Below, in pieces: positions 1 to 64,000 of a stretch of 64,000 bases of DNA. The DNA lies in contig JACKFJ010000002.1 of the NCBI GenBank assembly GCA_020632535.1, positions 190,331 to 254,330 on the forward strand, written 5' to 3'. The notes beneath the pieces were generated by a model. That model saw only the letters and a list, made by a program, of their open reading frames with translations. It did not search any database and was not told where the DNA came from. Made by a program: the position numbers and the translations under genes. This stretch comes from Candidatus Omnitrophota bacterium. Lineage in GTDB: Bacteria > Omnitrophota > Gorgyraeia > Zapsychrales > JANLHA01. The first letter of the stretch is position 1, and every line of letters starts with the position of its first letter.

Positions 1-520
1 CACATAAGCTCGGCCAAAAATCACCCACAATCCTAAGATTTGTGGAACGGAAAGTTTGCTCAACATTTTAACGTTGGTAATAAATCCAGCAATTGCAGTT
101 TTAGCTAAAGCTCCTGCAACGGCTTTCAAGATTAAACCAACGCCCGCCAAAATAACAATCGCCGGGAAGATATACGGAAGAACCGCGCTCACGCCCGCTG
201 CGGCAAAGATCGAAAGCGGAACTATCGAAGCGGCAACTGGTAAGTTAAAGATACCAAACACCACCATTGCCGCTCCGACAGACGGTCTTAATCCTTCACG
301 CAAAATATTGACAAACATTGTGCGACGTTTTTCGGTGGTAACAAAAGCATGTTTCACATGTGCGGAAAGTGCAGCTACTACAACTAGCCCAACCGCAGCT
401 ACTAACACGGCCACTAAACCAAGTGTTGAAATAGCAACCACATCGATTGTCGCGGCCACGGCCATGGCCGGGGTCGACACTGTTAACGCAACAATGCCGA
501 CCCCGATAGGACCGACCTTA
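1..520 (-). other. Polytopic hydrophobic segment, in frame with the giant ORF and running off the window edge
   Basis: The translation reads ...LAKLAKVGPIGVGIVALTVSTPAMAVAATIDVVAISTLGLVAVLVAAVGLVVVAALSAHVKHAFVTTEKRRTMFVNILREGLRPSVGAAMVVFGIFNLPVAASIVPLSIFAAAGVSAVLPYIFPAIVILAGVGLILKAVAGALAKTAIAGFITNVKMLSKLSVPQILGLWVIFGRAYV. It contains at least 4-5 TM-like helices. It may be the C-terminal part of the giant protein or a separate membrane protein (see findings). Confidence 0.5.
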
Positions 521-3500
521 GCTAATTTAGCTAAGTTGTAACTTTGACGCTGTTGTGTAGCACGGAACGCCTTTGTCTGTAATTGCTTTAAGGAGAAGCT
601 CGCGTACGCTTGAGTATTCATTCTCGTTGCGAAGCTCAACCCACGTCCCACTAAGGCCGTTGCGGCGATAAATCTTCCCTTTGTGGTTAAAGACAAGGAA
701 GAGAAGCGATTTACCACTTGCGCGCTCTTTGGCTGAGCCAAAGACACAATCACAACGTGGAACATCGATAAGATACTTGAATTCGATGTTGTCATACGTT
801 TTTCCTGTTTCGACGATACGGGTATTAAGTGTAACCATTGTAGACCTCCTGTTTGAAGGTGATTATTTACGTTATTAGATTTACCAACAAAAATACCCCA
901 AACGGCTTTGGCCACATTGGCTAAGCTGTTTAGGGTACGGGTGTTCACTTTCGAATTTAAGGTAATAACAGAAGTAACGGCAGATTTGGCTTGGGAAGGA
1001 GTTGCAGAAGCCACTAAGCTATTACTGGAGTTGAGCTCACTACGTGCCAAATGATTGGCAATGAGCTTAGAAACAATGACAGTCACAAAGCCTGTAGCAA
1101 AGAAATAGGCTTGCGCTGCGATGTTCTTGACCAAGAAGCCAAGATCGAGGAGTGATTTATACAGACTCTTGTTGCCAGAGAAACTATTTTCTACGTTTGT
1201 GGTATTATTGCGTTTCTTTTGTTCTCTGACAGGTGAAGAGGAAGCTTTAATGATTATTGAAGAAACACGAATAGCTCCGGCTGTTTTGCCCTCTCTTGAG
1301 GAAACCCACAACCCGAGAACTGCAGAAGACGCTTTAATGCTGCGTCCAAGTATGTTGTTACTTGTATTTATAGCAGATGCCGCACGAACAGCGGACAGTC
1401 TCACCAATTCTCCTTCAGACACATAACTCACATCGAAGGTACCGGCTAAGACATCTATTACTGCATTATATTCAGATCTAATTGCGCGACCCAAGACTAC
1501 GAGGATCAACGCTAATTTCTTGAGCAACGTCAATCCTGCACGCACCTCAAGAACCTTAACAACTTGAATTGTGTTATCATTAGTTCTTACACTTCTAGAA
1601 CCTTTGACAACGACATAATTCGCATCGTCTTTCGAATTGCTACTTACTTTGTTTCCTTTACTGCTTTGATCAGCCATTTTCACAGCTAAAGCAGCAACAA
1701 CATCAGAACGAATACTTCTACTTCTGCTACGGACTACATTTACAGTATGTACAACACTTTGTGAAGCAACCTTCAATACAACACTTACTTTTACTGCGTA
1801 TTCACGGATCAGATCCAAAACATTCTGGAATAATCCGCTTGCTTCTACCTTAGTTCCGGCAGTCACACTGCTTGCACCTCTCGATGCTTCAGGCAACACT
1901 CCGAGAACCACGTTCAACGAACTACTGCTATTTGTTTCTACTACCTTACGAATCGATTCAATACCAGATTTGGCTATATTAACCACAACCTTGGCAACTT
2001 CCCCGAACAAACCGGGCACCAAAATGGCGGCAAAAGCACCAAAACCAATATTTCGACTCACAGAACGGATACTGCTGTTACGTACTTCTGTTTCTTTTGT
2101 TACTTTGCTGCTCTTTACAATACGTGATGCATTTACTTCAACTACGGTATTTCTTGTCCTCTCTGTCTCTACCGCTTCCGAAGCCTTTGAGGAAAGGCTG
2201 GAAGCTGTCAGCGGCGTCGGGCTCAGACCGGTAGAGGCGAATCGAGTCGTCCCCTGCTTGTCTGCTCCCGCATTTCTATTTAAAACAGTGTTTTGATTAT
2301 CTGGTTTTGCATATGAACTTGCATACAAATCCGCTGCGCTATGAAAGACTTTTGCTGAAGCCAAAACGATAGCTGTAGGCGCTTTTGGACCCGTATTGCC
2401 GCCCGTATTACCGTTGCCTGTGTTAGGATCGGGCGGAAGATTTGAAGATGTTGGTCCCGGTAAATTAGGCGCACTTATCGGAATGGCTTTCTGCGAATTT
2501 TTATCCTCAGAATGCTCACCGCTATCAAAAGGTATTCCCGGATTAGTTACAGCCAAGCTAATAAAGAATGTTGGCGGTAATTGCATAGTTGGCGGAGCCA
2601 ATGGAGCCGGAACAGGAATGGCTGGAGTCAAAATAGGCGTTAAAGTCGGCACTTCAATTGTGCCAACGTTTGCATTGCCCTCAACAGCAGGTTTGGCAGA
2701 AAGCGCAATGAATTCTTTGATTTGTTCAGCGCGAGAAATATCTTTCTTCTTATCAGCATCGCGATAGCGAACGGTCGTAGCGGCTTGATCAACAACAATT
2801 ACCAAGCCTTGTTTAATTTGATCAGGCGTATAGGTAATATCTTTGCCGAGGCTAGAGATAAAGCCGCCCGAAACTAAAGCAACAAAGATGCCTTTCTTAG
2901 AAAATTCTACAAATTTCTCTATAGAGTCTAGGCTTGTCAAAACAGCTTCTGGACCAGAGAGAATAATAAGAGAAGATGGTAACTTGACTAAAGCTTTTTC
3001 GGCTTTATCTGTATAGTAATCGCGAGCTTCTTCGGGGCTAAGCGCAGAAGATGAAGCCACGAAAACTGAACCAACAGATTCAACAGCAGAAGATCCTTTT
3101 GTACTGCCGCGCTTTTCATTGATGCCAACTTTATACTTAGCATAAATTTCTTGCGCTAACTGCTGCTTGGTTGCTTCAAAACTTTGAGCCTCAGCAAAAA
3201 TCACATCATATCGATCGCTTGTATATAGCTTGACAAAATTCCCACCAGTTGTCGTCAAACCTAACGGAGCGTGCTGTGTTAATTTGAGAAGCTCTAAAGC
3301 ATGAAAAGGTGCCAAATCCCCTTCACTCGTGTGGGCAAAATCTCGGGTATCAACAATACTGATTAAAATACGCGGATTAAGATCATTAACCGTCTTGAAG
3401 TTCGCTTCAATCGCATCAGCAAATTCACCAAACAATTGTAAAACTTGATCCGGGTTATAACCGTTAATCGGAATAGCAACCAAACCTTCTTCAGGCGGAG

Positions 3501-6500
3501 CACGGGCTTGAATCACGTTAGGAATAGATAACTGCTGCAAAGACTTTTCAATCGAATCAACAATACTCAAAATCGCCTGATCGCCGCCTTTATACCCAAA
3601 AACACTGTTGATCGCCTTGAAACGAACATGCTCATCAAATAAAACTGTTAAGTCAGATCGTTCAGCCGATGTCTTAGTCGCGAGAAAATCTGCAATTCTT
3701 CCGTCAGGGCTAAATTGCGGCGAAACCTTAACAATAATAAATTCTTTGCCAGCCGTGAGCGCATTAGCGATCAAACCATGGAAAGCTTCTTGCTTAAGTA
3801 CACCATATTCCGATTCAATTTGATCAGAATAAATCGATTGACCCGCATACGCTTCCGAAAGAACTCGCGGACCATTAGCTAAACGCTGAGCAAGAGAATC
3901 CTTTAATGCAATTTCAACACCCGGTTTGCTCGTTTCAATCCCCTTATCGTGTGTATGCACAATTTCTGCGGCTTCAAAACTAACAGCGTCACCACCATTA
4001 TCTTTAGCAAATTGTAAACGTTGATTCGCGGCAACAAGCATTGCACCAAACCATTGATGGACATCATTGCCTTCATTGACGCCCGCATCATTAGCCTTCA
4101 CGACACCAGCAGAAAAATAAACATCCAACGGATCGATACGCGATTTCATCTCACCAAGAATATTGGCTACTTCCTCTTGCGTCGAAAATGACGAAGGAAG
4201 AACAACCGCAACTTCATCGCCGGTATACAATCTAAATGCATAACCGCCATAAGATTTAGCAATTTCAGCAATAGCCGATAACATTACCCCAAGCTTCACA
4301 TTAACCTTCTCTTTACCATTCCCCGTCAAACCGCCAGCCAAAGTATTGAGAACTCCAATCTTGTCAACATCAAGAACGGCAAGCCAGAGATTTTGATCAT
4401 TTGGCAATGTTTTTACAAGTTGCGCAATACCCTGTTCGCGATCCATTATGCCATTGGCAACAAGAGGCGATGACACACTTAACGGAAGCGCTGGTGTCAA
4501 TGTCGGCATTGTCGGAACAATAGCTGGCACAGATGGTGCGACGATCGGAGCGGCAACCGGCGCGCCGGAAGCATTCACTGAAAGGGCAATTGCGTTCTTA
4601 AGTATATCTTCTGGGCTTAGCGCAACTTTACGCTTGGCAGCATCTGCCGCGTCTAAAAAGCGAACCTTCGCATTTTGATCTTCTAAGGCAACCAAAACCA
4701 AACCGCCCTTTAAGACATCTTCAGCGGTGCCTGATTGAGAAATATTACCTTGAGCATCAACCGTATAGATTTTGCCAGCTTCGACTATATAAACAGAATT
4801 GTTGCCAGCAAATTGCACAGCCTTCTTCAATGTTGCCGAATCGTAAACTAAGGCACTTGCCGCCGTAACAGTAATTAACGGTATGACGCCTGTAGCTTTA
4901 TCAGCAAATTTCTTTTCAGCCTTTTCGAGGTAGAAATTAACAAGTTCTTGACCTTCCGCGACACTCGATGAAGCGACGAAGACAGAACCGACTGTTGAAG
5001 AAATCTTACGCGCTTGGCTTGTGCTTACAACAGCAACTGTTGCCGGCTTAGCAATAACCGGAGTTTGAACAACAGCCGGCTTGCTTATTGCTGCAGCAGG
5101 CTTCTTCAAGAATGCGTTTGCCACTCTTTCAGCTAATGATGTCGGAGCTTTTACCTTCACAGGAGCTTGTACGGCAGCAAGCTTGGTCGTCGATTGCGCC
5201 GTAAGCTCAGCGGCAAGTCGCGTGTTAGACTCTGTCAATAATTCCGCCCATTTCACAGTTTGTGTTACAAGAGCCAAACTGGCAGGAACTTTGATGATGG
5301 GCAATGCTTGGTCGGTCTGCTTTTCGATCTCTACTGCCACAGCACCGGCCAACAAAATACCCAACGACTGAATCACGTTTTCGGACTCTTCACTACTAAC
5401 GCCTGATAAAATATTATTCGTAGATTTTACCGTCGGAATTGTTCCATCAGCGTTGAGCATTAAGACAAATTTATTATCAGCTGTTTGGATAATCTTACCG
5501 GCATAAGCTTGTGCGGTTTGAGGTGTTGCGCGAAGTACATATTTTTCACCCTTGATTTGACCAAAACGTTTTGCAGCTTCTTCGCGATCTTGCGAACTTA
5601 ATCCGATTAATTCTTGGTCAACATTCAAGACGTCTTTAACAGTAAGATTAACAACCTCAAAGACCTTATCGCGATCGACATTAAAGAGAATGATGCGTGG
5701 GTCAAGCACAGAGTTCGCGGCAAATTGACGAACTGCCACAGAAGCGCTCCATGGCTTAAAGTTACTATCAACCAAAACTAACCCCGACCCAGCTTCGGCA
5801 ATGGCGACGTCTTGCAAAGCACCTTCTTGCGTAACTTTTTGCAAACCATCAAATTGTGGGTTGAAGATATAAACAGAATTTTCTTCACCCAATTCTTTTA
5901 CGAGACTTACTAAGTCGTCATTATTTTCGGGAGCAACATTATCAAGGCGAACAAAAACTGGCCGGCCAAAAGATTGATCAATAATGTTTTTGATAAACTG
6001 CGCGTCGCCATTTAATAAATCGCGAACTTGAGATATTTTAAGAATTCCTTCCAGATTTTCTTCTGAAGCAAATGTCGCATCGACCGGTCCACGTTCGACA
6101 ATTTGTGAACTGGCCTGAATCATGCTGCCGACGGGAGAGGTTGAAGCCAAAGCACTGGTTGACTTTTCAATATTTGGAAGCACACCAACTGCTGGGCTCT
6201 TCAAACCATTAAACGAAATCGGCAATATAATTTGCGGAGCCATCGGTGGCAATAAATTTGAGAAGCCTAAAACATGTGATGAAAAATCTTTCGCAGCTGA
6301 CGGCGTGGCGAGATTTGCATTGGCCGGCATACCAAAATTTAATGGCGTCGTGTTGTTTACAAACGTTCTTGTTGGGCTGGTTGCATTTAAGTTTGCTGTC
6401 GCTGATGGGAGAGAAGTGGAATTGTTGCCATTAATATTTTGCGTCATTGTGTTCGACGCCATACCAGATCCGGCATAAACCTCATTAATACTGCCATCAT

Positions 6501-9500
6501 TTGTACCACCAACCGGCGCAACTAAACCACCATTCAAAACTGGCTGCGAGCCGATATTATTGGACACAATTGCTTGTGTTGCGGCAGAACTTGAAACAGA
6601 GTTTACGCTATCTGCAAAACCGCCATTATTCAAATTCGACACGCCAGAATTTTGTAACACAGCGTTGGCTGATGATGTCAATGAATTTAGGCTAGAAGAT
6701 GAGGAACTTGCCTGCGCCTGTGAATTATATGAAGAGCCCGCCATGCCATATACAGCAGTTGCCGCCACAGATGAAACATTCATTCCTTTAGCAAAATTGC
6801 CGGATGTATTCAAAGCGAGAATATTTAAAGAAGAAAATGAAGTATCAACTTTTGCGGGGGCAGTACCTGCTTGAGAAGTGTAGTGGTTAGCCCAGGGGTG
6901 GAAATCACCATCTCCGGGTCTTCCTTTACCTTTGCCTTCTTTGTCAGCTTCCACTGCTTTGCTCGCTAACTTACGAGCACCACCTTCAAAAGTCACTTCT
7001 CCTGATTCTGCACCCGGCTTAGCGGTAGGTTTTGGTGCATTAAAGCTTCCGGCTTTTTTGGTAACTTTTTGAGCTCCGGACGCATTACTTGGCTTTGCTG
7101 GTGAGTTTGATTCAAGAACCGCCGAACCGACAACTTTCTTAGGGCCACCAACAGCAACTGGTCGGGAAGCCAATCTTAAAATGGAATTGGCTTTGTCGGG
7201 GCCACCAGCAACAAGCTCTGGATCTTTACCGCCAGCAACAACTACCGCAGAAGAGCTCGGTGGAATTTGGCTAGCAGCTTTTAACAAATCATCTGGACCA
7301 CCACCAGCGATTTGCTGTTGCTCACGAGCTGTGGTCGTTCTCGGTTTTATTTCAACCACATTACCTACAGCGTCGCGAACAATTTCCTTACCTGTTGATT
7401 GCGCAATCGTTTCCTGATGTTTGTCAGATTGAATAGCGATGTCGGGACGGCGTTGGCTTAAAATATCCCGGAAACGAGAATAGGGCATTGACGCCAATTC
7501 ATTAATAAACGCAAAGTCGGATCTGCCAAACAAACTGCGTACCGGCAACATATCATTCATTGACAAACTTTCAAAAACTTCAGCGTTTGCAACTTTTTGA
7601 TGGCCTTGCACTAAACCACTATTGTGTAACCAGAATTTAAGACCGACGTATGTTGCAAAAAATTCGTTGGCGGTTTTATTATCACCGAAGCGCAAAACAC
7701 TACCTAAAACTTTATTATGTTGGGCAGTAATTTGATCGCGAAGATTTTTAACTGCCTCGAAATCAACAACCTTCTCAGCCCGGAGAGCAGTAATTTGAGA
7801 CTGCAGTTTTTGAACTTCAGATAGAGCATCATCCTTTTGAACATTCAATTCAGCCATCTGCAAATCACTCAAATCGGCAAAGAACTGTCCGTCATCATTA
7901 ATAAATTGAGCAAATGCTTCAAGATATGGCCTGGCTTGTTCCGGATTCATCTTAGAAATAGCGTCAAGAGTCAAATGGCCTGCCACTTCGTGGCCACGAT
8001 CATGATGTAATAATGTTGCATCCAAACGGCCAGAGTAGCGATTAACGGCACGCGGGTTGACTTTAACAATAAATGGGCCATCTTTAGAAATCTGTTGGGC
8101 TTCAGCCAAAGCTTCACCATGACGATACATCGTACCGGCATCGGTATAAACCCAAGCATTATTGCTGACCAGTTGATTATTTAAAACCGTGCTAACTAAC
8201 GTGACTGCTTGTTCTTGTTCCTTCGACATGTCTGCATTCGTGTAAGCTAATTTTATCAACTCAGCGATATGACCATCATTGTCTAAATTCGTCAATGCTG
8301 AAGCGACATTGCGATAAACTTCTTTGGCTTGTTCCTGTCCTGAAGTTGTCGCAACCAACTTTTGTGCCTGCGCAACATACGTTGCTTGGGCAGGTTGTAA
8401 TTTTGCGAGATTCTCTTCAAGCTGAGCAACTTTATTTTCAAACTCATTATTAATGATTGCGACTTCTTCTGCAGACTTGCCTTCCGTCGCTTGCTTTAAT
8501 TCTTTCCCTAATTTATCAATCAAGGATGTGCGCAAAGCACTCACATATTGATCGGTGCTTGCTTTCAATAATTCCGGCGTACCAAGAATTTTAACAAAAG
8601 CTTGCTCTTCTGAAATTCCGCTGGCTACCGCCATCTCTTTAACTTTAGCTACAGTCAAATTCACTAAGTAAGGACTATCCACACTAAACAATTCCGGTTG
8701 GCGGTCAGTATAATTTGGCGAAACAACTTCATAAACGCTCACCGACGGTAAATCGCTTTCAGCAACCTTGGCGTGGCTTAAAGCTTTATTAAATCTCATA
8801 ACATCAAGATTAGCCTTTGCAAGTTCAAGTTCTTGACCATTCAAACCAAAAATAGTAGATGACAATTCGCGACGAGCTTCATCGCTAATTCCAGCGTCTT
8901 TAAGTTTTTGATCAAATGCACTTTGCACTCTAACAAAATTGCGTGAATCCAAATATGGTTCATCTGTCACATCATTTAATGCTTTGGTAAGCGCATTAGC
9001 CATTAAGCTGACCACAGCTGACCTTGCTATAGGCTTCAATGAAACCAAAGAAGCATCATGCTTCTCGATTATCGCTGTTAATGATCCCCAGCCCTTAACT
9101 AAGCTAGCGTGTGCTTTCATATCTGTAACCGTCTTACTGTCAACAAAACGGCTTCTTACCACGGGTATAACATTTCTTAATGCATAAGGACTGCTCTGGC
9201 GTAATCGTGCAACTCTGGCATCTGAATCAGTTTGATATTCAAAAGTATCGCCTGTTAAAAGGTATGTTAAATAATCGCGTCCTTGTCCAGCTGGCATCGT
9301 TGACAAAAGTTTTCTTTGGAAATATGCACTCGGTTTTTCGAGAGAAGGTTTACGGCCAGCTATCGTCAATGCTTTATCAAATCTCTGCTCATCTTTTAAG
9401 CTCAAATTATTATCTTCACCGATTCGATCTCTGGCTGCATTAAGATAAACCAGCATTTTGTCGCGATCACTATAATAATTTAACGGCATGGCCATCGCTA

Positions 9501-12500
9501 ATTCTTCTCCTAAGACCGATGCGGTCGCATTAAGAACGCGACTCGTATGCTCCGCGGAACCTCCACCTAACTGGAGAAGGCGACGAGTATCATCAAGACT
9601 TACTAAACGAATGGGCTGCTCTACCGGTTTTTGGGATGGGCTAACTCGTGCAGAAACTGTCAATCCTTGTGCTAAATCTTCGATCAACCCACCAGCCTGT
9701 TTTACAATATATTGATTTAATGCCGGTGCTGTTGCTTTGAAATGATCATAACTAAATTCTTGGTTTTCATTTTTACGTTCGCCTCTAATAATTTGTACTT
9801 GTTGCAAACGTGCTAAACGGGCTTCTTGTTCACGCTGAGGAGTTAAAGCATTGCCTTGATCAGATTTAATGTCAATCGCATCCGTTAATACAAAATTATA
9901 AATCCACTGCATCGAAGGCGCGATTGTAGCTGGTATTGTCGGAATTGGCGATTGCAGTTGAGTTTTAATCGCTTCAGTAACCGCGTTAAAGTCGGCATTC
10001 GAAATGCTCTGCAAACGATCCGTAATAATTCGTGCTTCTTCTGCTTTAGTGCTTTCCGTATTGATGGAAAACTCTTTATAAAGAGACGGCCCCGCAATCT
10101 TTTGTTGCATCAACTGCACAACATCTGTCGCCTTTAACGATTCATCACCTTGAACGGCCGCATAAATTTCATCAATCTCTGCGTGCAACGCTGTTGTATT
10201 TGCAGAACGAACACCGTAGCGGACGCTGATCTGATCTTTGATTTGTGCTAAGCGTTTTGTCGCTTTTGCTTTTTCATCAGTATCTTTTGAACGTCCTTGC
10301 TTGGCAAGCGTAACAAGCCCTTGAGCAATAGCTTCAATATTCGCCTCCTGCACAGCCTGACGCAAAGCTCCCTCACTGCCACCAGCTAAATTGCCTTCAA
10401 GTCTAGATGTAACACGCGCTAAAGATTGACGATATTGATCATCGGTCGCAACTTGTTGCGTTAAAACTAAAATTCCACGCGGCAAATCATTTTGGAAGGC
10501 GGATAAAACACCCATAATGTGCTGCGGCATCACTGGTTCAACAGCCGTGCGCTTATATAGAGCAGAACCCTGCAAGAAGCTGTAAACACCCTGAAAATGC
10601 TGTATCTGTTCCGGTGTTAAACCAAAGTATTGATAGACCGCTTTTTTAACGTCTTCTTCTTTAACCTTCTGCTCCACCATTGTCTTATGATTAGCGCCAA
10701 TCTTAGCATCAATACGCTTTGCAATATCATCAAACCAAGAATTCATAACAGGTGATTGATCTACTGCTTTTTGACCCGCCTTAACTTCCGGCATAACGAT
10801 ATTGCGTGACCCTAAATAATTTGTGACAGACGGGCGATCATTCCAAAGCGCCTGATCTTGTGCCAACTCTTGCAAAACTTCCATAACTTGTTTTTGTGTA
10901 TTGTTCGCAGAGCTTGAACCTGGGAAATACTGCTTACTGGCACTCATCGCATCGGAAAATGAACCATTTTCTAAAACATAACTCGTAGAATTCCATGTAT
11001 TTTTAATACCGTTGAAAGCACCAGTTGTTGCAGATTGTGGAATCGGATTTTGAGTAATCTGAATAATATTAGCTAAAGCTTTTCCACCTTCACTGGTTAA
11101 ACCATAGCCCGCCATAAATTCGGCAAAATCATGCCGAGCGCGCAAATCAGTCCGCAATCTAGCTGCAAGCTGCAAATTACCCGCCTTAGCAGCAACTGTC
11201 GGCGCAGATTCATAATATTGTTCGACACGACCATTCGATCCATCAGTAACGCGAGAAGCAAGTTCAGTCGCGGTAAACATGCGGGCAATTTCTTGTGTCG
11301 CTTCATGCAACGTCAACTTTGGTAATAAATTCGTAGCCTCCGTTCCACCAACTTTCCCGTCAGATGTTCCAGTTTCAAACGGCTTGATTTGCGATGTAAT
11401 CTTCATCGCAGAGTCTGCGTATTGACGCACCTGCGAATCCTCTATCCGATCATACAACGGACCAATGGCTTTCTTAACCAAGCCTTCAATGCGCTTAACC
11501 TGCGCATTAAGAAGCGATAAACTCACCCCCTCCTCAGATAAATATTTACTATCATCAACATTCACATCGCTTTGGTATTTCTTAAGCATTTCCAAAATTA
11601 CGCCTTCATCACCACTCTTATTCTTGCGGGCAATTTCAAGCATATTGCGGAAATAATTCGCGCCGTTTTCTTGCAACACATCACGCAAAGCCGAATGACG
11701 AGCGTCGAGACCTGCCTGAGTTTCGTTAGCTTGCAAGCGATCTCTTAAGACCTCGCGATCACCAGCTTCTAATACTGTTGCTTTCGCGGCATCTTTATCT
11801 AAAAACACAATACTGCGATTATTTGCTAATTTGACCGGCTTGCCATTGACTTGACCAGCGCTACCCAATGGATAAAAATATTCACCTTCGCCAAACACAC
11901 CACGAGCACGAGCCATAACCTGTTCAAAGTGAGTCGCGTGCAAAGCCTCATTGGCTTTGTCAAAAATTGCGACATATTGCATCATGTCAGAGGCATCACG
12001 CACATCTTTAGACTGTTGTGCTTTTTGCTCTACCGAGAGAGTTGTGTCGTTTTTTATCTTTGTTAATTTTGCGCTCGATGCCGAATCAATCGGTTTAATC
12101 GAAGTATCAAAACCTTCCAAATTAGCTTTATCCAAAATCATCAAACTCTTTTCGACATTAGTCTGAAAATAATTTCTAGCTAAACCAGATGTAATTTCCT
12201 CCGACGGTCTTCTTGCCAGAACTTGCTCAACAGTGGCTTCTCCTGCCTTATAGACCTCGGCCTTATCGCCAACCATAATCACAACATCATTATTAAGTTT
12301 GCCGTTTGTCGAAATTTGATCCACCATGCCACGCAAAACTTGCCCGAGTTCATATTTTTCCGAACCATAACCGACAAGCAAATCATGTTTTAATCTTGCG
12401 CCCGCGACATGAGAAGAAACAACTTCATGCCCCGCGCCGGCGGCATTCACGCGACTTATATTTTGAACATAGCTTAACGCATTACGATCAATGAGCGCAT

Positions 12501-15500
12501 TCTGGAGATCCACTGTTGACTCTGCCGGCATTTTAACACCATGCAATTGCGCAAAAGCGGCAGCCATAAGCGGAGTACCAGTCAATAGAACACGGTACGA
12601 TGTGTTGCTAACAACTTGCAATGCCGACATGCGAACCGATGACGGCGAAATACGAACCGCGCTATCAACAAGATTCATAACATCATTAACGGAACGAACA
12701 GGCGCACTACTTTTGAAAGCTTCTGGTGTTAATAAACGTGGAACGATTTGACGGGCAACGGCAATATGCCATGCCGACCAACGCATATTAGCAACACCCT
12801 TACCTTCAACCGTAGGAACAACAAGTTCCATCTCTCGATTGTAATCCGGATGTTTTGGATCTTGGACAGCAGTATCGACGACGGTTCTCATAATATCGTA
12901 ACCTTTTTGCAAACCACCGCGCGTCATTGTCAAGGCATCGGCAACACCATTGAGCATGGATTGTTCTTCGCTGGTGATTTCAACTTCATTCGCACGACTC
13001 TTGTCTTTTAAAGTCGTTCTTGCTTTCCATTCGCGGAATTGACCATCGACAAAATTCTTTGGATTAAATTTAGCTTCTTGATTACGTTCACTGGAATTTA
13101 AAAATTCCGGATTATTCTGTAATTCTTTCATGTATTGCGAGATGCCCTTTGCTCCGGCCTCATCAAACAAGAATCGAAAAACTGTCTTAACACCTTCCAC
13201 ACGTTTCACATCTTCAATCTTTTTAGCCAAATCACCGAAGATCATGCCCGGTTCATTAGGATACTGGTGAGCTTCGTCAAAAATACCAATACGATCGCGA
13301 CCCAAAGCATTGGCCAGTTCCGTATATCCACTCTTACCACTGGAACCAATCGCTCCCTCATGTTCTGTCTGCGCACTCAAAAGAATCGCTTCATATGCCT
13401 GCCGAGCAGTAATAATGATATCTGACTTTTTGATTTCTCCGGCGACTTCACTAGCGTTATATTTATTCGTATTACTGCTATCAAGAACAAGAACCTGAAT
13501 ATCTTTTTGACCAGCTCTCGTAATCGTATACGTTGTATAACCATTACCTTCATGGCCTTTTGCTAATTTTTTACCTTTACCATTTTCATTTGGAACCCAT
13601 CCAGTTTCAGAAACCGACATAACACCTTCTAGAGTTTGACCAATTTGACTTGATCCCGGAGCAACAAGCGTCGCTCCTTTAAGATTGCGAACACCATCAC
13701 GTCCCATCGAAACTGCCATAACTGCCATGATGGGCGCAACAAAACTGGTCTTTTTAGCGTCAGTACCGAAATAAACTAATTCGCCCGGACTCTTTAATTG
13801 TTTAAGAGCATTGGTCAAACCAATGTAAGTATCTTGGCTAGCCTGATTAAATCCTTTATTTTGCACAGCATTCTTTACCAAATCATTTAATTGGCTAGTA
13901 TATTCTAGCGTTTTTTGATCTTGGCTTGTTGTTGCAATTGACCATTCGCCTTGAGCATTTCTTTCTACGCTCATATCTTTAAATTTGGCGATAGTTTCAG
14001 ATGGTAATTGTTTAACAAGGTTATCAAACAATCGATGTTCTAGGGCAGCGATTTGGGCAATTTCACGACTGCTACGATTATTTTCATAGCGAGTCTTTGC
14101 TTCCCTATATATTGCTGGAACACTCCTTACGGTAGAGACAATACCATCTGGAGTTTCGCGCCATGCTGTATAGTTTGTAATATCCCACAAACTGACTTCT
14201 GGTTTTCTAACCGTAGCTTGTGCCTGTACAGCTTGACGGCTAAGTTGCATATACTGCGCTGTTTCGCGCAAACGACCAGTCAAAATAAATTCGTGAGCTT
14301 GAGCTTCTGTTAAAGGAGAAGATTCATAACGACGACCTTGATTGCTCGCCACCAATAAAGAAATATCTGCCTGTAAAGAGTTGCGCTTTGCTTCGGCCAT
14401 GCGAAGAGCAAGCTCGGTGTCAAGACCCGACAAAAGCCTATCTCCCGATAAATCATTTACTTCTTTGACAATGGCACGAAATTCTTCCTGATGCTGTTTC
14501 TGCTCTGGAGTTAACGTTCTCTCCATCAAAAAGTCATTCTGCTCTTCTGCAGTTTTTGCACTTGCCATGCGTTTTTCAAAACTTTGAGCGCCTTCACGGC
14601 TACCTAACGACCCACTCAAAGCAACTTCGAGAAATTTAATTTGTTCGCGCACTTGTTGAGCTAAAGCTTGATACTCAGAAGCATCTGCGCTCTTGCTGTC
14701 AGCTTGCGCTTGCAAAACTTTTTCTTCTGCTCGCAAACTTTTAAGCTCAGCCTCCATTGCTTTCACAGCGACCTTAACTTTGCTATGACGCGCGCCAAAA
14801 TCTCCGGTTAACTCTTCCGATGATCTTGCCGTGTCAGACTGCTTTAAAATTGATACTAAAATATTAAGATTGCGGGCGGCTTCTGCCGTCACTGCTTCTT
14901 TGCCAAAGAATTTATCTTGCTCAGCTAATGTCGTAGCTTTTGCCATACGATCTTGCAGGCCTTGGCTTAAGTTTAATTTTGCTGTTACAACTTCTAATTC
15001 ACCTGATAATGAACTAAGCTCGCCTGATAACTTACTTTGTTGAGAGATTAAATCAGTAAGTTCTGCTTTTTTGCTTTGTAATGCCGCGATAGATTGGGCT
15101 CTTTGAATACTATTCCCCATCCGAACACGAGATTGTCGTCTTTCAATTTCCTTTGTAACACTCGAAATTTGAGATTCTAAAGTAGCAATTTTTGAATTTA
15201 AAGTATTCACGCCTCCTACAAGTACATTTTCACGATCTTTAAGTGTACTTGTATTCTCTTGAACTTTTCTTTGACTTGCGCTCCAAGCCATTCCATCGAT
15301 TCCATTGTTTTCAAATAAAGATTTACGGGTTCCGGAATAAGCACCCACAACTTCTTCATAAGTTGTGGCATTACGTGAATACGGATGAGCAAAATAAGTT
15401 CTAGCTAGCGTCGGATCTTTCATGACGCCCTGAAGTACATCAATAAATTTATCTGCAGCTTCAAGATTTTCTTGTTTTTCGGCAATCTGGCTTACCGTTG

Positions 15501-18500
15501 TTACCTTATCTTTCATCTGAGCTAAGGCAAGAAAGGTTTTACTCAAATTCGAAAATTCTGGTAATGCACTTAAGGCCGCAGGTTTCTCTGCTTTACCATT
15601 ATTCAAAGCAACATCGTACATTTTAGACTTAACAACTTCTTGAGCTGTTGCAAGCAAACCCTCTGAAGTTCTAAGTGTCCCAGGTCGCACTGGCCCAACA
15701 AAATTGGCATTAAATTCAATCAACTTTGAAATTTGAATTTGAGCATCAGTTGACGAACCAGCACTCTTAACAATATTTTCTACTTCGGTAACAAATGAAC
15801 TATTGCTTGTGCGAGCAGCATCGACTTTTGCTGCAGTCTCATTTTTACCAATTTCCGCCGACTTAAACCAATTGGCACGATTAATCGCCATATCACCAAC
15901 TAAAGCCAAGTCTGCGCCAGACAAGTCTTTAACACCTGCGCGCGTGCCAATACTCTTGGCAACAGTATGTTCGAATTGTGCCAATCGTTGCGCAAAGTCA
16001 GACTGTGTTCTTGGCCCTTGCGCTGTTGCGAAAACATCAATAGTATCCTTAAAGGAACCGTCACCGACTGCATCTTGGAATTTTTTAACCGACAAGGCGA
16101 TTTGTGAATCTAACTGTGTCTCAACTTTAGCCAAATTCTCAACATGAGTTTTAACGTCACCTTCTGCCAAAGCTGTTCTTGTCGGCCCAGTTTCCTTTTC
16201 ACCAAAACCAAGAACTTTCTTTGCATCTTCCTCAAACTTTCTTTGATGCTCAGGGCTAATTGCATTTGCGCCAGCATAATTAGTCTTAATAAATTCATTG
16301 ATAACTCTATTGCGCCCTGCGACATCTTGTGTCTTGCTTAATTGCGTAAACAAATCAGTAAACCGTAAAAAATCACCGCGAACTTGATTGATTTCGCCGC
16401 CTGCGGCTTGATAAGCTGAATTTTGAACACTAATAGTTGTGGCTAAATCTTGTGACATAAACTCAGCGCTACGTACTCGATCAGTAACACCCAACGTTGA
16501 CGCAAACATATCAAGAATTGTTTTTTCAGTCTCTAATTTCTTTGCTTGCGCATCCGTTAATCCACCTTTTTGCAATTCGGCAGAAACTTCTTTAGTAATA
16601 AGCCCAACCTTATCACGATTACCCAACTCTGCTGCTGAAAGTTTAATGTTGTAACGCTGAGCGACTGTATTGGTAAAGGCCATATTATTGACCTTATTCA
16701 TAACAAGTCCTGTGTCATTAAATTTCTTCGAAGGCAAACCGACAAAACCAATCCAACCTAAAGCTTGCGCGACCGCTCCGTTTTCATCAAAACCGGCGAG
16801 GCCAGCCCCCTTATGAATTGCCGCAGTGGCACCCGCCATATAAAACGTACCATCCCAGAAAGCAACATTACGTCCTAATTGCGTCGTTTGAAATTTACGA
16901 ATGCCATACATAAACTCACTGGTTTTTGCCGGGTTAATCATGTTGTAAACACCCGCGATAGCTTTTGTTGCTAAACCAGACTGTGCCATCGCCATATCGA
17001 CGCTCGAAACTCTTCCTTTCATTTCATTAACTATGCCCGGCTGTTTCATACCAAAACCGATACCCGAATGCATAAAGTAACCGCTTTGCGGGGCAGCCAT
17101 ACCCGAGAAAGCCAAAGTCATTAACCCTTCTCTACTTAAAAGAGCATATTCCCTAACAGGTTGTACACCAGCTTTTTGAGCATCTTCTTCGGTATAAAAC
17201 GCGCCCTTGACTGGATCCCAAACACGCATTTTGACTTTAAGGGTCGAATCTTCACCTTTTAATTTATTAATTCCAGATTCAATCACTGAATTAGCTGCTT
17301 CAAACGAAACCGCAACAGCTGCCCATTTCTTTGCACCTTCAAAAACTGAATATTTGAGAAGATCTGCATCTTTACGAAGAGCTTCTGTTGTGACTCCACC
17401 ACGAGTCATTGTCATTAATGCGGGATTATCATAGACCTTTGTAATGGCTTTGCTGATATCAGCACCGTATTTATTAAGAGGAACGGCTGTTGTCATCAAG
17501 GCAAAAATACCGCCGACGTAAGCACCTTGACCGGCGCCGACAGCCATGCCTTGACCCCAGAAATTATTACCCGCTAATTTATCATTAACACCACCTATAG
17601 CACCGCCAATAAACGCACCAGCTACTGGATAACCCGCCCAACGAACAGCATAATTTCCTACTTTTTTAAGCGGAGTAGTATTAACAAATGGTGTGGTTAA
17701 TACTTCGGCAACACTTCGAACTCTGCCGGTTTCTTCAATAGTTCCAATTGCTTTTGCTAACCCCGATGATTTATCTGGAGCCCAAGCAAGAGCCCGACCT
17801 GAAACAAGGATTGCAGATGCGCCAGCAGAACCAATTGCAACATTAATCCCAATTTTCTTTAAGCTATCTGAGTTTAAACTATAATCTTTACTGACATATA
17901 TTTCATTCGCTAATCCCGCTATTAAATTCGTTCCACCACCAAATAAAGATGCATTGACAAGACCATATTTGTTAACTTGTAAGGCTGCAGCATCTTTACC
18001 CATAAAGATACGATTGATAAACACGCTGTCTTGTCCACGGCGCAGACCACCCTGAGCAGCCTTAGCTAATACACCACCTGATGCGGCACCTAAAAGTACA
18101 AAGCGAATATAGTCATCCGTGGTATACGTATCACCAGAAAATTTGCCCTCAATATATTTACTCGTCGGGAAAATCACAGCACCACCAACAGCACCAGCTG
18201 CTCCGGGATTAACTCTCCAACCACGTGCTGCGAGCGAACCTGTTAACATCGGAATTGAAGCAAAACCAGCACCCAGAGCAAAATTCCCAAGCACACGCGT
18301 GGAAATCATATTGTCACCAAAGCTAAATGTCTTATGATCTTTTGAATTTGCAACTTGAAAGGTATTTTCAATCACATTACCAAACGCCGTATATCCTAAG
18401 CCGCCGGCGAAAGGTTGCGCGACACGACTGAAGCCCAATGCTGATGAATATAAAGAAGTTTCAGCTTTTAATAAGTTGGCTTGTGCTAATTTGTAAGCTT

Positions 18501-21500
18501 TTACTGAATCGACAGCTATTTCTCTTGAAACTGACAACACCGGTAACGGTGATCCTGTACCCGTTCCCGCAAGTCTCGCAGCAAGTAAATCCGCTTTTGC
18601 AGCTGAGCGAGTTGATGCTACTTTAGCAACTAAAGCAGCATGGCCTTCATGCTTAAAAATATTCCATTCTTTCAATACCGCAAAATTATAAGCCCTAACA
18701 CCTATTCCAGACTTTTCAAAAGCCTGCGCAGCAAGTGGAGAGCTTAATACGCGCGCGCTCATACTAAACACACCGACAGGTAAACCGACGCTTACAAAAT
18801 TGCTGGTAAAGTTTGTCCCGACTGTACCAAAATCTAAAACACCATTTGTTTGGAATTTAGTTGGATCTGCGGCATGCTGCGCGGCGGTAATCAAATATGC
18901 AGTTCCGACACCATCAACCAAAACTCCGTCTAAAGCTGCCGGAAGAACAACGTGTTTAACAAAACCGAAGTTCGAAATACCCGAAATGCTTTCAATCTTT
19001 GCGACATTGCCGGCAAAGATAGCTCTTGTTGTTGGGAAACTAAAATCGAGAGCCTTCATCGCGGCATTTGCCATGAGTGCACCTTCAGCTCCATCAAAAC
19101 CGCCAACAGCGCCTTTTGCAATATTTGCCGCAACACCCTCCGAAGGAACAATTGCTTTGGCAACCTGCAAGTTTCCTAAAACTTTTACCTGAATCGCCTG
19201 GCTAGCCCCACGCAATGCTGCATAACCGAATAAAGCTCCTCCAGTAACCACAGCCACTTCTGTCCAATTGATATCATTCGGATGATTAAAATATTGTATC
19301 GCCCAATCACCGCCACCGGCAACGCCACCCCATATTGCAGAACTTCTCAAAAGACCGCTGGTACTCGGCGCACCAAATTTAAAAAGGCTCGGTGCAACAC
19401 CAGGAATTACCAGCGCAGCGCTCATATAAACATCCGTCATAAACTCTGTGGCAGAAACTTGTCCTAAGCGATTGCCACTATAATTCTTAAATCCTTCATT
19501 ACCCCAATCATAAGCTGTATTTGCCCAGCTATCCGGAAGAATACCGCTGGCTAAATTTGCAACAAAATGACCAGTAATTGTTTGAGAAAGATTCCCAAGA
19601 TTATTTCCCATAAGATCCAAGCTACCTACAAGTCTCGGACTATTATAAATAGCCTCTGCAATCATAGCGTCACCAGCTTTTTGATAACCATCAACTGTGG
19701 CTCTATATTCCGGATCAAAATTATAATTAGCATTTAATTTGCGAGCATCGGCAAGCAACTGATACCCGGCACCAACTAATCCTCGACCAAGATCAGCAAT
19801 CGCATACGTATCTTCCTTCTCCCGCATTGTCTTTCCGTCAAAGACCAATTGATTATATTCTTGTGAAATTACGAAAGGAGCACTTGCTGCAGATTTAGGA
19901 GCAATACCAACTGCCGCACCACCTGCTGTTTTTTGCCATTCACCCACAGCTGTATCGACAACCTTTTTAATCGCGACCCCGGCAAAAATAATGCCGCGAT
20001 CATCGAGCGTCGCATTTAAATTTGTTAAATCAATTTCTTCTGTTTTATTCCCTTTTGCGGTAAGTTCCTTTATAACAGCGTTTTTCAATGCTTGAGTCAC
20101 AACAACTTTGTTTGTTTGTTCTAATGTGCCGCCGGCCGCCTTTAATTCAACTTCAACTTCACCAAATTGCGTGGCAATAGTCATGGTCGGCTTTTTGAAT
20201 GCAATCGTTTCCACCTTAGCTTTATCACTTCCTGCCATCGAGTGTTCAACAAGATCGACACCCACCGAAACTTCTTGTTGCTTGTTACCAATTGTCACAG
20301 TGTAAAACGCTTTGCCTTGAGCAATGCCGTCTAATCTCTGACTAATAACTTGCTCGCCTGACTTGAGTGTTGTTCCGGATTTAACGACTTGCTTAGCGGC
20401 ATATTCCTTAATATCCACACCATTGATTTGCAATAATTCTGGGGAAGAAATACCTTTTTCTGTAGCCGTATACTTAACAGTTCGTGTTACAGCTTTGCCA
20501 TCGGCGCCCTTTGCGGAATATGTTTCTTTAGCCGACTGACCAGCAGGCAAGAAAACAAGGCCACCTGCATTTTGCGAATCGGCATAAAAACCACCGGCAA
20601 CCGCACTACCTTTGCTATCAACAGCAAAAGGAGAGAGGCGTTCAATCTTAAAATTACTATAATCTGTTCCGATTAATTTCAATGTTACAAAAGCCGTAAC
20701 GCCATTAGGTGTTTTGCACGTCGGACAAATGGCTTCATGGGTAGGATTAGCTTGACTTAAAAATATCGCCTGACCATTCAAATCTCTGCCGACAAAACCT
20801 TGTTCTTTTGTCCCCGCAGATGTAAATTTATAAGCATCGATAGCTTTTAGATCCGTGGCATATCCGCCAAGGCCATAATTCGAATCAAATTTTAATGTCG
20901 AAACAAAATTCTGGTGCACTTCATCATATTTATACTCGCCGACTTTACCGCCCTGACGAAGCACATTGACATAATCAATCTTGGCGCCTACCGGAACAGC
21001 GGTATCTGTGCCAGCAACAACACGGCCGCTCGCATCCATTTTGGCGTTAAAGATCGTCAAACCATTTTGCACAAGAGTTGTTCCGCCCGCGATGGTCTTA
21101 AATTCACCAAAAACAAGCGGCATATTTTTAGCAATTGTTAAATTGGCAAGATGGCCATACTGCGTAAACGAAGTCTCAACTCCGCTGTCTGTTCTAACAA
21201 CCGCTTTCTCGCCACCACCCACTCCGCCACTGCTCGGCATCAAAGAATCCATCCAACCCGCGCCACTTACTAAAAGGGCTTGTCCAATATAAGGTCTTTC
21301 CGCGCCTTCTGACGGATTGATTTTGAGTGCTTTGGCGTGTCGCAAATCACGAGCATCTAAATTTTCGGTTCCCGAAACGACGGTCTTGCCAACAAGGTAT
21401 GTATTATCAGCGTCTAAAGACTTCGCACTCTTTTTCTGATCATCTGTTAATGTGCGACCATCCACAAGTTCACCATTAAGAACAAAAATATCCTTTCGAT

Positions 21501-24500
21501 CAATGGTTGGCATTAATCTGCGGTCTCTTGCGTCTAAATCGTTACTATCCAAAGACATGACTTTTCCATTTACAGAGTAATATCTTGTGGCCTGTCCATA
21601 AAGATCCGTAATACCGTCTATGGTGTAATTCATCTTATTAGATAAACGATTAACAAGTCTTAAATCCTTAGCATCCATATTGGCATCTTCGCGATGCTCA
21701 TAAACCGGTTTTCCATTTCGATCTTTTACCACAGCTCCATTTTTATCCAAAAGAAGATATAAGCCAGCATCATCAAGATGCTTTACAAAAACTTTGCCGC
21801 TTCGTCCCGGCAAACCAGCATACATTTTATGTGTTTGATTCATCTCACGACCATCCGCAAGTACGCCGGATGAACTTGCATACATATCACCTTCGACAGA
21901 AACATTGCCGTCAGCCTTAACCATGCGATATTGCAAAGCGCCATAACTATCAGCAAAAGCACGACCAGCAATATCCATATTATGGAAGTTGCGCTTTAAA
22001 CCATTTTTATTATCGCTAAAGTTACCCTTACTTCGAAAATTACCGTCAATGTTGCCAAACAAGCAGCTACCATTTGCCGAAAATCCGATGGCGGCTAGGC
22101 GATTTTGATTAATCACATCCGTGAAATTAACTCGCTGTTTTACAAACGTGCCTTCTTTACCTTTGAGTTCCATCGAAAAAGTCAAAGGATCCGTTTTGGC
22201 GGCATTGCGAATCTGACGTCCTTCCGCGAAATAAATCGATCCCGGCGCCTGCAAGTTTACTGCAAAAAGACTATTAAAATCTGCATAAATGGCTAACTGG
22301 CTTGCAGAATACTTCATACCCTTCGGAGAACGTGTACGTAACGCTTGATTAACATCTTCTCCGACCGCAAATGTATCTTCGGCAATATTCCAAAGAGCGC
22401 GATTAACTGTTGTGCCGGTAACCTTTTCGCCATCTTTAGATTTTTTATCAGCCTTTTTATCCTTAAGACCAAGAGCTTCTTGACTTTGTGGGTTATAAAG
22501 AAGACCTTCCGTACCTAAAAACGCGATCTTGCCGCCCTTCTCGACATTCAAAGCACCGATCTTCAAATTTTGCATATTTTCAAGCGAAGTACCTTTGGCA
22601 CCTGTACGCACATAACTATCTTGACCTGCCTCAAAATCTTTATTCTGACCCGTCAAGGCTACCAAGCTGCCGCCCTTAATTCCCATACTTCCGCTTCCAT
22701 CTTCCTTCGCAAATGCTGTTAAGAATAGTTGCGCATCTACTTTGCCTTCGTGCGTGCCACCTTTACCTAAAAGTCCAAACGCTGTTAAACCGCCTTCTCC
22801 TTTATTAACAGGCATAAAATCGATAACCGTGCGACCATCTTTGCTTGTCTTATTTAATGTCATGTCCCCACTGCGGCTTGAGTTAGCCATTAAAAGCATT
22901 GCCCCGCCTTCCGGAGCCGGGAGAACGAGTTGAACTGGCGCTTTATTAAAGATGACGCGATTTTCTGAAAATGCCTGATCTAACATCGGGGATAATGTGC
23001 CACTATCGATGTTAAGCGCAACAGACAATTTGCCTTGCGCGAGATTAAAGAAAGGCATGTCCGTCCCGACTAATGTAATTTTGTCTGTAGACGTAGTGGC
23101 CGGTTTTTCGTTTGAAGAAGAACTTTTACCAAGGGCGGCAGAAAGCGTATTTAATACAGCCTCGTGTTCTGCTGGATTCTTGGCTTTTGCAAAAGCAAAT
23201 AAAAGATCCCAAACTTTTTGATCTGTATAACCCTGCAAGCTTCCCTTATTAGTAAGCGAAAGAACTGGAATAGATTGCTTTTCTTGCGGAGTAAATGTAA
23301 TTTGGCCATCTTTAATCGCGGCTTGTCCCGCGTAATATGTTCCAGAAATCAATTGATTAACGTCAATACCTTGTGCCAAAAGAAGTCTTTGCTGATCTTG
23401 CGGACCAGTTTTTAATTCAGCCAAAGCTGCATAGGCACCAGCGCCCTTGTTCCACTTAATCTGTGCGGCACCAAGGATTGCTCCACCCGTGACCTTGCCA
23501 TCAAAGCCTTTGACGATTTTGTCATTAGAAAGCGCAATCGCATAAGACACATCATTAAAGGAAACGACATTGGCCCCGTTATGATCAATACTGCTTTTAT
23601 CCGTAGAAACAATCGCATCATAAACAACACCCTTGCCGCCATCTAATGGCATAATAAGCGTGCCTTTATCGGACATCACAATAGCGCCTTCGCGCATAAT
23701 TGTCCCCGGGATAATTAATCTGGCTTCTAAATCTCTAACCGATTCTTTCGTTGTCGATTTGGCGGCTCCAATAACGATACTCGCATTGGATGTGCCGCTT
23801 ACACCAACTTGACCGGGAATATTTTCAACAAAATTTTCTTTAGACTTGAGCGTTGCAACAATAGCCTGACTAGACGGAACCAACCCCGGCGTACCATTAG
23901 CAAAAAGAACACCATGATTAAGAACGGCTCCCTGTTCTGTCATCGGAACTTGTGTCCCCGGCATTGAGATATCTAAAAGTCCAGTATTAGGATTAACAAG
24001 CAAGAGATCTTGCGAAGGCATGCCTAAGCCAGCAAAAACCGTCGGGGTCCACATTGCTTTTGCTCCCTCGGCAGATTTTTGACGATCATAAAAAACTTGT
24101 GCGACGGGATTAAGATTAAATCGATTAACAACATCAGCAGAAGCAGATTGCAAGTATCCTTTAAACGAATAATTTACCAATGAACCATCTTCTCCAAGAG
24201 TAATATTCATCGTCGATGCTTCGGAGTTTAAGGAATTTTTTAAATCTTTGCCGAAGCCTGCAATGCTAATCTTACCTTTGCTTATATCTCCGGGAGTCGA
24301 CGCGCTAAAGAACGTATCGATATTATTAATATTACTTAAAAGAGATGTGATATCTGAATTTTCTTTCTGAGAACGATCTTTAGAAAAATCGACGGCTCCA
24401 GCATACATTTTTTTAGCAAAACCTTTTGCCGCGACATTGGGATCATCCAAATATTTTCCATATCCAAAAACGCCACCCGTTCCGTCCAATATTGTTGCTC

Positions 24501-27500
24501 CACCAGCAAGCAATACTCTCTGGCGCAAAACCATCCCAGCCATGTTAAAAACATTTCCATCTTTCCCGGCAAATAATGTTTGTTTAAGATTTTTATCTGT
24601 TGAAATCGTTTGCTCAACATTAGTCCCGAACTGATTAATCTTGGAGTCGCGAATAATAAGATTAGCGTTTGCAAAACCTCTTCCATCGCTTGTCCTGTCA
24701 TACCCCATCATAAAAGATTGTGAGTTTAAAAATGGTTGTGCGCCACCAGAAAAGAGTGCGATGCGATCCGCCGGCGCTATACCAATCGCTGCCGCGGCTG
24801 ATGGAGCTAATGTTGCCGTCATTCTATAAACAAAATCTCGAATGCCTTCTGTGTTAAATAACGTTGCATTTTGCGAATTGGCAAGCTGGCCAACAGCCAT
24901 AACCTGATTCAATGGTGCCAATGCTCCAACCAAATTGACCAAGTCATCAGACGCGCCCATATTCTTAAAAGCTACGGAAGCATCTGCTCCAGCCTTAACC
25001 AACGCCATACCTGCTTCAAAGTTTTTTGCTTGCGAATTATTGACCGGAAGATCTAATTGAGTACTAAAATTCTGAAGATTAAATTGCGGGTCTTGCATAA
25101 AACGAAACTTTAACACAGTTAGAACATCTTTATCATCAACTTTACCGTCACTAAAGCCGGCTAAAAGCGGAATATTCCGAAAGGCAATATCTGTTTGAAA
25201 ACCATTGTTTAACTTGCCCTCTATAATAGAAGAAGCAAACATGCGATTAAAGATCATCGTCCCACCACCGACAACCGGAAGAACTGCTTGAAGAAGATCT
25301 GCTTTTTTAGGAATGCTTAAAAGCATGCCTAATCCTTGTCCGTCACCCAGCGCTGCGACAGCATCTTGATAAGCCTTATAATACCGTGCAGGTGCATTTG
25401 GTAATTTTTCAACAAGAGACTTATAACCTTCCCACGAAATTGTTACCGCTTTAATAAAGGAAATGGCGGTATCAATTTGATCAGCGCTCTTTCCTTCGCT
25501 GGCTAACTGTGCTCGGGCTGTTGCTTCGTCATTCGAAGTAAACTTGCCTTGAGTATTTGCAAGAAGCGTTTTAAACTCTTTGCTCTCTTCCCCGGTGAAA
25601 ACCAATTCAGCGCCTTTGCTTACTAAAAATTCTCCAAATTTTTGAGCATCAGATTTACCGATTCCCCAATAATCAATATCGCTCTGGCTAAAATTTGCTT
25701 TTGTAAATTGCACATTGCGCCACGAAGCCTCACCCTCGCCGTTGCGACTACCATAATCGACCGTTGCCTTAAAGCGATCTGACCAACCTTGCCCTCTAGC
25801 ATCATAATCATAGACCATCGGATTTTCCGACGTGCTGTGCCCAAACATCTTAAACGTCGTGTTGTCTTGTTCCATTGTTCTCACCGGACGATAAACAAAA
25901 CCTAAAGTATCACGGAAGAACACAACATCTTCAGGATCTGTGATTTTGCTCGAAACCATATATTCAAGCGCGCCCTTAACGTTTGCCAAAATTCCGCCAG
26001 AATTATAAAGATCAGGTCTTAAAAATCCGCCGGCAAGATTGGTATTAAACGTTTCAATCCAATAGTTATTTGCCCGCGCTCTATAATTGTTATCAAAAAC
26101 CGCAAGCCGTAAACCAATATCTTCTTTGCTCGCTCCCTGCGCGCGCATTGTTTTTATAATATCGTTGCGCTGTAAAGTTGTTTGCAATGAAAATCCTGTC
26201 GCCCGACTCCACTCATCCATAAACGCGGAAGCCTTCACAACACCCGGCGTGAAACTACTGCTATACGTATTTATTGCCTTTCCGCTTGCATCGTATTGGC
26301 CTTGTTCCTTCCAACCAATTTCACCCTGCGGTAACATACCAAAAAGATTATTCGGAGCGATACTTTTACCAAGGCTCACAAGTGACTCTTGAATACCATC
26401 AAGAAAATAATTTTGTTTTTGTGCCGCTTTTTCACCGCTAAACATTCCGCCATCTACCGTCAAACTGGCACTCTCAGAATCTAATGCGGAATCTTTAGCC
26501 AACCCAACACCAACAGCTGTTAATAAAAAGATTCCCATGCGCACTTTAGCAATATCGCTTGCGCTCGGCGGCTTGTTCGGGTCTTTGTACAAATGCTTTT
26601 CGGCTTTATCAACAACCATCGCGATTGCGGTACCAAATGAGTTTTGCGTACTAAGCCGAAAGAATTCCTCTTTGAAATCAATTTTCTTAGCAAACTTAAA
26701 TTTACCATCAGCAGCGTCAAATCTAATACTCCCATCCATCAAGGAAACTTCTTTTGTGCGACCAAGATCATCGATGTAAACAAATATCCCTGTTAAATTT
26801 CCTTTCTCATCTTTGTTTTCTTTAAGTAAGTTGACCTCTGGATGATATCCCAATGTCCCATTAAAGTTGTGATACAAAAGTCCAGCCAATGCACTGCCGA
26901 ACTCACCCGCTGCTTGCGACGCCAAAGTGTTGGCGCCAAAATTCTTTTTGTCTAGCTTTGACATAAGTTCACGAACAACCACACTTCCAACAACTCCAAT
27001 CAAACGACCTGTGACATTCGCATTTAATTTATCAATCGATTGCGAAAACGTATCCGCAATAAACCCTTCGTTGTATATCGACGCATCCAAAATATTCTTT
27101 TTTACGATATCGAACGAAGAATTTTTGTACGCATCAGTGGTGACATCAATCCCGGCATCAATATCCCACATTCTTGTCAAGTTAATTGCGCTCTCTGCCT
27201 CTTGTTTCGCGATATCCTTTCCTTCACGTCCCAACCCTAAAGTCTTTTTAGCTTCTTCACCAAAAAATTCAGCCGCGCCGACCAAGGCGTATTCCGCCGC
27301 GGCCGATGTCGCAATCCCAATTAAGGCCTGCTTTAACATCGGGTTCATGTTCGCACCCAATTGCTTATCTAAAAGTTTTGCTAATTTAACTTTGACATAA
27401 CCATTAATTAAGCCAATCCCTAAACTGCTCGGAAGTTTTTTAACAGCCTGATCCCATGTCAACAAAGGACCGCTCTCGCGCGCGAACATTTTCTTTAAAA

Positions 27501-29169
27501 ATTTCATCATCGGGCTTAACTTAGCAACTTCCTTACCGGCTTGAGCAACATCCATTGAGGCTTGGCCTAAAAGAGTCGTTCCCAAATCTATTCCAAAACT
27601 GCTCGCCAAATTTGTCGTCCAATTACCAAGCGAATCAAAACTATATTGCAGCATACTCACATCACCAAAACTTAAAACGCCGCTAAAAGCTTCACCCGTC
27701 AATAATTCAGACTGATTTAGAAAAACATCTTTAGTATCAAGCAGTGTCTGCGAAACATCACTAGCGCCGGTAACCCAAAGACTATCCATCGAATCAAGAC
27801 CTTGCGAGGCTACTTCAAGACGCCCCGCATCACCCCATCCCTCATAAGCCGCTTCAGTAGCTAAATTGCCAGTAGCGGAAAATGAATCTGCCAATGAACT
27901 GGCCGCGCCTTCGCCCAATTGAGTAAACCCGATTGACATTGCAATGTTTAAAATAAAAGCCGTGTCAGAACTACATGCTCCTTCAGAAACACAAAGCGCA
28001 GTTAAACTACCAGCAAGATCTGATGCCCCCATGGCAATAACACCCTTCATCAAAGAATTCGCCATAGCCTTTCCTGCCGCATCGCCGACTAACCCAGCAC
28101 CAGCAAAATAAGCACCCACAAAAAGCATTCCGATTTTAAGAACAAAACCAAAAAAGCTATCTCCGTCATCTTCCAAGAAAACCAATCTCTCGCCCGATCG
28201 ATCAACCCATTTATTACCCCAAACGAAAGCTTGCGCACTTTCCGATATTGTTTCAAAAGCAACATTTTGATTTTCAACTTTTGGAGCAAGAACAAAACCA
28301 CTTAAGTCTTTAATAAATTCATCGGCCGGCAAAATCTGTGATTTGCCGATATCCGTAAAGTAAACCTTGCCCTCATCGATCGCGTGAACCGTCACAAAAT
28401 GTTCAGATCCATAATTCGCGATAAAAGGTGTGGTGAGTTTTAAAACATCCGCCGGCTTAACCTTCATCGCCGCAAGTTGCAAACCATACCCCTTAACAAC
28501 TTGATCGATTGCATAAAGCGACGTTTTAAGTTTGGTTTCTCCCGGCCGCACAATGTCATTTAAAAGATCAATCGCCAAAGTCGCAACCGACAACTCTTCA
28601 AGATTGGTCACGATGCCGCGACTTAACAAAAGATCACGTAGTGAATAAACACCGCAATTGAGCGGATGAATGTTGGGATTGCTCAGCCACGCGTCAACCA
28701 AAGCCATTTGTCCTTGACTCACATCAACTTTAGAAATAACCCGAACACCATGTTGACCACTCGAGCCATCTTTGGCTGAAACACCAGAAAGGCTCAATTC
28801 AAGACTTGCGTTTTTCTGATAAGCGACTTTGTTAAGAATGTCATGAATTCCGAGAGCCAAACGAGCAGAAACAATTCTTTCGGCGGCAGAATCTTTTTCA
28901 ACAATTTTTTGTTGCGGATTTGTGTTGCCCCAGAGAACGGAAGGATTGTAATTAAAAGCCCAACTAACTTGATCAGGTATAAAAACTAAAAGCACGATTG
29001 CAGCAACAACACGCAACCATGCTTTGAAACGGCTATGAAATGGCACATACGGCGATCCTTCAGATTGGACATTATCAGTAATAGTAATACTAGTATCTGA
29101 TAATATAAGATCGTCTATGTGGGTTTGTGGGTTCATATTATACTGTATATGGTTTTTTGCTTGCCACAT
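1..29169 (-). CDS. Giant multidomain membrane-anchored protein, at least 9,712 codons in the window. The 3' end (C-terminus) lies beyond the left edge.
   Basis: I translated the minus strand by hand in the frame whose codons start at positions divisible by 3. It gave stop-free, protein-like sequence everywhere sampled: 29136-25620, 22080-21300, 18300-16740, 15120-14940, 13800-11640, 10680-10440, 7860-7380 and 6120-1. Every minus-strand ORF the track reports between 839 and 29136 is in one other frame (start mod 3 = 2) and none is in this frame. That is expected if this frame is a single ORF with no in-window stop. Candidate starts are ATG 29169 (longest ORF) and ATG 29136 (MNPQTHIDDLILSD...). 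Neither has a clear Shine-Dalgarno sequence. Confidence 0.85.
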   Translation of the reverse strand, partial: MWQAKNHIQYNMNPQTHIDDLILSDTSITITDNVQSEGSPYVPFHSRFKAWLRVVAAIVLLVFIPDQVSWAFNYNPSVLWGNTNPQQKIVEKDSAAERIVSARLALGIHDILNKVAYQKNASLELSLSGVSAKDGSSGQHGVRVISKVDVSQGQMALVDAWLSNPNIHPLNCGVYSLRDLLLSRGIVTNLEELSVATLAIDLLNDIVRPGETKLKTSLYAIDQVVKGYGLQLAAMKVKPADVLKLTTPFIANYGSEHFVTVHAIDEGKVYFTDIGKSQILPADEFIKDLSGFVLAPKVENQNVAFETISESAQAFVWGNKWVDRSGERLVFLEDDGDSFFGFVLKIGMLFVGAYFAGAGLVGDAAGKAMANSLMKGVIAMGASDLAGSLTALCVSEGACSSDTAFILNIAMSIGFTQLGEGAASSLADSFSATGNLATEAAYEGWGDAGRLEVASQGLDSMDSLWVTGASDVSQTLLDTKDVFLNQSELLTGEAFSGVLSFGDVSMLQYSFDSLGNWTTNLASSFGIDLGTTLLGQASMDVAQAGKEVAKLSPMMKFLKKMFARESGPLLTWDQAVKKLPSSLGIGLINGYVKVKLAKLLDKQLGANMNPMLKQALIGIATSAAAEYALVGAAEFFGEEAKKTLGLGREGKDIAKQEAESAINLTRMWDIDAGIDVTTDAYKNSSFDIVKKNILDASIYNEGFIADTFSQSIDKLNANVTGRLIGVVGSVVVRELMSKLDKKNFGANTLASQAAGEFGSALAGLLYHNFNGTLGYHPEVNLLKENKDEKGNLTGIFVYIDDLGRTKEVSLMDGSIRFDAADGKFKFAKKIDFKEEFFRLSTQNSFGTAIAMVVDKAEKHLYKDPNKPPSASDIAKVRMGIFLLTAVGVGLAKDSALDSESASLTVDGGMFSGEKAAQKQNYFLDGIQESLVSLGKSIAPNNLFGMLPQGEIGWKEQGQYDASGKAINTYSSSFTPGVVKASAFMDEWSRATGFSLQTTLQRNDIIKTMRAQGASKEDIGLRLAVFDNNYRARANNYWIETFNTNLAGGFLRPDLYNSGGILANVKGALEYMVSSKITDPEDVVFFRDTLGFVYRPVRTMEQDNTTFKMFGHSTSENPMVYDYDARGQGWSDRFKATVDYGSRNGEGEASWRNVQFTKANFSQSDIDYWGIGKSDAQKFGEFLVSKGAELVFTGEESKEFKTLLANTQGKFTSNDEATARAQLASEGKSADQIDTAISFIKAVTISWEGYKSLVEKLPNAPARYYKAYQDAVAALGDGQGLGMLLSIPKKADLLQAVLPVVGGGTMIFNRMFASSIIEGKLNNGFQTDIAFRNIPLLAGFSDGKVDDKDVLTVLKFRFMQDPQFNLQNFSTQLDLPVNNSQAKNFEAGMALVKAGADASVAFKNMGASDDLVNLVGALAPLNQVMAVGQLANSQNATLFNTEGIRDFVYRMTATLAPSAAAAIGIAPADRIALFSGGAQPFLNSQSFMMGYDRTSDGRGFANANLIIRDSKINQFGTNVEQTISTDKNLKQTLFAGKDGNVFNMAGMVLRQRVLLAGGATILDGTGGVFGYGKYLDDPNVAAKGFAKKMYAGAVDFSKDRSQKENSDITSLLSNINNIDTFFSASTPGDISKGKISIAGFGKDLKNSLNSEASTMNITLGEDGSLVNYSFKGYLQSASADVVNRFNLNPVAQVFYDRQKSAEGAKAMWTPTVFAGLGMPSQDLLLVNPNTGLLDISMPGTQVPMTEQGAVLNHGVLFANGTPGLVPSSQAIVATLKSKENFVENIPGQVGVSGTSNASIVIGAAKSTTKESVRDLEARLIIPGTIMREGAIVMSDKGTLIMPLDGGKGVVYDAIVSTDKSSIDHNGANVVSFNDVSYAIALSNDKIVKGFDGKVTGGAILGAAQIKWNKGAGAYAALAELKTGPQDQQRLLLAQGIDVNQLISGTYYAGQAAIKDGQITFTPQEKQSIPVLSLTNKGSLQGYTDQKVWDLLFAFAKAKNPAEHEAVLNTLSAALGKSSSSNEKPATTSTDKITLVGTDMPFFNLAQGKLSVALNIDSGTLSPMLDQAFSENRVIFNKAPVQLVLPAPEGGAMLLMANSSRSGDMTLNKTSKDGRTVIDFMPVNKGEGGLTAFGLLGKGGTHEGKVDAQLFLTAFAKEDGSGSMGIKGGSLVALTGQNKDFEAGQDSYVRTGAKGTSLENMQNLKIGALNVEKGGKIAFLGTEGLLYNPQSQEALGLKDKKADKKSKDGEKVTGTTVNRALWNIAEDTFAVGEDVNQALRTRSPKGMKYSASQLAIYADFNSLFAVNLQAPGSIYFAEGRQIRNAAKTDPLTFSMELKGKEGTFVKQRVNFTDVINQNRLAAIGFSANGSCLFGNIDGNFRSKGNFSDNKNGLKRNFHNMDIAGRAFADSYGALQYRMVKADGNVSVEGDMYASSSGVLADGREMNQTHKMYAGLPGRSGKVFVKHLDDAGLYLLLDKNGAVVKDRNGKPVYEHREDANMDAKDLRLVNRLSNKMNYTIDGITDLYGQATRYYSVNGKVMSLDSNDLDARDRRLMPTIDRKDIFVLNGELVDGRTLTDDQKKSAKSLDADNTYLVGKTVVSGTENLDARDLRHAKALKINPSEGAERPYIGQALLVSGAGWMDSLMPSSGGVGGGEKAVVRTDSGVETSFTQYGHLANLTIAKNMPLVFGEFKTIAGGTTLVQNGLTIFNAKMDASGRVVAGTDTAVPVGAKIDYVNVLRQGGKVGEYKYDEVHQNFVSTLKFDSNYGLGGYATDLKAIDAYKFTSAGTKEQGFVGRDLNGQAIFLSQANPTHEAICPTCKTPNGVTAFVTLKLIGTDYSNFKIERLSPFAVDSKGSAVAGGFYADSQNAGGLVFLPAGQSAKETYSAKGADGKAVTRTVKYTATEKGISSPELLQINGVDIKEYAAKQVVKSGTTLKSGEQVISQRLDGIAQGKAFYTVTIGNKQQEVSVGVDLVEHSMAGSDKAKVETIAFKKPTMTIATQFGEVEVELKAAGGTLEQTNKVVVTQALKNAVIKELTAKGNKTEEIDLTNLNATLDDRGIIFAGVAIKKVVDTAVGEWQKTAGGAAVGIAPKSAASAPFVISQEYNQLVFDGKTMREKEDTYAIADLGRGLVGAGYQLLADARKLNANYNFDPEYRATVDGYQKAGDAMIAEAIYNSPRLVGSLDLMGNNLGNLSQTITGHFVANLASGILPDSWANTAYDWGNEGFKNYSGNRLGQVSATEFMTDVYMSAALVIPGVAPSLFKFGAPSTSGLLRSSAIWGGVAGGGDWAIQYFNHPNDINWTEVAVVTGGALFGYAALRGASQAIQVKVLGNLQVAKAIVPSEGVAANIAKGAVGGFDGAEGALMANAAMKALDFSFPTTRAIFAGNVAKIESISGISNFGFVKHVVLPAALDGVLVDGVGTAYLITAAQHAADPTKFQTNGVLDFGTVGTNFTSNFVSVGLPVGVFSMSARVLSSPLAAQAFEKSGIGVRAYNFAVLKEWNIFKHEGHAALVAKVASTRSAAKADLLAARLAGTGTGSPLPVLSVSREIAVDSVKAYKLAQANLLKAETSLYSSALGFSRVAQPFAGGLGYTAFGNVIENTFQVANSKDHKTFSFGDNMISTRVLGNFALGAGFASIPMLTGSLAARGWRVNPGAAGAVGGAVIFPTSKYIEGKFSGDTYTTDDYIRFVLLGAASGGVLAKAAQGGLRRGQDSVFINRIFMGKDAAALQVNKYGLVNASLFGGGTNLIAGLANEIYVSKDYSLNSDSLKKIGINVAIGSAGASAILVSGRALAWAPDKSSGLAKAIGTIEETGRVRSVAEVLTTPFVNTTPLKKVGNYAVRWAGYPVAGAFIGGAIGGVNDKLAGNNFWGQGMAVGAGQGAYVGGIFALMTTAVPLNKYGADISKAITKVYDNPALMTMTRGGVTTEALRKDADLLKYSVFEGAKKWAAVAVSFEAANSVIESGINKLKGEDSTLKVKMRVWDPVKGAFYTEEDAQKAGVQPVREYALLSREGLMTLAFSGMAAPQSGYFMHSGIGFGMKQPGIVNEMKGRVSSVDMAMAQSGLATKAIAGVYNMINPAKTSEFMYGIRKFQTTQLGRNVAFWDGTFYMAGATAAIHKGAGLAGFDENGAVAQALGWIGFVGLPSKKFNDTGLVMNKVNNMAFTNTVAQRYNIKLSAAELGNRDKVGLITKEVSAELQKGGLTDAQAKKLETEKTILDMFASTLGVTDRVRSAEFMSQDLATTISVQNSAYQAAGGEINQVRGDFLRFTDLFTQLSKTQDVAGRNRVINEFIKTNYAGANAISPEHQRKFEEDAKKVLGFGEKETGPTRTALAEGDVKTHVENLAKVETQLDSQIALSVKKFQDAVGDGSFKDTIDVFATAQGPRTQSDFAQRLAQFEHTVAKSIGTRAGVKDLSGADLALVGDMAINRANWFKSAEIGKNETAAKVDAARTSNSSFVTEVENIVKSAGSSTDAQIQISKLIEFNANFVGPVRPGTLRTSEGLLATAQEVVKSKMYDVALNNGKAEKPAALSALPEFSNLSKTFLALAQMKDKVTTVSQIAEKQENLEAADKFIDVLQGVMKDPTLARTYFAHPYSRNATTYEEVVGAYSGTRKSLFENNGIDGMAWSASQRKVQENTSTLKDRENVLVGGVNTLNSKIATLESQISSVTKEIERRQSRVRMGNSIQRAQSIAALQSKKAELTDLISQQSKLSGELSSLSGELEVVTAKLNLSQGLQDRMAKATTLAEQDKFFGKEAVTAEAARNLNILVSILKQSDTARSSEELTGDFGARHSKVKVAVKAMEAELKSLRAEEKVLQAQADSKSADASEYQALAQQVREQIKFLEVALSGSLGSREGAQSFEKRMASAKTAEEQNDFLMERTLTPEQKQHQEEFRAIVKEVNDLSGDRLLSGLDTELALRMAEAKRNSLQADISLLVASNQGRRYESSPLTEAQAHEFILTGRLRETAQYMQLSRQAVQAQATVRKPEVSLWDITNYTAWRETPDGIVSTVRSVPAIYREAKTRYENNRSSREIAQIAALEHRLFDNLVKQLPSETIAKFKDMSVERNAQGEWSIATTSQDQKTLEYTSQLNDLVKNAVQNKGFNQASQDTYIGLTNALKQLKSPGELVYFGTDAKKTSFVAPIMAVMAVSMGRDGVRNLKGATLVAPGSSQIGQTLEGVMSVSETGWVPNENGKGKKLAKGHEGNGYTTYTITRAGQKDIQVLVLDSSNTNKYNASEVAGEIKKSDIIITARQAYEAILLSAQTEHEGAIGSSGKSGYTELANALGRDRIGIFDEAHQYPNEPGMIFGDLAKKIEDVKRVEGVKTVFRFLFDEAGAKGISQYMKELQNNPEFLNSSERNQEAKFNPKNFVDGQFREWKARTTLKDKSRANEVEITSEEQSMLNGVADALTMTRGGLQKGYDIMRTVVDTAVQDPKHPDYNREMELVVPTVEGKGVANMRWSAWHIAVARQIVPRLLTPEAFKSSAPVRSVNDVMNLVDSAVRISPSSVRMSALQVVSNTSYRVLLTGTPLMAAAFAQLHGVKMPAESTVDLQNALIDRNALSYVQNISRVNAAGAGHEVVSSHVAGARLKHDLLVGYGSEKYELGQVLRGMVDQISTNGKLNNDVVIMVGDKAEVYKAGEATVEQVLARRPSEEITSGLARNYFQTNVEKSLMILDKANLEGFDTSIKPIDSASSAKLTKIKNDTTLSVEQKAQQSKDVRDASDMMQYVAIFDKANEALHATHFEQVMARARGVFGEGEYFYPLGSAGQVNGKPVKLANNRSIVFLDKDAAKATVLEAGDREVLRDRLQANETQAGLDARHSALRDVLQENGANYFRNMLEIARKNKSGDEGVILEMLKKYQSDVNVDDSKYLSEEGVSLSLLNAQVKRIEGLVKKAIGPLYDRIEDSQVRQYADSAMKITSQIKPFETGTSDGKVGGTEATNLLPKLTLHEATQEIARMFTATELASRVTDGSNGRVEQYYESAPTVAAKAGNLQLAARLRTDLRARHDFAEFMAGYGLTSEGGKALANIIQITQNPIPQSATTGAFNGIKNTWNSTSYVLENGSFSDAMSASKQYFPGSSSANNTQKQVMEVLQELAQDQALWNDRPSVTNYLGSRNIVMPEVKAGQKAVDQSPVMNSWFDDIAKRIDAKIGANHKTMVEQKVKEEDVKKAVYQYFGLTPEQIQHFQGVYSFLQGSALYKRTAVEPVMPQHIMGVLSAFQNDLPRGILVLTQQVATDDQYRQSLARVTSRLEGNLAGGSEGALRQAVQEANIEAIAQGLVTLAKQGRSKDTDEKAKATKRLAQIKDQISVRYGVRSANTTALHAEIDEIYAAVQGDESLKATDVVQLMQQKIAGPSLYKEFSINTESTKAEEARIITDRLQSISNADFNAVTEAIKTQLQSPIPTIPATIAPSMQWIYNFVLTDAIDIKSDQGNALTPQREQEARLARLQQVQIIRGERKNENQEFSYDHFKATAPALNQYIVKQAGGLIEDLAQGLTVSARVSPSQKPVEQPIRLVSLDDTRRLLQLGGGSAEHTSRVLNATASVLGEELAMAMPLNYYSDRDKMLVYLNAARDRIGEDNNLSLKDEQRFDKALTIAGRKPSLEKPSAYFQRKLLSTMPAGQGRDYLTYLLTGDTFEYQTDSDARVARLRQSSPYALRNVIPVVRSRFVDSKTVTDMKAHASLVKGWGSLTAIIEKHDASLVSLKPIARSAVVSLMANALTKALNDVTDEPYLDSRNFVRVQSAFDQKLKDAGISDEARRELSSTIFGLNGQELELAKANLDVMRFNKALSHAKVAESDLPSVSVYEVVSPNYTDRQPELFSVDSPYLVNLTVAKVKEMAVASGISEEQAFVKILGTPELLKASTDQYVSALRTSLIDKLGKELKQATEGKSAEEVAIINNEFENKVAQLEENLAKLQPAQATYVAQAQKLVATTSGQEQAKEVYRNVASALTNLDNDGHIAELIKLAYTNADMSKEQEQAVTLVSTVLNNQLVSNNAWVYTDAGTMYRHGEALAEAQQISKDGPFIVKVNPRAVNRYSGRLDATLLHHDRGHEVAGHLTLDAISKMNPEQARPYLEAFAQFINDDGQFFADLSDLQMAELNVQKDDALSEVQKLQSQITALRAEKVVDFEAVKNLRDQITAQHNKVLGSVLRFGDNKTANEFFATYVGLKFWLHNSGLVQGHQKVANAEVFESLSMNDMLPVRSLFGRSDFAFINELASMPYSRFRDILSQRRPDIAIQSDKHQETIAQSTGKEIVRDAVGNVVEIKPRTTTAREQQQIAGGGPDDLLKAASQIPPSSSAVVVAGGKDPELVAGGPDKANSILRLASRPVAVGGPKKVVGSAVLESNSPAKPSNASGAQKVTKKAGSFNAPKPTAKPGAESGEVTFEGGARKLASKAVEADKEGKGKGRPGDGDFHPWANHYTSQAGTAPAKVDTSFSSLNILALNTSGNFAKGMNVSSVAATAVYGMAGSSYNSQAQASSSSSSLNSLTSSANAVLQNSGVSNLNNGGFADSVNSVSSSAATQAIVSNNIGSQPVLNGGLVAPVGGTNDGSINEVYAGSGMASNTMTQNINGNNSTSLPSATANLNATSPTRTFVNNTTPLNFGMPANANLATPSAAKDFSSHVLGFSNLLPPMAPQIILPISFNGLKSPAVGVLPNIEKSTSALASTSPVGSMIQASSQIVERGPVDATFASEENLEGILKISQVRDLLNGDAQFIKNIIDQSFGRPVFVRLDNVAPENNDDLVSLVKELGEENSVYIFNPQFDGLQKVTQEGALQDVAIAEAGSGLVLVDSNFKPWSASVAVRQFAANSVLDPRIILFNVDRDKVFEVVNLTVKDVLNVDQELIGLSSQDREEAAKRFGQIKGEKYVLRATPQTAQAYAGKIIQTADNKFVLMLNADGTIPTVKSTNNILSGVSSEESENVIQSLGILLAGAVAVEIEKQTDQALPIIKVPASLALVTQTVKWAELLTESNTRLAAELTAQSTTKLAAVQAPVKVKAPTSLAERVANAFLKKPAAAISKPAVVQTPVIAKPATVAVVSTSQARKISSTVGSVFVASSSVAEGQELVNFYLEKAEKKFADKATGVIPLITVTAASALVYDSATLKKAVQFAGNNSVYIVEAGKIYTVDAQGNISQSGTAEDVLKGGLVLVALEDQNAKVRFLDAADAAKRKVALSPEDILKNAIALSVNASGAPVAAPIVAPSVPAIVPTMPTLTPALPLSVSSPLVANGIMDREQGIAQLVKTLPNDQNLWLAVLDVDKIGVLNTLAGGLTGNGKEKVNVKLGVMLSAIAEIAKSYGGYAFRLYTGDEVAVVLPSSFSTQEEVANILGEMKSRIDPLDVYFSAGVVKANDAGVNEGNDVHQWFGAMLVAANQRLQFAKDNGGDAVSFEAAEIVHTHDKGIETSKPGVEIALKDSLAQRLANGPRVLSEAYAGQSIYSDQIESEYGVLKQEAFHGLIANALTAGKEFIIVKVSPQFSPDGRIADFLATKTSAERSDLTVLFDEHVRFKAINSVFGYKGGDQAILSIVDSIEKSLQQLSIPNVIQARAPPEEGLVAIPINGYNPDQVLQLFGEFADAIEANFKTVNDLNPRILISIVDTRDFAHTSEGDLAPFHALELLKLTQHAPLGLTTTGGNFVKLYTSDRYDVIFAEAQSFEATKQQLAQEIYAKYKVGINEKRGSTKGSSAVESVGSVFVASSSALSPEEARDYYTDKAEKALVKLPSSLIILSGPEAVLTSLDSIEKFVEFSKKGIFVALVSGGFISSLGKDITYTPDQIKQGLVIVVDQAATTVRYRDADKKKDISRAEQIKEFIALSAKPAVEGNANVGTIEVPTLTPILTPAIPVPAPLAPPTMQLPPTFFISLAVTNPGIPFDSGEHSEDKNSQKAIPISAPNLPGPTSSNLPPDPNTGNGNTGGNTGPKAPTAIVLASAKVFHSAADLYASSYAKPDNQNTVLNRNAGADKQGTTRFASTGLSPTPLTASSLSSKASEAVETERTRNTVVEVNASRIVKSSKVTKETEVRNSSIRSVSRNIGFGAFAAILVPGLFGEVAKVVVNIAKSGIESIRKVVETNSSSSLNVVLGVLPEASRGASSVTAGTKVEASGLFQNVLDLIREYAVKVSVVLKVASQSVVHTVNVVRSRSRSIRSDVVAALAVKMADQSSKGNKVSSNSKDDANYVVVKGSRSVRTNDNTIQVVKVLEVRAGLTLLKKLALILVVLGRAIRSEYNAVIDVLAGTFDVSYVSEGELVRLSAVRAASAINTSNNILGRSIKASSAVLGLWVSSREGKTAGAIRVSSIIIKASSSPVREQKKRNNTTNVENSFSGNKSLYKSLLDLGFLVKNIAAQAYFFATGFVTVIVSKLIANHLARSELNSSNSLVASATPSQAKSAVTSVITLNSKVNTRTLNSLANVAKAVWGIFVGKSNNVNNHLQTGGLQWLHLIPVSSKQEKRMTTSNSSILSMFHVVIVSLAQPKSAQVVNRFSSLSLTTKGRFIAATALVGRGLSFATRMNTQAYASFSLKQLQTKAFRATQQRQSYNLAKLAKVGPIGVGIVALTVSTPAMAVAATIDVVAISTLGLVAVLVAAVGLVVVAALSAHVKHAFVTTEKRRTMFVNILREGLRPSVGAAMVVFGIFNLPVAASIVPLSIFAAAGVSAVLPYIFPAIVILAGVGLILKAVAGALAKTAIAGFITNVKMLSKLSVPQILGLWVIFGRAYV
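527..838 (-). CDS. Hypothetical 103-aa protein, embedded out of frame in the open giant reading frame
   Basis: The track ORF reads MVTLNTRIVETGKTYDNIEFKYLIDVPRCDCVFGSAKERASGK.... A canonical SD precedes it (ACAGGAGGTCTACA-ATG). Third-codon positions are T/C-rich like the verified genes here, whereas the giant frame becomes A/G-rich at third positions across this stretch. It is the only minus-strand track ORF in this frame (start mod 3 = 1) within the 29 kb. Confidence 0.5.
   Translation of the reverse strand: MVTLNTRIVETGKTYDNIEFKYLIDVPRCDCVFGSAKERASGKSLLFLVFNHKGKIYRRNGLSGTWVELRNENEYSSVRELLLKAITDKGVPCYTTASKLQLS
2698..3075 (-). repeat. Internal duplicated protein module, copy 1 (~126 aa), followed by a Pro-rich linker
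   Basis: The module reads VGSVFVASSSALSPEEARDYYTDKAEKALVKLPSSLIILSGPEAVLTSLDSIEKFVEFSKKGIFVALVSGGFISSLGKDITYTPDQIKQGLVIVVDQAATTVRYRDADKKKDISRAEQIKEFIALS. It is followed by TPILTPAIPVPAPLAPPTMQLPP (about 2569-2640). It aligns with the copy at 4579-4992. Confidence 0.65.
3385..3650 (-). other. Degenerate GGDEF-like domain 2 of the giant protein
   Basis: LTVLFDEHVRFKAINSVFGYKGGDQAILSIVDSIEKSL matches the FKxiNDxxGHxxGDxxL half of GGDEF. ...ARAPPEEGLVAIPINGYNPDQVLQLFGEFADAI has PPEEG in the position of GGDEF, so the domain is probably inactive. Confidence 0.4.
4100..4390 (-). other. Degenerate GGDEF-like (nucleotidyl cyclase fold) domain 1 of the giant protein
   Basis: The translation reads NLWLAVLDVDKIGVLNTLAGG...VNVKLGVMLSAIAEIAKSYGGYAFRLYTGDEVAVVLPSSFSTQEEVANILGEMKSRI. 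This parallels the GGDEF layout (xxLDiDhFKxiND ... aRyGGDEFxvllp ... a-helix). TGDEV (4210-4224) sits in place of GGDEF. Confidence 0.45.
4579..4992 (-). repeat. Internal duplicated protein module, copy 2 (~138 aa), followed by a Pro-rich linker
   Basis: The module reads VGSVFVASSSVAEGQELVNFYLEKAEKKFADKATGVIPLITVTAASALVYDSATLKKAVQFAGNNSVYIVEAGKIYTVDAQGNISQSGTAEDVLKGGLVLVALEDQNAKVRFLDAADAAKRKVALSPEDILKNAIALS. It is followed by PVAAPIVAPSVPAIVPTMPTLTPALP (about 4465-4560). Confidence 0.65.
12540..13800 (-). other. SNF2/DEAH-box helicase-like motif set inside the giant protein
   Basis: A Walker-A-like FGTDAKKTSF lies at 13747-13767. Motif II, IGIFDEAHQY, has DEAH at 13267-13278. An SNF2 motif-III-like SYRVLLTGTPL lies at 12568-12588. 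The spacing between motifs II and III is about 230 aa, far longer than in canonical SNF2. The P-loop is non-canonical (K in place of the second G). Confidence 0.4.
14340..15250 (-). other. Coiled-coil-like segment of the giant protein
   Basis: Sampled translation is rich in Q, E, K, L and S with a heptad-like character: MAEAKRNSLQADISLLVASN, IQRAQSIAALQSKKAELTDLISQQSKLSGELSSLSGELEVVTAKLNLSQGLQDRMA. Confidence 0.4.
16740..19900 (-). other. Gly/Ala-rich hydrophobic block of the giant protein, with possible membrane-embedded or glycine-zipper segments
   Basis: Sampled translation includes GNFALGAGFASIPMLTGSLAARGW, NPGAAGAVGGAVIF, WAGYPVAGAFIGGAIGGVND, GQGMAVGAGQGAYVGGIFALMTTAV and EVAVVTGGALFGYAALRG. 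Small-xxx-small motifs recur in hydrophobic runs. Confidence 0.4.
28282..28719 (-). other. Peptidase C39-like (papain-fold cysteine peptidase) domain of the giant protein
   Basis: The translation reads ...NIHPLNCGVYSLRDLLLSRG...TTPFIANYGSEHFVTVHAIDEGKVYFTDIGK...FIKDLSGFVLA. The NCG (Cys161) and EHFVTV (His246) spacing and context match the C39 / C39-like catalytic Cys and His motifs. Confidence 0.55.
28972..29025 (-). other. N-terminal transmembrane or signal-anchor segment of the giant protein
   Basis: Residues ~38-55 counted from ATG 29136 read KAWLRVVAAIVLLVFIPD. This is a hydrophobic stretch of about 18 aa preceded by basic residues. Confidence 0.6.
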
Positions 29170-29183
29170 AATGTCCAATCTGA
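29060..29183 (-). promoter_or_regulatory. Perfect 16-bp inverted repeat pair enclosing the start codons of the giant gene
   Basis: TCAGATTGGACATTAT lies at 29060-29075 and ATAATGTCCAATCTGA at 29168-29183, with a 92-nt spacer. The spacer contains ATG 29136. ATG 29169 overlaps the upstream arm. The pair could be an mRNA stem or a pair of protein operator sites. Confidence 0.55.
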
Positions 29184-29198
29184 TATTGAGCGTGGCAA
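29168..29198 (-). promoter_or_regulatory. Weak candidate sigma70-like promoter overlapped by the motif
   Basis: On the minus strand, TTGCCA (29198-29193) is followed by a 19-nt spacer and CATTAT (29173-29168). The spacer is at the long limit and the -10 hexamer matches 4/6. Confidence 0.2.
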
Positions 29199-29353
29199 GA
29201 TGGAATTAATACAGCCTTGGGCTTGATGAAGGAATTGAAAATACGCCCAAAGAAGCTGTAAGTAAGAATATTTCTCAAAACGAATTGAGAATTGAAAACA
29301 AAAAAAATCAGGGTTTGCGTGTTTATTTTCACTTTTCCCATAAATTTTGAAAG

Positions 29354-29382
29354 ATTGTTGCTACGAAAATTTGCCTTGTCAA
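29354..29382 (-). promoter_or_regulatory. Candidate sigma70-like promoter for the giant gene
   Basis: On the minus strand, TTGACA (29382-29377) is followed by a 17-nt spacer and AACAAT (29359-29354). It lies about 220 nt upstream of ATG 29136. Confidence 0.25.
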
Positions 29383-29730
29383 CGTATTACGAGTATATCA
29401 TTTATATAATATAGCGCAAGTTCATGGCAAAAATATTTTATACTGTATCTTGTTGTTATCCAAATTGTTATGCGCGAATTAGAACTTTTTTTGATATTTT
29501 ATAAAAAATATTTTCAAAAACCATTTTTTTCACCAAAATTATCGTAAAAAATACACTATTTTTAAGCACAAAACATCTCAATAGATACACAAAAATACCA
29601 CATATAATTTGCGCACTTTTTTATCAATTAAAAAAATTTCCATGTCATTAAAAGCTTTCAAACTAATCAATTAATTTTTGCAAAATTACAACATCATTTT
29701 CATAAATTTTATGCAATAATAAAAATAAAA

Positions 29731-29766
29731 ATGTCCAATCTGACAAAAATATTCAGATTGGACATT
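29731..29766 (-). terminator. Intrinsic terminator after tadC, built from the recurring motif
   Basis: ATGTCCAATCTGA (29731-29743) and TCAGATTGGACAT (29754-29766) form a 13-bp perfect stem with a 10-nt loop. The stem begins 25 nt after the tadC stop. On the minus strand it is followed by TTTTTATTTTTATTATT. Confidence 0.7.
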
Positions 29767-29791
29767 AAAAGAACAGTATTGTGCCTAAAAA

Positions 29792-30682
29792 TTACTTTTT
29801 AACGCCGCCGCTTGCCATGCTTTGCATCGGATTCGTTTCAATAAACTGTAAGAAAATTGGACCAGCCACCAAAACACCGACAACAGGAAAAATGAAAAGC
29901 AAAAGAGGAACCAACAGTTTTATTGGAGCCTTCATGGCTAACTGTTCACCGCGGCGAAAACGCGCAAGACGCATATCTTCCGAAAGACGATTTAATGCTT
30001 CGGAAACCGACGTCCCCATCTTATCAGCCTGAATCAGGGTCCGAGAAAAACTAGCCATTTCCGGAATATCATATTTTTGCGCCATATCGCGCAAAGCATC
30101 ACGTCTTGTTTTACCGACATTGATTTCCTGCAAAAGAACATTAAGCTCACTGACCATGACCGATGGCGGAGACTTTTCAACAACCCATTTTAACGCCAAC
30201 ATAAAATCAAGGCCGGCATTAACGCAAAGCCCTAAAAGATCGATAGCATCAGGCATTTCCTTTGTCATAATCGCCTTCACACCCTTAATTTTTCCCTTAA
30301 GCCAATATTCCGGCGCCATATATCCAACAGCCAGCGACATCATAATCCAAAATGTCATCATGTCAGGCTTAACCATCGGGTAAGTCAAAACCAAAATTGC
30401 GACAATAAGGACTTCTTTAATAAGAAAAAACTCTTCCGGAGTAATCGGCACGTGCCCGACACTCAAATCCTTTAAAATTCTTTGACGAACAACGCCTTGG
30501 CAAAGAGGCTTATTGATCATCGCGATCCCGCGAATAATCGAAAAATTTGATTTCTTTGTTGCTTTTGGCAATTCATATCCAAAAGATTTTAAGGTCGGGC
30601 GGCTCTCCCACTCCGGCGGAAAAAATCCGAGAATAAAACTAAATCCCGCAACAAAACACAATGTTAAAATAAAATACAGCAT
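29792..30682 (-). CDS. tadC: Tad pilus inner-membrane platform protein TadC (T2SS F family)
   Basis: This is a 296-aa polytopic protein with a GspF/T2SSF-like core: MPDAIDLLGLCVNAGLDFMLALKWVV...EINVGKTRRDALRDMAQ...FSRTLIQADKMGTSVSEALNRLSEDMR...APIKLLVPLLLFIFP. It lies next to tadB. Confidence 0.8.
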   Translation of the reverse strand: MLYFILTLCFVAGFSFILGFFPPEWESRPTLKSFGYELPKATKKSNFSIIRGIAMINKPLCQGVVRQRILKDLSVGHVPITPEEFFLIKEVLIVAILVLTYPMVKPDMMTFWIMMSLAVGYMAPEYWLKGKIKGVKAIMTKEMPDAIDLLGLCVNAGLDFMLALKWVVEKSPPSVMVSELNVLLQEINVGKTRRDALRDMAQKYDIPEMASFSRTLIQADKMGTSVSEALNRLSEDMRLARFRRGEQLAMKAPIKLLVPLLLFIFPVVGVLVAGPIFLQFIETNPMQSMASGGVKK

Positions 30683-30700
30683 TTAAATGTTTTCTCCGTT

Positions 30701-31558
30701 TTAAAAATCTTTAAAAGTACTGATCTTCCAAATCATAAACCCGCCGATCACTTCCGAAATACACGCATAGATGAGCATAGCCCGTCCCGTCGGAGACTGG
30801 AACATATGATCAAAAAATCCCGGATTCGATGAATAAATCGTCACAAAAAATCCAACAGGCAAAAGCGACATGACAACACCCTGAATTTTTCCTTGCAAAG
30901 TAAGAGTATCGATTTGACCCTGAATTCTTTTTTGCTCACGGACAACATCGATAATACGTTGTAAAATAACCGGCAAATTACCACCGGTTTCGCGAGCCAA
31001 TAGAATCGCGGTAATCAATTGTTGCAATGCGGATGACGGCATACGGTTATACAAATGGTTTAATGCCTCGTCGAGCGAAACACCCATCTTATTTTCACCC
31101 AAAACCGTCGAAAATTCTTGATTAATCGGGTCGGGCATTTCATCAACCACGGCTTCCATCGCCTGAATAAGACTTAAACCGCCGCGAAAAGAGCTAGACA
31201 TAATCATTAAAGCGTCTATTAATTGATTATCAAATCTAACTTTATTTTGAGATAAAAGCATTTTGGTGTAAACGCCCGGCAACAAAAATCCAGCAACCAG
31301 ACCAATCAAAACACCAAATAGGCGCATAACCGGATCATTAAAAAGAAAATAAAAAGACCCCGCAACAACGACGGGAGCCCATACATATAGTTGTAAAATC
31401 TTTTTGATCTGTGCCCGCGGCATCATACGATCAAGGCGATTAGACAGAAGATTGGCGCGTTTCTGGCTAAAAGCAACCGACGTATTATAAGCCAGCGGAA
31501 TTACAGCAAAGCCGATTAAAGATACGGCGACAAAAATAAATACCATCAAAATTACCAT
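30701..31558 (-). CDS. tadB: Tad pilus inner-membrane platform protein TadB (T2SS F family)
   Basis: This 285-aa protein reads QLIDALMIMSSSFRGGLSLIQAMEAVVDEMPDPINQEF...GVSLDEALNHLYNRMPS...ILLARETGGNLPVILQRIIDVVREQKRIQGQIDTLTLQGKIQG. That pattern is typical of TadB/GspF-like proteins. Confidence 0.8.
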   Translation of the reverse strand: MVILMVFIFVAVSLIGFAVIPLAYNTSVAFSQKRANLLSNRLDRMMPRAQIKKILQLYVWAPVVVAGSFYFLFNDPVMRLFGVLIGLVAGFLLPGVYTKMLLSQNKVRFDNQLIDALMIMSSSFRGGLSLIQAMEAVVDEMPDPINQEFSTVLGENKMGVSLDEALNHLYNRMPSSALQQLITAILLARETGGNLPVILQRIIDVVREQKRIQGQIDTLTLQGKIQGVVMSLLPVGFFVTIYSSNPGFFDHMFQSPTGRAMLIYACISEVIGGFMIWKISTFKDF

Positions 31559-31585
31559 ACAACCCTCTTTAAAATGAATCAGATT

Positions 31586-31960
31586 TTATTGACACAAAAC
31601 ATCATTTTGACATTTGGCTTTGCAAACCTCACAACGATCATGATATTCCGGTAACGCCACGCCATCACCACGAATCAACGTGCAATCGCAATTGTTGGCT
31701 TGATAACATTTTTCATCAACCCAATGCCCACTCGCTGAATCATAAAAACAATCCAATGTCCCGCCTATTTCACCGTTAACACCAAACTCGCGCGGGTCAT
31801 ATTGTCGCCCCTGTCCAAAAGTATCCCCAACAGCTTTCCATCGTCCAGCCATACCACGCTTAATATACCCACCAAAACCAACCATAATCGCGAGAATAAG
31901 AATAATCACCGCCGTAACTTCTACCGCCGAAGATCCTTTTTTAAAATTCTTTATTTGCAT
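31586..31960 (-). CDS. Pilin-like protein with a Cys-rich C-terminal domain
   Basis: The N-terminus, KKGSSAVEVTAVIILILAIMVGFGGYIKRGMAGRWKAVGDTFGQGRQYDP, is paralogous to the Flp-type pilins at 37.2-38.8 kb. The C-terminal half has 8 Cys (CFYD...CYQANNCDC...CEVCKAKCQNDVLC). Confidence 0.6.
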   Translation of the reverse strand: MQIKNFKKGSSAVEVTAVIILILAIMVGFGGYIKRGMAGRWKAVGDTFGQGRQYDPREFGVNGEIGGTLDCFYDSASGHWVDEKCYQANNCDCTLIRGDGVALPEYHDRCEVCKAKCQNDVLCQ

Positions 31961-31966
31961 TTGCTT

Positions 31967-34900
31967 TTACCAATCGTCGCATGGGACAAATCTGATTCGA
32001 AAACCATTTGTCGCGAAATAATACTCCGCGCATGATTCACTTTGAACTCCATGCGCTAATAAATCCTGATGAACTTTGTTCCAGCAATCTGTATAGTTAT
32101 TTCCTACCAATGTAAGATTGGGAATGGCGTTTAACATAAATGCCGCTCCGATATGGCTGCGCTCATCAGTCCCCGCAAGCCACGTCTTAAGATCAGCATC
32201 GATGAAATCGGCGCAGGTTTGTCTAAGCCCCGTCGGATCAGGATCATTGATGGCACTTGGGTTTGACAGTCGAGATTGCCAAATCTGTTGACCAGAAGGA
32301 AAGATAAGACCACGCAAATCTTTATCCTGATCATAGCGAATAACACGCGCCTTGGTTCTGCCAACCAAATTATGCAATGTATAACAAACTTTTACTTTTC
32401 GACTAATAAAACCTCCACTCTTTTTTGTCGTACTAACAACTTTTGGCCAATCACCTGCGATACAATCACCTGTACAGCGTCGAGGAAGACGAACCTCAAC
32501 TTTAACCGCGTGCCAATATCCCCGCCCTGTGCCCCATCGCGGAAGACCACCGGGATTTGTTTTTACCGCGTCTTCATCCTGCCAAACATAAATCGCATGC
32601 GATGGCAAATCTCCTGAAATATTGTCCATATGTTGCATTCTGGCATCAATGAAACTTTCAGCAGGTGAATCAATGGTTTCAAACGGCGTTCCCCCGTCAA
32701 GAAACTCAGTAAGCTTATCAATCGCAGTTCTTAAAACCGCACTAACGGACACGGCCTCATTATAACGACCTTCAAGAAACTTCACACGATGTTTAAATTT
32801 CTCAACCTGAATTTGTGCTTCTGTCGCGCTTTGCTGCATAACAGTAATATAAGCCGGATCATCACAAGAGCGACCTGTCAATGTTAAAGCATCCGTTACC
32901 GCGTTAAAATACGTGGGTAACCCTAAATTACATCCCGCAAATCCTCCCGCGCAGCTGCCTGCCCAAGAACAACGACAATCATTTCTATTTGTCGCGCAAT
33001 CTAAAGTTGTAACCCCGCCGGGCATTAATGCGCCATTACACGCATTGTTAAGAGGCGTCGCGCTATTGGGTCCAGCGCACCAATTATCAATTGTGGTAAT
33101 GCTAGGACTGTCGGGAGATTGAAAGAGTGGCAAATTATACGGACTACCCGACGGCAAGGGAGGACTGTCGCAATTTGTCGAACAGGCATTGATCGTCGCT
33201 GAAGTTAAGCATGTTGACAGCGCCGCGGCGTCAGCAGCATTTCCAGCATTAAAAGCATTGGCAGGTTGACCAGATAAATATTTTGTTCCATCATAAAAAT
33301 CCGGAACCAATGAACGCGGTAAATTAGAACATGTATCAAAACTGCACGAATCATGACATCGTTGGAATTTTTCCGCATTACCTGTTGCCGAAGCAACAGG
33401 TCCGGTATACGTTCGAACATCTTGCGCATTCCACTTCAAACACGCAACAACGTCCTCAACATCACCACGAATCGTATTGTTATTGACATCAAATGTTGCT
33501 ATCTCGCCGGGCGGTGAAAATCCATTGCCAGCCGTAAAAGATGGAACACACCAAACCGCGTCAGATCCAACATGTGACGGACCATTATAAGCATTTGCCG
33601 CATTCGGCAAAAGCCATGACTGAATAGCGTCATAAAGAAATTGCAATTGCGCGCGCCAAATCCAAAGTGTACCCGGTCGCTCTAATTTTGTGAAACTCCC
33701 CGGGCAATTATCTGGGTCCGAGCACGGTGGTTCTATCCATTCGGCTACTTCCGGATACCACGTCACAAGTTCTTTTGCCAAAGCCTGCAATCCGACTCCT
33801 GTAGTGATTGTTTGTTGAAAAGTTGCTTCCATTCCAAATAAAGATGGTAATCCATAAATGATTTCGTCTATCATATCATCCGGCCAATTCGCAGGAGCCT
33901 GCGTACCAGCCTCGCCACACTGAGCATTATTTTCATTGAGAGCCAACGCACCACTCTTAGGACAATCCACATCATAACCCGGGGTGTCTTTGCAATAACG
34001 GTCGGCGCCGCGCTTCCAGCCTTTGACATATTGCGTCAAATCTGAAAGAGGAGACGGATTAAGAGAAACGGCGCATTGGTCTACTGGAACGATGAGACTA
34101 GGAGTACCTATAACATTATCCGAAACAACGGGAGGATCATTAGTTCCCCCCTTATTTGTTTTATTAACGCACCAGCCTTGAGCGATGTTATACGGAACCA
34201 AAGCTGGATCAAAAGGTAAAACCAAACGACTAATTTCGGGATAAGTGGCCATATCCGCCGGACAAGTTCTTCCCGGTTCGGCAGGCTTACGGCTATCACA
34301 CCAATGACATTCATAATCATTATATGTTTGGGATGAAAGCTGTGGTCCCCAATCTTGCATTTTATAAAGAAACGGAAAAAGCTTAGGCATAGTTGGAGGA
34401 TTTGTGCCTAAGGGCTGTACACCAACCCATAAATCAAGATTTGATGCGGCCGCAGGAAGAGTATAATAACCAACAGTATCTTTAAGAAAAAATCCTTGAT
34501 CCGCAACTCCCGTATTTAAAGTAGCTGCTCCATTAAGGGTGTCCGAGTGCCAATTGGGATTCGCGGGTGTCGTATGATAAAGATGATGTTCATCATCACG
34601 ACCAAGTTGCTCACGAAAAGACATAAAAATGTTTGTGGAGTCTTCGTAAGTTGGATCATAAACATATTGATAAACATTTCCAACCGCTCGATAAGGCGTG
34701 CGATTCGCGCATGTGGCGGGATTTCCAACCTGCGGTACCCCCGGCGTGCCATCACATTCCGGCGGCAGCGCGCCACCACCAAATGATTGACAACAATAAT
34801 CACACTCTGCTGGACGTTTAGGAAAATTTGTTAAATCGCTTGGAGAATAAAAACAAGCATGACTTGCACTGGTAAGAGGATTCTTTGTTTGAAAATCAGG

Positions 34901-35683
34901 ATAATAAACAGGATCCCACAATCCCCAATTATCTGTTCCCTTAAGAACAAGTTCATGTAAAGCAGCGAGAAAAGCTTGCACTGCCGATGTATCAGCTCCC
35001 TTAACCTCCAAAAACCTTTTGGTATTATAGAGACTAAATCGCCCAATAACGTCATTTGGAGGCTGAGTTTCATCATTGCCCGGATAACCATAAAGTCCAT
35101 CTTGGTCCAGATCGTAAAGATCCGGCATTTTCACTTGATCTGTTACTGCCGCTTGTAAACCTGCTTGAATTCCACGCTCAACAGCTTGCCCAGTTTGAGA
35201 AAGATCCTGTGCGCGTTTATTCCACATATCGCTAATGCCCGGATCAATCGAGGCCGCGATAATAAGTGCAGCGCCCTCCATAACGGCGCCAACAGTTGCC
35301 GCGGCTTGTAGGGCGGGAACCATGCTGGCAGGAGCCTGTAGAAAAGATAAAATTTCTGGAGCAAAAACTGCGACGAGAATCATAAAGATAAAAGTCAAAA
35401 ATCCAAAAAACCCGCCACCAGATGTTTTACATTTTTGTAAAGTCCGACCAAGTGTTTCAATATATTCTCTTTCACCATGACTTGCGATCATCGACGCCAT
35501 AACAGAAGCCGATGCATTCGCGGCTTTCATTGATATTGTTTTAGACTGTGCTAACATCCCCAAATTAATCGATGCCGCAAAAAGCACAAGGCCAATAGCA
35601 ATGATAACAATCATAATCACCGCGACTTGTCCCGAACAAGAACGAAGCCCCTGCAATCGCAAATTATTGATTAAACGTAACAC
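31967..35683 (-). CDS. TadG-like large pilus-associated protein (1238 aa), Cys/Pro/Asn-rich and predicted extracellular
   Basis: The N-terminus, SGQVAVIMIVIIAIGLVLFAASINLGMLAQSKTISMKAANASASVMASM, resembles the TadE/TadG N-terminal hydrophobic segment. The remainder has many Cys clusters (CDYCCQSFGGG...PECDG; CSTNCDSPP; CRCSWAGSCAGGFAGC). It sits between the pseudopilin genes and tadB. Confidence 0.6.
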   Translation of the reverse strand: MLRLINNLRLQGLRSCSGQVAVIMIVIIAIGLVLFAASINLGMLAQSKTISMKAANASASVMASMIASHGEREYIETLGRTLQKCKTSGGGFFGFLTFIFMILVAVFAPEILSFLQAPASMVPALQAAATVGAVMEGAALIIAASIDPGISDMWNKRAQDLSQTGQAVERGIQAGLQAAVTDQVKMPDLYDLDQDGLYGYPGNDETQPPNDVIGRFSLYNTKRFLEVKGADTSAVQAFLAALHELVLKGTDNWGLWDPVYYPDFQTKNPLTSASHACFYSPSDLTNFPKRPAECDYCCQSFGGGALPPECDGTPGVPQVGNPATCANRTPYRAVGNVYQYVYDPTYEDSTNIFMSFREQLGRDDEHHLYHTTPANPNWHSDTLNGAATLNTGVADQGFFLKDTVGYYTLPAAASNLDLWVGVQPLGTNPPTMPKLFPFLYKMQDWGPQLSSQTYNDYECHWCDSRKPAEPGRTCPADMATYPEISRLVLPFDPALVPYNIAQGWCVNKTNKGGTNDPPVVSDNVIGTPSLIVPVDQCAVSLNPSPLSDLTQYVKGWKRGADRYCKDTPGYDVDCPKSGALALNENNAQCGEAGTQAPANWPDDMIDEIIYGLPSLFGMEATFQQTITTGVGLQALAKELVTWYPEVAEWIEPPCSDPDNCPGSFTKLERPGTLWIWRAQLQFLYDAIQSWLLPNAANAYNGPSHVGSDAVWCVPSFTAGNGFSPPGEIATFDVNNNTIRGDVEDVVACLKWNAQDVRTYTGPVASATGNAEKFQRCHDSCSFDTCSNLPRSLVPDFYDGTKYLSGQPANAFNAGNAADAAALSTCLTSATINACSTNCDSPPLPSGSPYNLPLFQSPDSPSITTIDNWCAGPNSATPLNNACNGALMPGGVTTLDCATNRNDCRCSWAGSCAGGFAGCNLGLPTYFNAVTDALTLTGRSCDDPAYITVMQQSATEAQIQVEKFKHRVKFLEGRYNEAVSVSAVLRTAIDKLTEFLDGGTPFETIDSPAESFIDARMQHMDNISGDLPSHAIYVWQDEDAVKTNPGGLPRWGTGRGYWHAVKVEVRLPRRCTGDCIAGDWPKVVSTTKKSGGFISRKVKVCYTLHNLVGRTKARVIRYDQDKDLRGLIFPSGQQIWQSRLSNPSAINDPDPTGLRQTCADFIDADLKTWLAGTDERSHIGAAFMLNAIPNLTLVGNNYTDCWNKVHQDLLAHGVQSESCAEYYFATNGFRIRFVPCDDW

Positions 35684-35714
35684 TCAACCAAAGCCTTTCG
35701 TTAAATCCAATTTA

Positions 35715-35999
35715 TCAAAGCCGATTGACTCCAAAAATATCACTGCTAATTGTCGCCGCGTCAATCGGTGTCCCTTCATAATAAACTGGTCGAATTTGTC
35801 GATAATTATCGTCAACTTTATCTGCGGCAACCGTATTTGTCAAAGTCTGCTCATGTGCTTGTCGACGCGCTGACAAATCATTGCTGACCCAATAAAAAAC
35901 TCTAACCATACTTAGCATCAGCATGACAACAACAATAACACTGAAAGTAATTTCAATGCTGGCCTGTCCCAAATATTGTTTTGTTTTTTTTTGAATCAT
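35715..35999 (-). CDS. TadE-like pseudopilin (94 aa)
   Basis: The N-terminus reads KQYLGQASIEITFSVIVVVMLMLSMV, the TadE-like G-x-x-x-x-E plus hydrophobic-helix pattern. Operon context supports the call. Confidence 0.6.
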   Translation of the reverse strand: MIQKKTKQYLGQASIEITFSVIVVVMLMLSMVRVFYWVSNDLSARRQAHEQTLTNTVAADKVDDNYRQIRPVYYEGTPIDAATISSDIFGVNRL

Positions 36000-36011
36000 T
36001 TTCCCAAATTT

Positions 36012-37250
36012 TTATGGTGCGACCTCTGTACGAGTAAACCAGCTTCGTCCAACTTTATTATCGATACGACTGCGAACAAAAATCTGCAATGAACCAACAT
36101 CAAAACATGTTTTTGAAACATTTGTTGCTGAAAAACAATTATTACAAGCTTCGATTGAATTCGCTGTCCCTTCAGGCGTTGGCGTATTTCCGGCACAAAA
36201 ACGGCCAGTATCATTACTCAACTTCAAAACTCTTTGCGCGACATCCACATGATCATTCATATTCGTATTTCGAATATATTGGTCCGTTCGGGCATCAAAT
36301 AATTTCCCTTCTTGCACACGATACATCGTACCACTTTTTGTAAATGAATACATTTGACTTTCAGTCAAAAGACCAATTCTCGTATCGGGATTTCGACCAT
36401 CAAGTGTAAAATCAATATCCCCATCCTGTCGATCGATCACCATAGCTGTCGCCGTCCGTCCATCCGCGTCAACCGTGCTGTCTAAAACATTTTCTTCTTT
36501 AAAATCTCCATCCACATCCAAAAGCCCTTTTTCTAATTCACCGACGGCGGGAACTTCCTTCCATTGCCACATAAAACCAAACGTATCCGCATCTGCCACC
36601 GCGGTGCTAACGGTCGGCAGCGTGCCGTTAAAATTAATATCAAAGTTTCCACTTGGATCATAACCATTACTTGGTGAATTTTCCACAATCTTATGCAAAA
36701 CAACACACCCAACCCCCGGAGAAATACAATCAGGACTCCAGCAGCGCGAATCATTTGGATGCGGTTGAGTACAAAGACTCAACGTTCCTTGTTCCGTCGG
36801 AAATGTAACAGTTTTAAAATTTGAAGTAAGCAGTGAGATTCTTTGGCCATTGATCCAAACATCATAATGCGGAAGAACTGTGGTGTCGCCATAATCATCT
36901 TTATCTGTCGGATAAAATAACTGGCTTGAATAAGAACCGCTACCGCTAGCAACCAAGGGGACACGATCACGTGAACCAAATTTACTTCCAAAATCACCAG
37001 AGAGCCTGTCTTCAATAACAAGTGTTGCGCCACTGCTTCGTCCCGGTTTTTCTACTTCGGACGATTCCAAAGACTTGCTCATTGCATAGCGAGTCGCTTT
37101 TAATTGTGTATTCATAAAATTTGAAGCGCCCAATCCCTGACGAAAAATCAAGCTGATCACAAAAATCAAAATCGAACCAAAAATCGCCAGCTCAACAGCG
37201 GACTGACCGCTAGAATTTTTAGTTATAATTTTTTTTGTTAAAATAATCAT
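36012..37250 (-). CDS. TadE/TadF-like pseudopilin with a large C-terminal domain (412 aa)
   Basis: The N-terminus reads NSSGQSAVELAIFGSILIFVISLIF (TadE-like). It is followed by about 370 aa of unrecognised sequence. Confidence 0.6.
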   Translation of the reverse strand: MIILTKKIITKNSSGQSAVELAIFGSILIFVISLIFRQGLGASNFMNTQLKATRYAMSKSLESSEVEKPGRSSGATLVIEDRLSGDFGSKFGSRDRVPLVASGSGSYSSQLFYPTDKDDYGDTTVLPHYDVWINGQRISLLTSNFKTVTFPTEQGTLSLCTQPHPNDSRCWSPDCISPGVGCVVLHKIVENSPSNGYDPSGNFDINFNGTLPTVSTAVADADTFGFMWQWKEVPAVGELEKGLLDVDGDFKEENVLDSTVDADGRTATAMVIDRQDGDIDFTLDGRNPDTRIGLLTESQMYSFTKSGTMYRVQEGKLFDARTDQYIRNTNMNDHVDVAQRVLKLSNDTGRFCAGNTPTPEGTANSIEACNNCFSATNVSKTCFDVGSLQIFVRSRIDNKVGRSWFTRTEVAP

Positions 37251-37258
37251 TATGAATT

Positions 37259-37576
37259 TTATTGCGCATCTACACGACTTGTTCCGGTTTTGGTTTCTGT
37301 CATAAATGAAGTGTCATTTCGAAGAGTTTCTGTCCCGCCAGTTGCGTTTTGAGTCGTAATGGACGTCACCGTATTGCCGACAACTCTTTGAGTAATATCT
37401 ACGGTCGTCTGCAATGGGTCATATTGTTCTCCCACGCCGTCGACGGAAGAGCGTAAACGTCCCTGAACTCCGCGCTTCATATAATTTTGCATCGCCAACA
37501 AAGCCCCAATGACAATGATTACCAACATTGAATACTCGAGCGCGGACTGTCCTTTTTTCCCAAGAATTCTTAACAT
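37259..37576 (-). CDS. Flp-type pilin paralog 7 (105 aa from ATG 37576)
   Basis: The protein starts MLRILGKKGQSALEYSMLVIIVIGALLAMQNYMKRGVQGRL. This is the Flp motif: a basic leader, G, then xxxxEY and a hydrophobic helix. GAGG lies 6 nt before ATG 37576. The track start at 37591 is a TTG immediately after the upstream stop. Confidence 0.7.
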   Translation of the reverse strand: MLRILGKKGQSALEYSMLVIIVIGALLAMQNYMKRGVQGRLRSSVDGVGEQYDPLQTTVDITQRVVGNTVTSITTQNATGGTETLRNDTSFMTETKTGTSRVDAQ

Positions 37577-37591
37577 ATTAACCTCGATCAA

Positions 37592-37936
37592 TTAATTTTT
37601 GCTGACACCTAAACTCGCTTCTGTTTTTATATCAGTAGATGTGCTGTCATTATAACCTGTAAAAACACTATGTGTAGTCCCAGTTAACCATTCTTTTTTT
37701 GTTTGTTGCCGATCAAAATTTGATTTTACATCCGATTTGATAAGGCCTCCTCCATCACCACCAACTTGCTCCGCATTTTGCTGTGTCCCAAGCTCATCAG
37801 AAACAACCTTGACCATGCCTTGTGTTCCCCGTTTAATCATCGGTGTGACTGCTAATAAAATCGCGATCGTTATTCCGATCAAAAGCGTGTATTCAACAAT
37901 GGTCTGGCCTTGCTTCTTATATAAAAATTTTTTCAT
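37592..37936 (-). CDS. Flp-type pilin paralog 6 (114 aa)
   Basis: MKKFLYKKQGQTIVEYTLLIGITIAILLAV... carries the Flp G-xxxx-EY motif. Confidence 0.7.
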   Translation of the reverse strand: MKKFLYKKQGQTIVEYTLLIGITIAILLAVTPMIKRGTQGMVKVVSDELGTQQNAEQVGGDGGGLIKSDVKSNFDRQQTKKEWLTGTTHSVFTGYNDSTSTDIKTEASLGVSKN

Positions 37937-37945
37937 AACTGACCC

Positions 37946-38323
37946 TTACTCTGCTTGTCCCGGAGGAGCGGTAATCGAAGTCCCTGATGTTGTTATCACA
38001 GATGATATTCCAGTTTGGTATTTTCCTTCATGTCCGGGCCACGACGTGTATTCTTCATTTGTCACACTATACTCATCTCTATCCGTTGTTGTGCGAGAAT
38101 AATATGGTTCATATTCGACGGGCAAAACCGCGTTCGGGTGAGTTTCGCTGTAAACGCTGTTAACTTGTGTCCAAGCATAATTACGCGCCCCATGAATGCG
38201 AGCCTGAACGCCACGCTTAACATAAGTTGACATCCCGACGACGCCGGCTACAACAAGAAAAAAAACAACCGCATACTCAACGGACGCGCCTTGGCCGTTT
38301 TTATTTTTTATCATTCTTAACAT
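37946..38323 (-). CDS. Flp-type pilin paralog 5 (125 aa)
   Basis: MLRMIKNKNGQGASVEYAVVFFLVVAGVVGM... carries the Flp motif. Confidence 0.7.
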   Translation of the reverse strand: MLRMIKNKNGQGASVEYAVVFFLVVAGVVGMSTYVKRGVQARIHGARNYAWTQVNSVYSETHPNAVLPVEYEPYYSRTTTDRDEYSVTNEEYTSWPGHEGKYQTGISSVITTSGTSITAPPGQAE

Positions 38324-38349
38324 GTCAATAGCCCACCTTCGAAAAAAAA

Positions 38350-38412
38350 CATGGCTTACTTAGAAACTTTATTGATACCGCTTTTGGCGGGCAAGCTCCC
38401 AAATAAGCCATG
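38350..38412 (-). terminator. Terminator or attenuator-like structure between pilin paralogs 4 and 5
   Basis: CATGGCTTA (38350-38358) pairs with TAAGCCATG (38404-38412), giving a 9-bp stem around a 45-nt loop. The loop holds an inner CCGC/GCGG hairpin. On the minus strand the stem is followed directly by T8 (38342-38349). Confidence 0.45.
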
Positions 38413-38443
38413 CTTAATGTCATCATATTAAGTCAGATACTTT

Positions 38444-38767
38444 TTATTTACCCCAATATTCTTGCGTGAGGTTAATCATATTCTGACTTCTGTTTGTCGT
38501 TGTCATTTCCGGAGCACGGAATCTTGTCAAGCTGGTTCCTTGACTCATCGTTTCCGTAGTATTACTGGTAACTTTTACCGTTTTGCTGACATTGGTATTG
38601 CCTTGTGAATATTGATCACCAATATCATCAGCCGCACTACGTAAACGGCCTTGCAAACCTCTCTTAATATAAACCTGAATTGAGAGAAGAGCGCCAATGA
38701 CGATAATGACCAAAACGGCATATTCGAGGGTGCTCTGCCCTTTCATTTTTCTTAAGAACTTAAACAT
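38444..38767 (-). CDS. Flp-type pilin paralog 4 (107 aa)
   Basis: MFKFLRKMKGQSTLEYAVLVIIVIGALLSIQVYIKRGLQGRL... carries the Flp motif. AGGAGG lies upstream. Confidence 0.75.
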   Translation of the reverse strand: MFKFLRKMKGQSTLEYAVLVIIVIGALLSIQVYIKRGLQGRLRSAADDIGDQYSQGNTNVSKTVKVTSNTTETMSQGTSLTRFRAPEMTTTNRSQNMINLTQEYWGK

Positions 38768-38808
38768 TGAATATACCTCCTGTTATATAAGTGTCCCAAT
38801 AAGGATCT

Positions 38809-39162
38809 TTAAATACCGTTAATAAGACCAGCGGCATTGTAAGTCGTACCTGTGGTACCGTTACGACGAGTTCTAATTTCATCCTGTGCAAAGGATATTG
38901 TGTTGGAGTTATGTATACTTGTTTCCGTTGAGTCACGATCCACATCATAAGAACTGTGTTCATAATATGGCGCGTATTGATTCGTGGTTCCCAACGTGTT
39001 TGTTGCGGTTGCCATATATTGCGAGGCATCACGAATTCTTGCCTGAATAGCACGTTGAGCGTACGTCTGCATAGCAATGACGGCCGCGACAACTAGAGAA
39101 ATTAACAGCGCGTATTCTGCTGTCTGCTGGGCTTTTTTATTTTTTAATAATTTCTTAAACAT
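38809..39162 (-). CDS. Flp-type pilin paralog 3 (117 aa)
   Basis: MFKKLLKNKKAQQTAEYALLISLVVAAVIAM... is Flp-like but has A instead of G before the xxxxEY motif. Confidence 0.65.
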   Translation of the reverse strand: MFKKLLKNKKAQQTAEYALLISLVVAAVIAMQTYAQRAIQARIRDASQYMATATNTLGTTNQYAPYYEHSSYDVDRDSTETSIHNSNTISFAQDEIRTRRNGTTGTTYNAAGLINGI

Positions 39163-39195
39163 TGGTAAGACCTCCGTAAAAGTTAAACTTTTGTT

Positions 39196-39393
39196 TTATC
39201 TCGACGAGGTTAAACGGTTAGCCATATCTTCCATCCCGTTTGTGCCTTGTTGCATTGTTCTGTTATAGGCAGCTTGAAAAGGACCAGTTGGCCCAAGGAA
39301 AAAGATAAGAATAACAACAACCCCCGTAACGAGGATAATGTACTCCAAAGTACTTTGTCCTTTTTTCTTCTTGTGGTGAAGGTTCTTAAACAT
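39196..39393 (-). CDS. Flp-type pilin paralog 2 (65 aa)
   Basis: MFKNLHHKKKKGQSTLEYIILVTGVVVILIFF... carries the Flp motif. AAGGAGG lies upstream. Confidence 0.75.
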   Translation of the reverse strand: MFKNLHHKKKKGQSTLEYIILVTGVVVILIFFLGPTGPFQAAYNRTMQQGTNGMEDMANRLTSSR

Positions 39394-39444
39394 TGTGCTT
39401 CCTCCTTGATTTACTACTTTAATTTTCGGTTTGTGTTGCCGATA

Positions 39445-39594
39445 CTAATCTTTGTACCCTTCTTGGATCGCCTGCTGAGTTGCCTGCACCGAACGAAACA
39501 CATAAGTACTCATGGCCAACATTGCTGAAGCCACGACTGCCACGATGATGGCATATTCAATGAGATTCTGTCCTATTTGATTCTTTAGCCGCAT
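39445..39594 (-). CDS. flp: Flp pilin paralog 1, classic short form (49 aa); not in the ORF track
   Basis: Hand translation gives MRLKNQIGQNLIEYAIIVAVVASAMLAMSTYVFRSVQATQQAIQEGYKD*. The start is ATG 39594-39592 and the stop TAG 39447-39445. AAGGTG lies about 8 nt upstream. At 49 aa it is below the 60-aa track cutoff. Confidence 0.7.
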   Translation of the reverse strand: MRLKNQIGQNLIEYAIIVAVVASAMLAMSTYVFRSVQATQQAIQEGYKD

Positions 39595-39737
39595 CGTGCT
39601 GCACCTTTTGTGTTACAGATGATCCTTGCCCTCACTCTAAGCAACTTCAGAGCGGATACAGTTATTGGGCTCTATCGCCGCGCCTTTTAAAGGGCTTGGC
39701 ATCTCTGTTGGCGAAATTCCGCAAAACAGAGAATAAA

Positions 39738-39757
39738 ATCCCGTTTCGCAACGGGAT
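39738..39757 (-). terminator. Intrinsic terminator after the HTH-protein gene
   Basis: ATCCCGTT-tcgc-AACGGGAT forms an 8-bp stem with a 4-nt loop. On the minus strand it is followed by TTTTATTCT. Confidence 0.65.
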
Positions 39758-39873
39758 AAAAGACTGGTTTAACCTTCTCAAAAAACAAAATGGCCTTTGT
39801 TACAAGCTTTTAAACTATACCACATGGGTCACAAATATGTCAAGGCGACCAGCATATATATTCTATGTATTAT

Positions 39874-41610
39874 TTATAAGGGATTAACGTGAGCTGAGGA
39901 AACAACTTTCAAGATAATTCGTCGCCCTTGTTTATCACACAGTGCGCGGGCATTAAAATGATAGATAGCGATTTTGAGTTCCTCAATGCGGGAGTATGCA
40001 AAATGTGGTGTAAACAAAATTGTGATTGTGCGCTTATCTTCCCGAACATTTCCCGGAAGACCGTAAAACTGTTCTTTCATTTGATTGTCGTCGACAAAAT
40101 GGTCACGAAAACCAAAAAAATAATGCTGACTCCATAAATCAAGAATCTTTCGCAGAGCCTGCGCGCTTTGTGAAACAGTCAAATATGTGTCTAATTTTTC
40201 TAAAGACTGCTTTGCGCGTGAGCAAAAAACCTGTCTATTTCCATCGTGGCCAAACGAAAATGCCGACTCTGCTTCTTGAGTCAACCCAGACCAAGAAAAC
40301 AGAAAGTCTGCGACTATTTTCTTAATCATATTTTTATCATTGCCGCCATTGGTTACAAGAATAACAAAAGGTTTCTCCGTCGGAGAAAGACTGACGGCAA
40401 TCTGTGAAGCATTCGCGTTACAGACGCGATAAAAAAATGTTTTATCCAAGATCTGCACACTTAAAAAGTCACCTTTTGCCTGCAAAACTTCATTTATATG
40501 TGGCAAATTCTTCTCCCAGCGCCACACCCCAAGCACAAAAATTCGCGCCTTCAATGGACAAAAATTGTACTTAACCAATTCAAGTTGATCTGCATCAAGC
40601 AAAGCAATTTCCTGTATCCCCTGCCCAAAGGCAGAATCAATCGCTTTGACTAAAAGTTCAAAATTATTGATTTCGGCAGGACAATGGAATACCGCAGATT
40701 GGACATTATTGATAATTTCGGTATTGACAATCCTTATGGCTTCGGCAAAGGACAGCTCACCTTCAGATTGGACATTATCGCAATCCACATTGCGATTTCG
40801 CATACCAATAACAAAAACATTCCCAACTTTATTTGTCACACGAACAAAACAAACTCCTTGTAATAAAATTTCAACTTCAATGGAAAGCTTCATACCAAAA
40901 TCCTGAATACTTTCCGCGCTTAATTGAGCGGCTTTCAAAGTTTCTAAATCGTATTGATCGTCGGGTGTAATTTCAGGAAATAAAACAAAATCACCTAAGA
41001 CATCAAAATTTAAATTAAGCCGGTTACCCAACTCGTCTTTTAAAATTTTTCCCAAAATAGAGCCACCAGCCAAATCCTGCTGCGCCGCCATTAAGAAAAT
41101 CATGCCCGCATTTTCAACAACTCGCTCTGGTTTAGAAATAACATCCGCAACACTTTTATCCTCAGCAGGTATTTTCACATTGGACATTTCTTGAACAGCC
41201 GCCACAATATTCTTTTCTACAATAATTTCTTTTTTGGGAATTAAAGTTTTTTCCACATCCGCGGGAAAGGCTATATTTTTTTTAATTTCACTTTTTACAC
41301 TTTTCTTTGAAGCACCTTGTGCTTGTAATTTATGTGAAGAAAAAAATTGCCCTTTTTTGTGCTCAGGCATTTTAAATTTCTGCACAGCTTTTTTAGATGT
41401 TGTTCCGTCGCTAGTTAAACTGTGCCGACCAACGGGACTACTCAAGTTGGCATTTTTTAAAACCGTACTAACTGAGGACTTTGAAACAACAATATGAAAT
41501 TTCTTATGCACAACATCGCTAAGCTTGCGACAACTCATGTTGGAATGAGTTTTCTTTTGCGTTATTATAAAATCAATAACATCATCGCTTAATTTATGAA
41601 CAACGCCCAT
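39874..41610 (-). CDS. Hypothetical 578-aa protein with an N-terminal helix-turn-helix-like region; a possible regulator or domesticated transposase-like protein
   Basis: The N-terminus, LSDDVIDFIITQKKTHSNMSCRKLSDVVHKKFHIVVSKSSVSTVLKNANL, resembles the HTH of IS-type transposases and regulators. I recognise nothing in the rest and see no DDE triad. The gene contains three sense-strand copies of the ATGTCCAAT motif. Confidence 0.5.
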   Translation of the reverse strand: MGVVHKLSDDVIDFIITQKKTHSNMSCRKLSDVVHKKFHIVVSKSSVSTVLKNANLSSPVGRHSLTSDGTTSKKAVQKFKMPEHKKGQFFSSHKLQAQGASKKSVKSEIKKNIAFPADVEKTLIPKKEIIVEKNIVAAVQEMSNVKIPAEDKSVADVISKPERVVENAGMIFLMAAQQDLAGGSILGKILKDELGNRLNLNFDVLGDFVLFPEITPDDQYDLETLKAAQLSAESIQDFGMKLSIEVEILLQGVCFVRVTNKVGNVFVIGMRNRNVDCDNVQSEGELSFAEAIRIVNTEIINNVQSAVFHCPAEINNFELLVKAIDSAFGQGIQEIALLDADQLELVKYNFCPLKARIFVLGVWRWEKNLPHINEVLQAKGDFLSVQILDKTFFYRVCNANASQIAVSLSPTEKPFVILVTNGGNDKNMIKKIVADFLFSWSGLTQEAESAFSFGHDGNRQVFCSRAKQSLEKLDTYLTVSQSAQALRKILDLWSQHYFFGFRDHFVDDNQMKEQFYGLPGNVREDKRTITILFTPHFAYSRIEELKIAIYHFNARALCDKQGRRIILKVVSSAHVNPL

Positions 41611-41630
41611 ATCTCTTAAACACTTTCTGT

Positions 41631-41705
41631 TTGGACATTAATGATTCGCTGTTTTTGCTCACTATAACATACGCCTAAATTTATTAACAGCAAATTAATG
41701 TCCAA
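41631..41705 (-). promoter_or_regulatory. 12-bp inverted repeat of the motif bracketing the upstream region of the HTH-protein gene
   Basis: TTGGACATTAAT (41631-41642) and ATTAATGTCCAA (41694-41705) are separated by a 51-nt spacer. The proximal arm lies about 21 nt upstream of ATG 41610. Confidence 0.5.
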
Positions 41706-41788
41706 TTTGAATCGACCTTGCAAATAAATAAATATTTTAAAATGAATTTATCCAAGCAATGATATAATTCTAAAAAAGGATTATTAAA

Positions 41789-42031
41789 ATGCTTGCTTGT
41801 CCCTATTGCTTTGAAAAATTAACAGACAATAAAATTGTCAAGTGTCCGCACTGCGAACAGTTTCTCCTTGATCCTATTTTTAATTTAGGCCATGTCCCGC
41901 TCGATAAAAAAAACTGTATTTTTTGTGATAAAAAAGTTCTACGCGAAGCCAGGATTTGTCAGTATTGTCATCGCTGGTTGGATGAAGTTGAACGTACGGC
42001 AAGAGATATTGATCTTGATGACTTGGTGTGA
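41789..42031 (+). CDS. Small double zinc-ribbon protein (80 aa)
   Basis: Four CxxC pairs are present (C4/C7, C19/C22, C43/C46, C57/C60). AAAGGA lies upstream of the ATG. The gene is divergent from the HTH-protein gene. Confidence 0.6.
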   Translation: MLACPYCFEKLTDNKIVKCPHCEQFLLDPIFNLGHVPLDKKNCIFCDKKVLREARICQYCHRWLDEVERTARDIDLDDLV

Positions 42032-42053
42032 AAATCGTGCAGCAAAGTTTTTT

Positions 42054-42395
42054 CTATTCCCAAAAAATCTGATCCTGCAAAACTGTTTTTGTTTTATCAA
42101 TACTTCCCGATGGAAGTTCTATCGCGCAACTCGCGCGCCAAAAATACGGACTCATCCGAAATGGCTTAATATTTCTGACTAATCCGACAACCACCTTCTT
42201 TCGATCCACAAAAATGACATCAATCGGAAATTTCATAAAAAACATATGAATTGATCGGCATTGCGTAATGATCATGCCTTCTTTATCTGACAATGAATCA
42301 TGCTTCAAAAGTCCAACAAGACGCGACCCCGCCGTATCCGCGAGAACGGCCTTTTGCGCTAAAATTGTATTACGTGTTTGATTTAAAATTTGCAC
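42054..42395 (-). CDS. DUF192-family protein (113 aa)
   Basis: The core GLLKHDSLSDKEGMIITQCRSIHMFFMKFPIDVIFVDRKKVVVGLVRNIKPF...AIELPSG matches the DUF192 pattern (GLM...GMLF...MKNTLIPLDIIFID...V...LEL.AG). Confidence 0.6.
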   Translation of the reverse strand: MQILNQTRNTILAQKAVLADTAGSRLVGLLKHDSLSDKEGMIITQCRSIHMFFMKFPIDVIFVDRKKVVVGLVRNIKPFRMSPYFWRASCAIELPSGSIDKTKTVLQDQIFWE

Positions 42396-42401
42396 AGAAT
42401 A

Positions 42402-44564
42402 TTACGGGCGGGTAAACATCCCTTTGTCAATCTTTAAACCCATGGATGTAAGTTCTTCGTAACATTTAGGAATATATCCGGTCGGGCGATAATCTCCCAT
42501 AACAACAGCATTTTCGCCAAGACCCTTTTGATCATACACAAAAACGTCTCTTAAATCGAGTTGATGATCCTGAATCATACCGACAACTTCCGTAATCCCA
42601 GTAATCTTGCGTGTCCCGTCGGAAAAACGAGCAATATGTACAATGACATCGATGGCGGAAGAAATCATTTCATTAATGGCGCGCATAGGTAATTCGATAC
42701 CGCTTAATAAAATCATCGAACTCATACGAACCATAACGTCACGCGTGGAGTTAGCGTGAAGTGTTGTCATAGAACCATCATGCCCCGTATTCATAGCTTG
42801 CAACATATCAAGAACTTCAGGGCCACGACACTCACCAATGATAATGCGGTCAGGACGCATACGCAATGTATTCGTAAACAAGTCGCGAATCGAAACGGTT
42901 CCCTTGCCTTCAACGTTAGACGGCCGTGATTCCAATCTCGCCCAATGACTTTTTTTCAAACGTAATTCAGCCGCATCTTCAATGGTAATAATGCGTTCAT
43001 TGTCAGGAATAAATTGCGAAATGACATTAAGCAGTGTTGTTTTTCCCGAGCCGGTACCACCGGAAACAATAATATTTTTACGCCCCAAAACGCACGCCTC
43101 AAGAAAATCATGCATTGCTTTTGAAAAACTTCGATATTTATCCAAAAGATCTTCCGCGCTCAATCGCTCAGCGCCAAATTTACGAATCGTCACCATCGGT
43201 CCGTTTAAGGACAAAGGGGGAATAATCGCGTTAAACCGTGAACCGTCGGGAAGGCGCGCGTCGACCATCGGAACAGATTCATCAATACGACGCCCCAAAG
43301 GAGCAATGATGCGATCAATAATAGAACGAACTTGCTGATCCGAAACAAATTTGCGATTTGTTAAAATAAGCTTACCGCTTTTTTCAACATAAATGACATC
43401 CTTGCTGTTGACCATAATGTCGGAAACATCCGTGTCCGCCAAGAACTCTTCCAAAGGTCCTAATCCCAGCGCCTCGTCAACGATCTCCTTGACGATTCGC
43501 GACCGTTCTTCATGTGAAGACAAAGCGCCGCCTTTTTCTTCCAACAAAAGATTACCTACAACTTTGCGCGCGGACTCTTTAAGCTCTTGAGCTTTCTTAG
43601 GATCGCTCAAATTCTCTGGAGTCATATCCTCGACGTGCAGACGCGCAACTAGTTTTTCATGAATTTTTTTCTTAAGGGCAATAACTTCATCTTCTTCTTC
43701 ACCGTAAACAATCGGCGTAGCATTGGTCGTGTTTTGCTGCGAAATTCCAAATTTTTCCCAAAAATTTCCCGGTTTATCAATTCCTTCCGTCGTCCGCTCA
43801 CGCGCCACTTCAGTTGGCTGAACATAAATATCGTCCTTCTTTAAATCCTGAACCATCTTAACAAACGCTTCGGCAATTGGACCCTTAGGCGTATCAATAA
43901 CACACGGAACACCACGATTTAAAGCCATACCAACTGCTTTTCCATCAGAAGGGATCCTTCCCAAAATCTCACACGCCAAGGCCGTACGAACTTCCTGCCA
44001 AGCCACACCACCACGACTTTCAGCGCGATTCAAAACCAAACGCACCATTTTTAACGGATAGTGTAAACTTTGCAAAAGTTCAATACACCACTTGATTTGA
44101 TAAACGGCTAAAATGTCCGGTGTGACAACAAGAAGAATAAGATTTGAGTGATCTAATACACTAAGAAGCGTTTCGCTAAATGAGTTGCCAGCGTCGACGA
44201 CAACGTAATCATAAACTTGGACTGCTTTACGAAAAAACGGCTTAATATTTTCAGCCGTAATGTGCCCAGCTTGTTTTGATTGCAGAACAGCAGGTAAAAA
44301 ATCAACGCCGCAGCTGTGGGAAATGACATACTTTTTAATAATGGATGGGTCATCAGTTTTCTCAATTTCCGAAAGAAGATTAACGAGGGCAAAGCGAGGA
44401 GCAAGGTTAAGCATGCGGGCCATGTCATGAACGCCCTGAAAATCAATATCTACCAATAAAACACGTTTACCGGCTAACGCTAAAGACGTTGCCAAGTTAA
44501 CGGCGACGAAAGTTTTACCAACGCCACCCTTATTACCAAAAACCGCTATGGTGCGTGATTCCAT
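42402..44564 (-). CDS. Fusion protein: an N-terminal ParA/MinD-type (TadZ/CpaE-like) ATPase joined to a C-terminal CpaF/TadA secretion ATPase (720 aa)
   Basis: The N-terminus, IAVFGNKGGVGKTFVAVNLATSLALAGKRVLLVDIDFQG, has a deviant Walker A of the ParA/MinD type. The C-terminal half reads NIIVSGGTGSGKTTLLNVISQFIP...RIITIEDAAELRL...RMRPDRIIIGECRGPEVLDMLQAMNTGHDGSMTTLHANS. These are the VirB11/CpaF Walker A, Asp box, Walker B and His box. Confidence 0.8.
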   Translation of the reverse strand: MESRTIAVFGNKGGVGKTFVAVNLATSLALAGKRVLLVDIDFQGVHDMARMLNLAPRFALVNLLSEIEKTDDPSIIKKYVISHSCGVDFLPAVLQSKQAGHITAENIKPFFRKAVQVYDYVVVDAGNSFSETLLSVLDHSNLILLVVTPDILAVYQIKWCIELLQSLHYPLKMVRLVLNRAESRGGVAWQEVRTALACEILGRIPSDGKAVGMALNRGVPCVIDTPKGPIAEAFVKMVQDLKKDDIYVQPTEVARERTTEGIDKPGNFWEKFGISQQNTTNATPIVYGEEEDEVIALKKKIHEKLVARLHVEDMTPENLSDPKKAQELKESARKVVGNLLLEEKGGALSSHEERSRIVKEIVDEALGLGPLEEFLADTDVSDIMVNSKDVIYVEKSGKLILTNRKFVSDQQVRSIIDRIIAPLGRRIDESVPMVDARLPDGSRFNAIIPPLSLNGPMVTIRKFGAERLSAEDLLDKYRSFSKAMHDFLEACVLGRKNIIVSGGTGSGKTTLLNVISQFIPDNERIITIEDAAELRLKKSHWARLESRPSNVEGKGTVSIRDLFTNTLRMRPDRIIIGECRGPEVLDMLQAMNTGHDGSMTTLHANSTRDVMVRMSSMILLSGIELPMRAINEMISSAIDVIVHIARFSDGTRKITGITEVVGMIQDHQLDLRDVFVYDQKGLGENAVVMGDYRPTGYIPKCYEELTSMGLKIDKGMFTRP

Positions 44565-44574
44565 ATAAAAACTC

Positions 44575-46803
44575 TTATTTTTTCGGAGCTAAAACAGGCA
44601 TTCCGATAATTGCTTTTTCGCTATATTCAACCGGAACTGAAATTGAAATTTCCTTCATATTTTTCGCGGGAACGAAAGAATCAAAAGGTGCTAAAATTTC
44701 AGCCGTGTCAACAGCGTCTTTATCAAAAATCGCGTAACCCGAAGATTGACTCACAGCAACATCTTTAATATGACCGTCGGGTAAAATTGTCATGTTTAGT
44801 ATGGCCGTACCTTCCCAACGCGATTCCTTGGCTTCATACGGATAAGAAATTGTTTCCGACATTTCATTCTTTATTTTATTTGTATATTTCGTTTTGATCG
44901 CTGAAATCTCTTGCTCACTTAAAACATTCTGTGGATCTGACAGACGTGGATCAGCAAGGGCAATATTTAAACTTGGGTCATCCACCGCTCGTCTACGAAA
45001 ACCGCTGGCCTCTAAACTTTTAACTTCACTAACAGCGGCGGGTGTCACCGAGGAAACCGCAGGCTTATCCTTAGGCGTAGTTTTAGCAGCCGTCGAGGTT
45101 TTCGTTATTTTGCTATCAACATCCTTTTGCTTAGAATCTTTTTTGGCTTTTTGAGCTTTCCTAGCTTTGGCTCGTTCTTCTTTTTCCAACTTGGCTTGCT
45201 CCGCTTTTTCTTTCTTAGCTTTTAACGCCGCAGCTTTCGCATCGGCTTTGGCTTTTAGGGCCATAGCCTTTTTTTCTGCTTTTATTTGCGCGGGAGTTTT
45301 TGCTTTCGTCGTGCTTGTCTCTTTTATATCTTTCTTCGGAACATCAACAACCTTAGGCACCTCGACAGATGCATCAGACAATGATTTGCTCTCTTTGGCT
45401 TGCGGAGGAACTTGTTTGGGCAATTCATTTTTTGATAGCGCTGCTGGCTCCTCAGCTCTTTGAACAGAAACGCTGCCGTTTGCAGTCTCAGAATTTTTAT
45501 TATCGATCTTTTTTGTTTCCTTGGTTTCGGGTTCCTGCTTATTATATGGAACTTCTTTCTTATCAATTTTTAAATTTTTTAGAATATGCGGTGTCAAAGA
45601 AACAACTAATTCTTGATCACTGTCTGGAGATGTGTTTGACGTTGACTTAAAAGCCATTCCTAACACGGGAATTTTACTTAAAAAAGGCACGCGTTTAATC
45701 GTTTCTGATTGTCGACGCTGAATCATCCCAGCAAGAACAATTGTTTGCGAGTCTTGAAGCCTAACCTTGGTCGTTGCCGTGCGCGTTAAAAACGCGACGT
45801 CGTCGCCAACAGCATTCGAAGAATCGACATCGCGAACAGTGACATTGACATTAATATCAATTTTACCATCGCGAATTTCGGGTGTAACTGTTAACTCAAC
45901 GCCATAGTCCTTGAATGTCACATTTTCTTGCACACTACCGCCACCAACAGACGTTGTTGTACTACGAATAGGAATTTCACCACCGACCAAAAACGACGCC
46001 TGTTCACCATTGGTCACAACAAGCGATGGCTTTGAGAGAATTCTTCCCTTACCCTCCTGAATCAGCAAATTAACAACGGACAAGATGGCAGAAGTTCTAG
46101 AAAAATCACCAAGTTTAAATAAATCCGCGAAGCTGCCATCCTGCGTCGGCAAGGATTCCGCAAAACTAAAGGCGAGCGATCCGCCTCCCGTCGTCCAATC
46201 AAATCCAAGCGCTTTACTCAAAGTCGTATCAAGTTCAGAAAATTGAACATCGATTTGAATCAAATCACCTTCTTCAATGACCAAATTAATTATGCTGCTG
46301 CCAAAATCTTTAATTAAAAGTTCAAACTTTTTCTTTTCATTTCTGCTTAAGTATCCGCTAAGAATTAGTTTTCCCTCTAGATAATTCTTTTCCACAGAAA
46401 CACCTTTAATATCAGCGGATTGAATCAAGGAAGCGATACGGGTAGCAATCAAATTCAAATCTGTATTTAAAACACGCGCGATAATTTGACGCTTACCGAC
46501 TTCGTCCCAGATAAAAATCGGCGTTTCCCCAACCTTGCGTCCAACCAATGTGATTTCATCTGCCGTCGCATTAGTTACATCAACGATTCCCGGATTACTC
46601 ACAGCGATTCTCGTCAAGGAGTGCACCTTAACCGTGACAAGATCTCCAAGATACAAAAACACACTGTCGGTGTCTTTGCTATCAACAACATCCTGAAGAT
46701 CGGCGAGCGATACCGGTGGGAATATTAAAGCTAGCGAGATAAAAAAAACAAAAAACGCGGATGGAATTTTTCCTAGAAAAACCTGCTTTATTTCCATATT
46801 CAC
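44575..46803 (-). CDS. CpaC/RcpA-type secretin with a Lys/Ala/Glu-rich linker and a C-terminal TonB_C-like domain (742 aa)
   Basis: An N-terminal signal-like segment is followed by a pilus-N/BON-like region (ITLVGRKVGETPIFIWDE). The secretin core reads ILSKPSLVVTNGEQASFLVGGEIPI...TIVLAGMIQRRQSETIKRVPFLSKIPVLGMAFKS. A low-complexity linker follows (KAKTPAQIKAEKKAMALKAKADAKAAALKAKKEKAEQAKLEKEERAKARKAQKAKK). The tail, SYPYEAKESRWEGTAILNMTILPDGHIKDVAVSQSSGYAIFDKDAVDTAEILAPF, matches the TonB C-terminal domain pattern. Confidence 0.75.
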   Translation of the reverse strand: MNMEIKQVFLGKIPSAFFVFFISLALIFPPVSLADLQDVVDSKDTDSVFLYLGDLVTVKVHSLTRIAVSNPGIVDVTNATADEITLVGRKVGETPIFIWDEVGKRQIIARVLNTDLNLIATRIASLIQSADIKGVSVEKNYLEGKLILSGYLSRNEKKKFELLIKDFGSSIINLVIEEGDLIQIDVQFSELDTTLSKALGFDWTTGGGSLAFSFAESLPTQDGSFADLFKLGDFSRTSAILSVVNLLIQEGKGRILSKPSLVVTNGEQASFLVGGEIPIRSTTTSVGGGSVQENVTFKDYGVELTVTPEIRDGKIDINVNVTVRDVDSSNAVGDDVAFLTRTATTKVRLQDSQTIVLAGMIQRRQSETIKRVPFLSKIPVLGMAFKSTSNTSPDSDQELVVSLTPHILKNLKIDKKEVPYNKQEPETKETKKIDNKNSETANGSVSVQRAEEPAALSKNELPKQVPPQAKESKSLSDASVEVPKVVDVPKKDIKETSTTKAKTPAQIKAEKKAMALKAKADAKAAALKAKKEKAEQAKLEKEERAKARKAQKAKKDSKQKDVDSKITKTSTAAKTTPKDKPAVSSVTPAAVSEVKSLEASGFRRRAVDDPSLNIALADPRLSDPQNVLSEQEISAIKTKYTNKIKNEMSETISYPYEAKESRWEGTAILNMTILPDGHIKDVAVSQSSGYAIFDKDAVDTAEILAPFDSFVPAKNMKEISISVPVEYSEKAIIGMPVLAPKK

Positions 46804-46851
46804 AATAGTCCCCCTAAAGGATTTAAACCAACCGATGCGGCTACAAATTAT

Positions 46852-47643
46852 TTATTGTTGCTGTCCGCCTTTAAAAATTTCAATATACGGCTTTGCTTCT
46901 TCTTTCTTTTCGGTTTCTGGTCTTAATTTTGACTGTGCTATCGGTGTCGCGATTTCAGTTTTTTGCTTATCAAAAACATATTCCGCAAGATTCTGCCAAT
47001 CTGCTTTTCTCAATTCTTCGATCGTAGTTTCCGACGGTGCACGCAATACCATTTGCAATTGACCATTTTTTTCCATAAACGACATCAACCCCGATTCTTC
47101 AGGCGATAAAGCAAAAGTAATATTTAAAGCCCCTGCCGCCTGTTGCTGTTCATAGCCGCCAGTAGCTTGCAAATTCGTCCCTACGGCCAACACCTTTACA
47201 TTTTGGAAAACAATGCTCGTAATACGTTCTGTTTTCTGTGAAACCGGATCCGGCATATTCATGTGAGCCAGAATATCCACAAAATCTCCCGGATTAATCA
47301 TACCACCGACGGCAGAAAGCGGATCAATTCGCACAGTATAAGCACGTTTTCCAGCTGGAGTCATTAAAGACAATGTGGATTTCGGAAGAGCGCCCCCACC
47401 CGATTCCCCACCGCCCGGTCCAGCGGCAACGGGACGACTCGCCAACACCTTGATCTGATCACGCATCGCTGCGATTTCCTGAGCCAAAGGCTTGACCTTT
47501 TTGTCTTCAATTTCCTTGGTCATACGCTTTGTTTCATCCGTAATTGTATTTTGAATATACTGCCCCGTCGCGACCGCGGCGACAAGTCCCAACCCGACAG
47601 CAAAAAGAATAATGACCAGCTGTTTTTTATTTTCGACATTCAT
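46852..47643 (-). CDS. cpaB: Flp pilus assembly protein CpaB/RcpC (263 aa)
   Basis: The protein has an N-terminal TM segment (LVIILFAVGLGLVAAVATG). The C-terminal part, GDFVDILAHMN...VFQNVKVLAVGTNL...ITFALSPEESGLMSFMEKNGQLQMVLR, is typical of CpaB. The gene lies directly upstream of the secretin. Confidence 0.7.
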   Translation of the reverse strand: MNVENKKQLVIILFAVGLGLVAAVATGQYIQNTITDETKRMTKEIEDKKVKPLAQEIAAMRDQIKVLASRPVAAGPGGGESGGGALPKSTLSLMTPAGKRAYTVRIDPLSAVGGMINPGDFVDILAHMNMPDPVSQKTERITSIVFQNVKVLAVGTNLQATGGYEQQQAAGALNITFALSPEESGLMSFMEKNGQLQMVLRAPSETTIEELRKADWQNLAEYVFDKQKTEIATPIAQSKLRPETEKKEEAKPYIEIFKGGQQQ

Positions 47644-47646
47644 TGC

Positions 47647-48645
47647 TTATTTAGCCTCCAATAATTTGAGGTTGGTCTGCACCGGAATCGCGGTCTGCAA
47701 TTGCTGCAAACCTTGCAAATATTTTAAATAGCTCAAATCCGCCTTGATGCCTTCTTTAACTTCTTCAAGAGTTCTTTCAACACCACCTTTTTTTTCCTCA
47801 ATCTTTACAATATAAAATCCATCTGGACCCTTAAAAACCGTACTAAACTTTCCCTGATCCAAAGCATTGATAACATCTTTGAGTTTTTGAAAAGCCAACT
47901 GATCTTCAGAAATGAATTTCCCGTCGGACTTGATCTTGGATTGAGCATTAACAATTTCGGCAAAATTCGCACCTTGAGCCAATTGAGTAAAAATTTCGTT
48001 CGCGGCTTCCTCAGTATCAACGACGATTTGACTCAATTTATATTCAGCAGGCTCATAATAAAATTGCTGATTCTGTTTATAAAAATCTTGAATCTCTTCT
48101 TCCGTAACGACAATGCCATCAACCATTTTAGTTTGAAGATTTTGTGAAAGAATCAATTTGCGGGCTTCCTCGATTTGTTTGGCAACCTTACTATCTTTAT
48201 CCATGCCTTGTCGCTGCGCTTCCTGAAAAAGAAGCTGTTGCTCGACGATCATTCCCAAAAGTCGTTCCGCCGGCAAGTCGTACTGCAATTTATTTTGACT
48301 GGCTAATTCCATAGCTGACTTTTCTTGTTCTTTAAATTCGTTAATCGTAATGGACCAATTTCCAACCTGAGCCAAAACATTGGCCGGAAGATCTGCGGGA
48401 GCAGGCGGCGTCTTTTTGGCAGCGACAGGTGTTTCGGATTTTGCCGCCACAGACCCCGATGATGTAGCAGCCATTGCCTTGACTTCTACCGGCGCAGGAG
48501 CAGATTTTGCAGGAGCCGATTTGTTAGCTGATTTTTTAGGAGAAAAATATTCAGTAAGTGTGGCAATTTGATCACAGCCACTAACCGAAAGGATCAAAGA
48601 GGTTCCGACGATAAAATAAAATATCTTGGCCTTAACAATATGCAC
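47647..48645 (-). CDS. Parvulin/SurA-like peptidyl-prolyl isomerase lipoprotein (332 aa, GTG start)
   Basis: A lipobox is present (LSVSGC). The C-terminal PpiC-like region reads YKLSQIVVDTEEAANEIFTQLAQGANFAEIV...FKGPDGFYIVKIEEKKG. AAGGAG lies 7 nt upstream of GTG 48645. Confidence 0.55.
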   Translation of the reverse strand: MHIVKAKIFYFIVGTSLILSVSGCDQIATLTEYFSPKKSANKSAPAKSAPAPVEVKAMAATSSGSVAAKSETPVAAKKTPPAPADLPANVLAQVGNWSITINEFKEQEKSAMELASQNKLQYDLPAERLLGMIVEQQLLFQEAQRQGMDKDSKVAKQIEEARKLILSQNLQTKMVDGIVVTEEEIQDFYKQNQQFYYEPAEYKLSQIVVDTEEAANEIFTQLAQGANFAEIVNAQSKIKSDGKFISEDQLAFQKLKDVINALDQGKFSTVFKGPDGFYIVKIEEKKGGVERTLEEVKEGIKADLSYLKYLQGLQQLQTAIPVQTNLKLLEAK

Positions 48646-48675
48646 GACGTGCTCCTTTCGTTAATATATAGAGTA

Positions 48676-48704
48676 AGTATAATGCTCGACTATCTTAAAA
48701 ACAA
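48676..48704 (-). promoter_or_regulatory. Candidate sigma70-like promoter for the Tad locus
   Basis: On the minus strand, TTGTTT (48704-48699) is followed by a 17-nt spacer and TATACT (48681-48676). It lies about 30 nt upstream of the PPIase-like start. Confidence 0.3.
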
Positions 48705-48734
48705 GAGAAAATGCTTATTAAAAAGCCTACTTTT

Positions 48735-49718
48735 TTATTTCAAAAGCTCTTTAACTGCGTCTTTTTCTGCTAAAAGTTCTTTTTGCGTCAACGCGATCTT
48801 TTCCTGACTAAAAGCACCGTGCGAAAGACCGGTAACAATTTTCCATTCTGTTCCGTCGGTCACTACAGGAAAACTAAAAATCAATCCCTTTTCAACTCCA
48901 TAACTTCCGTCTGAACAAACAGCAACGGAAAAAAATTCCCCTGAAGGCGTCGGCGAAATCAAATTCTTTACGGTATCAATAACGGCATTTGCCGCGGAAG
49001 CGGCCGACGAAAGACCCCGTGCTTTAATGATGGCCGCACCGCGTTGTTGAATAATTTCCAAAAAATCTTTTTGCAGCCAACCTTCATCATTAACAACTTG
49101 CGGCAAAGCTTTGCCGCTAACTTCAGCATTAAAAAAATCTGGATACATCGTTGCTGAATGATTCCCCCAAATCGCCAACTTCTTAATATCTTTGATGCGA
49201 ACTCCAGCTTTTTTAGCGATTTGCGTAACACTGCGATTTTGATCGAGCATTGTCATCGCAAAAAAATTCCGAGCCGGAATTTTACTTGCGCAGGATTTTG
49301 CAATAAAAGCATTGGTGTTGCATGGATTACCGACGACAAGAACGCGACACGACGGCTTTGCGTTCTCATCCAGAGCTTTGCCTTGAGCGGTAAAAATCTT
49401 ACCATTGATTTTAAGAAGTTCCGCACGCTCCATTCCCGCCTTGCGCGGAAAGCTCCCAACCAAAAGCGCCCAATCCACATCCTTAAACGCGACATTAGCA
49501 TCAGATGAAATCGTCACCGACTTTAAAAGTGGGAACGCGCAATCTTCGAGTTCCATCACAACGCCGGCAAGAGCCGGTAGCGCCGCATCAAGCTCCAACA
49601 AACTCAAATGAATTTCTGTATCTTTACCAAACATCTCTCCAGCAGCAATGCGAAATACAAGCGCGTAACCAATTTGCCCAGCCGCGCCGGTTATAGCAAC
49701 TTTAATAACTTTGGACAT
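48735..49718 (-). CDS. mdh: Malate dehydrogenase (327 aa)
   Basis: [27 protein letters not shown]...LLELD...[14 protein letters not shown] is the NAD-binding and signature region of the MDH family. The length is also typical. Confidence 0.85.
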
Positions 49719-49767
49719 GATAAAACCCCTTTCGAATTATAGATGTGAATAAATTTTCTGCGTTTTT

Positions 49768-50562
49768 TTACCGCAATATCATAGGCAGAATTGCGCGACT
49801 ATATTCCAAAGCTTCGCGCTGAACTTGCGCAAAAATAATTTCTTCCCGATCCGTTGAAGCGCGCGCCAAAATTCCACCCCATGGATCCACAATCATACTA
49901 TTACCAAAAGCTTCAACTCCCGTCGACGAAATCCCACACTGATTAGGAGCAACCACATAAGCAAGATTTTCAATCGCCCGCGCACGAACCAAAACTTCCC
50001 AATGAGCTTTGCCGGTTTCATACGTGAAATTAGATGGCACAGAAATAATTTCACATCCCTTTTTACCGTATTTACGATAAAGATCGGGGAAGCGCAAATC
50101 ATAACACACCGTCATGCCCATTCGCATCGGCCCTAACGGCGAAATCGTCGCAGATTTACCGGCGCTGAAATTTTGTGGTTCACGAATGACACGATCGACA
50201 ACAACGGCATCAAAGAGATTAATCTTTCGATAACGCGCCGAGACGCGACCATAGTCATTGATAACTACCGACGTGTTATAACACTTGTTTCTGTTAGGAA
50301 TTCTCTCGTAAATAGACCCGGCAACAATAAAAACACGATGTTTCTTAGCTAAGACCAGAAAGGGCTTAATTGACTCACCGGGAATTCGCTCGCTGATTTC
50401 TTTTAAAACACTTTTATCGAGGGGACCACGATAATTAAAAACCTCCGGCAAAAAAATCGCCTTACTTCCGCGCGCGATCGCTTCTTTAACAAAATGAACA
50501 GCTTTGGCAATATTTTTTTCTTTAAGTTCTCCAACGTTAAGCTGTATTGCCGCGATTTTCAT
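49768..50562 (-). CDS. Carbon-nitrogen hydrolase (nitrilase superfamily), 264 aa
   Basis: MKIAAIQLN...IFLPEVFNYRG...MGMTVCYDLRFPDLYR...VPSNFT follows the Glu-Lys-Cys CN-hydrolase pattern. Confidence 0.75.
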   Translation of the reverse strand: MKIAAIQLNVGELKEKNIAKAVHFVKEAIARGSKAIFLPEVFNYRGPLDKSVLKEISERIPGESIKPFLVLAKKHRVFIVAGSIYERIPNRNKCYNTSVVINDYGRVSARYRKINLFDAVVVDRVIREPQNFSAGKSATISPLGPMRMGMTVCYDLRFPDLYRKYGKKGCEIISVPSNFTYETGKAHWEVLVRARAIENLAYVVAPNQCGISSTGVEAFGNSMIVDPWGGILARASTDREEIIFAQVQREALEYSRAILPMILR

Positions 50563-50568
50563 AATTTT

Positions 50569-51216
50569 TTAAGTCTTAGCTGTCTCTTTTAAAGATTCAC
50601 CGTATTCCTTATAACATTTGGTATAAAAATCTTGTTTGCGTAAATTTTCGCGCCACTTTTTAAGACAGGGGTAAACATTAAGATCAACATTTGTAATTTC
50701 GGCAGGATCAAGCGTGGCCAAAAGCGTCATATCAGCAAGTGTTATTACCTTACCAGCAACATATGATGTCTGAGATAATTTTTTTTCAACAATCGGCAAA
50801 AACCGGCCCAAAAATCCAATTCCCTCTTCTAGGGCACGCTCATCTATAACAATTTTCCGACGAGGAGCAAAAAGACGATTAAAAACAACTTTTTGCATAG
50901 CACCACCAACGTGCAAAGTTAGAAAATCCATTTCCTGATCCACAAGCGCTCGTTCTTTAAGACCCTTGGGATATAGCGATGATCCAACCTTATCAGCAAA
51001 ATACCGAATAATCGCGCCACTTTCAGAAAGAATAAATCCATCGTCATTAATGGCGGGGACTTTTCCGACGGGATTGATGTTTAAAAACTCCGGCTTTCTT
51101 TGTTCGCCGGCACCAAGATCAATTTTCTTATATTCATATTGCAAACCCAAATAATTGGCCACAAAGCGCACTTTGTTAGCTGGACTTGATAAATCCGAAC
51201 CGTAAATTATTAACAT
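50569..51216 (-). CDS. Glutathione S-transferase family protein (215 aa)
   Basis: SSPANKVRFVANYLGLQYEYKKIDLGAGEQRKPEFLNINPVGKVPAINDDGFILSESGAIIRYF matches the GST N-terminal thioredoxin-like domain. Confidence 0.75.
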   Translation of the reverse strand: MLIIYGSDLSSPANKVRFVANYLGLQYEYKKIDLGAGEQRKPEFLNINPVGKVPAINDDGFILSESGAIIRYFADKVGSSLYPKGLKERALVDQEMDFLTLHVGGAMQKVVFNRLFAPRRKIVIDERALEEGIGFLGRFLPIVEKKLSQTSYVAGKVITLADMTLLATLDPAEITNVDLNVYPCLKKWRENLRKQDFYTKCYKEYGESLKETAKT

Positions 51217-51318
51217 GCTGCCTCGCTTTTTTAAAATTGATTAATTATTTTAACTAACTACAAAGAAAATGCAAAGGTCTTTTGATGAAGATGTGGGCTA
51301 AAAAGAATTGAGTAAAAA

Positions 51319-51392
51319 GCGACCCCAGCGGGATTTGAACCCGCGCTGCAAGCTTGAAAAGCTTGTGTCCTGACCAGGCTAGACGATGGGGT
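51319..51392 (-). tRNA. tRNA-Glu (anticodon UUC)
   Basis: The minus strand reads GACCCCATCGTCTAGCCTGGTCAGGACACAAGCTTTTCAAGCTTGCAGCGCGGGTTCAAATCCCGCTGGGGTCG. The acceptor stem is GACCCCA/TGGGGTC. The anticodon stem is CAAGC/GCTTG with loop TTTTCAA, giving anticodon TTC. The T arm is GCGGG-TTCAAAT-CCCGC. No CCA end is encoded. Confidence 0.9.
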
Positions 51393-51536
51393 CAATAAAA
51401 TTTGTCAAATTTTACTTTCGCACTTTTTCCATAAAATGGAACGCACTGACCGGTGCTGGCGAAGGGTCAAATAAACGAAGAAAAGCTATTATATGAAAGA
51501 ATCCGTTTCGGTCAAGTATTTAATATCGCCGAACAC

Positions 51537-54023
51537 TTATGCCGCTACTTCGCCCGCCTCATCACCGGCCTCTTCATCTTTGGCGACAACGTTGGCAACC
51601 GAACTCACCTCGTCTCCCTTATCGAGAGAAATAAGCCTTACGCCCTGTGTGCTGCGACCTGATTCACGAATATCTTTGGTTGGACAACGTACCACCATGC
51701 CCTGTTTCGTAACAGCCATAATTTCGTCTTCTAATAATGCAGTTAAAACTCCGACGACATGGCCATTCTTAGGCATACACTTAATATTAATAATCCCTTT
51801 TCCACCGCGTGATTGCGTTCGATAATCATTAAAATCTGAACGCTTGGTATAGCCTAAAGATGTAACCGTTAAAAGAGTACTTCCGGTTTTAGCAATGTCT
51901 GTTGGAAAAACACGCATGCTGACAACACGATCATCCTTAGAAAGAGTAATGCCGCGCACACCACGAGCTCCGCGACCAAGATCGCGAATTTGCTTTTCGG
52001 AAAAACGTAAAGATTTGCCGAGCTTTGTCGCCAAAAGAACATCGGACTTACCATTACTCAATGACGTTCCGATCAGCTCATCACCCTTATCGAGCGTAAT
52101 TCCAACTATTCCGCCTTTTCGCGGATTACTGAAAGCAGAAAGTTTCGTTTTCTTCACGTTGCCGTGCGCCGTAGCCATAACCAAACTCTGATCTTCAGAA
52201 AACTCCTTGACGCTAACAATCGCGCTAATTTGCTCGCCGGGCTTAAATGACAAAAGATTGACAATGGCTTTTCCTTTAGCCCCACGAGCCGCGACTGGAA
52301 TCTCGTAGACCTTCAACCATCGTACAACACCCTGATTAGAAAAAATCAAAAGATAATCCTTGGATGACGCAACAAAAAGCATTTTGACAAAATCTTCATC
52401 CTTTGTCGTCATTGCCGTCACACCTTTACCACCGCGCTTTTGCTTACGATACGCGCTTACCGCAAGACGCTTAATATAGCCTGTATTGCTGATTGTAATC
52501 GCCATTTCTTCCTCAGCAATCAAATCCTCAATTTCAATATCTTCAGGTTTCGCGGTAATCTCTGTACGGCGTTCATTATGATATTTCTTTCGAATTTCTG
52601 TTAATTCCGCTTTTATAATATCGTCGACCATTTTATTTGATGCTAAAATGGCACGATAACGATCAATGTCTTTTAGTAAAGATTGATACTCTTCTTCGAT
52701 TTTATCGCGTTCCAAGCCGGTTAGGCGCTGCAACTGCATTTCCAAAATTGCTTGCGCTTGGATTTCAGTCAAATCAAACTTCTTCATCAAATTAAGTTTG
52801 GCTTCGACGCTGCTCTTAGAACCGCGAATCGTTTTAATAATTGCGTCGATCTCATCAATGGCAATTCGCAAACCTTCCAAAATATGAGCGCGACGAAGAG
52901 CGCGGTCTAATTCAAATTGCGTTCTGCGACGAATCACAATACGTCGATGATCAATAAATTCACTCATCAATTGTTTTAAATTCAAAACACGCGGGCTATT
53001 ATTAACAAGCGCTAAATTGATAATTCCAAACGTTGTTTCAAGTTGCGTGTGCTTATAAAGGTAATTAAGAACAATGTCCGGCTGAACATCGCGGCGCAAT
53101 TCTATAACAACACGAATTCCATCTTTATCAGATTCATCACGAATATCCGTTATACCATCGACGGATTTATTTTGTACAAGGTCGGCAATATTGGTAATCA
53201 GGTTTGCCTTATTCACTTGGTAAGGAAGTTCCGTAATAATAATAGAGTCCTTATTCCCTTTTTGCTGACGCTCAATGGACGCGCGCGCGCGAATTAAAAC
53301 TTTTCCGCGACCTGTTTCATAAGCAGATTTGAACCCGTCGCGGCCACAAATAATCGCTCCCGTTGGAAAATCAGGGCCCTTAACAAATTTGGTAAGATCT
53401 TTAATCGTAGCTTCGCTATTATCAATCAAATGCATAACACCATCAATGACTTCACCTAGATTATGAGGTGGCATATTCGTCGCCATCCCAACAGCAATCC
53501 CGCTGGAACCATTAACCAAAAGATTTGGAAAAGCGGCCGGTAAAAGCGCTGGCTCTTGCAAACTGGCGTCGAAATTGGGAACAAAATCAACAGTGTTTTT
53601 CTCAATATCTGCCAAAAGCGGATCAGCAATTGCCGACAAACGAGCTTCCGTATAACGCATTGCTGCCGCAGCATCACCGTCGATCGAACCAAAATTTCCT
53701 TGACCATCGACTAAAGGAAATCGAAGGGAAAACTCTTGAACCATGCGAACCATCGTGTCATAAACGGCCGTGTCACCATGTGGATGATATTTACCTAAAA
53801 CCTCACCAACAATACGAGCGCTTTTTTTGTATGCTTTGGGATATTCCAAATTGAGCTCTTTCATCGCATAAAGAATACGACGATGAACAGGTTTTAAACC
53901 ATCGCGGGCGTCGGGAAGAGCGCGACCAACAATAACGCTCATAGAATACGCCAAATACGAGCGCTTCATTTCTTCTTCAATAAAAACAGGAATTATTTTT
54001 TCTTGTGTCGACGATGTTTCCAT
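51537..54023 (-). CDS. gyrA: DNA gyrase subunit A (828 aa)
   Basis: [33 protein letters not shown]...[11 protein letters not shown] is the canonical GyrA N-terminus. A full-length beta-pinwheel C-terminal domain follows. Confidence 0.97.
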
Positions 54024-54067
54024 AAAAAATACTTACCCTTTCATAAATTATGACGTAATACGAATAC

Positions 54068-56829
<2,762 letters not shown>

Positions 56830-57918
56830 TTAAATCCTCATCGGCAAAACGAGATACAAATAATCACCCAAACGAATAACCCCCGCCTTGTCTGGGCCAG
56901 ACAATTCGAGTTCAACGCTTTCCGCGCTAATGTTTTTTAACATGTCAATCAAGTATTGTGGATTAAACCCAACAATCATTTCCTTTCCACCGTATTCAGC
57001 GGCAATTTCTTCGCGAGATTCACCCACATCAGGCGTAGTTTTAGAAATAACCAATTTGTCGGTAAAAACTTCAAATTTAATGGCCTGAAAATCTGGCGTC
57101 GAAAGCAAATTTGCTCGACGAATCGCGCTTAAAAACGCGGCCGTGTTGATTTTAATTTTTGGCGTAACCGGTTTGGGAATAACCTGACTATAATTAGGAA
57201 ACTCTCCCTCAATAATACGACTAGCGATCAACGTGCTGTTTACATCAAACAAAACTTGATTGGTTCCGGTAATAAAAGAAATACTGCCTTCATCGGTTAA
57301 ATTGCGAAAAATTTCCTGAATCGCTTTCAAGGGAATAATTACCGCAACGTCTTTCTTAAGGGCGCTTTCTAATTTGCGTTCAATTTTTGCGAGACGCCGT
57401 CCATCTGTTGCAACCATTCGAATCGTATCGCCGTTAATTTCCAGCAAAATCCCATTTAGGACATACCGCGACTCTTCATGTGAAACCGCAAAAGATGTCA
57501 GACGAATCATTTCTTTAAAAATGCTTTGTCCAATTTTAATCACTTCTTTATCTTTAAACTCTGGAAATTTTGGAAACTCTTCTTTTGGTAGCCCAGAAAG
57601 TTTAAAGCGACACTTGTTTCCCTCAATATCTACCTGATTATTTTTCTTGGTACTGATAATGATTTCCCCAGACGGTAACTCTCTCACAATATCGCTAAAA
57701 CGTTTAGCAGGAATGGTTATCGCACCTTCTTCAACGGTTTCCACAGGTATTTCACAGGATATCCCGATGTCCAAATCAGTTGTATTTAGGTTCACCTTGT
57801 TCCCTCGCGTCTCTAACAACATATTGGATAAAATTGGTAATGTCGCTTTTGAAGACACAATATTCTGTACAATCTGTATGCCGGCGACCATCTGCTCTTT
57901 CTCAAGTTTTATTTTCAT
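56830..57918 (-). CDS. dnaN: DNA polymerase III beta sliding clamp (362 aa)
   Basis: The length fits, the gene lies downstream of dnaA, and it has the typical start MKIKLEKEQMVAGIQIVQNIVSSKATLPILSNMLLE and end ...LVLPMRI. Confidence 0.95.
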   Translation of the reverse strand: MKIKLEKEQMVAGIQIVQNIVSSKATLPILSNMLLETRGNKVNLNTTDLDIGISCEIPVETVEEGAITIPAKRFSDIVRELPSGEIIISTKKNNQVDIEGNKCRFKLSGLPKEEFPKFPEFKDKEVIKIGQSIFKEMIRLTSFAVSHEESRYVLNGILLEINGDTIRMVATDGRRLAKIERKLESALKKDVAVIIPLKAIQEIFRNLTDEGSISFITGTNQVLFDVNSTLIASRIIEGEFPNYSQVIPKPVTPKIKINTAAFLSAIRRANLLSTPDFQAIKFEVFTDKLVISKTTPDVGESREEIAAEYGGKEMIVGFNPQYLIDMLKNISAESVELELSGPDKAGVIRLGDYLYLVLPMRI

Positions 57919-58087
57919 TTATCCCTCACTTTAGTTTTCCCTACTACTGCTATTTTTATTAAAAATAACCTTTTAAAAGCAGTAACAGTAATAATAGGAT
58001 ATGTGTATAAGTTGAATAAAGCTTAAAATTGCTCTAAACAATAGGTTTATATCAAAACAGCCTGTTAATATCTCTTTAACAATCGTT

Positions 58088-59425
58088 TTATTGCTTAAGA
58101 TTACTTGTTAATTTTTCGATTGTATTTTTTAAATCCCGATCCGTCAATACTTCTTGTTCGATTTTTTTACAAGAATGCAAAACAGTTGTGTGATCTTTTC
58201 CACCAAAAGCTTGTCCAATTTCAGGTAAAGATAATTTTGTCATCTGCCTAGCTAAGTGCATTGCTAATTGCCGAGGAACCAAAATATTCTTATTTCTCTT
58301 TTTGGCTTTAAGCTCGGAAACCGACATATTGTAATAATCAGCCACTTCCTTTTGAATCATTTCCACACTAATAATTTTTACTGTTTCTTTAACCATATCT
58401 TTTAAAATCACTTTAGCCATTTCTAAACTAATTGGTTTTTCTTCTAATAAGGAATATGCCACAACACGAATTAAAGCTCCTTCTAATTCTCGAATATTGG
58501 TTTTGATTTGCTCAGCAATAAAGAAAATAACATTATCTGGAACTTCTACAGGTTCACGTTCAATTTTTTTCTTTAAAATAGCAACACGTGTTTCATAATT
58601 TGGCGGTTGAATGTCTGTAATTAGTCCCCACGCAAAACGTGAACTTAATCGCTCTTCTAAATTTGAAATTTCTTTTGGTGGCCTATCCGACGAGATAATG
58701 ATTTGTTTGCGATTATTATGAAGCGCGTTAAAGGTATGAAAAAATTCTTCCTGCGTAGATTCTTTTCCAGCAATAAAGTGAATATCATCAATTAAAAGAA
58801 TATCAATACTACGATATTTTTGTCTAAACTGTGGTGTAGAGCGGTGACGTATAGCATCAATCAATTCATTAGTAAATTTTTCAGAAGAAATATAGCAAAT
58901 ACTTAAGTTTGGATAAAGCTTTCGAATTTGTTGAGTAATCGCTTGCATCAAATGGGTCTTCCCTAGCCCAACATGTCCATATATAAAGAGAGGGTTATAA
59001 GCTTTAGCGGGAGATTCGGCGACCGCCATAGCAGCCGCGTACGCGAAACGGTTTGATGGACCGATTACAAAATTATCGAAAGAAAAACGAGGATTAATAT
59101 TAATATCGTCCCTTTTTTCTTCAATAAATGCTGCGTCGCTTTTATGAATACGATTTGTTGGTGGTAGTTCTTTGTCGCGGCCGGTATTGACTGAAAACTC
59201 AACGGCAATATTTTGATCGGAAGCCGTAGCCAGTTTTTCATTGATGGTTTTAAGGTAATGTTCGACAATCCAATTGCGGAAGAATTCATCTGGTGTTTCG
59301 AGAAGAATCGTTGCGGGATCTTTTTCGGTGGCGCGCAGCTGCGAAAACCACGTTTCGTACGAAGTTTCTCCGATTATTTCTTTGATCGGTCCCTGCGCTT
59401 TTTCCCAAATACTTAAAACACTCAT
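58088..59425 (-). CDS. dnaA: Chromosomal replication initiator DnaA
   Basis: NPLFIYGHVGLGKTHLMQAI (Walker A), LLIDDIHFIAGKESTQEEFFHTFN, and the domain IV motif VPRQLAMHLARQMT...LPEIGQAFGGKDHTTVLH are all present. The track ORF starts at a TTG (59446). ATG 59425 (MSVLSIWEKAQ...) is the more likely start. Confidence 0.95.
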   Translation of the reverse strand: MSVLSIWEKAQGPIKEIIGETSYETWFSQLRATEKDPATILLETPDEFFRNWIVEHYLKTINEKLATASDQNIAVEFSVNTGRDKELPPTNRIHKSDAAFIEEKRDDININPRFSFDNFVIGPSNRFAYAAAMAVAESPAKAYNPLFIYGHVGLGKTHLMQAITQQIRKLYPNLSICYISSEKFTNELIDAIRHRSTPQFRQKYRSIDILLIDDIHFIAGKESTQEEFFHTFNALHNNRKQIIISSDRPPKEISNLEERLSSRFAWGLITDIQPPNYETRVAILKKKIEREPVEVPDNVIFFIAEQIKTNIRELEGALIRVVAYSLLEEKPISLEMAKVILKDMVKETVKIISVEMIQKEVADYYNMSVSELKAKKRNKNILVPRQLAMHLARQMTKLSLPEIGQAFGGKDHTTVLHSCKKIEQEVLTDRDLKNTIEKLTSNLKQ

Positions 59426-59446
59426 ACGCAATCTATCAATAGCCAA

Positions 59447-59823
59447 CTGTTGAGAAATGGATTAATTCAAGAACAATACACAAAAAAGATGTTTTATAAA
59501 TTACTACACCACAAACACTTACGGAATATTAGATGTGTTATTAACAGGTTTTTAACAATTGTTAATAATTTAAATGTGTCATTTTGTCGACGTAAAAAGT
59601 TACTAATGCTTAATTCCTCCGACGACAAAAATTTATTCTCAAAAAGCGTGTTCATTATAGCAAACAAAATTTTTAATGCAAATTAATTTTGAATGATCGG
59701 GCGATTAATAACGATATTTTAAACTTATTGGGACAGCGTAGGACAATGAAGTCGCTTTTTGAGGAATTTTTTCATAACGTATTGAAACTAATATTTTTTC
59801 CGCTCTTCTTTAATCAAAAATTC
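59447..59823. other. AT-rich dnaA-rpmH intergenic region; a candidate oriC by synteny
   Basis: The position between divergent dnaA and rpmH is a common oriC location. I could find only degenerate DnaA-box-like 9-mers here. One good box, TGTGTATAA (TTATACACA), lies at 58002-58010 in the dnaN-dnaA spacer. Confidence 0.3.
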
Positions 59824-59851
59824 TTGACTAGAAAACGACCTGTGTTATAAT
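59824..59851 (+). promoter_or_regulatory. Sigma70-type promoter of the rpmH operon
   Basis: TTGACT (59824-59829) is followed by a 16-nt spacer and TATAAT (59846-59851), preceded by TGTGT (extended -10 like). It lies about 90 nt upstream of rpmH. Confidence 0.6.
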
Positions 59852-59940
59852 CCTCGAATTATGTACCGGTTTTTTACTATTATCAGTAGAAAGCTTGTGC
59901 TCCCGTAATTTTATTTATTAATCAATGAAGGAAAGTTATC

Positions 59941-60078
59941 ATGAAAAAGCATCTTAAGACGCCAACTAATATTAAGTCCAAAAGACGCCACGGTTTCCGT
60001 CGGAGAATGGCTACAGCTGACGGACAGGATATTCTTAACAGTCGACGCGCCAAGGGCCGTAAGAGATTATCGGTTTAA
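59941..60078 (+). CDS. rpmH: 50S ribosomal protein L34 (45 aa); not in the ORF track
   Basis: Hand translation gives [54 protein letters not shown] lies upstream. Confidence 0.95.
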
Positions 60079-60099
60079 TCTCCAGAGACTATTTTGACA

Positions 60100-60309
60100 A
60101 TGACCAAAGCTTTGTTGTTTGTGATTCGTATTTATCAAAAGATAAGTCGACTTTTGTTTGTACCGAGTTGTCGATTTTATCCTTCCTGCTCCTGCTATGC
60201 CCTTGAAGCCATTGAAAAACATGGTGTCTTTCGAGGAGTTTTAAAAACCATGTTCCGTATTTTACGATGTTCGCCACTCTCCGCCGGTGGCCATGATCCC
60301 GTTAGGTAA
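60100..60309 (+). CDS. yidD: Membrane protein insertion efficiency factor YidD
   Basis: IRIYQKISRLLFVPSCRFYPSCSCYALEAIEKHGVFRGVLKTMFRILRCSPLSAGGHDPV is the canonical YidD sequence. ATG 60100 is preferred over the track's TTG at 60094. Confidence 0.9.
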   Translation: MTKALLFVIRIYQKISRLLFVPSCRFYPSCSCYALEAIEKHGVFRGVLKTMFRILRCSPLSAGGHDPVR

Positions 60310-60315
60310 AAAAAT

Positions 60316-61881
60316 ATGCAAAAAAGAATACTCATAGCCTTTCTTCTATCATTTGTAGTTCTCTCGGTGTGGTCCGCTATTTTTCCGCCACCCAAAAGGG
60401 TCATAACAGAAAGCACACAAGTTATTGATAATAAAGAGCTTAAGAGTGAAATCGATCAGAGTGTTGACACGATCGATGTGTCGCCGGCATTATCGACAGT
60501 CGTTGAAGAGGAAACTCAGATTCTTGAAAATAATAAAATTGCGGCAGAATTTTCAAATGTTGGCGGATCGTTAAAGTCTGTGACGATTAAGGAGTATAAT
60601 ACATCGTTACCGATAACAAAAATCTTTACAGTTGAAAAATTTGATAACGTCAAATTCACATTAAAGAACATTTCTAAAAGTGAAATTGTTTATGTGTATC
60701 AAAATGACGGAAAAACTATAACAAAAAAGTATGAATTATCGGACAATGACTATTTGATCACCGTAAATGTCCAAACTGAAAAAATGTCCATTCTGAATAT
60801 TGATGCGTACACCATTGATTCGCAATATCTGGATAAGGGTATTTTTCAATCACCCGAAAAGGCTTTACACGAATATTCCATAGGATTAATCAATAAAATC
60901 ATTCGTCATGGAAATGCGATTGAGTTTAGCGTCAAAGATAATAAGAGTGAGGCTGGTGAGATTTCTTGGATAGGTTATAGAGATAGATACTTCTGTTTAG
61001 TTATAAAGCCTAAATTTAAGGCAAGCGAATTTTCTGCAAATTTTAAGGATAAAAATCAGCTTTTACTTAAATTCACGCCATCTGACAAAAGTTTAAATAA
61101 TTATTCTGCAACTATTTATGCGGGACCACAAAAATTAAGCTTGTTAAGTAGCTATAAAGAGGGATTTGAAAACATAATGGTTTTTAGCGCCTGGAGTTTC
61201 TTAGACATCTGCGCAAAAGTCATTTATGGATTTGTTCATATATTGCACGGCGTTGTTAAAAATTGGGGATTAGCCATTATATTGCTTGGAATTAGTATTT
61301 TTGGTTTAACTTATCCTTTGACGGCAAAAACGATGACGTCGATGAGAAAAATGCAGGCATTGCAGCCAAAAATGAAAAGCTTGCAAGAAAAATATAAGAA
61401 AGATCCGCAACGTTTGAACAAAGAGATGATGGAATTATATAAGGAAAACAAGGTTAATCCTTTTGGTGGATGTTTTCCAATGCTTTTGCAAATGCCAATT
61501 TTTCTTGGGCTTTATCAGGTTTTGTGGCGCTCGGTGGACTTTAAGGGCGCACAATTTTTGTGGATAAAAGATTTGTCGATGCCGGATCGATTGGCGACCA
61601 TGCCATTTAGTTTACCATTTCTTGGTAATGAATTTAATATTTTGCCACTATTGATGGCGGTGACAATGTTTTTTCAGCAAAAGTTTAGTTCAAAAAACAT
61701 GGTTATTGCAGACGAGAATCAATTGATGCAACAAAAAATGATGTTGATCTTAATGCCGGTTATGATGGGCTTTATTTTCTATCATTTTGCCAGTGGCCTG
61801 TCTTTGTATTTTACCGTATTCTATTTATTGTCCACTCTGATGCAGTGGAAAATGTCCAAAGTGAGTCCAATAGCAAAATGA
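60316..61881 (+). CDS. yidC: Membrane protein insertase YidC (521 aa)
   Basis: The C-terminal 60-kDa IMP core reads GLAIILLGISIFGLTYPLTAKTMTSMRKMQALQPKMKSLQEKYKKDPQRLNKEMMELYKENKVNPFGGCFPMLLQMPIFLGLY. Confidence 0.95.
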   Translation: MQKRILIAFLLSFVVLSVWSAIFPPPKRVITESTQVIDNKELKSEIDQSVDTIDVSPALSTVVEEETQILENNKIAAEFSNVGGSLKSVTIKEYNTSLPITKIFTVEKFDNVKFTLKNISKSEIVYVYQNDGKTITKKYELSDNDYLITVNVQTEKMSILNIDAYTIDSQYLDKGIFQSPEKALHEYSIGLINKIIRHGNAIEFSVKDNKSEAGEISWIGYRDRYFCLVIKPKFKASEFSANFKDKNQLLLKFTPSDKSLNNYSATIYAGPQKLSLLSSYKEGFENIMVFSAWSFLDICAKVIYGFVHILHGVVKNWGLAIILLGISIFGLTYPLTAKTMTSMRKMQALQPKMKSLQEKYKKDPQRLNKEMMELYKENKVNPFGGCFPMLLQMPIFLGLYQVLWRSVDFKGAQFLWIKDLSMPDRLATMPFSLPFLGNEFNILPLLMAVTMFFQQKFSSKNMVIADENQLMQQKMMLILMPVMMGFIFYHFASGLSLYFTVFYLLSTLMQWKMSKVSPIAK

Positions 61882-62069
61882 GCAACAATGTCCATTCTGA
61901 AGAATTTGAGGGGGCAGATGTCGAAGAGGCCATAAGGAAAGCTATGGCTCATTTTTCTTCTTCGCGCGAGGAATTAGAAATCAAGGTTGTTCGTGAGGAG
62001 AAAAAAGGGTTGTTTGGCATGGCTGGCGAAAAAACAGCAAAAATTAAAGTTTTTCTGAAGAATAAATAG
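61878..62069 (+). CDS. Short Jag/KhpB N-terminal-domain-only protein (63 aa)
   Basis: ATG 61878 overlaps the yidC stop (ATGA). FEGADVEEAIRKAMAHFSSSREELEIKVVREEKKGLFGMAGEKTAKIKVF matches the Jag_N pattern. No KH or R3H domain follows. Confidence 0.6.
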   Translation: MSNNVHSEEFEGADVEEAIRKAMAHFSSSREELEIKVVREEKKGLFGMAGEKTAKIKVFLKNK

Positions 62070-62079
62070 ATTATATCAG

Positions 62080-62095
62080 CGTTTCACGTGAAACA
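62080..62095. promoter_or_regulatory. parS centromere-like site
   Basis: CGTTTCACGTGAAACA matches the parS consensus TGTTTCACGTGAAACA at 15 of 16 positions. It lies 20 nt upstream of parA. Confidence 0.85.
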
Positions 62096-62115
62096 GCCGG
62101 TGCGGGGTTCGAGAA

Positions 62116-63000
62116 ATGGCAAGAATTATATCAGTATGTAATCAAAAGGGTGGAACTGGAAAAACTACAACCTCTGTTAATCTTTCCCATGCTTTGTCGC
62201 AAAGTGGCAAGAGGGTTTTAATTGTTGACACGGATCCGCAGGGTAACTCAACAAGCGGTGTAGGTGTCAATAAAAATGTTATTGAAAAATCGGTTTACGA
62301 TGTCCTTTTAAACAAGCATACGGTCGCTGAAGCGCGTATGCTTAGTGTTTATCCGAATCTCGATATTATTCCTTGTAATATTAATCTTACTGGAGCAGAA
62401 ATAGAGCTTGTTGGAGCTTTGTCGCGCGAGACGCGCTTGCGCAAAGCTTTGAGCGCTGTTAGAGAAGAATATGATTTTATATTTATTGATTCTCCGCCGT
62501 CACTCGGTCTTCTAACATTAAATGCTTTGGTGGCGAGCGATTCGATAATAATTCCAATTCAATGTGAATTTTATGCCTTAGAGGGTGTATCGCAATTATT
62601 GCAGACAATTAATCTTATTAAGGATGGATTAAATCCTGCGCTTGAGATTGAAGGCGTGCTTATGACAATGGCAGATTTTCGTACAAATTTAACATCAGAG
62701 GTTATTAAGGAAATAAAAAATTATTTTAATGATAAGGTTTATGAATCAATTATTCCTCGCAATGTTAAGTTGAGCGAAGCCCCGAGTTACGGCAAGCCGA
62801 TTGTTGTTTATGATGGCGCTTCAATAGGAGCTAAGAAATATATGGAATTGGCGGACGAGGTGCTGCGGGCAGAATCGATTAGAAGTGGTGATAAATCTTT
62901 GCAGCACAACAACTTATCATCTGTAGAAAAAAGAATAGATTTTGAAAAATTTGAAAAAGTTCACGGTGAGTTTGAAAAACCAAAAGCAGAAGATATTTAG
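62116..63000 (+). CDS. parA: Chromosome partitioning ATPase ParA/Soj (294 aa, with a C-terminal extension of about 40 aa)
   Basis: IISVCNQKGGTGKTTTSVNLSHAL...VLIVDTDPQGNST...FIFIDSPPSLG is canonical ParA sequence. Confidence 0.95.
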   Translation: MARIISVCNQKGGTGKTTTSVNLSHALSQSGKRVLIVDTDPQGNSTSGVGVNKNVIEKSVYDVLLNKHTVAEARMLSVYPNLDIIPCNINLTGAEIELVGALSRETRLRKALSAVREEYDFIFIDSPPSLGLLTLNALVASDSIIIPIQCEFYALEGVSQLLQTINLIKDGLNPALEIEGVLMTMADFRTNLTSEVIKEIKNYFNDKVYESIIPRNVKLSEAPSYGKPIVVYDGASIGAKKYMELADEVLRAESIRSGDKSLQHNNLSSVEKRIDFEKFEKVHGEFEKPKAEDI

Positions 63001-63017
63001 GCCGCAGGAGGATGTTT

Positions 63018-63884
63018 ATGGAAAGTCGAGCATTGGGAAGAGGATTGTCAGCGTTAATTCCAGAAAAATCTCTTGAAAAATCATCAGATTTGCCGGAGAA
63101 ACGTCCCGAAGATGTCGCTTTTTTGAAAACAGCTAAGATCAAGAATAATGCGCAGCAACCACGAACGCATTATGATAGCTTAAAACTTGATGAGTTAAAA
63201 AGTTCGATTAAAGATAAGGGGTTTTTACAGCCAATTTTAGTGAGAGTCGACGGCGATGGGTATGAGGTCATTGCTGGCGAGCGCCGTTTGCGGGCTGCTC
63301 GTGAACTTGGTTTAGAAGAAGTTCCTGCGATTATTAAAGATGTTTCATTGCAAGAAGCCTTTGTTCTTGCTCTTGTTGAAAATATTCAACGTGAGGAGCT
63401 TAATGCTATTGAAGAGGCACAAGCTTTTGCGCGTTTGACCGAAGAATATAAATTATCACGCGAGGAAATTGCAAAAGCGGTTGCTAAGGATCCGTCGACG
63501 ATTAGTAATGCGATGAGACTTTTGAGTTTGCCAGAATATATTCAAGAGGCTGTTATGGATCAAAAGATTTCGATGGGTCACGCTCGGGCGCTTTTGGCCG
63601 TTAGCAATGATGTGAGACAGAGACAACTTTTTGATAAAATTATTGCTAAAGGGTTGTCAGTTAGAGAGTTAGAGTCGCTAATTAAATCTGAAGGTCACAC
63701 GCTTTTGCGTCACGCGAAACGCGAAAAACCAAGAAATGCCGATTTGGTTTCGATCGAAGAAGAATTGCAACGTATTGTTGGCTCAAAGGTTCGCATTCAG
63801 GCGCAGAAAAAACGAGGAAAAGTTATTATTGAGTATTACTCGTATGATGATCTTGAAAGAATTCTTAAGCTTTTGAAGAAATAA
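63018..63884 (+). CDS. parB: Chromosome partitioning protein ParB/Spo0J
   Basis: LGRGLSALIP...QPRTHYD...LKSSIKDKGFLQPILVR...YEVIAGERRLRAA...VENIQREELNAIEEA is canonical ParB sequence. GGAGG is positioned for ATG 63018. The track start is 63012. Confidence 0.95.
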   Translation: MESRALGRGLSALIPEKSLEKSSDLPEKRPEDVAFLKTAKIKNNAQQPRTHYDSLKLDELKSSIKDKGFLQPILVRVDGDGYEVIAGERRLRAARELGLEEVPAIIKDVSLQEAFVLALVENIQREELNAIEEAQAFARLTEEYKLSREEIAKAVAKDPSTISNAMRLLSLPEYIQEAVMDQKISMGHARALLAVSNDVRQRQLFDKIIAKGLSVRELESLIKSEGHTLLRHAKREKPRNADLVSIEEELQRIVGSKVRIQAQKKRGKVIIEYYSYDDLERILKLLKK

Positions 63885-63907
63885 ATATTGATAGAAAGTA
63901 TTTTTTT

Positions 63908-64000
63908 ATGAAAAATGATTATGTTTTAGTTGTATTGAAGCCGGATGTGATGGCCAAGGGTTTAATGGGACATGTTTTTTCACGACTTTCTGAAACAGGT
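63908..64000 (+). CDS. ndk: Nucleoside diphosphate kinase, 5' fragment (runs off the window)
   Basis: MKNDYVLVVLKPDVMAKGLMGHVFSRLSETG matches the NDK N-terminus pattern (ERTxxxIKPDxVxxGLxGxIxxRFExxG). Confidence 0.6.
   Translation, partial: MKNDYVLVVLKPDVMAKGLMGHVFSRLSETG

Follow-up and report, generated by a model that had tools for sequence, protein, structure and literature searches.

Giant open reading frames of more than 20 kb are present in 77 of 116 Velamenicoccia species (PMC10066038), and the type example of the Omnitrophota giant genes encodes the 39,678-aa protein of Velamenicoccus archaeovorus LiM ('Archaeovorins', West-Roberts et al. 2023). The Tad locus of V. archaeovorus occupies positions 12,382-29,832 of the chromosome, and giant-protein peptides are 3-fold higher in attached V. 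archaeovorus cells (PMC10066038). Omnitrophota giants carry a C39 domain at the N-terminus as well as SecA-DEAD and GGDEF domains, with a gspD/E/F-rcpC-Rotamase_2 cluster upstream, and published predictions place most giant-protein domains outside the cell (bioRxiv 10.1101/2023.11.21.568195). Nielsen & Lui describe a 24-protein 'C39-only' architecture cluster, count 137 of 916 giants as domain-less and class 46% as 'TM-only', which they read as cytoplasmic bulk (bioRxiv 10.64898/2026.06.07.730766). Seymour et al. set the size threshold for a giant gene at over 20 kb, Nielsen & Lui at 10,000 aa or more.

The window analysed here, a stretch of 64,000 nucleotides of DNA, contains in its left 29 kb the 5' part of a giant gene that is a further example of these described Omnitrophota genes and not a new kind. 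A preliminary description of this DNA had implied novelty, which does not stand, as proteins of such size, with such parts and neighbours, are frequent in Omnitrophota and have been published (PMC10066038; bioRxiv 10.1101/2023.11.21.568195; bioRxiv 10.64898/2026.06.07.730766). Like the V. archaeovorus type, the predicted protein combines an N-terminal membrane anchor and C39 domain with possible further membrane helices and with a putative helicase-type ATPase-like module and weak GGDEF-like modules, has few detectable domains, is poorly conserved and belongs to the same phylum as judged by its relatives. Its gene likewise lies directly downstream of a Tad/T2SS-like cluster (secretin, ATPase, two GspF/TadBC, RcpC, class III signal peptide proteins, Rotamase_2) and, like the V. 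archaeovorus Tad locus, near the replication origin. Marks of Omnitrophota giant genes shared here are a C39 (or S8) peptidase near the N-terminus beside a signal or membrane segment and an upstream T2SS/Tad-like cluster of more than 10 genes. At 29,136 nt the gene exceeds the 20-kb line; its 9,712 codons in the window lie below the 10,000-aa line, the gene being truncated by the window edge.

Results

1..29136, minus strand: 5' portion of the giant ORF, read from ATG 29136 as 9,712 codons (alternative ATG 29169; open to 29205)

Six-frame translation revealed that minus-strand frame 1 is free of stops over window positions 1-29205, corresponding to 9,735 codons; the five remaining frames of this DNA have 319-938 stops each. 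The base composition predicts ~614 chance stops in the giant frame (log10 P of none = -275), and TAA, TAG and TGA are all absent from it, so the open-frame result is independent of the genetic code. Apart from this frame, the longest open stretch of the window measures 1,238 aa. The giant frame has not closed by position 1, placing the C-terminus beyond the left edge and the total length above 9,712 codons, which bears out the earlier claim of a single giant stop-free frame running past position 1. The frame had also been reported as missing from the ORF track, and this has a likely cause: the ORF tool used here leaves out ORFs running off the end of the source, so a track built likewise would miss it. 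A codon-usage log-likelihood trained on gyrA, gyrB, dnaN, dnaA and other neighbours and scored per 3-kb tile was positive for the giant frame in all tiles (0.29-0.37 bits per codon), weaker yet positive and still the best of any frame over the final ~900 codons (0.03-0.17), and negative in every other frame over the giant-gene DNA. Neither direct or inverted DNA repeats of at least 30 bp nor any real tandem array was found in 1-29300, making a collapsed-repeat artefact, a concern raised earlier, unlikely. The left 29 kb is one real, uninterrupted, non-repetitive coding frame, and Cys is nearly absent from its product (6 in 9,723 aa, counted from ATG 29169).

The N-terminal ~420 aa has 14 protein relatives, 12 of them named Omnitrophota or Omnitrophica and one Elusimicrobia, and related loci in the genomes of at least 86 species, from which 80 loci were kept. 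Most of these are titled Omnitrophota or Omnitrophica MAGs, the rest being mainly TPA records named 'uncultured Planctomycetales' with a few other labels, and in 75 of the 80 the frame is open to the end of the fetched DNA. Of the 80 loci, no more than 11 show similarity past aa ~600 and three past aa ~1,200, at ~40% identity, and most of the body has no detectable relatives. TadB and TadC of the window are up to 86% identical to those in related loci. In loci L001-L003 the body is collinear at 36-41% identity over ~3,000 aa, compared with 77-86% for TadB/TadC of the same loci, indicating by identity (~40% vs ~80%) that the giant-protein body evolves far faster than its TadB/TadC neighbours.

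Relatives also bear on the start codon. The gene had been described as at least 9,712 codons at 1-29169; the count holds when taken from ATG 29136, but the end point 29169 does not, as relatives favour ATG 29136. This ATG is aligned with a Met in L001, L002, L003, L005 and L006, none of which has a Met opposite ATG 29169, and the Met of L004 sits one or two codons upstream of the ATG 29136 position. The giant gene therefore most likely starts at ATG 29136, with a span of 29136..<1.

28960..29025, minus strand: N-terminal hydrophobic helix KAWLRVVAAIVLLVFIPDQVSW, probable signal anchor (hydropathy scan, peak aa 49-70)
28210..28722, minus strand: predicted C39 cysteine peptidase domain (Pfam PF03412, AF2 model, Foldseek)
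27985..28155, minus strand: hydrophobic, Gly/Ala-rich helices behind the peptidase domain, aa 339-395, that may be additional membrane segments (hydropathy; low-confidence AF2 helices)

The N-terminal ~420 aa, comprising the anchor and the C39 domain, is the sole part conserved across related genomes. The probable anchor, the best-conserved N-terminal block, is modelled as a helix by AF2 and is flanked by positive charges on its N-terminal side and by acidic residues on the other, and a Kyte-Doolittle scan gives one to three membrane segments at the N-terminus. The C39 domain scored 27.4 bits against a PF03412 cut-off of 22 and was modelled by AF2 at a pLDDT of 80-90, and the best Foldseek matches of the model were PCAT1 chains (E 7e-5, probability 1.0). 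Its catalytic residues Cys 28654-28656, His 28399-28401 and Asp 28351-28353 (C172/H257/D273 numbered from ATG 29169) are conserved in 81/81, 81/81 and 80/81 sequences, respectively, of which only the His and Asp conservation is independent of ascertainment, the triad Cys falling inside one of the two scan patterns. Profile, triad and model together indicate a C39 domain with an intact catalytic triad, a predicted peptidase. Its fold and Cys/His/Asp triad resemble those of the C39 domains of bacteriocin/peptide ABC exporters (PCAT1, ComA, LagD). By contrast, no ABC transporter membrane or nucleotide-binding domain follows the C39 domain here, and a membrane helix precedes it, so the peptidase is predicted to face the periplasm rather than the cytoplasm. 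Genes for Gly-Gly leader peptides were not found near the giant gene.

16720..19572, minus strand: Gly/Ala-rich, mildly hydrophobic region, aa ~3200-4150, no known domain (composition and hydropathy; no Pfam match)
14500..15192, minus strand: heptad-periodic, Gly/Pro-poor, charged, coiled-coil-like stretch, aa ~4660-4890 (crude periodicity scan)
12070..13899, minus strand: putative diverged SF2 (DEAD/ResIII-type) ATPase-like module (three distant relatives)
13744-13770, minus strand: Walker-A-like FGTDAKKTS (alignment with relatives)
13261-13284, minus strand: DEAH box IFDEAHQY (alignment with relatives)
7582..7833, minus strand: second heptad-periodic stretch, aa ~7113-7196 (crude periodicity scan)
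6070..7332, minus strand: Ser/Thr/Asn/Gly/Pro-rich low-complexity linker, aa ~7280-7700 (composition)
3970..4407, minus strand: GGDEF-like module 1, TGDEV replacing GGDEF (by eye only; no Pfam match alone)
3295..3732, minus strand: GGDEF-like module 2, PPEEG at the GGDEF position (partial Pfam PF00990 match)
2593..4995, minus strand: sole internal duplication, ~160-aa modules at 4504-4995 and 2593-3078 (BLASTP tile against tile, E 2e-4 and 0.014)
1..2061, minus strand: basic part with a net charge of +14 to +21 per 250 aa, by eye rich in Ser/Asn/Arg/Val, reaching the window edge

Pfam searches on 1,000-aa tiles and on separate regions found the body nearly without detectable domains. Several parts named in the preliminary description were recovered, namely the TM anchor and the C39-like peptidase described above, the Gly-rich hydrophobic blocks as a Gly/Ala-rich hydrophobic region (aa ~3250-4000) and the coiled coil as heptad-periodic stretches (aa ~4660-4890 and ~7110-7200). 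Its helicase-like motifs held only in part: the DEAH box is present and one relative matches ResIII/DEAD, but the Walker A is degenerate and the module's own sequence has no Pfam or PDB match. Its GGDEF-like domains fared similarly, with a partial match of 25.2 bits for module 2 within a 1,000-aa tile but 18.9 bits for that module alone, against a cut-off of 23.8, and a degenerate signature.

The ATPase-like module has three distant relatives among 1.84 billion representatives, and its SF2 assignment derives from the one that matches ResIII (1.4e-8) and DEAD (5.2e-7). Walker A is canonical in two of the three (GTGAGKT, TGQGKT) and degenerate in the giant protein. A separate homologue search with the helicase-like region gave no matches, PDB sequence searches with both protein halves and a helicase profile gave nothing significant, and AlphaFold of the region without an alignment reached a pLDDT of 35. 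The PF00990 match covers only profile positions 27-72 of 161, and both modules lack the full-length PF00990 match and GG[DE]EF motif of a GGDEF diguanylate cyclase; a homologue search with the GGDEF-like region also gave no matches. Canonical motifs are lost from both the ATPase-like and the GGDEF-like modules, which we take to be binding or scaffolding parts with more probability than enzymes. The duplicated copy at 4504-4995 precedes GGDEF-like module 1 and that at 2593-3078 follows module 2, and tile-against-tile BLASTP found no further internal protein repeats. No strong hydrophobic segment occurs from aa ~900 to ~9000; at aa 9040-9700 the Kyte-Doolittle scan, the only method applied there, gives ~5 hydrophobic peaks at a stricter cut-off and several weaker ones. 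A homology scan with the final 724 aa gave no relatives, an exact 50-mer taken at the left edge of the window had no match among the metagenome contigs, and a look-up of the TadC-like neighbour as an exact protein was likewise empty.

These features place the protein among, and apart from, the described subtypes. Pfam at E<=1 detected no carbohydrate-active, glycosyl transferase, glycoside hydrolase, methyltransferase, NUDIX or HEAT/TPR domain in the 9,723 aa, unlike the Archaeovorin subtype, although the C-terminal part beyond the window could hold them. Unlike most Omnitrophota giants, it has no SecA_DEAD detected by Pfam (PF07517, E<=1), and unlike the dockerin-type subtype it has no internal repeat arrays and no Pfam matches to dockerin or TSP3 repeats in the available sequence. 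Like members of the 'Peptidase C39-only' cluster, it measures ~10,000 aa or more and has C39 as its one solid Pfam match; the comparison is by architecture and not by sequence, and the protein here differs in its additional weak GGDEF signal and its truncation. Omnitrophota giant genes are followed by small genes for PilZ and by genes for solute-binding proteins or glycoside hydrolases; here the 3' side is beyond the window.

29792..47643, minus strand: Tad-like (type IVc pilus / T2SS-like) cluster (Pfam/NCBIfam, pilin-like N-termini, synteny)
47647-48645: Rotamase_2 PPIase, next after the Tad-like cluster (Pfam/NCBIfam)

The giant gene follows directly after the Tad-like cluster, on the leading strand and ~29 kb from dnaA. 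E. coli-type DnaA boxes do not cluster beside dnaA, and the origin call rests instead on the GC-skew switch and gene order. Rfam at the gathering threshold returned tRNA-Glu only. The cluster encodes TadC- and TadB-like proteins, DUF192, a CpaE-CpaF fusion ATPase, a secretin-TonB_C fusion, RcpC/CpaB, a 578-aa HTH-like protein (39874-41610) and 11 ORFs whose N-termini, read by eye, resemble Flp/TadE-type class III signal peptides, one of them Cys-rich and 1,238 aa long; multiple ORFs carry the Flp-like leader motif KGQS[TA]LEY. Synteny of the cluster is kept in 38-59 of the 80 related loci (TadC-like in 59, TadB-like in 56, the 1,238-aa protein in 52). It resembles Tad (Flp, type IVc) pili, as in Bdellovibrio-like predators, in its TadB/TadC, its TadA/CpaF-type ATPase fused to a TadZ/CpaE-like domain, its RcpA-type secretin, RcpC and many Flp-like leaders. 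By contrast with Tad pili, the secretin carries TonB_C, no A24 prepilin peptidase was found in the cluster, a giant gene follows it, and the pilin-like set is unusually large, including 412-aa and 1,238-aa members. The C39 domain is an unlikely substitute prepilin peptidase, since the leaders of the pilin-like ORFs terminate in one Gly (K-G|QSTLEY) rather than in Gly-Gly and a TadV gene could lie beyond the window.

29730..29766, minus strand: terminator-like hairpin, perfect 13 bp, AATGTCCAATCTG-N11-CAGATTGGACATT, then a U-rich tail, just after tadC
29391..29420, minus strand: sigma-70-like promoter, extended -10, TTGCGC-N16-TGaTATACT (conserved in alignment)
29061..29182, minus strand: two more exact 13-mer copies in inverted orientation, at 29170-29182 and 29061-29073, bracketing the start codon

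The tadC-side hairpin has an RNA fold of -19.3 kcal/mol (z -6.2), and the segment around the start codon one of -35.6 kcal/mol (z -5.2). The promoter-like element lies ~255 nt upstream of ATG 29136, and in 15 loci the spacer carries the same pattern on its sense strand. Both the 13-base motif and the promoter-like element upstream of the giant gene are kept in many related genomes. The giant gene thus appears to have its own promoter downstream of a terminator-like hairpin, which together with the recurrent motif points to a dedicated regulatory input, one not mentioned in the West-Roberts preprint (bioRxiv 10.1101/2023.11.21.568195), the one paper checked for it. The gene of the 578-aa HTH-like protein carries the same CAGATTGGACATT sites, and this protein may be a candidate regulator of the giant gene; a PDB search with it gave nothing significant. 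We give low weight to the 13-mer pairs being the ends of an invertible element, as no recombinase was identified and, when the window is aligned with five relatives, the promoter block points the same way in each of the six sequences.

Discussion

The reading that we favour, and consider probable, is that the window holds the 29.1-kb start of an Omnitrophota giant gene that follows a Tad-like cluster and whose product would act at the envelope. The N-terminal anchor and the hydrophobic C-terminal helices would insert the giant protein into the cell membrane, where it would probably be cut by its own C39 domain and would work with the Tad-like machine at the cell envelope, in contact with host or prey. 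We infer this role, which has been proposed for the 39,678-aa V. archaeovorus protein. Counting against it, the carbohydrate-active, methyltransferase, HEAT/TPR and dockerin domains that underpin the published proposal of cell-wall degradation were not detected in the available 9,712 aa, nor was the SecA_DEAD family reported for most giants. The ATPase-like/GGDEF-like part of the chain would probably lie on the cytoplasmic side, because such domains normally use cytoplasmic nucleotides. A bolder version, which we regard as doubtful, joins the Tad-like machine, the membrane-tethered C39 and the giant protein into one dedicated system, in which the pilus-type apparatus would export or display the giant protein or its C39-cut fragments onto host cells, and a dedicated regulator recognising the CAGATTGGACATT sites around the promoter and start codon would switch production.

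Whether the bulk of the protein is exposed is the main point on which readings diverge. It could instead be a mainly cytoplasmic scaffold tethered to the inner membrane, rather than an extracellular adhesin or coat, with only the N-terminal loop and short C-terminal loops exposed. The cytoplasmic types of the ATPase-like and GGDEF-like domains, the lack of strong hydrophobic segments from aa ~900 to ~9000 and the cytoplasmic reading of the 'TM-only' class by Nielsen & Lui speak for such a scaffold. However, with their degenerate nucleotide-binding motifs neither module need encounter nucleotides, published predictions put most domains outside, and scarce Cys is shared with giant secreted adhesins, so that we hold the scaffold to be unlikely while keeping it in serious view. 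The chain may also be a polyprotein precursor that C39 or other proteases divide into many products, in which case cells would contain no 9,700-aa protein, a possibility raised by West-Roberts et al. (bioRxiv 10.1101/2023.11.21.568195). The strictly conserved triad argues for an active protease on the chain, and unrelated modules are parted by low-complexity linkers. Against this, no conserved Gly-Gly cleavage sites were identified, exporter C39 domains cut leader peptides and not internal sites, and the peptidase is predicted to sit on the outward-facing side of the membrane, far from most of the chain should the body be cytoplasmic, which leaves the polyprotein an improbable though arguable reading.

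Giant repeat adhesins consist of many tandem Ig-like repeats and exit by type I secretion, and scarcity of Cys is also known in giant secreted adhesins. The protein here shares size class and scarce Cys with adhesins of the LapA/MpIBP/SiiE type and with the giant adhesion ORFs of Chlorobium chlorochromatii, which have a proposed part in epibiont cell-cell contact (PMC10066038). It differs from them in being non-repetitive in DNA and protein. Its size and very low Cys content would suit a type I-secreted repeat adhesin of RTX/Bap type or an NRPS/PKS megasynthase, but there are no tandem domains or RTX repeats beyond a single weak internal duplication, no genes for type I secretion within 35 kb upstream of the giant gene, and no condensation, adenylation, ketosynthase or carrier domains in the available sequence. 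On that sequence we reject both, and only the missing C-terminal part could alter this judgement. Faulty assembly or annotation, such as a chimeric or collapsed contig or a pseudo-ORF, deserves a thought because the sequence may be a metagenome assembly and was absent from the collections searched, but such an artefact is scarcely credible and is rejected on the stop count (zero vs 614 expected), the uniform codon signal, the lack of repeats and collinearity with three independent assemblies over ~3,000 aa, with the frame likewise open in 75 of 80 relatives.

The giant gene leaves the picture of what bacteria can encode unchanged. Giant genes fill a large share of the small genomes of Omnitrophota, tiny bacteria that depend on hosts, and their role in attachment or predation is a proposal. 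New here is a sequence-novel giant member with a body largely without detectable relatives, and with it the proposal gains sharper, testable points: a predicted membrane-anchored C39 with an intact triad as the sole part conserved across related genomes, the loss of canonical motifs from the ATPase-like and GGDEF-like modules, and an apparent promoter of its own with a 13-base motif that recurs at the 5' end of the gene in many related genomes.

A single open reading frame fills the left 29 kb

A six-frame translation of the window revealed a minus-strand frame open from position 29205 to position 1 (9,735 codons), the runner-up among open stretches in the 64 kb encoding 1,238 aa. This frame contained no stop triplet of any of the three kinds, whereas base composition predicts ~614 (log10 probability of zero stops, −275), and the remaining five frames of the same DNA contained 319–938, placing the stop-free frame of more than 29 kb proposed in the preliminary description far beyond chance and carrying its stop-free span, 1–29169, through 29205. 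In a codon-usage log-likelihood trained on gyrA, gyrB, dnaN, dnaA and other neighbours, the frame scored above zero in all 3-kb tiles (0.29–0.37 bits per codon) and the remaining frames were all negative; over the final ~900 codons the score fell to 0.03–0.17, yet was still the highest of the six frames. Neither direct or inverted repeats of at least 30 bp nor real tandem arrays were found in 1–29300, making a collapsed or mis-joined repeat unlikely. The giant frame is a single, real, non-repetitive coding frame. Its absence from the ORF track, as previously noted, would be explained if the track, like the ORF-listing tool, leaves out ORFs that run off an end of the source.

Possible start codons were TTG 29178, ATG 29169 and ATG 29136. 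In the alignment, ATG 29136 coincides with a Met in five of the six closest relatives, which have none at 29169, and the Met of L004, a related locus, lies one or two codons upstream of the ATG 29136 position. As judged from this alignment, the giant gene most likely runs from 29136 past position 1, with 9,712 codons within the window. Residues are numbered here from ATG 29169; subtracting 11 gives the numbering from the likely start at 29136.

As a separate observation, window positions 1–2700, which encode the last ~900 giant codons, are compositionally odd, strongly net positive and by eye rich in Ser, Asn, Arg and Val, and the region's longest plus-strand ORFs (8–538, 1670–2293 and 2345–2764) lie antisense to them.

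A conserved C39 head on a divergent body

Features of the giant protein (residues, feature, method)
aa 49–70, strong hydrophobic helix with basic residues N-terminal and acidic residues C-terminal of it, hydropathy
aa 216–297, Peptidase_C39, 27.4 bits (cut-off 22), Pfam
aa 339–395 and 873–891, weaker hydrophobic Gly/Ala helices, composition/hydropathy
aa ~3250–4000, Gly/Ala-rich, mildly hydrophobic region, composition/hydropathy
aa ~4660–4890 and ~7110–7200, coiled-coil-like stretches, crude periodicity scan
aa 8502–8546, partial GGDEF match, 25.2 bits in a 1,000-aa tile and 18.9 alone against a cut-off of 23.8, Pfam
aa 9040–9700, basic C-terminal part with ~5 strong and several weaker hydrophobic peaks, composition/hydropathy

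The first ~400 aa were matched by 14 database proteins at 35–48% identity, 12 of the 14 with Omnitrophota or Omnitrophica source names and one with Elusimicrobia. A scan of GTDB r232, one genome per species, for DNA encoding relatives of the N-terminus found at least 86 such stretches, 80 of which were kept; the best genomic match had an N-terminus identity of 68–73%. Cys172, His257 and Asp273 were invariant in the 14-protein alignment and occurred in 81/81, 81/81 and 80/81 sequences, respectively, among the 80 genomic relatives; because one scan pattern includes the Cys, the His and Asp counts alone escape ascertainment bias. AlphaFold with the 14-protein alignment gave a pLDDT of 80–90 over aa 90–320, and the best Foldseek matches in the PDB were chains of the peptidase-containing ABC transporter PCAT1 (E 7e-5, probability 1.0), a comparison limited to the peptidase domain owing to the long alignment and low TM-score. 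Homology, structure prediction and hydropathy show a conserved C39 head, probably anchored in the membrane, whose triad is intact, in line with the transmembrane anchor and C39-like peptidase described previously.

Pfam and NCBIfam, run on halves, 1,000-aa tiles and sub-tiles, found nothing in the whole available protein besides Peptidase_C39 and the partial GGDEF, and PDB sequence searches of the giant protein returned no matches. The protein is rich in Ala, Leu, Ser, Gly and Val, and has six Cys in 9,723 aa, including the C39 catalytic Cys. The giant is not a repeat protein: self-comparison picked up a single duplicated module of ~160 aa (aa 8059–8222 and 8698–8859), and that only weakly. 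The Gly-rich hydrophobic blocks and the coiled coil reported from the sequence were recovered at aa ~3250–4000 and in the two coiled-coil-like stretches.

The helicase-like motif set and GGDEF-like domains of the same description were weakly supported. For the helicase-like region (aa ~5091–5700), a word-indexed homologue search gave no match, and searching 1.84 billion representatives exhaustively with HMMER gave three relatives at 23–28% identity, one of which matches ResIII (1.4e-8) and DEAD (5.2e-7). The DEAH box is common to all four aligned sequences, but the Walker A motif is degenerate, reading FGTDAKKTS rather than the canonical GTGAGKT and TGQGKT of two relatives, and SecA_DEAD was undetected in the giant protein by Pfam; single-sequence AlphaFold gave a pLDDT of 35. 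Two segments fit the GGDEF block pattern by eye, but carry TGDEV and PPEEG at the GGDEF position; Pfam picks up the second only, partially and below the cut-off when run alone, and a homologue search with the GGDEF-like region retrieved none.

The giant gene is linked to a Tad-like cluster

The minus-strand genes dnaA, dnaN, gyrB and gyrA diverge from the plus-strand genes yidC, parA and parB across an AT-rich segment (~59450–60315), and the GC skew changes sign near 59.5–60 kb. This segment is the probable replication origin; E. coli-type DnaA boxes showed no clustering there. The giant gene lies ~29 kb from dnaA, its transcription co-directional with replication. Four genes of housekeeping type and, after them, a Tad-like cluster separate it from gyrA on the same strand.

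Tad-like cluster, in order toward the giant gene (all minus strand)
Rotamase_2 PPIase
RcpC/CpaB
44575–46803, secretin-TonB_C fusion, TonB_C C-terminal
42402–44564, fusion of a MinD/CpaE-like domain and a TadA/CpaF-type ATPase
DUF192
39874–41610, 578-aa protein with a weak HTH-like N-terminus
31586–39594, 11 consecutive ORFs (49–1,238 aa) with Flp/TadE-type class III signal peptide motifs
two T2SSF (TadB/TadC-like) proteins

The 11 pilin-like ORFs, whose class III signal peptide motif is exemplified by MFKFLRKMKGQSTLEY, include 412-aa and 1,238-aa members. By eye, the 1,238-aa and a 124-aa member look Cys-rich, in contrast to the giant protein. No A24 prepilin peptidase gene was seen within the window. 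The sole family resemblance of the 578-aa protein is an IS481-type HTH at its N-terminus (E 0.007), and the protein was not seen in the related loci, whose 10-kb flanks are possibly too short.

The 80 loci are mostly MAGs titled Omnitrophota or Omnitrophica, the remainder mainly TPA 'uncultured Planctomycetales' with a few other labels. In 75 of them the frame was still open at the end of the fetched DNA, up to ~3,900 aa. Upstream, TadC-like proteins recurred in 59 loci, TadB-like in 56, and the 124-aa, 1,238-aa and 412-aa members in 50, 52 and 38; the linkage of the giant gene to the Tad-like cluster is fixed. Only the first ~420 aa were alignable in all loci, and at most 11 loci past aa 600. 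The three closest loci (L001–L003) are collinear to aa ~3,000 at 36–41% identity, and their TadB/TadC are 77–86% identical, so the body diverges much faster than its neighbours. Many related contigs (L001, L003, L004, L006 and others) bear the Planctomycetales label despite having the Tad-like cluster and giant-gene head found on Omnitrophota-titled contigs; the label is probably wrong.

Conserved elements surround the 5′ end

A long spacer (~650 bp; relatives' median ~900 bp) separates tadC from the giant gene and carries conserved elements in A3, an upstream-region alignment of the window and five relatives. The window contains the 13-mer CAGATTGGACATT six times without mismatch, against ~0.002 expected.

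Elements in the window (position, strand, description)
29730–29742 (−) and 29754–29766 (+), 13-mer pair in perfect hairpin with a U-rich tail behind it, directly after tadC; fold −19.3 kcal/mol, z −6.2
29170–29182 (−) and 29061–29073 (+), 13-mer inverted pair flanking the giant start codon; local fold −35.6 kcal/mol, z −5.2
40695–40707 (+) and 40764–40776 (+), exact 13-mers, with near-copies at 41176, 41627 and 41697, in or before the 578-aa HTH-like gene
29391–29420 (−), conserved sigma-70-like, extended −10 promoter (TTGCGC-N16-TGnTATACT), ~255 nt before the giant start codon

The hairpin after tadC looks terminator-like, and the copy at 29061–29073 codes for N-V-Q-S-E of the giant protein. 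Across the 80 loci, 13-mer sites with at most two mismatches occurred at 1.37 per kb in the 1.7 kb around the giant 5′ end and 0.035 elsewhere (~40-fold), frequently in same-orientation arrays with ~16–35 nt spacing. The 13-mer could alternatively be read as an RNA switch or as an inverton; the same-orientation arrays favour a putative protein-binding site over a purely RNA-structural role, and the 13-mer looks like a dedicated regulatory site. The gene of the 578-aa protein and its upstream region hold five 13-mer copies or near-copies; the protein is a candidate regulator of the giant gene.

The promoter pattern recurs in 15 loci (e.g. L001 9688–9716), always on the sense strand inside the tadC-giant gene spacer. 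Given these conserved upstream elements, the giant gene seems to form a separate transcription unit whose leader is ~255 nt. The 13-mer and promoter-like element are unmentioned in one preprint, West-Roberts et al. 2023.

Discussion

Seymour et al. 2023 (PMC10066038) found giant ORFs >20 kb, poorly conserved and with few annotated domains, in 77 of the 116 Velamenicoccia species as well as other classes; V. archaeovorus carries a Tad locus at 12,382–29,832 of its chromosome and a giant protein of 39,678 aa for which 42 membrane helices are predicted and whose peptides were 3-fold higher in attached cells (PMC10066038). Giant genes encoding up to 85,804 aa have an N-terminal C39 beside signal peptides, a diverged SecA-DEAD and GGDEF, and a conserved upstream cluster of gspD/E/F, rcpC, class III signal peptide genes and a Rotamase_2 isomerase (West-Roberts et al. 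2023, bioRxiv 10.1101/2023.11.21.568195). A catalogue of 916 proteins that reach 10,000 aa or more (maximum 147,155 aa) includes a C39-only architecture group (n=24) and 137 proteins with no domain hit (Nielsen & Lui 2026, bioRxiv 10.64898/2026.06.07.730766).

All features testable here agree with this published picture: the window protein likewise has a C39 head and an upstream Tad/T2SS-like cluster with Rotamase_2 and RcpC. Carbohydrate-active, methyltransferase, HEAT/TPR and dockerin/TSP3 domains were absent from the available giant sequence in Pfam and NCBIfam, and two named subtypes are therefore not represented in it.

The basic-before, acidic-after charges around the first helix suggest that the N-terminus lies inside and that the C39 domain would face the periplasm. 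Cleavage of the giant protein or of a partner is the peptidase's probable task. The ATPase-like and GGDEF-like modules, with their degenerate motifs, more likely serve for binding or scaffolding, and the kinds of domain they represent hint at a portion of the chain remaining in the cytoplasm. In the way proposed for V. archaeovorus, the giant protein would act at the envelope, in contact with host or prey, jointly with the Tad-like machine. We consider the identity and general role of the giant gene, taken together, quite probable, a judgement resting mainly on identity; the individual steps of the mechanism are all far less certain. The preliminary description was right on what the gene is and partly right on its parts, and the novelty that it implied gives way to a plainer reading: the giant gene is a further, sequence-divergent case of the published Omnitrophota class and not a new type of system.

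What the first reader, a model, noticed from the sequence alone, without database searches (positions are those of the whole stretch)
28282..29025. Signal-anchor plus C39-like cysteine peptidase at the N-terminus of the giant protein
A single TM helix (aa ~38-55) is followed by a domain with the C39 hallmarks: NCG with Cys161, EHFVTV with His246, and a downstream (V)YFTD. In C39-domain ABC transporters this fold cleaves double-glycine leaders. At the head of a 9,700-aa polypeptide it suggests autoprocessing, or processing of partner proteins, at the membrane surface.
Basis: partly seen in the sequence, partly recalled or inferred. Interest (0 to 1): 0.58.

Follow-up and report, generated by a model that had tools for sequence, protein, structure and literature searches.

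The report
C39 protease head of giant protein
The start of this more-than-9,700-residue Omnitrophota protein really does carry a membrane-tethered C39-type cysteine protease, but such heads on these giant proteins have already been described, and what the protease cuts is still unknown.

Summary
On the minus strand, from ATG 29136, a stop-free ORF of at least 9,712 aa begins with a charged leader and a hydrophobic helix (aa 38-58). A domain follows with NCG (Cys161), EHFVTV (His246) and YFTD (Asp262).

It is a genuine C39 papain-fold peptidase. It matches Pfam PF03412 above threshold, the best structural matches are ComA, LahT and PCAT1, and Cys/His/Asp align with ComA C17/H96/D112. Cys and His are almost invariant in about 160 diverse relatives. 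The canonical oxyanion Gln is not conserved, there is no ABC transporter, and the domain is predicted to face the periplasm.

Only this head (aa 1 to about 400) is conserved among 47 long orthologues; the body is hypervariable. In 56 of 62 informative loci the gene follows tadB-tadC of a Tad-type pilus operon.

The giant protein shows no enrichment of double-glycine sites, and no small double-glycine-leader gene lies nearby. Self-processing therefore remains an inference.

West-Roberts et al. (2023 preprint) already reported N-terminal C39 domains, the upstream secretion locus and the autoproteolysis idea. This is a new member of a known kind.

Side finding: a conserved 13-16-nt motif is about 100-fold enriched in the 1.65 kb around giant-gene starts.
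The parts
1..29136 (-). Giant ORF, at least 9,712 aa, truncated by the window edge. Apart from the C39 head it has almost no Pfam matches, and it contains only 6 Cys.
   Evidence: Stop-free frame 29205..1; start and numbering; Pfam finds only PF03412 plus a sub-threshold GGDEF hit; Cys positions 161, 382, 388, 2358, 2804, 2807.
27907..29136 (-). Conserved 'head' module, aa 1 to about 410. It comprises the leader, signal peptide/TM1, an alpha/beta extension, the C39 core, a WG linker and 2-3 hydrophobic helices with a CxxxGxC loop. It is the only part conserved across orthologues.
   Evidence: All 47 long orthologues align over aa 1-300 and 43 over aa 301-400. Only 2-8 align beyond aa 400.
28957..29031 (-). 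Signal peptide or TM1 (aa 36-60). The n-region has R36, K38 and R42, the h-region spans 43-53, then P54 and S58-W59-A60|F61, a signal-peptidase-I-like site.
   Evidence: Hydropathy. AF2 helix 36-61. A mean of 3.15 K/R before the h-region against 0.95 after it, in 79 homologues. The motif is at least 90% conserved in A1. Caveat: it was the scan pattern used.
28684..28917 (-). Family-specific N-terminal extension of the domain (aa 74-151): a long helix, a beta-hairpin and a helix ending at invariant W150.
   Evidence: AF2 secondary structure H74-104, E111-116, E129-134, H141-151, with block-mean pLDDT mostly 74-95. W150 is invariant.
28237..28683 (-). C39 papain-fold peptidase core (aa 152-300). 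The catalytic residues are Cys161 (28654-28656), His246 (28399-28401) and Asp262 (28351-28353). A family-specific insertion of about 15 residues lies around aa 186-205 (D190, G199 and K204 conserved).
   Evidence: Pfam PF03412. Foldseek hits to 6mpz, 3k8u and PCAT1 with target TM-score about 0.70. hhalign to ComA gives C161=C17, H246=H96, D262=D112, N155=Q11.
28216..28221 (-). W306-G307, an essentially invariant motif in the conserved linker between the domain and the next membrane helix.
   Evidence: W in 79/80 and G in 80/80 sequences. pLDDT drops after aa 310.
28087..28155 (-). Hydrophobic helix TM2 (aa 328-350), which tethers the domain to the membrane.
   Evidence: Hydropathy peak of 1.82. 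A hydrophobic segment follows the WG motif in most homologues, most often 2 or 3 segments, so their parity is unresolved.
27973..27993 (-). C382-x3-G386-x-C388 motif between hydrophobic segments. It holds two of the only six Cys in the protein.
   Evidence: Conserved in 61/80, 65/80 and 57/80 sequences; Cys list.
29792..31558 (-). tadC-like (29792-30682) and tadB-like (30701-31558) platform genes immediately upstream. This synteny is conserved.
   Evidence: Pfam T2SSF. tadC lies upstream on the same strand in 56 of 62 loci with at least 3 kb of upstream sequence.
31586..47643 (-). Rest of the Tad-type pilus operon. It contains the RcpC/CpaB gene, a secretin (+TonB_C), a fused ParA-like+T2SSE ATPase, DUF192, a 578-aa unknown, about 7 Flp-type pilins with G|xxxxEY sites, and minor-pilin-like 94-, 412-, 1238- and 124-aa proteins. 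No A24 prepilin peptidase is in the window.
   Evidence: Pfam; N-terminal sequences.
29060..29183 (.). Perfect 16-nt inverted pair TCAGATTGGACATTAT / ATAATGTCCAATCTGA with a 92-nt spacer, bracketing the giant gene's start codon. It is a candidate cis-regulatory element.
   Evidence: I3. The RNA fold has a z-score of -5.2. The motif is enriched about 100-fold in the 1.65 kb around giant-gene starts in related loci.
29730..29767 (.). The same motif as a 14-nt perfect hairpin with a 9-nt loop, followed by a T-rich tract on the coding strand, just after the tadC stop. It looks like a terminator.
   Evidence: I7; sequence read directly. The consensus terminator scan did not flag it because the loop exceeds 8 nt.

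Best explanation
Window 28282-29025 (minus strand) encodes a genuine and probably active C39-family papain-fold cysteine endopeptidase domain, with Cys161, His246 and Asp262. An N-terminal Sec-type signal peptide or anchor (aa 36-60) places it on the periplasmic face of the inner membrane. The hydrophobic helices that follow (from aa 328) hold it there.

Together these elements form a head of about 400 aa. This head is the only conserved part of a family of otherwise hypervariable Omnitrophota giant proteins. Their genes sit directly after tadB-tadC of a Tad-type pilus/secretion operon.

The mechanism I think most likely is limited proteolysis at the membrane surface directed at the giant protein itself, acting as a maturation or release protease in cis or between neighbouring copies. 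It would not be classical double-glycine leader removal coupled to ABC export.

Shown: the fold, the aligned and conserved catalytic residues, the N-terminal position, the synteny and the conservation pattern. Inferred: the periplasmic orientation, catalytic activity and the substrate.
For: Identity:
- Pfam PF03412 scores 29.4 bits against a cut-off of 22.
- The AF2 model has pLDDT above 90 over the domain.
- The 15 best Foldseek PDB hits are C39 peptidase domains of LahT, PCAT1 and ComA, with probability 1.0 and target TM-score about 0.7 for the isolated domains.
- hhalign of the family against ComA gives 95.3% probability, with C161=C17, H246=H96 and D262=D112.

Signs of activity:
- Cys161, His246 and Asp262 are invariant in 82 sequences.
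- Among 167 domain instances from about 160 proteins, most of them 50%-identity cluster representatives, Cys is present in 158/160 and His in 156/157 of the ungapped instances.

Head of a giant protein:
- In 74 of 80 loci the ORF runs stop-free to the end of the stored DNA, up to about 3,700 aa.
- The core starts within the first 300 aa in 98% of 161 family members.
- The family has 214 cluster representatives at E<=1e-30.

Conservation and synteny:
- Only the head is conserved: 47/47 orthologues align over aa 1-300 and 2-8 of 47 beyond aa 400.
- tadB-tadC lies upstream in 56/62 informative loci.

Orientation:
- There are 3.15 K/R before the h-region against 0.95 after it.
- The protein has almost no Cys, 6 in 9,712 aa.

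A self-directed role fits the facts that the enzyme is always fused to the giant protein and that no separate double-glycine-leader substrate gene is nearby. The same hypothesis is published in 10.1101/2023.11.21.568195.
Against: - No cleavage site has been identified.
- Double-glycine-leader-like motifs are not enriched in the giant protein (6 against 4.9 +/- 2.1 expected).
- The conserved LPG motif in the linker after the domain is absent from this window's own protein.
- The canonical oxyanion Gln is not conserved and its segment is deleted in about 45% of the wider family. Kinetics or specificity may therefore differ from known C39 enzymes.
- The Pfam match covers only model positions 45-129.
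- The topology rests on the positive-inside rule and hydropathy only. The number of helices after the domain is unresolved, so it is unknown which side of the membrane the body lies on.
- I could not inspect model coordinates to check the geometry of the catalytic triad.
Confidence: 0.5

Rival explanations
1. The domain is a trans-acting processing protease for partner proteins handled by the adjacent Tad-type machine. Candidates are the minor-pilin-like 124-, 94-, 412- and 1238-aa proteins, pilins, or other periplasmic cargo. It would be tethered next to the TadB/TadC platform.
For: The synteny with tadB-tadC is tight and spans many divergent genomes. The partners are conserved in the same loci. 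Known C39 enzymes act on separate precursor proteins (general knowledge of ComA, LagD and PCAT1). West-Roberts et al. list this as the alternative.
Against: The pilins and minor pilins carry ordinary Flp-type G|xxxxEY sites, which are cut at the cytoplasmic face by A24 peptidases. They do not carry double-glycine leaders. No conserved GG/GA/GS motif is shared by these proteins. A hairpin followed by a T-tract after tadC, and mobile elements inserted between tadC and the giant gene in other loci, suggest separate transcription.
Confidence: 0.25
2. The domain is a prey-directed effector protease: the C39 domain is released or exposed and cuts proteins of the prey or host cell during predation.
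For: A papain-like toxin with a C39-like fold (PDB 9l5u) is among the structural neighbours. Omnitrophota giant proteins are proposed predation factors.
Against: The domain sits between a signal peptide and membrane helices at the extreme N-terminus, so it is tethered to the producer's inner membrane. It is the most conserved part of the protein, whereas effector domains in polymorphic systems are usually the variable part.
Confidence: 0.08
3. The domain is a non-catalytic C39-like binding or chaperone module, as in HlyB-type type I secretion. It would hold an unfolded part of the giant protein during export.
For: HlyB and Vibrio C39-like domains (3zua, 3b79, 7sgr) are also structural neighbours. 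The oxyanion Gln is missing. West-Roberts et al. mention this precedent.
Against: The defining feature of such C39-like domains is loss of the catalytic Cys. Here Cys is present in 158/160 and His in 156/157 diverse family members, and both are invariant in 82 close members. The best structural matches are active peptidase domains.
Confidence: 0.07
4. The domain is a substitute prepilin peptidase for the Flp-type pilins of the operon, since no A24 (TadV/CpaA) gene is present in the window.
For: No Peptidase_A24 hit was found among the ORFs scanned with Pfam. At least 10 proteins in the locus have class-III-like leaders ending in Gly or Ala.
Against: Prepilin cleavage occurs at the cytoplasmic face, whereas the domain is predicted to be periplasmic. 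P2 at the pilin sites is K/N/Q/S, not Gly. The A24 gene may simply lie elsewhere in the genome, which I could not search.
Confidence: 0.03

Closest known systems
Omnitrophota giant proteins with N-terminal C39 domains next to a conserved T2SS/Tad-like locus (West-Roberts et al. 2023, bioRxiv 10.1101/2023.11.21.568195; also a 24-protein PF03412 architecture cluster in bioRxiv 10.64898/2026.06.07.730766)
   Same: The ORF is longer than 20 kb. A C39 domain lies near the N-terminus beside a predicted signal peptide. The upstream locus holds a secretin, a GspE-like ATPase, GspF-like genes, rcpC, a Rotamase_2 PPIase and small class-III-signal genes, all present here. The body has few recognisable domains. 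The autoproteolysis hypothesis is the same.
   Different: No SecA_DEAD domain is detected in the 9,712 aa held in the window, though the C-terminus is missing. This analysis adds residue-level detail not stated in the passages I read: the invariant triad, the missing Gln, the periplasmic orientation, the head-only conservation and the lack of double-glycine-site enrichment.
Peptidase domains of double-glycine peptidase-containing ABC transporters (PCAT/AMS): ComA (3k8u, 8hf7), LahT150 (6mpz), PCAT1 (4ry2); MEROPS C39 / Pfam PF03412
   Same: The papain-like fold is shared. The catalytic Cys lies at a helix N-terminus in a 'CG' motif. His and Asp have the same spacing (Cys to His 85 against 79 residues; His to Asp 16 against 16), and all three align to ComA C17/H96/D112.
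   Different: The domain is not fused to ABC transmembrane and ATPase domains. It is predicted to be periplasmic rather than cytoplasmic. It is preceded by a signal peptide and an alpha/beta extension of about 80 residues. It has an insertion of about 15 residues at aa 186-205. The oxyanion Gln (ComA Q11) is Asn here and variable or deleted in the family. No double-glycine-leader substrate is evident.
Cysteine proteases that process giant bacterial adhesins or toxins: LapG acting on LapA, and the cysteine protease domain of MARTX toxins (functional analogies from general knowledge, not homologues)
   Same: In each case a cysteine protease performs limited proteolysis that releases or matures a very large surface or secreted protein. 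LapG acts in the periplasm near the N-terminal anchor of its substrate. The MARTX protease domain is embedded in the substrate polypeptide.
   Different: The folds and families differ (C93 and C80 against C39). No cleavage site, regulator or activity is known here. The resemblance is only a hypothesis about the way it works.
HlyB-type C39-like domains (3zua, 7sgr) and standalone C39 proteins such as FapD and FilB (NCBIfam NF058616, NF050078)
   Same: The C39 fold is used outside bacteriocin export. FapD and FilB are linked to fibre or pilus systems (family descriptions).
   Different: HlyB-type C39-like domains lack the catalytic Cys, whereas here it is conserved. The FapD and FilB profile scores are 12.6 and 11.7 bits against cut-offs of 330 and 475, so this domain is not a member of either family.

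Membership tests
Peptidase C39 (Pfam PF03412 / MEROPS C39) | Profile match above the curated threshold | tested here: met
   29.4 bits against a gathering score of 22, E 8e-7. Only model positions 45-129 of 133 are matched. PF03412 is precomputed for 25 of 28 homologues.
Peptidase C39 (Pfam PF03412 / MEROPS C39) | Papain-like C39 fold | tested here: met
   The AF2 model (domain pLDDT above 90) matches LahT, ComA and PCAT1 peptidase domains over 136-146 columns, with probability 1.0 and target TM-score 0.65-0.73 for the isolated domains.
Peptidase C39 (Pfam PF03412 / MEROPS C39) | Catalytic Cys, His and Asp at the positions of ComA C17, H96 and D112 | tested here: met
   hhalign pairs C161/C17, H246/H96 and D262/D112. 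HMMER against LahT pairs the same residues, but the Cys segment on its own scores -1.8 bits and is not significant. All three are invariant in 82 sequences. In the wider family (ungapped instances) Cys is 158/160, His 156/157 and Asp 127/155, with Glu in 12.
Peptidase C39 (Pfam PF03412 / MEROPS C39) | Oxyanion-hole Gln six residues before the Cys (ComA Q11) | tested here: not met
   The aligned residue is Asn155. The column reads N17/D17/E17/S9 of 82, and it is deleted in 74 of 167 wider family instances.
Peptidase C39 (Pfam PF03412 / MEROPS C39) | Cleavage after Gly-Gly/Ala/Ser of an N-terminal leader | not testable with these tools
   Only indirect evidence is available. There is no enrichment of leader-like double-glycine motifs in the giant protein. 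There is no double-glycine-leader ORF in the tadC-giant gap. The pilins have Flp-type sites.
PCAT/AMS bifunctional ABC transporters | C39 domain fused N-terminally to ABC transmembrane and ATPase domains, on the cytoplasmic side | tested here: not met
   No ABC_membrane or ABC_tran hit was found in 9,712 aa. The charge distribution around TM1 predicts a periplasmic domain.
HlyB-type non-catalytic C39-like domain | Catalytic Cys replaced, giving an inactive domain | tested here: not met
   Cys is conserved in 82/82 and in 158/160 sequences.
Omnitrophota Tad/T2SS-linked giant proteins (West-Roberts et al. 2023) | ORF longer than 20 kb with a C39 domain near the N-terminus beside a signal peptide | tested here: met
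   The ORF spans at least 29,136 nt. The C39 core is at aa 152-300, after a signal-like helix at aa 36-60. Homologues come from MAGs labelled Omnitrophota, or labelled Planctomycetales, Elusimicrobia or Caldithrix by their submitters.
Omnitrophota Tad/T2SS-linked giant proteins (West-Roberts et al. 2023) | Conserved upstream secretion locus (secretin, GspE/GspF-like genes, rcpC, Rotamase_2 PPIase, class-III-signal genes) | tested here: met
   All are present at 29792-48645. The synteny is conserved in 56/62 loci.
Omnitrophota Tad/T2SS-linked giant proteins (West-Roberts et al. 2023) | Embedded SecA_DEAD-like domain and downstream pilZ genes | tested here: inconclusive
   No SecA_DEAD hit was found in the part of the ORF inside the window. 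The C-terminus and the downstream genes lie outside the window.
FapD / FilB standalone C39 peptidases (NCBIfam) | Profile score above the curated cut-off | tested here: not met
   12.6 bits against 330, and 11.7 bits against 475.

The most novel reading that the evidence does not exclude
The signal peptide-C39-transmembrane head may be more than a generic leader peptidase. It could be the conserved 'handle' of a new export and maturation route for megadalton proteins. In this reading it docks the giant protein at the TadB/TadC platform of the co-located Tad-type machine. Its Gln-less C39 domain, with altered specificity, then cuts the hypervariable body free (or excises itself) at the periplasmic face. 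This would explain why only the head is conserved and why the gene always follows tadC.
Probability: 0.12. Interest if true: 0.75.

Novelty: new member of a known kind. Interest (0 to 1): 0.3.

Why it matters
Omnitrophota giant proteins (about 10,000 to more than 100,000 aa) are among the largest proteins predicted in biology. How they are exported, and whether they work whole or in pieces, is an open question raised in the preprints that describe them.

The C39 head is the one conserved and recognisable enzymatic part. It is about 250 residues long and is the obvious target for experiments on processing. This analysis shows that it keeps its Cys-His-Asp triad, probably faces the periplasm, lacks the canonical Gln and has no obvious double-glycine substrate.

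The feature itself is not a discovery. Its presence, the neighbouring secretion locus and the autoproteolysis idea are already in the literature.

Tried and rejected
- Chance motif match: rejected by the Pfam, hhalign and Foldseek results.
- Polyprotein with recurrent double-glycine sites: a regex for hydrophobic residues at -12, -7 and -4 plus G[GAS] gave 6 hits against 4.9 +/- 2.1 in shuffles. GG, GA and GS dipeptides are not enriched.
- Small double-glycine-leader precursor gene between tadC and the giant gene: none. The 650-bp gap is AT-rich and non-coding. Larger gaps in other loci hold transposase, ATPase and toxin-antitoxin genes.
- Short stand-alone C39 proteins: P0012 (568 aa on a 91-kb contig) lies in a run of fragmented same-strand ORFs. 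It is probably a frameshifted giant gene and not a separate protein.
- A24 prepilin peptidase in the window: not found.
- FapD or FilB membership: far below the cut-offs. A literature search for FilB and C39 was uninformative.
- Proteomic evidence for cleavage: a literature search returned nothing beyond the West-Roberts preprint.
- Rfam found only a tRNA in the window. The promoter and terminator consensus scan of the 5' region found nothing above background.
- Conserved W-[GA] motifs (W59-A60, W69-G70, W306-G307) as self-cleavage sites: I considered this but cannot test it. Interfacial aromatic residues flanking membrane helices are the simpler explanation.

Full report
**1. The observation**

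The feature is on the minus strand. A stop-free frame runs from 29205 down to base 1 and leaves the window. Taking ATG 29136 (MNPQTHIDDL...) as the start, the protein is at least 9,712 aa. The six closest homologues (L002-L007) align from residue 1 or 2, which supports this start.

- The hydrophobic helix FKAWLRVVAAIVLLVFIPD lies at aa 37-55.
- NCG is at 160-162, EHFVTV at 245-250 and YFTD at 259-262.
- I checked the codons for Cys161 (28654-28656), His246 (28399-28401) and Asp262 (28351-28353) against the raw sequence.

**2. Is it a C39 peptidase?**

Four independent lines agree that it is.
- Pfam PF03412 matches at 29.4 bits against a curated cut-off of 22 (E 8e-7). The match covers only model positions 45-129, which hold the His and Asp half.
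- phmmer and a family profile find the LahT double-glycine protease (6mpz) in the PDB. His and Asp are aligned. The NCG segment is also placed on LahT's ECG, although that segment alone is not significant.
- An AlphaFold2 model built on 26 homologues has pLDDT above 90 across the domain. Its 15 best Foldseek hits in the PDB are C39 peptidase domains of LahT, PCAT1 and ComA. They have probability 1.0, 136-146 aligned columns and target TM-score about 0.7 for the isolated domains. A papain-like toxin and the non-catalytic HlyB-type C39-like domains follow.
- hhalign of an 82-sequence family alignment against the two ComA peptidase domains gives 95.3% probability (E 6.5e-9). I confirmed the ComA sequences against PDB 8hf7 and 3k8u. 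The alignment pairs C161 with C17, H246 with H96 and D262 with D112.

The spacings also agree: Cys to His is 85 residues against 79, and His to Asp is 16 against 16.

One hallmark is missing. ComA Gln11, the oxyanion-hole residue, aligns with Asn155. That column reads N/D/E/S in the 82 sequences, and it is deleted in 74 of 167 instances of the wider family.

Relative to ComA the family also has an insertion of about 15 residues (aa 186-205; D190 and K204 invariant and G199 near-invariant in the 82 sequences) and an N-terminal alpha/beta extension of about 80 residues.

**3. Is it likely to be active?**

Cys161, His246 and Asp262 are invariant in 82 sequences, as are N160, W150, D190 and K204. 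A wider set comprised about 160 proteins, most of them 50%-identity cluster representatives. Among ungapped instances in that set, Cys is present in 158 of 160, His in 156 of 157 and Asp in 127 of 155, with Glu in 12. This argues against a HlyB-type inactive C39-like domain, which is defined by loss of the Cys.

**4. Topology**

The helix at aa 36-60 has the anatomy of a Sec signal peptide.
- The n-region is positively charged (R36, K38, R42).
- The h-region has 11 residues.
- Pro54 follows, and then S58-W59-A60|F61 forms a -3/-1 site.

Across 79 homologues the 15 residues before the h-region carry 3.15 K/R and 0.16 D/E on average. The 20 residues after Pro54 carry 0.95 K/R and 1.4 D/E. By the positive-inside rule the N-terminus is cytoplasmic and the C39 domain periplasmic. 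I have no tool to decide whether the helix is cleaved.

After the domain comes a conserved linker (A303-F-x-W306-G307...), then a hydrophobic helix at 328-350, a partly conserved C382-x3-G-x-C388 motif and another hydrophobic segment. Most homologues have two or three such segments, so the side on which the body lies is unresolved. The whole protein has only six Cys. From general knowledge that pattern is common in exported proteins.

PCAT C39 domains are cytoplasmic (general knowledge from the PCAT1 structures). The ABC-export analogy therefore does not carry over.

**5. Context and family**

Upstream on the same strand lies a Tad-type pilus operon. It contains:
- RcpC/CpaB, a secretin and a fused ParA-like/T2SSE ATPase;
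- DUF192 and a 578-aa protein of unknown function;
- about seven Flp-type pilins with G|xxxxEY sites;
- minor-pilin-like proteins of 94, 412, 1238 and 124 aa;
- TadB and TadC.

Further upstream are a PPIase gene, mdh, gyrA, gyrB, dnaN and dnaA, so the locus is near the replication origin.

Protein searches found relatives almost entirely in MAGs labelled Omnitrophota. A scan of GTDB species genomes gave 102 loci, of which 80 were kept.
- In 74 of these 80 loci the ORF continues without a stop to the end of the stored DNA, up to about 3,700 aa.
- In 56 of the 62 loci with at least 3 kb of upstream sequence, tadB-tadC precede it on the same strand.
- An exhaustive profile search found 214 cluster representatives at E<=1e-30. 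The C39 core starts within the first 300 residues in 98% of 161 family members.

Only the head is conserved. All 47 long orthologues align with the window protein over aa 1-300 and 43 over aa 301-400, but only 2-8 align beyond aa 400. The nearest relatives are 71-74% identical in the head. For L003, identity falls to about 40% over the first 3,000 residues.

**6. What does it cut?**

I found no candidate substrate.
- Leader-like double-glycine motifs occur 6 times in the giant protein against 4.9 +/- 2.1 in shuffles, and GG, GA and GS dipeptides are not enriched.
- The 650-bp tadC-giant gap has no plausible small gene. Larger gaps in other loci hold mobile-element genes.
- The pilins have normal Flp prepilin sites with K/N/Q/S at P2, which are cut at the cytoplasmic face by A24 peptidases.
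- No A24 gene is in the window, but it may lie elsewhere in the genome.
- The conserved LPG motif in the linker after the domain is absent from this window's own protein.

I still favour self-directed limited proteolysis (maturation or release), for two reasons. The enzyme is always fused to the giant protein, and the head is the only part under strong constraint. This step is an inference. My separate estimates are about 0.9 for identity as a C39-fold peptidase, about 0.7 for a periplasmic location and about 0.35 for self as the substrate.

**7. Comparison with the literature**

West-Roberts et al. (bioRxiv 10.1101/2023.11.21.568195) make the following statements.
[quoted passage not shown] - The giant genes are preceded by a conserved secretion locus with gspD/E/F-like genes, rcpC, a Rotamase_2 PPIase and small class-III-signal genes.

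A 2026 preprint (10.64898/2026.06.07.730766) lists a 24-protein PF03412 architecture cluster among Omnitrophota long proteins and notes Tad cassettes beside giant genes. Seymour et al. (PMC10066038) describe Tad complexes and poorly conserved giant ORFs in the phylum.

The finding is therefore a new member of a described kind. This analysis adds the residue-level assessment, the predicted orientation, the head-only conservation, the quantified synteny and the negative result on double-glycine sites.

**8. Side observation**

A 16-nt motif occurs as six exact copies of its 11-nt core in the window, against about one expected. On the coding strand it reads ATAATGTCCAATCTGA.
- One perfect inverted pair brackets the giant gene's start codon (29060-29075 and 29168-29183).
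- One 14-nt hairpin followed by a T-tract sits just after the tadC stop (29730-29767).
- Two direct copies lie inside the 578-aa ORF.

In the 80 related loci the 13-nt core (at most one mismatch) occurs 77 times, in 42 loci, within -1500 to +150 of the C39 match. It occurs only 7 times in the remaining 1.1 Mb, roughly a 100-fold enrichment.

The mRNA around the start codon folds with the two arms paired (z-score -5.2). Arm changes are sometimes matched in both arms (L003, L004, L010) and sometimes not (L002, L006). A symmetric protein-binding site and an RNA or DNA hairpin therefore both remain possible.

**9. Limits**

- The ORF is truncated by the window edge.
- The topology rests on simple rules.
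- Model coordinates could not be inspected, and two fold libraries were unavailable.
- The FxPxQxSWA motif was the pattern used to collect the 80 loci. Its 100% conservation there is partly circular, although it is at least 90% conserved in the independently collected alignment A1.

Noticed in passing
window 29060-29075, 29168-29183, 29730-29743, 29753-29767, 40694-40709, 40763-40778; related loci L002-L078, mostly within 1.5 kb upstream of the giant-gene start: A 13-16-nt motif (ATAATGTCCAATCTGA on the coding strand) has six exact copies of its 11-nt core in the window, against about one expected. One inverted pair brackets the giant gene's start codon, and another forms a terminator-like hairpin after tadC. 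In 80 related Omnitrophota loci it is about 100-fold enriched in the 1.65 kb around the giant-gene start (77 hits in 42 loci, against 7 hits elsewhere). It may be an operator for a regulator of giant genes, a translational-control stem, or a REP/MITE-like repeat.
   Followed up: partly
window 39874-41610 (-) and giant protein aa 21-27: The 578-aa ORF of unknown function has a weak N-terminal HTH_32 hit. It carries two in-frame copies of the motif, encoding DNVQSEGE and NNVQSA. The giant protein's N-terminus has DNVQSEG, encoded by the same DNA motif. A nucleotide element therefore seems to be imposed on coding sequence in both genes.
   Followed up: no
window 28957-29000 (giant protein aa 46-60) and homologues: The end of the signal/TM1 helix and the first mature residues (F52-x-P-[DE]-Q-x-S-W-A-F-N-Y-N-P) are more conserved than most of the protease domain, which is unusual for a signal-peptide cleavage region. 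This may mark a specific recognition site. The conservation in the 80 loci is partly circular because this motif was the scan pattern, but it is at least 90% in the independent alignment A1.
   Followed up: partly
window 1-29136 (-): The giant protein is extremely poor in cysteine: 6 Cys in 9,712 aa, one of them the catalytic Cys161 and two in the conserved C382-x3-G-x-C388 motif. In contrast the neighbouring 1,238-aa minor-pilin-like protein (31967-35683) is visibly Cys-rich.
   Followed up: partly
window 42402-44564 (-) and 44575-46803 (-): The Tad ATPase is a fusion of a ParA/MinD-like (TadZ/CpaE-like) domain with the T2SSE (TadA/CpaF-like) ATPase. The secretin carries a C-terminal TonB_C domain.
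   Followed up: no
window 48735-63884: The Tad/giant locus lies close to the replication-origin gene set: dnaA (58088-59446), dnaN (56830-57918), gyrB, gyrA, yidC, parA and parB. A tRNA lies at 51320-51393. Seymour et al. place the V. archaeovorus Tad locus at genome positions 12-30 kb, which suggests a similar arrangement.
   Followed up: no
loci L009, L019, L042, L075, L081 (between tadC and the giant gene): In loci where the tadC-giant gap is 2-6 kb, it holds transposase-like, AAA_14/DUF4143-type ATPase-like and toxin-antitoxin-like ORFs on either strand, judged from their sequences. One search shows AAA_14 and DUF4143 Pfam hits in the same position in L001. The intergenic region seems to be an insertion hot spot, and the giant gene probably has its own promoter.
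   Followed up: partly
protein P0072 (3,237 aa): One family member carries three internal copies of the C39 core (aa 619-773, 1643-1795 and 1856-2001) instead of a single N-terminal one. This is an exception to the head-only architecture.
   Followed up: no
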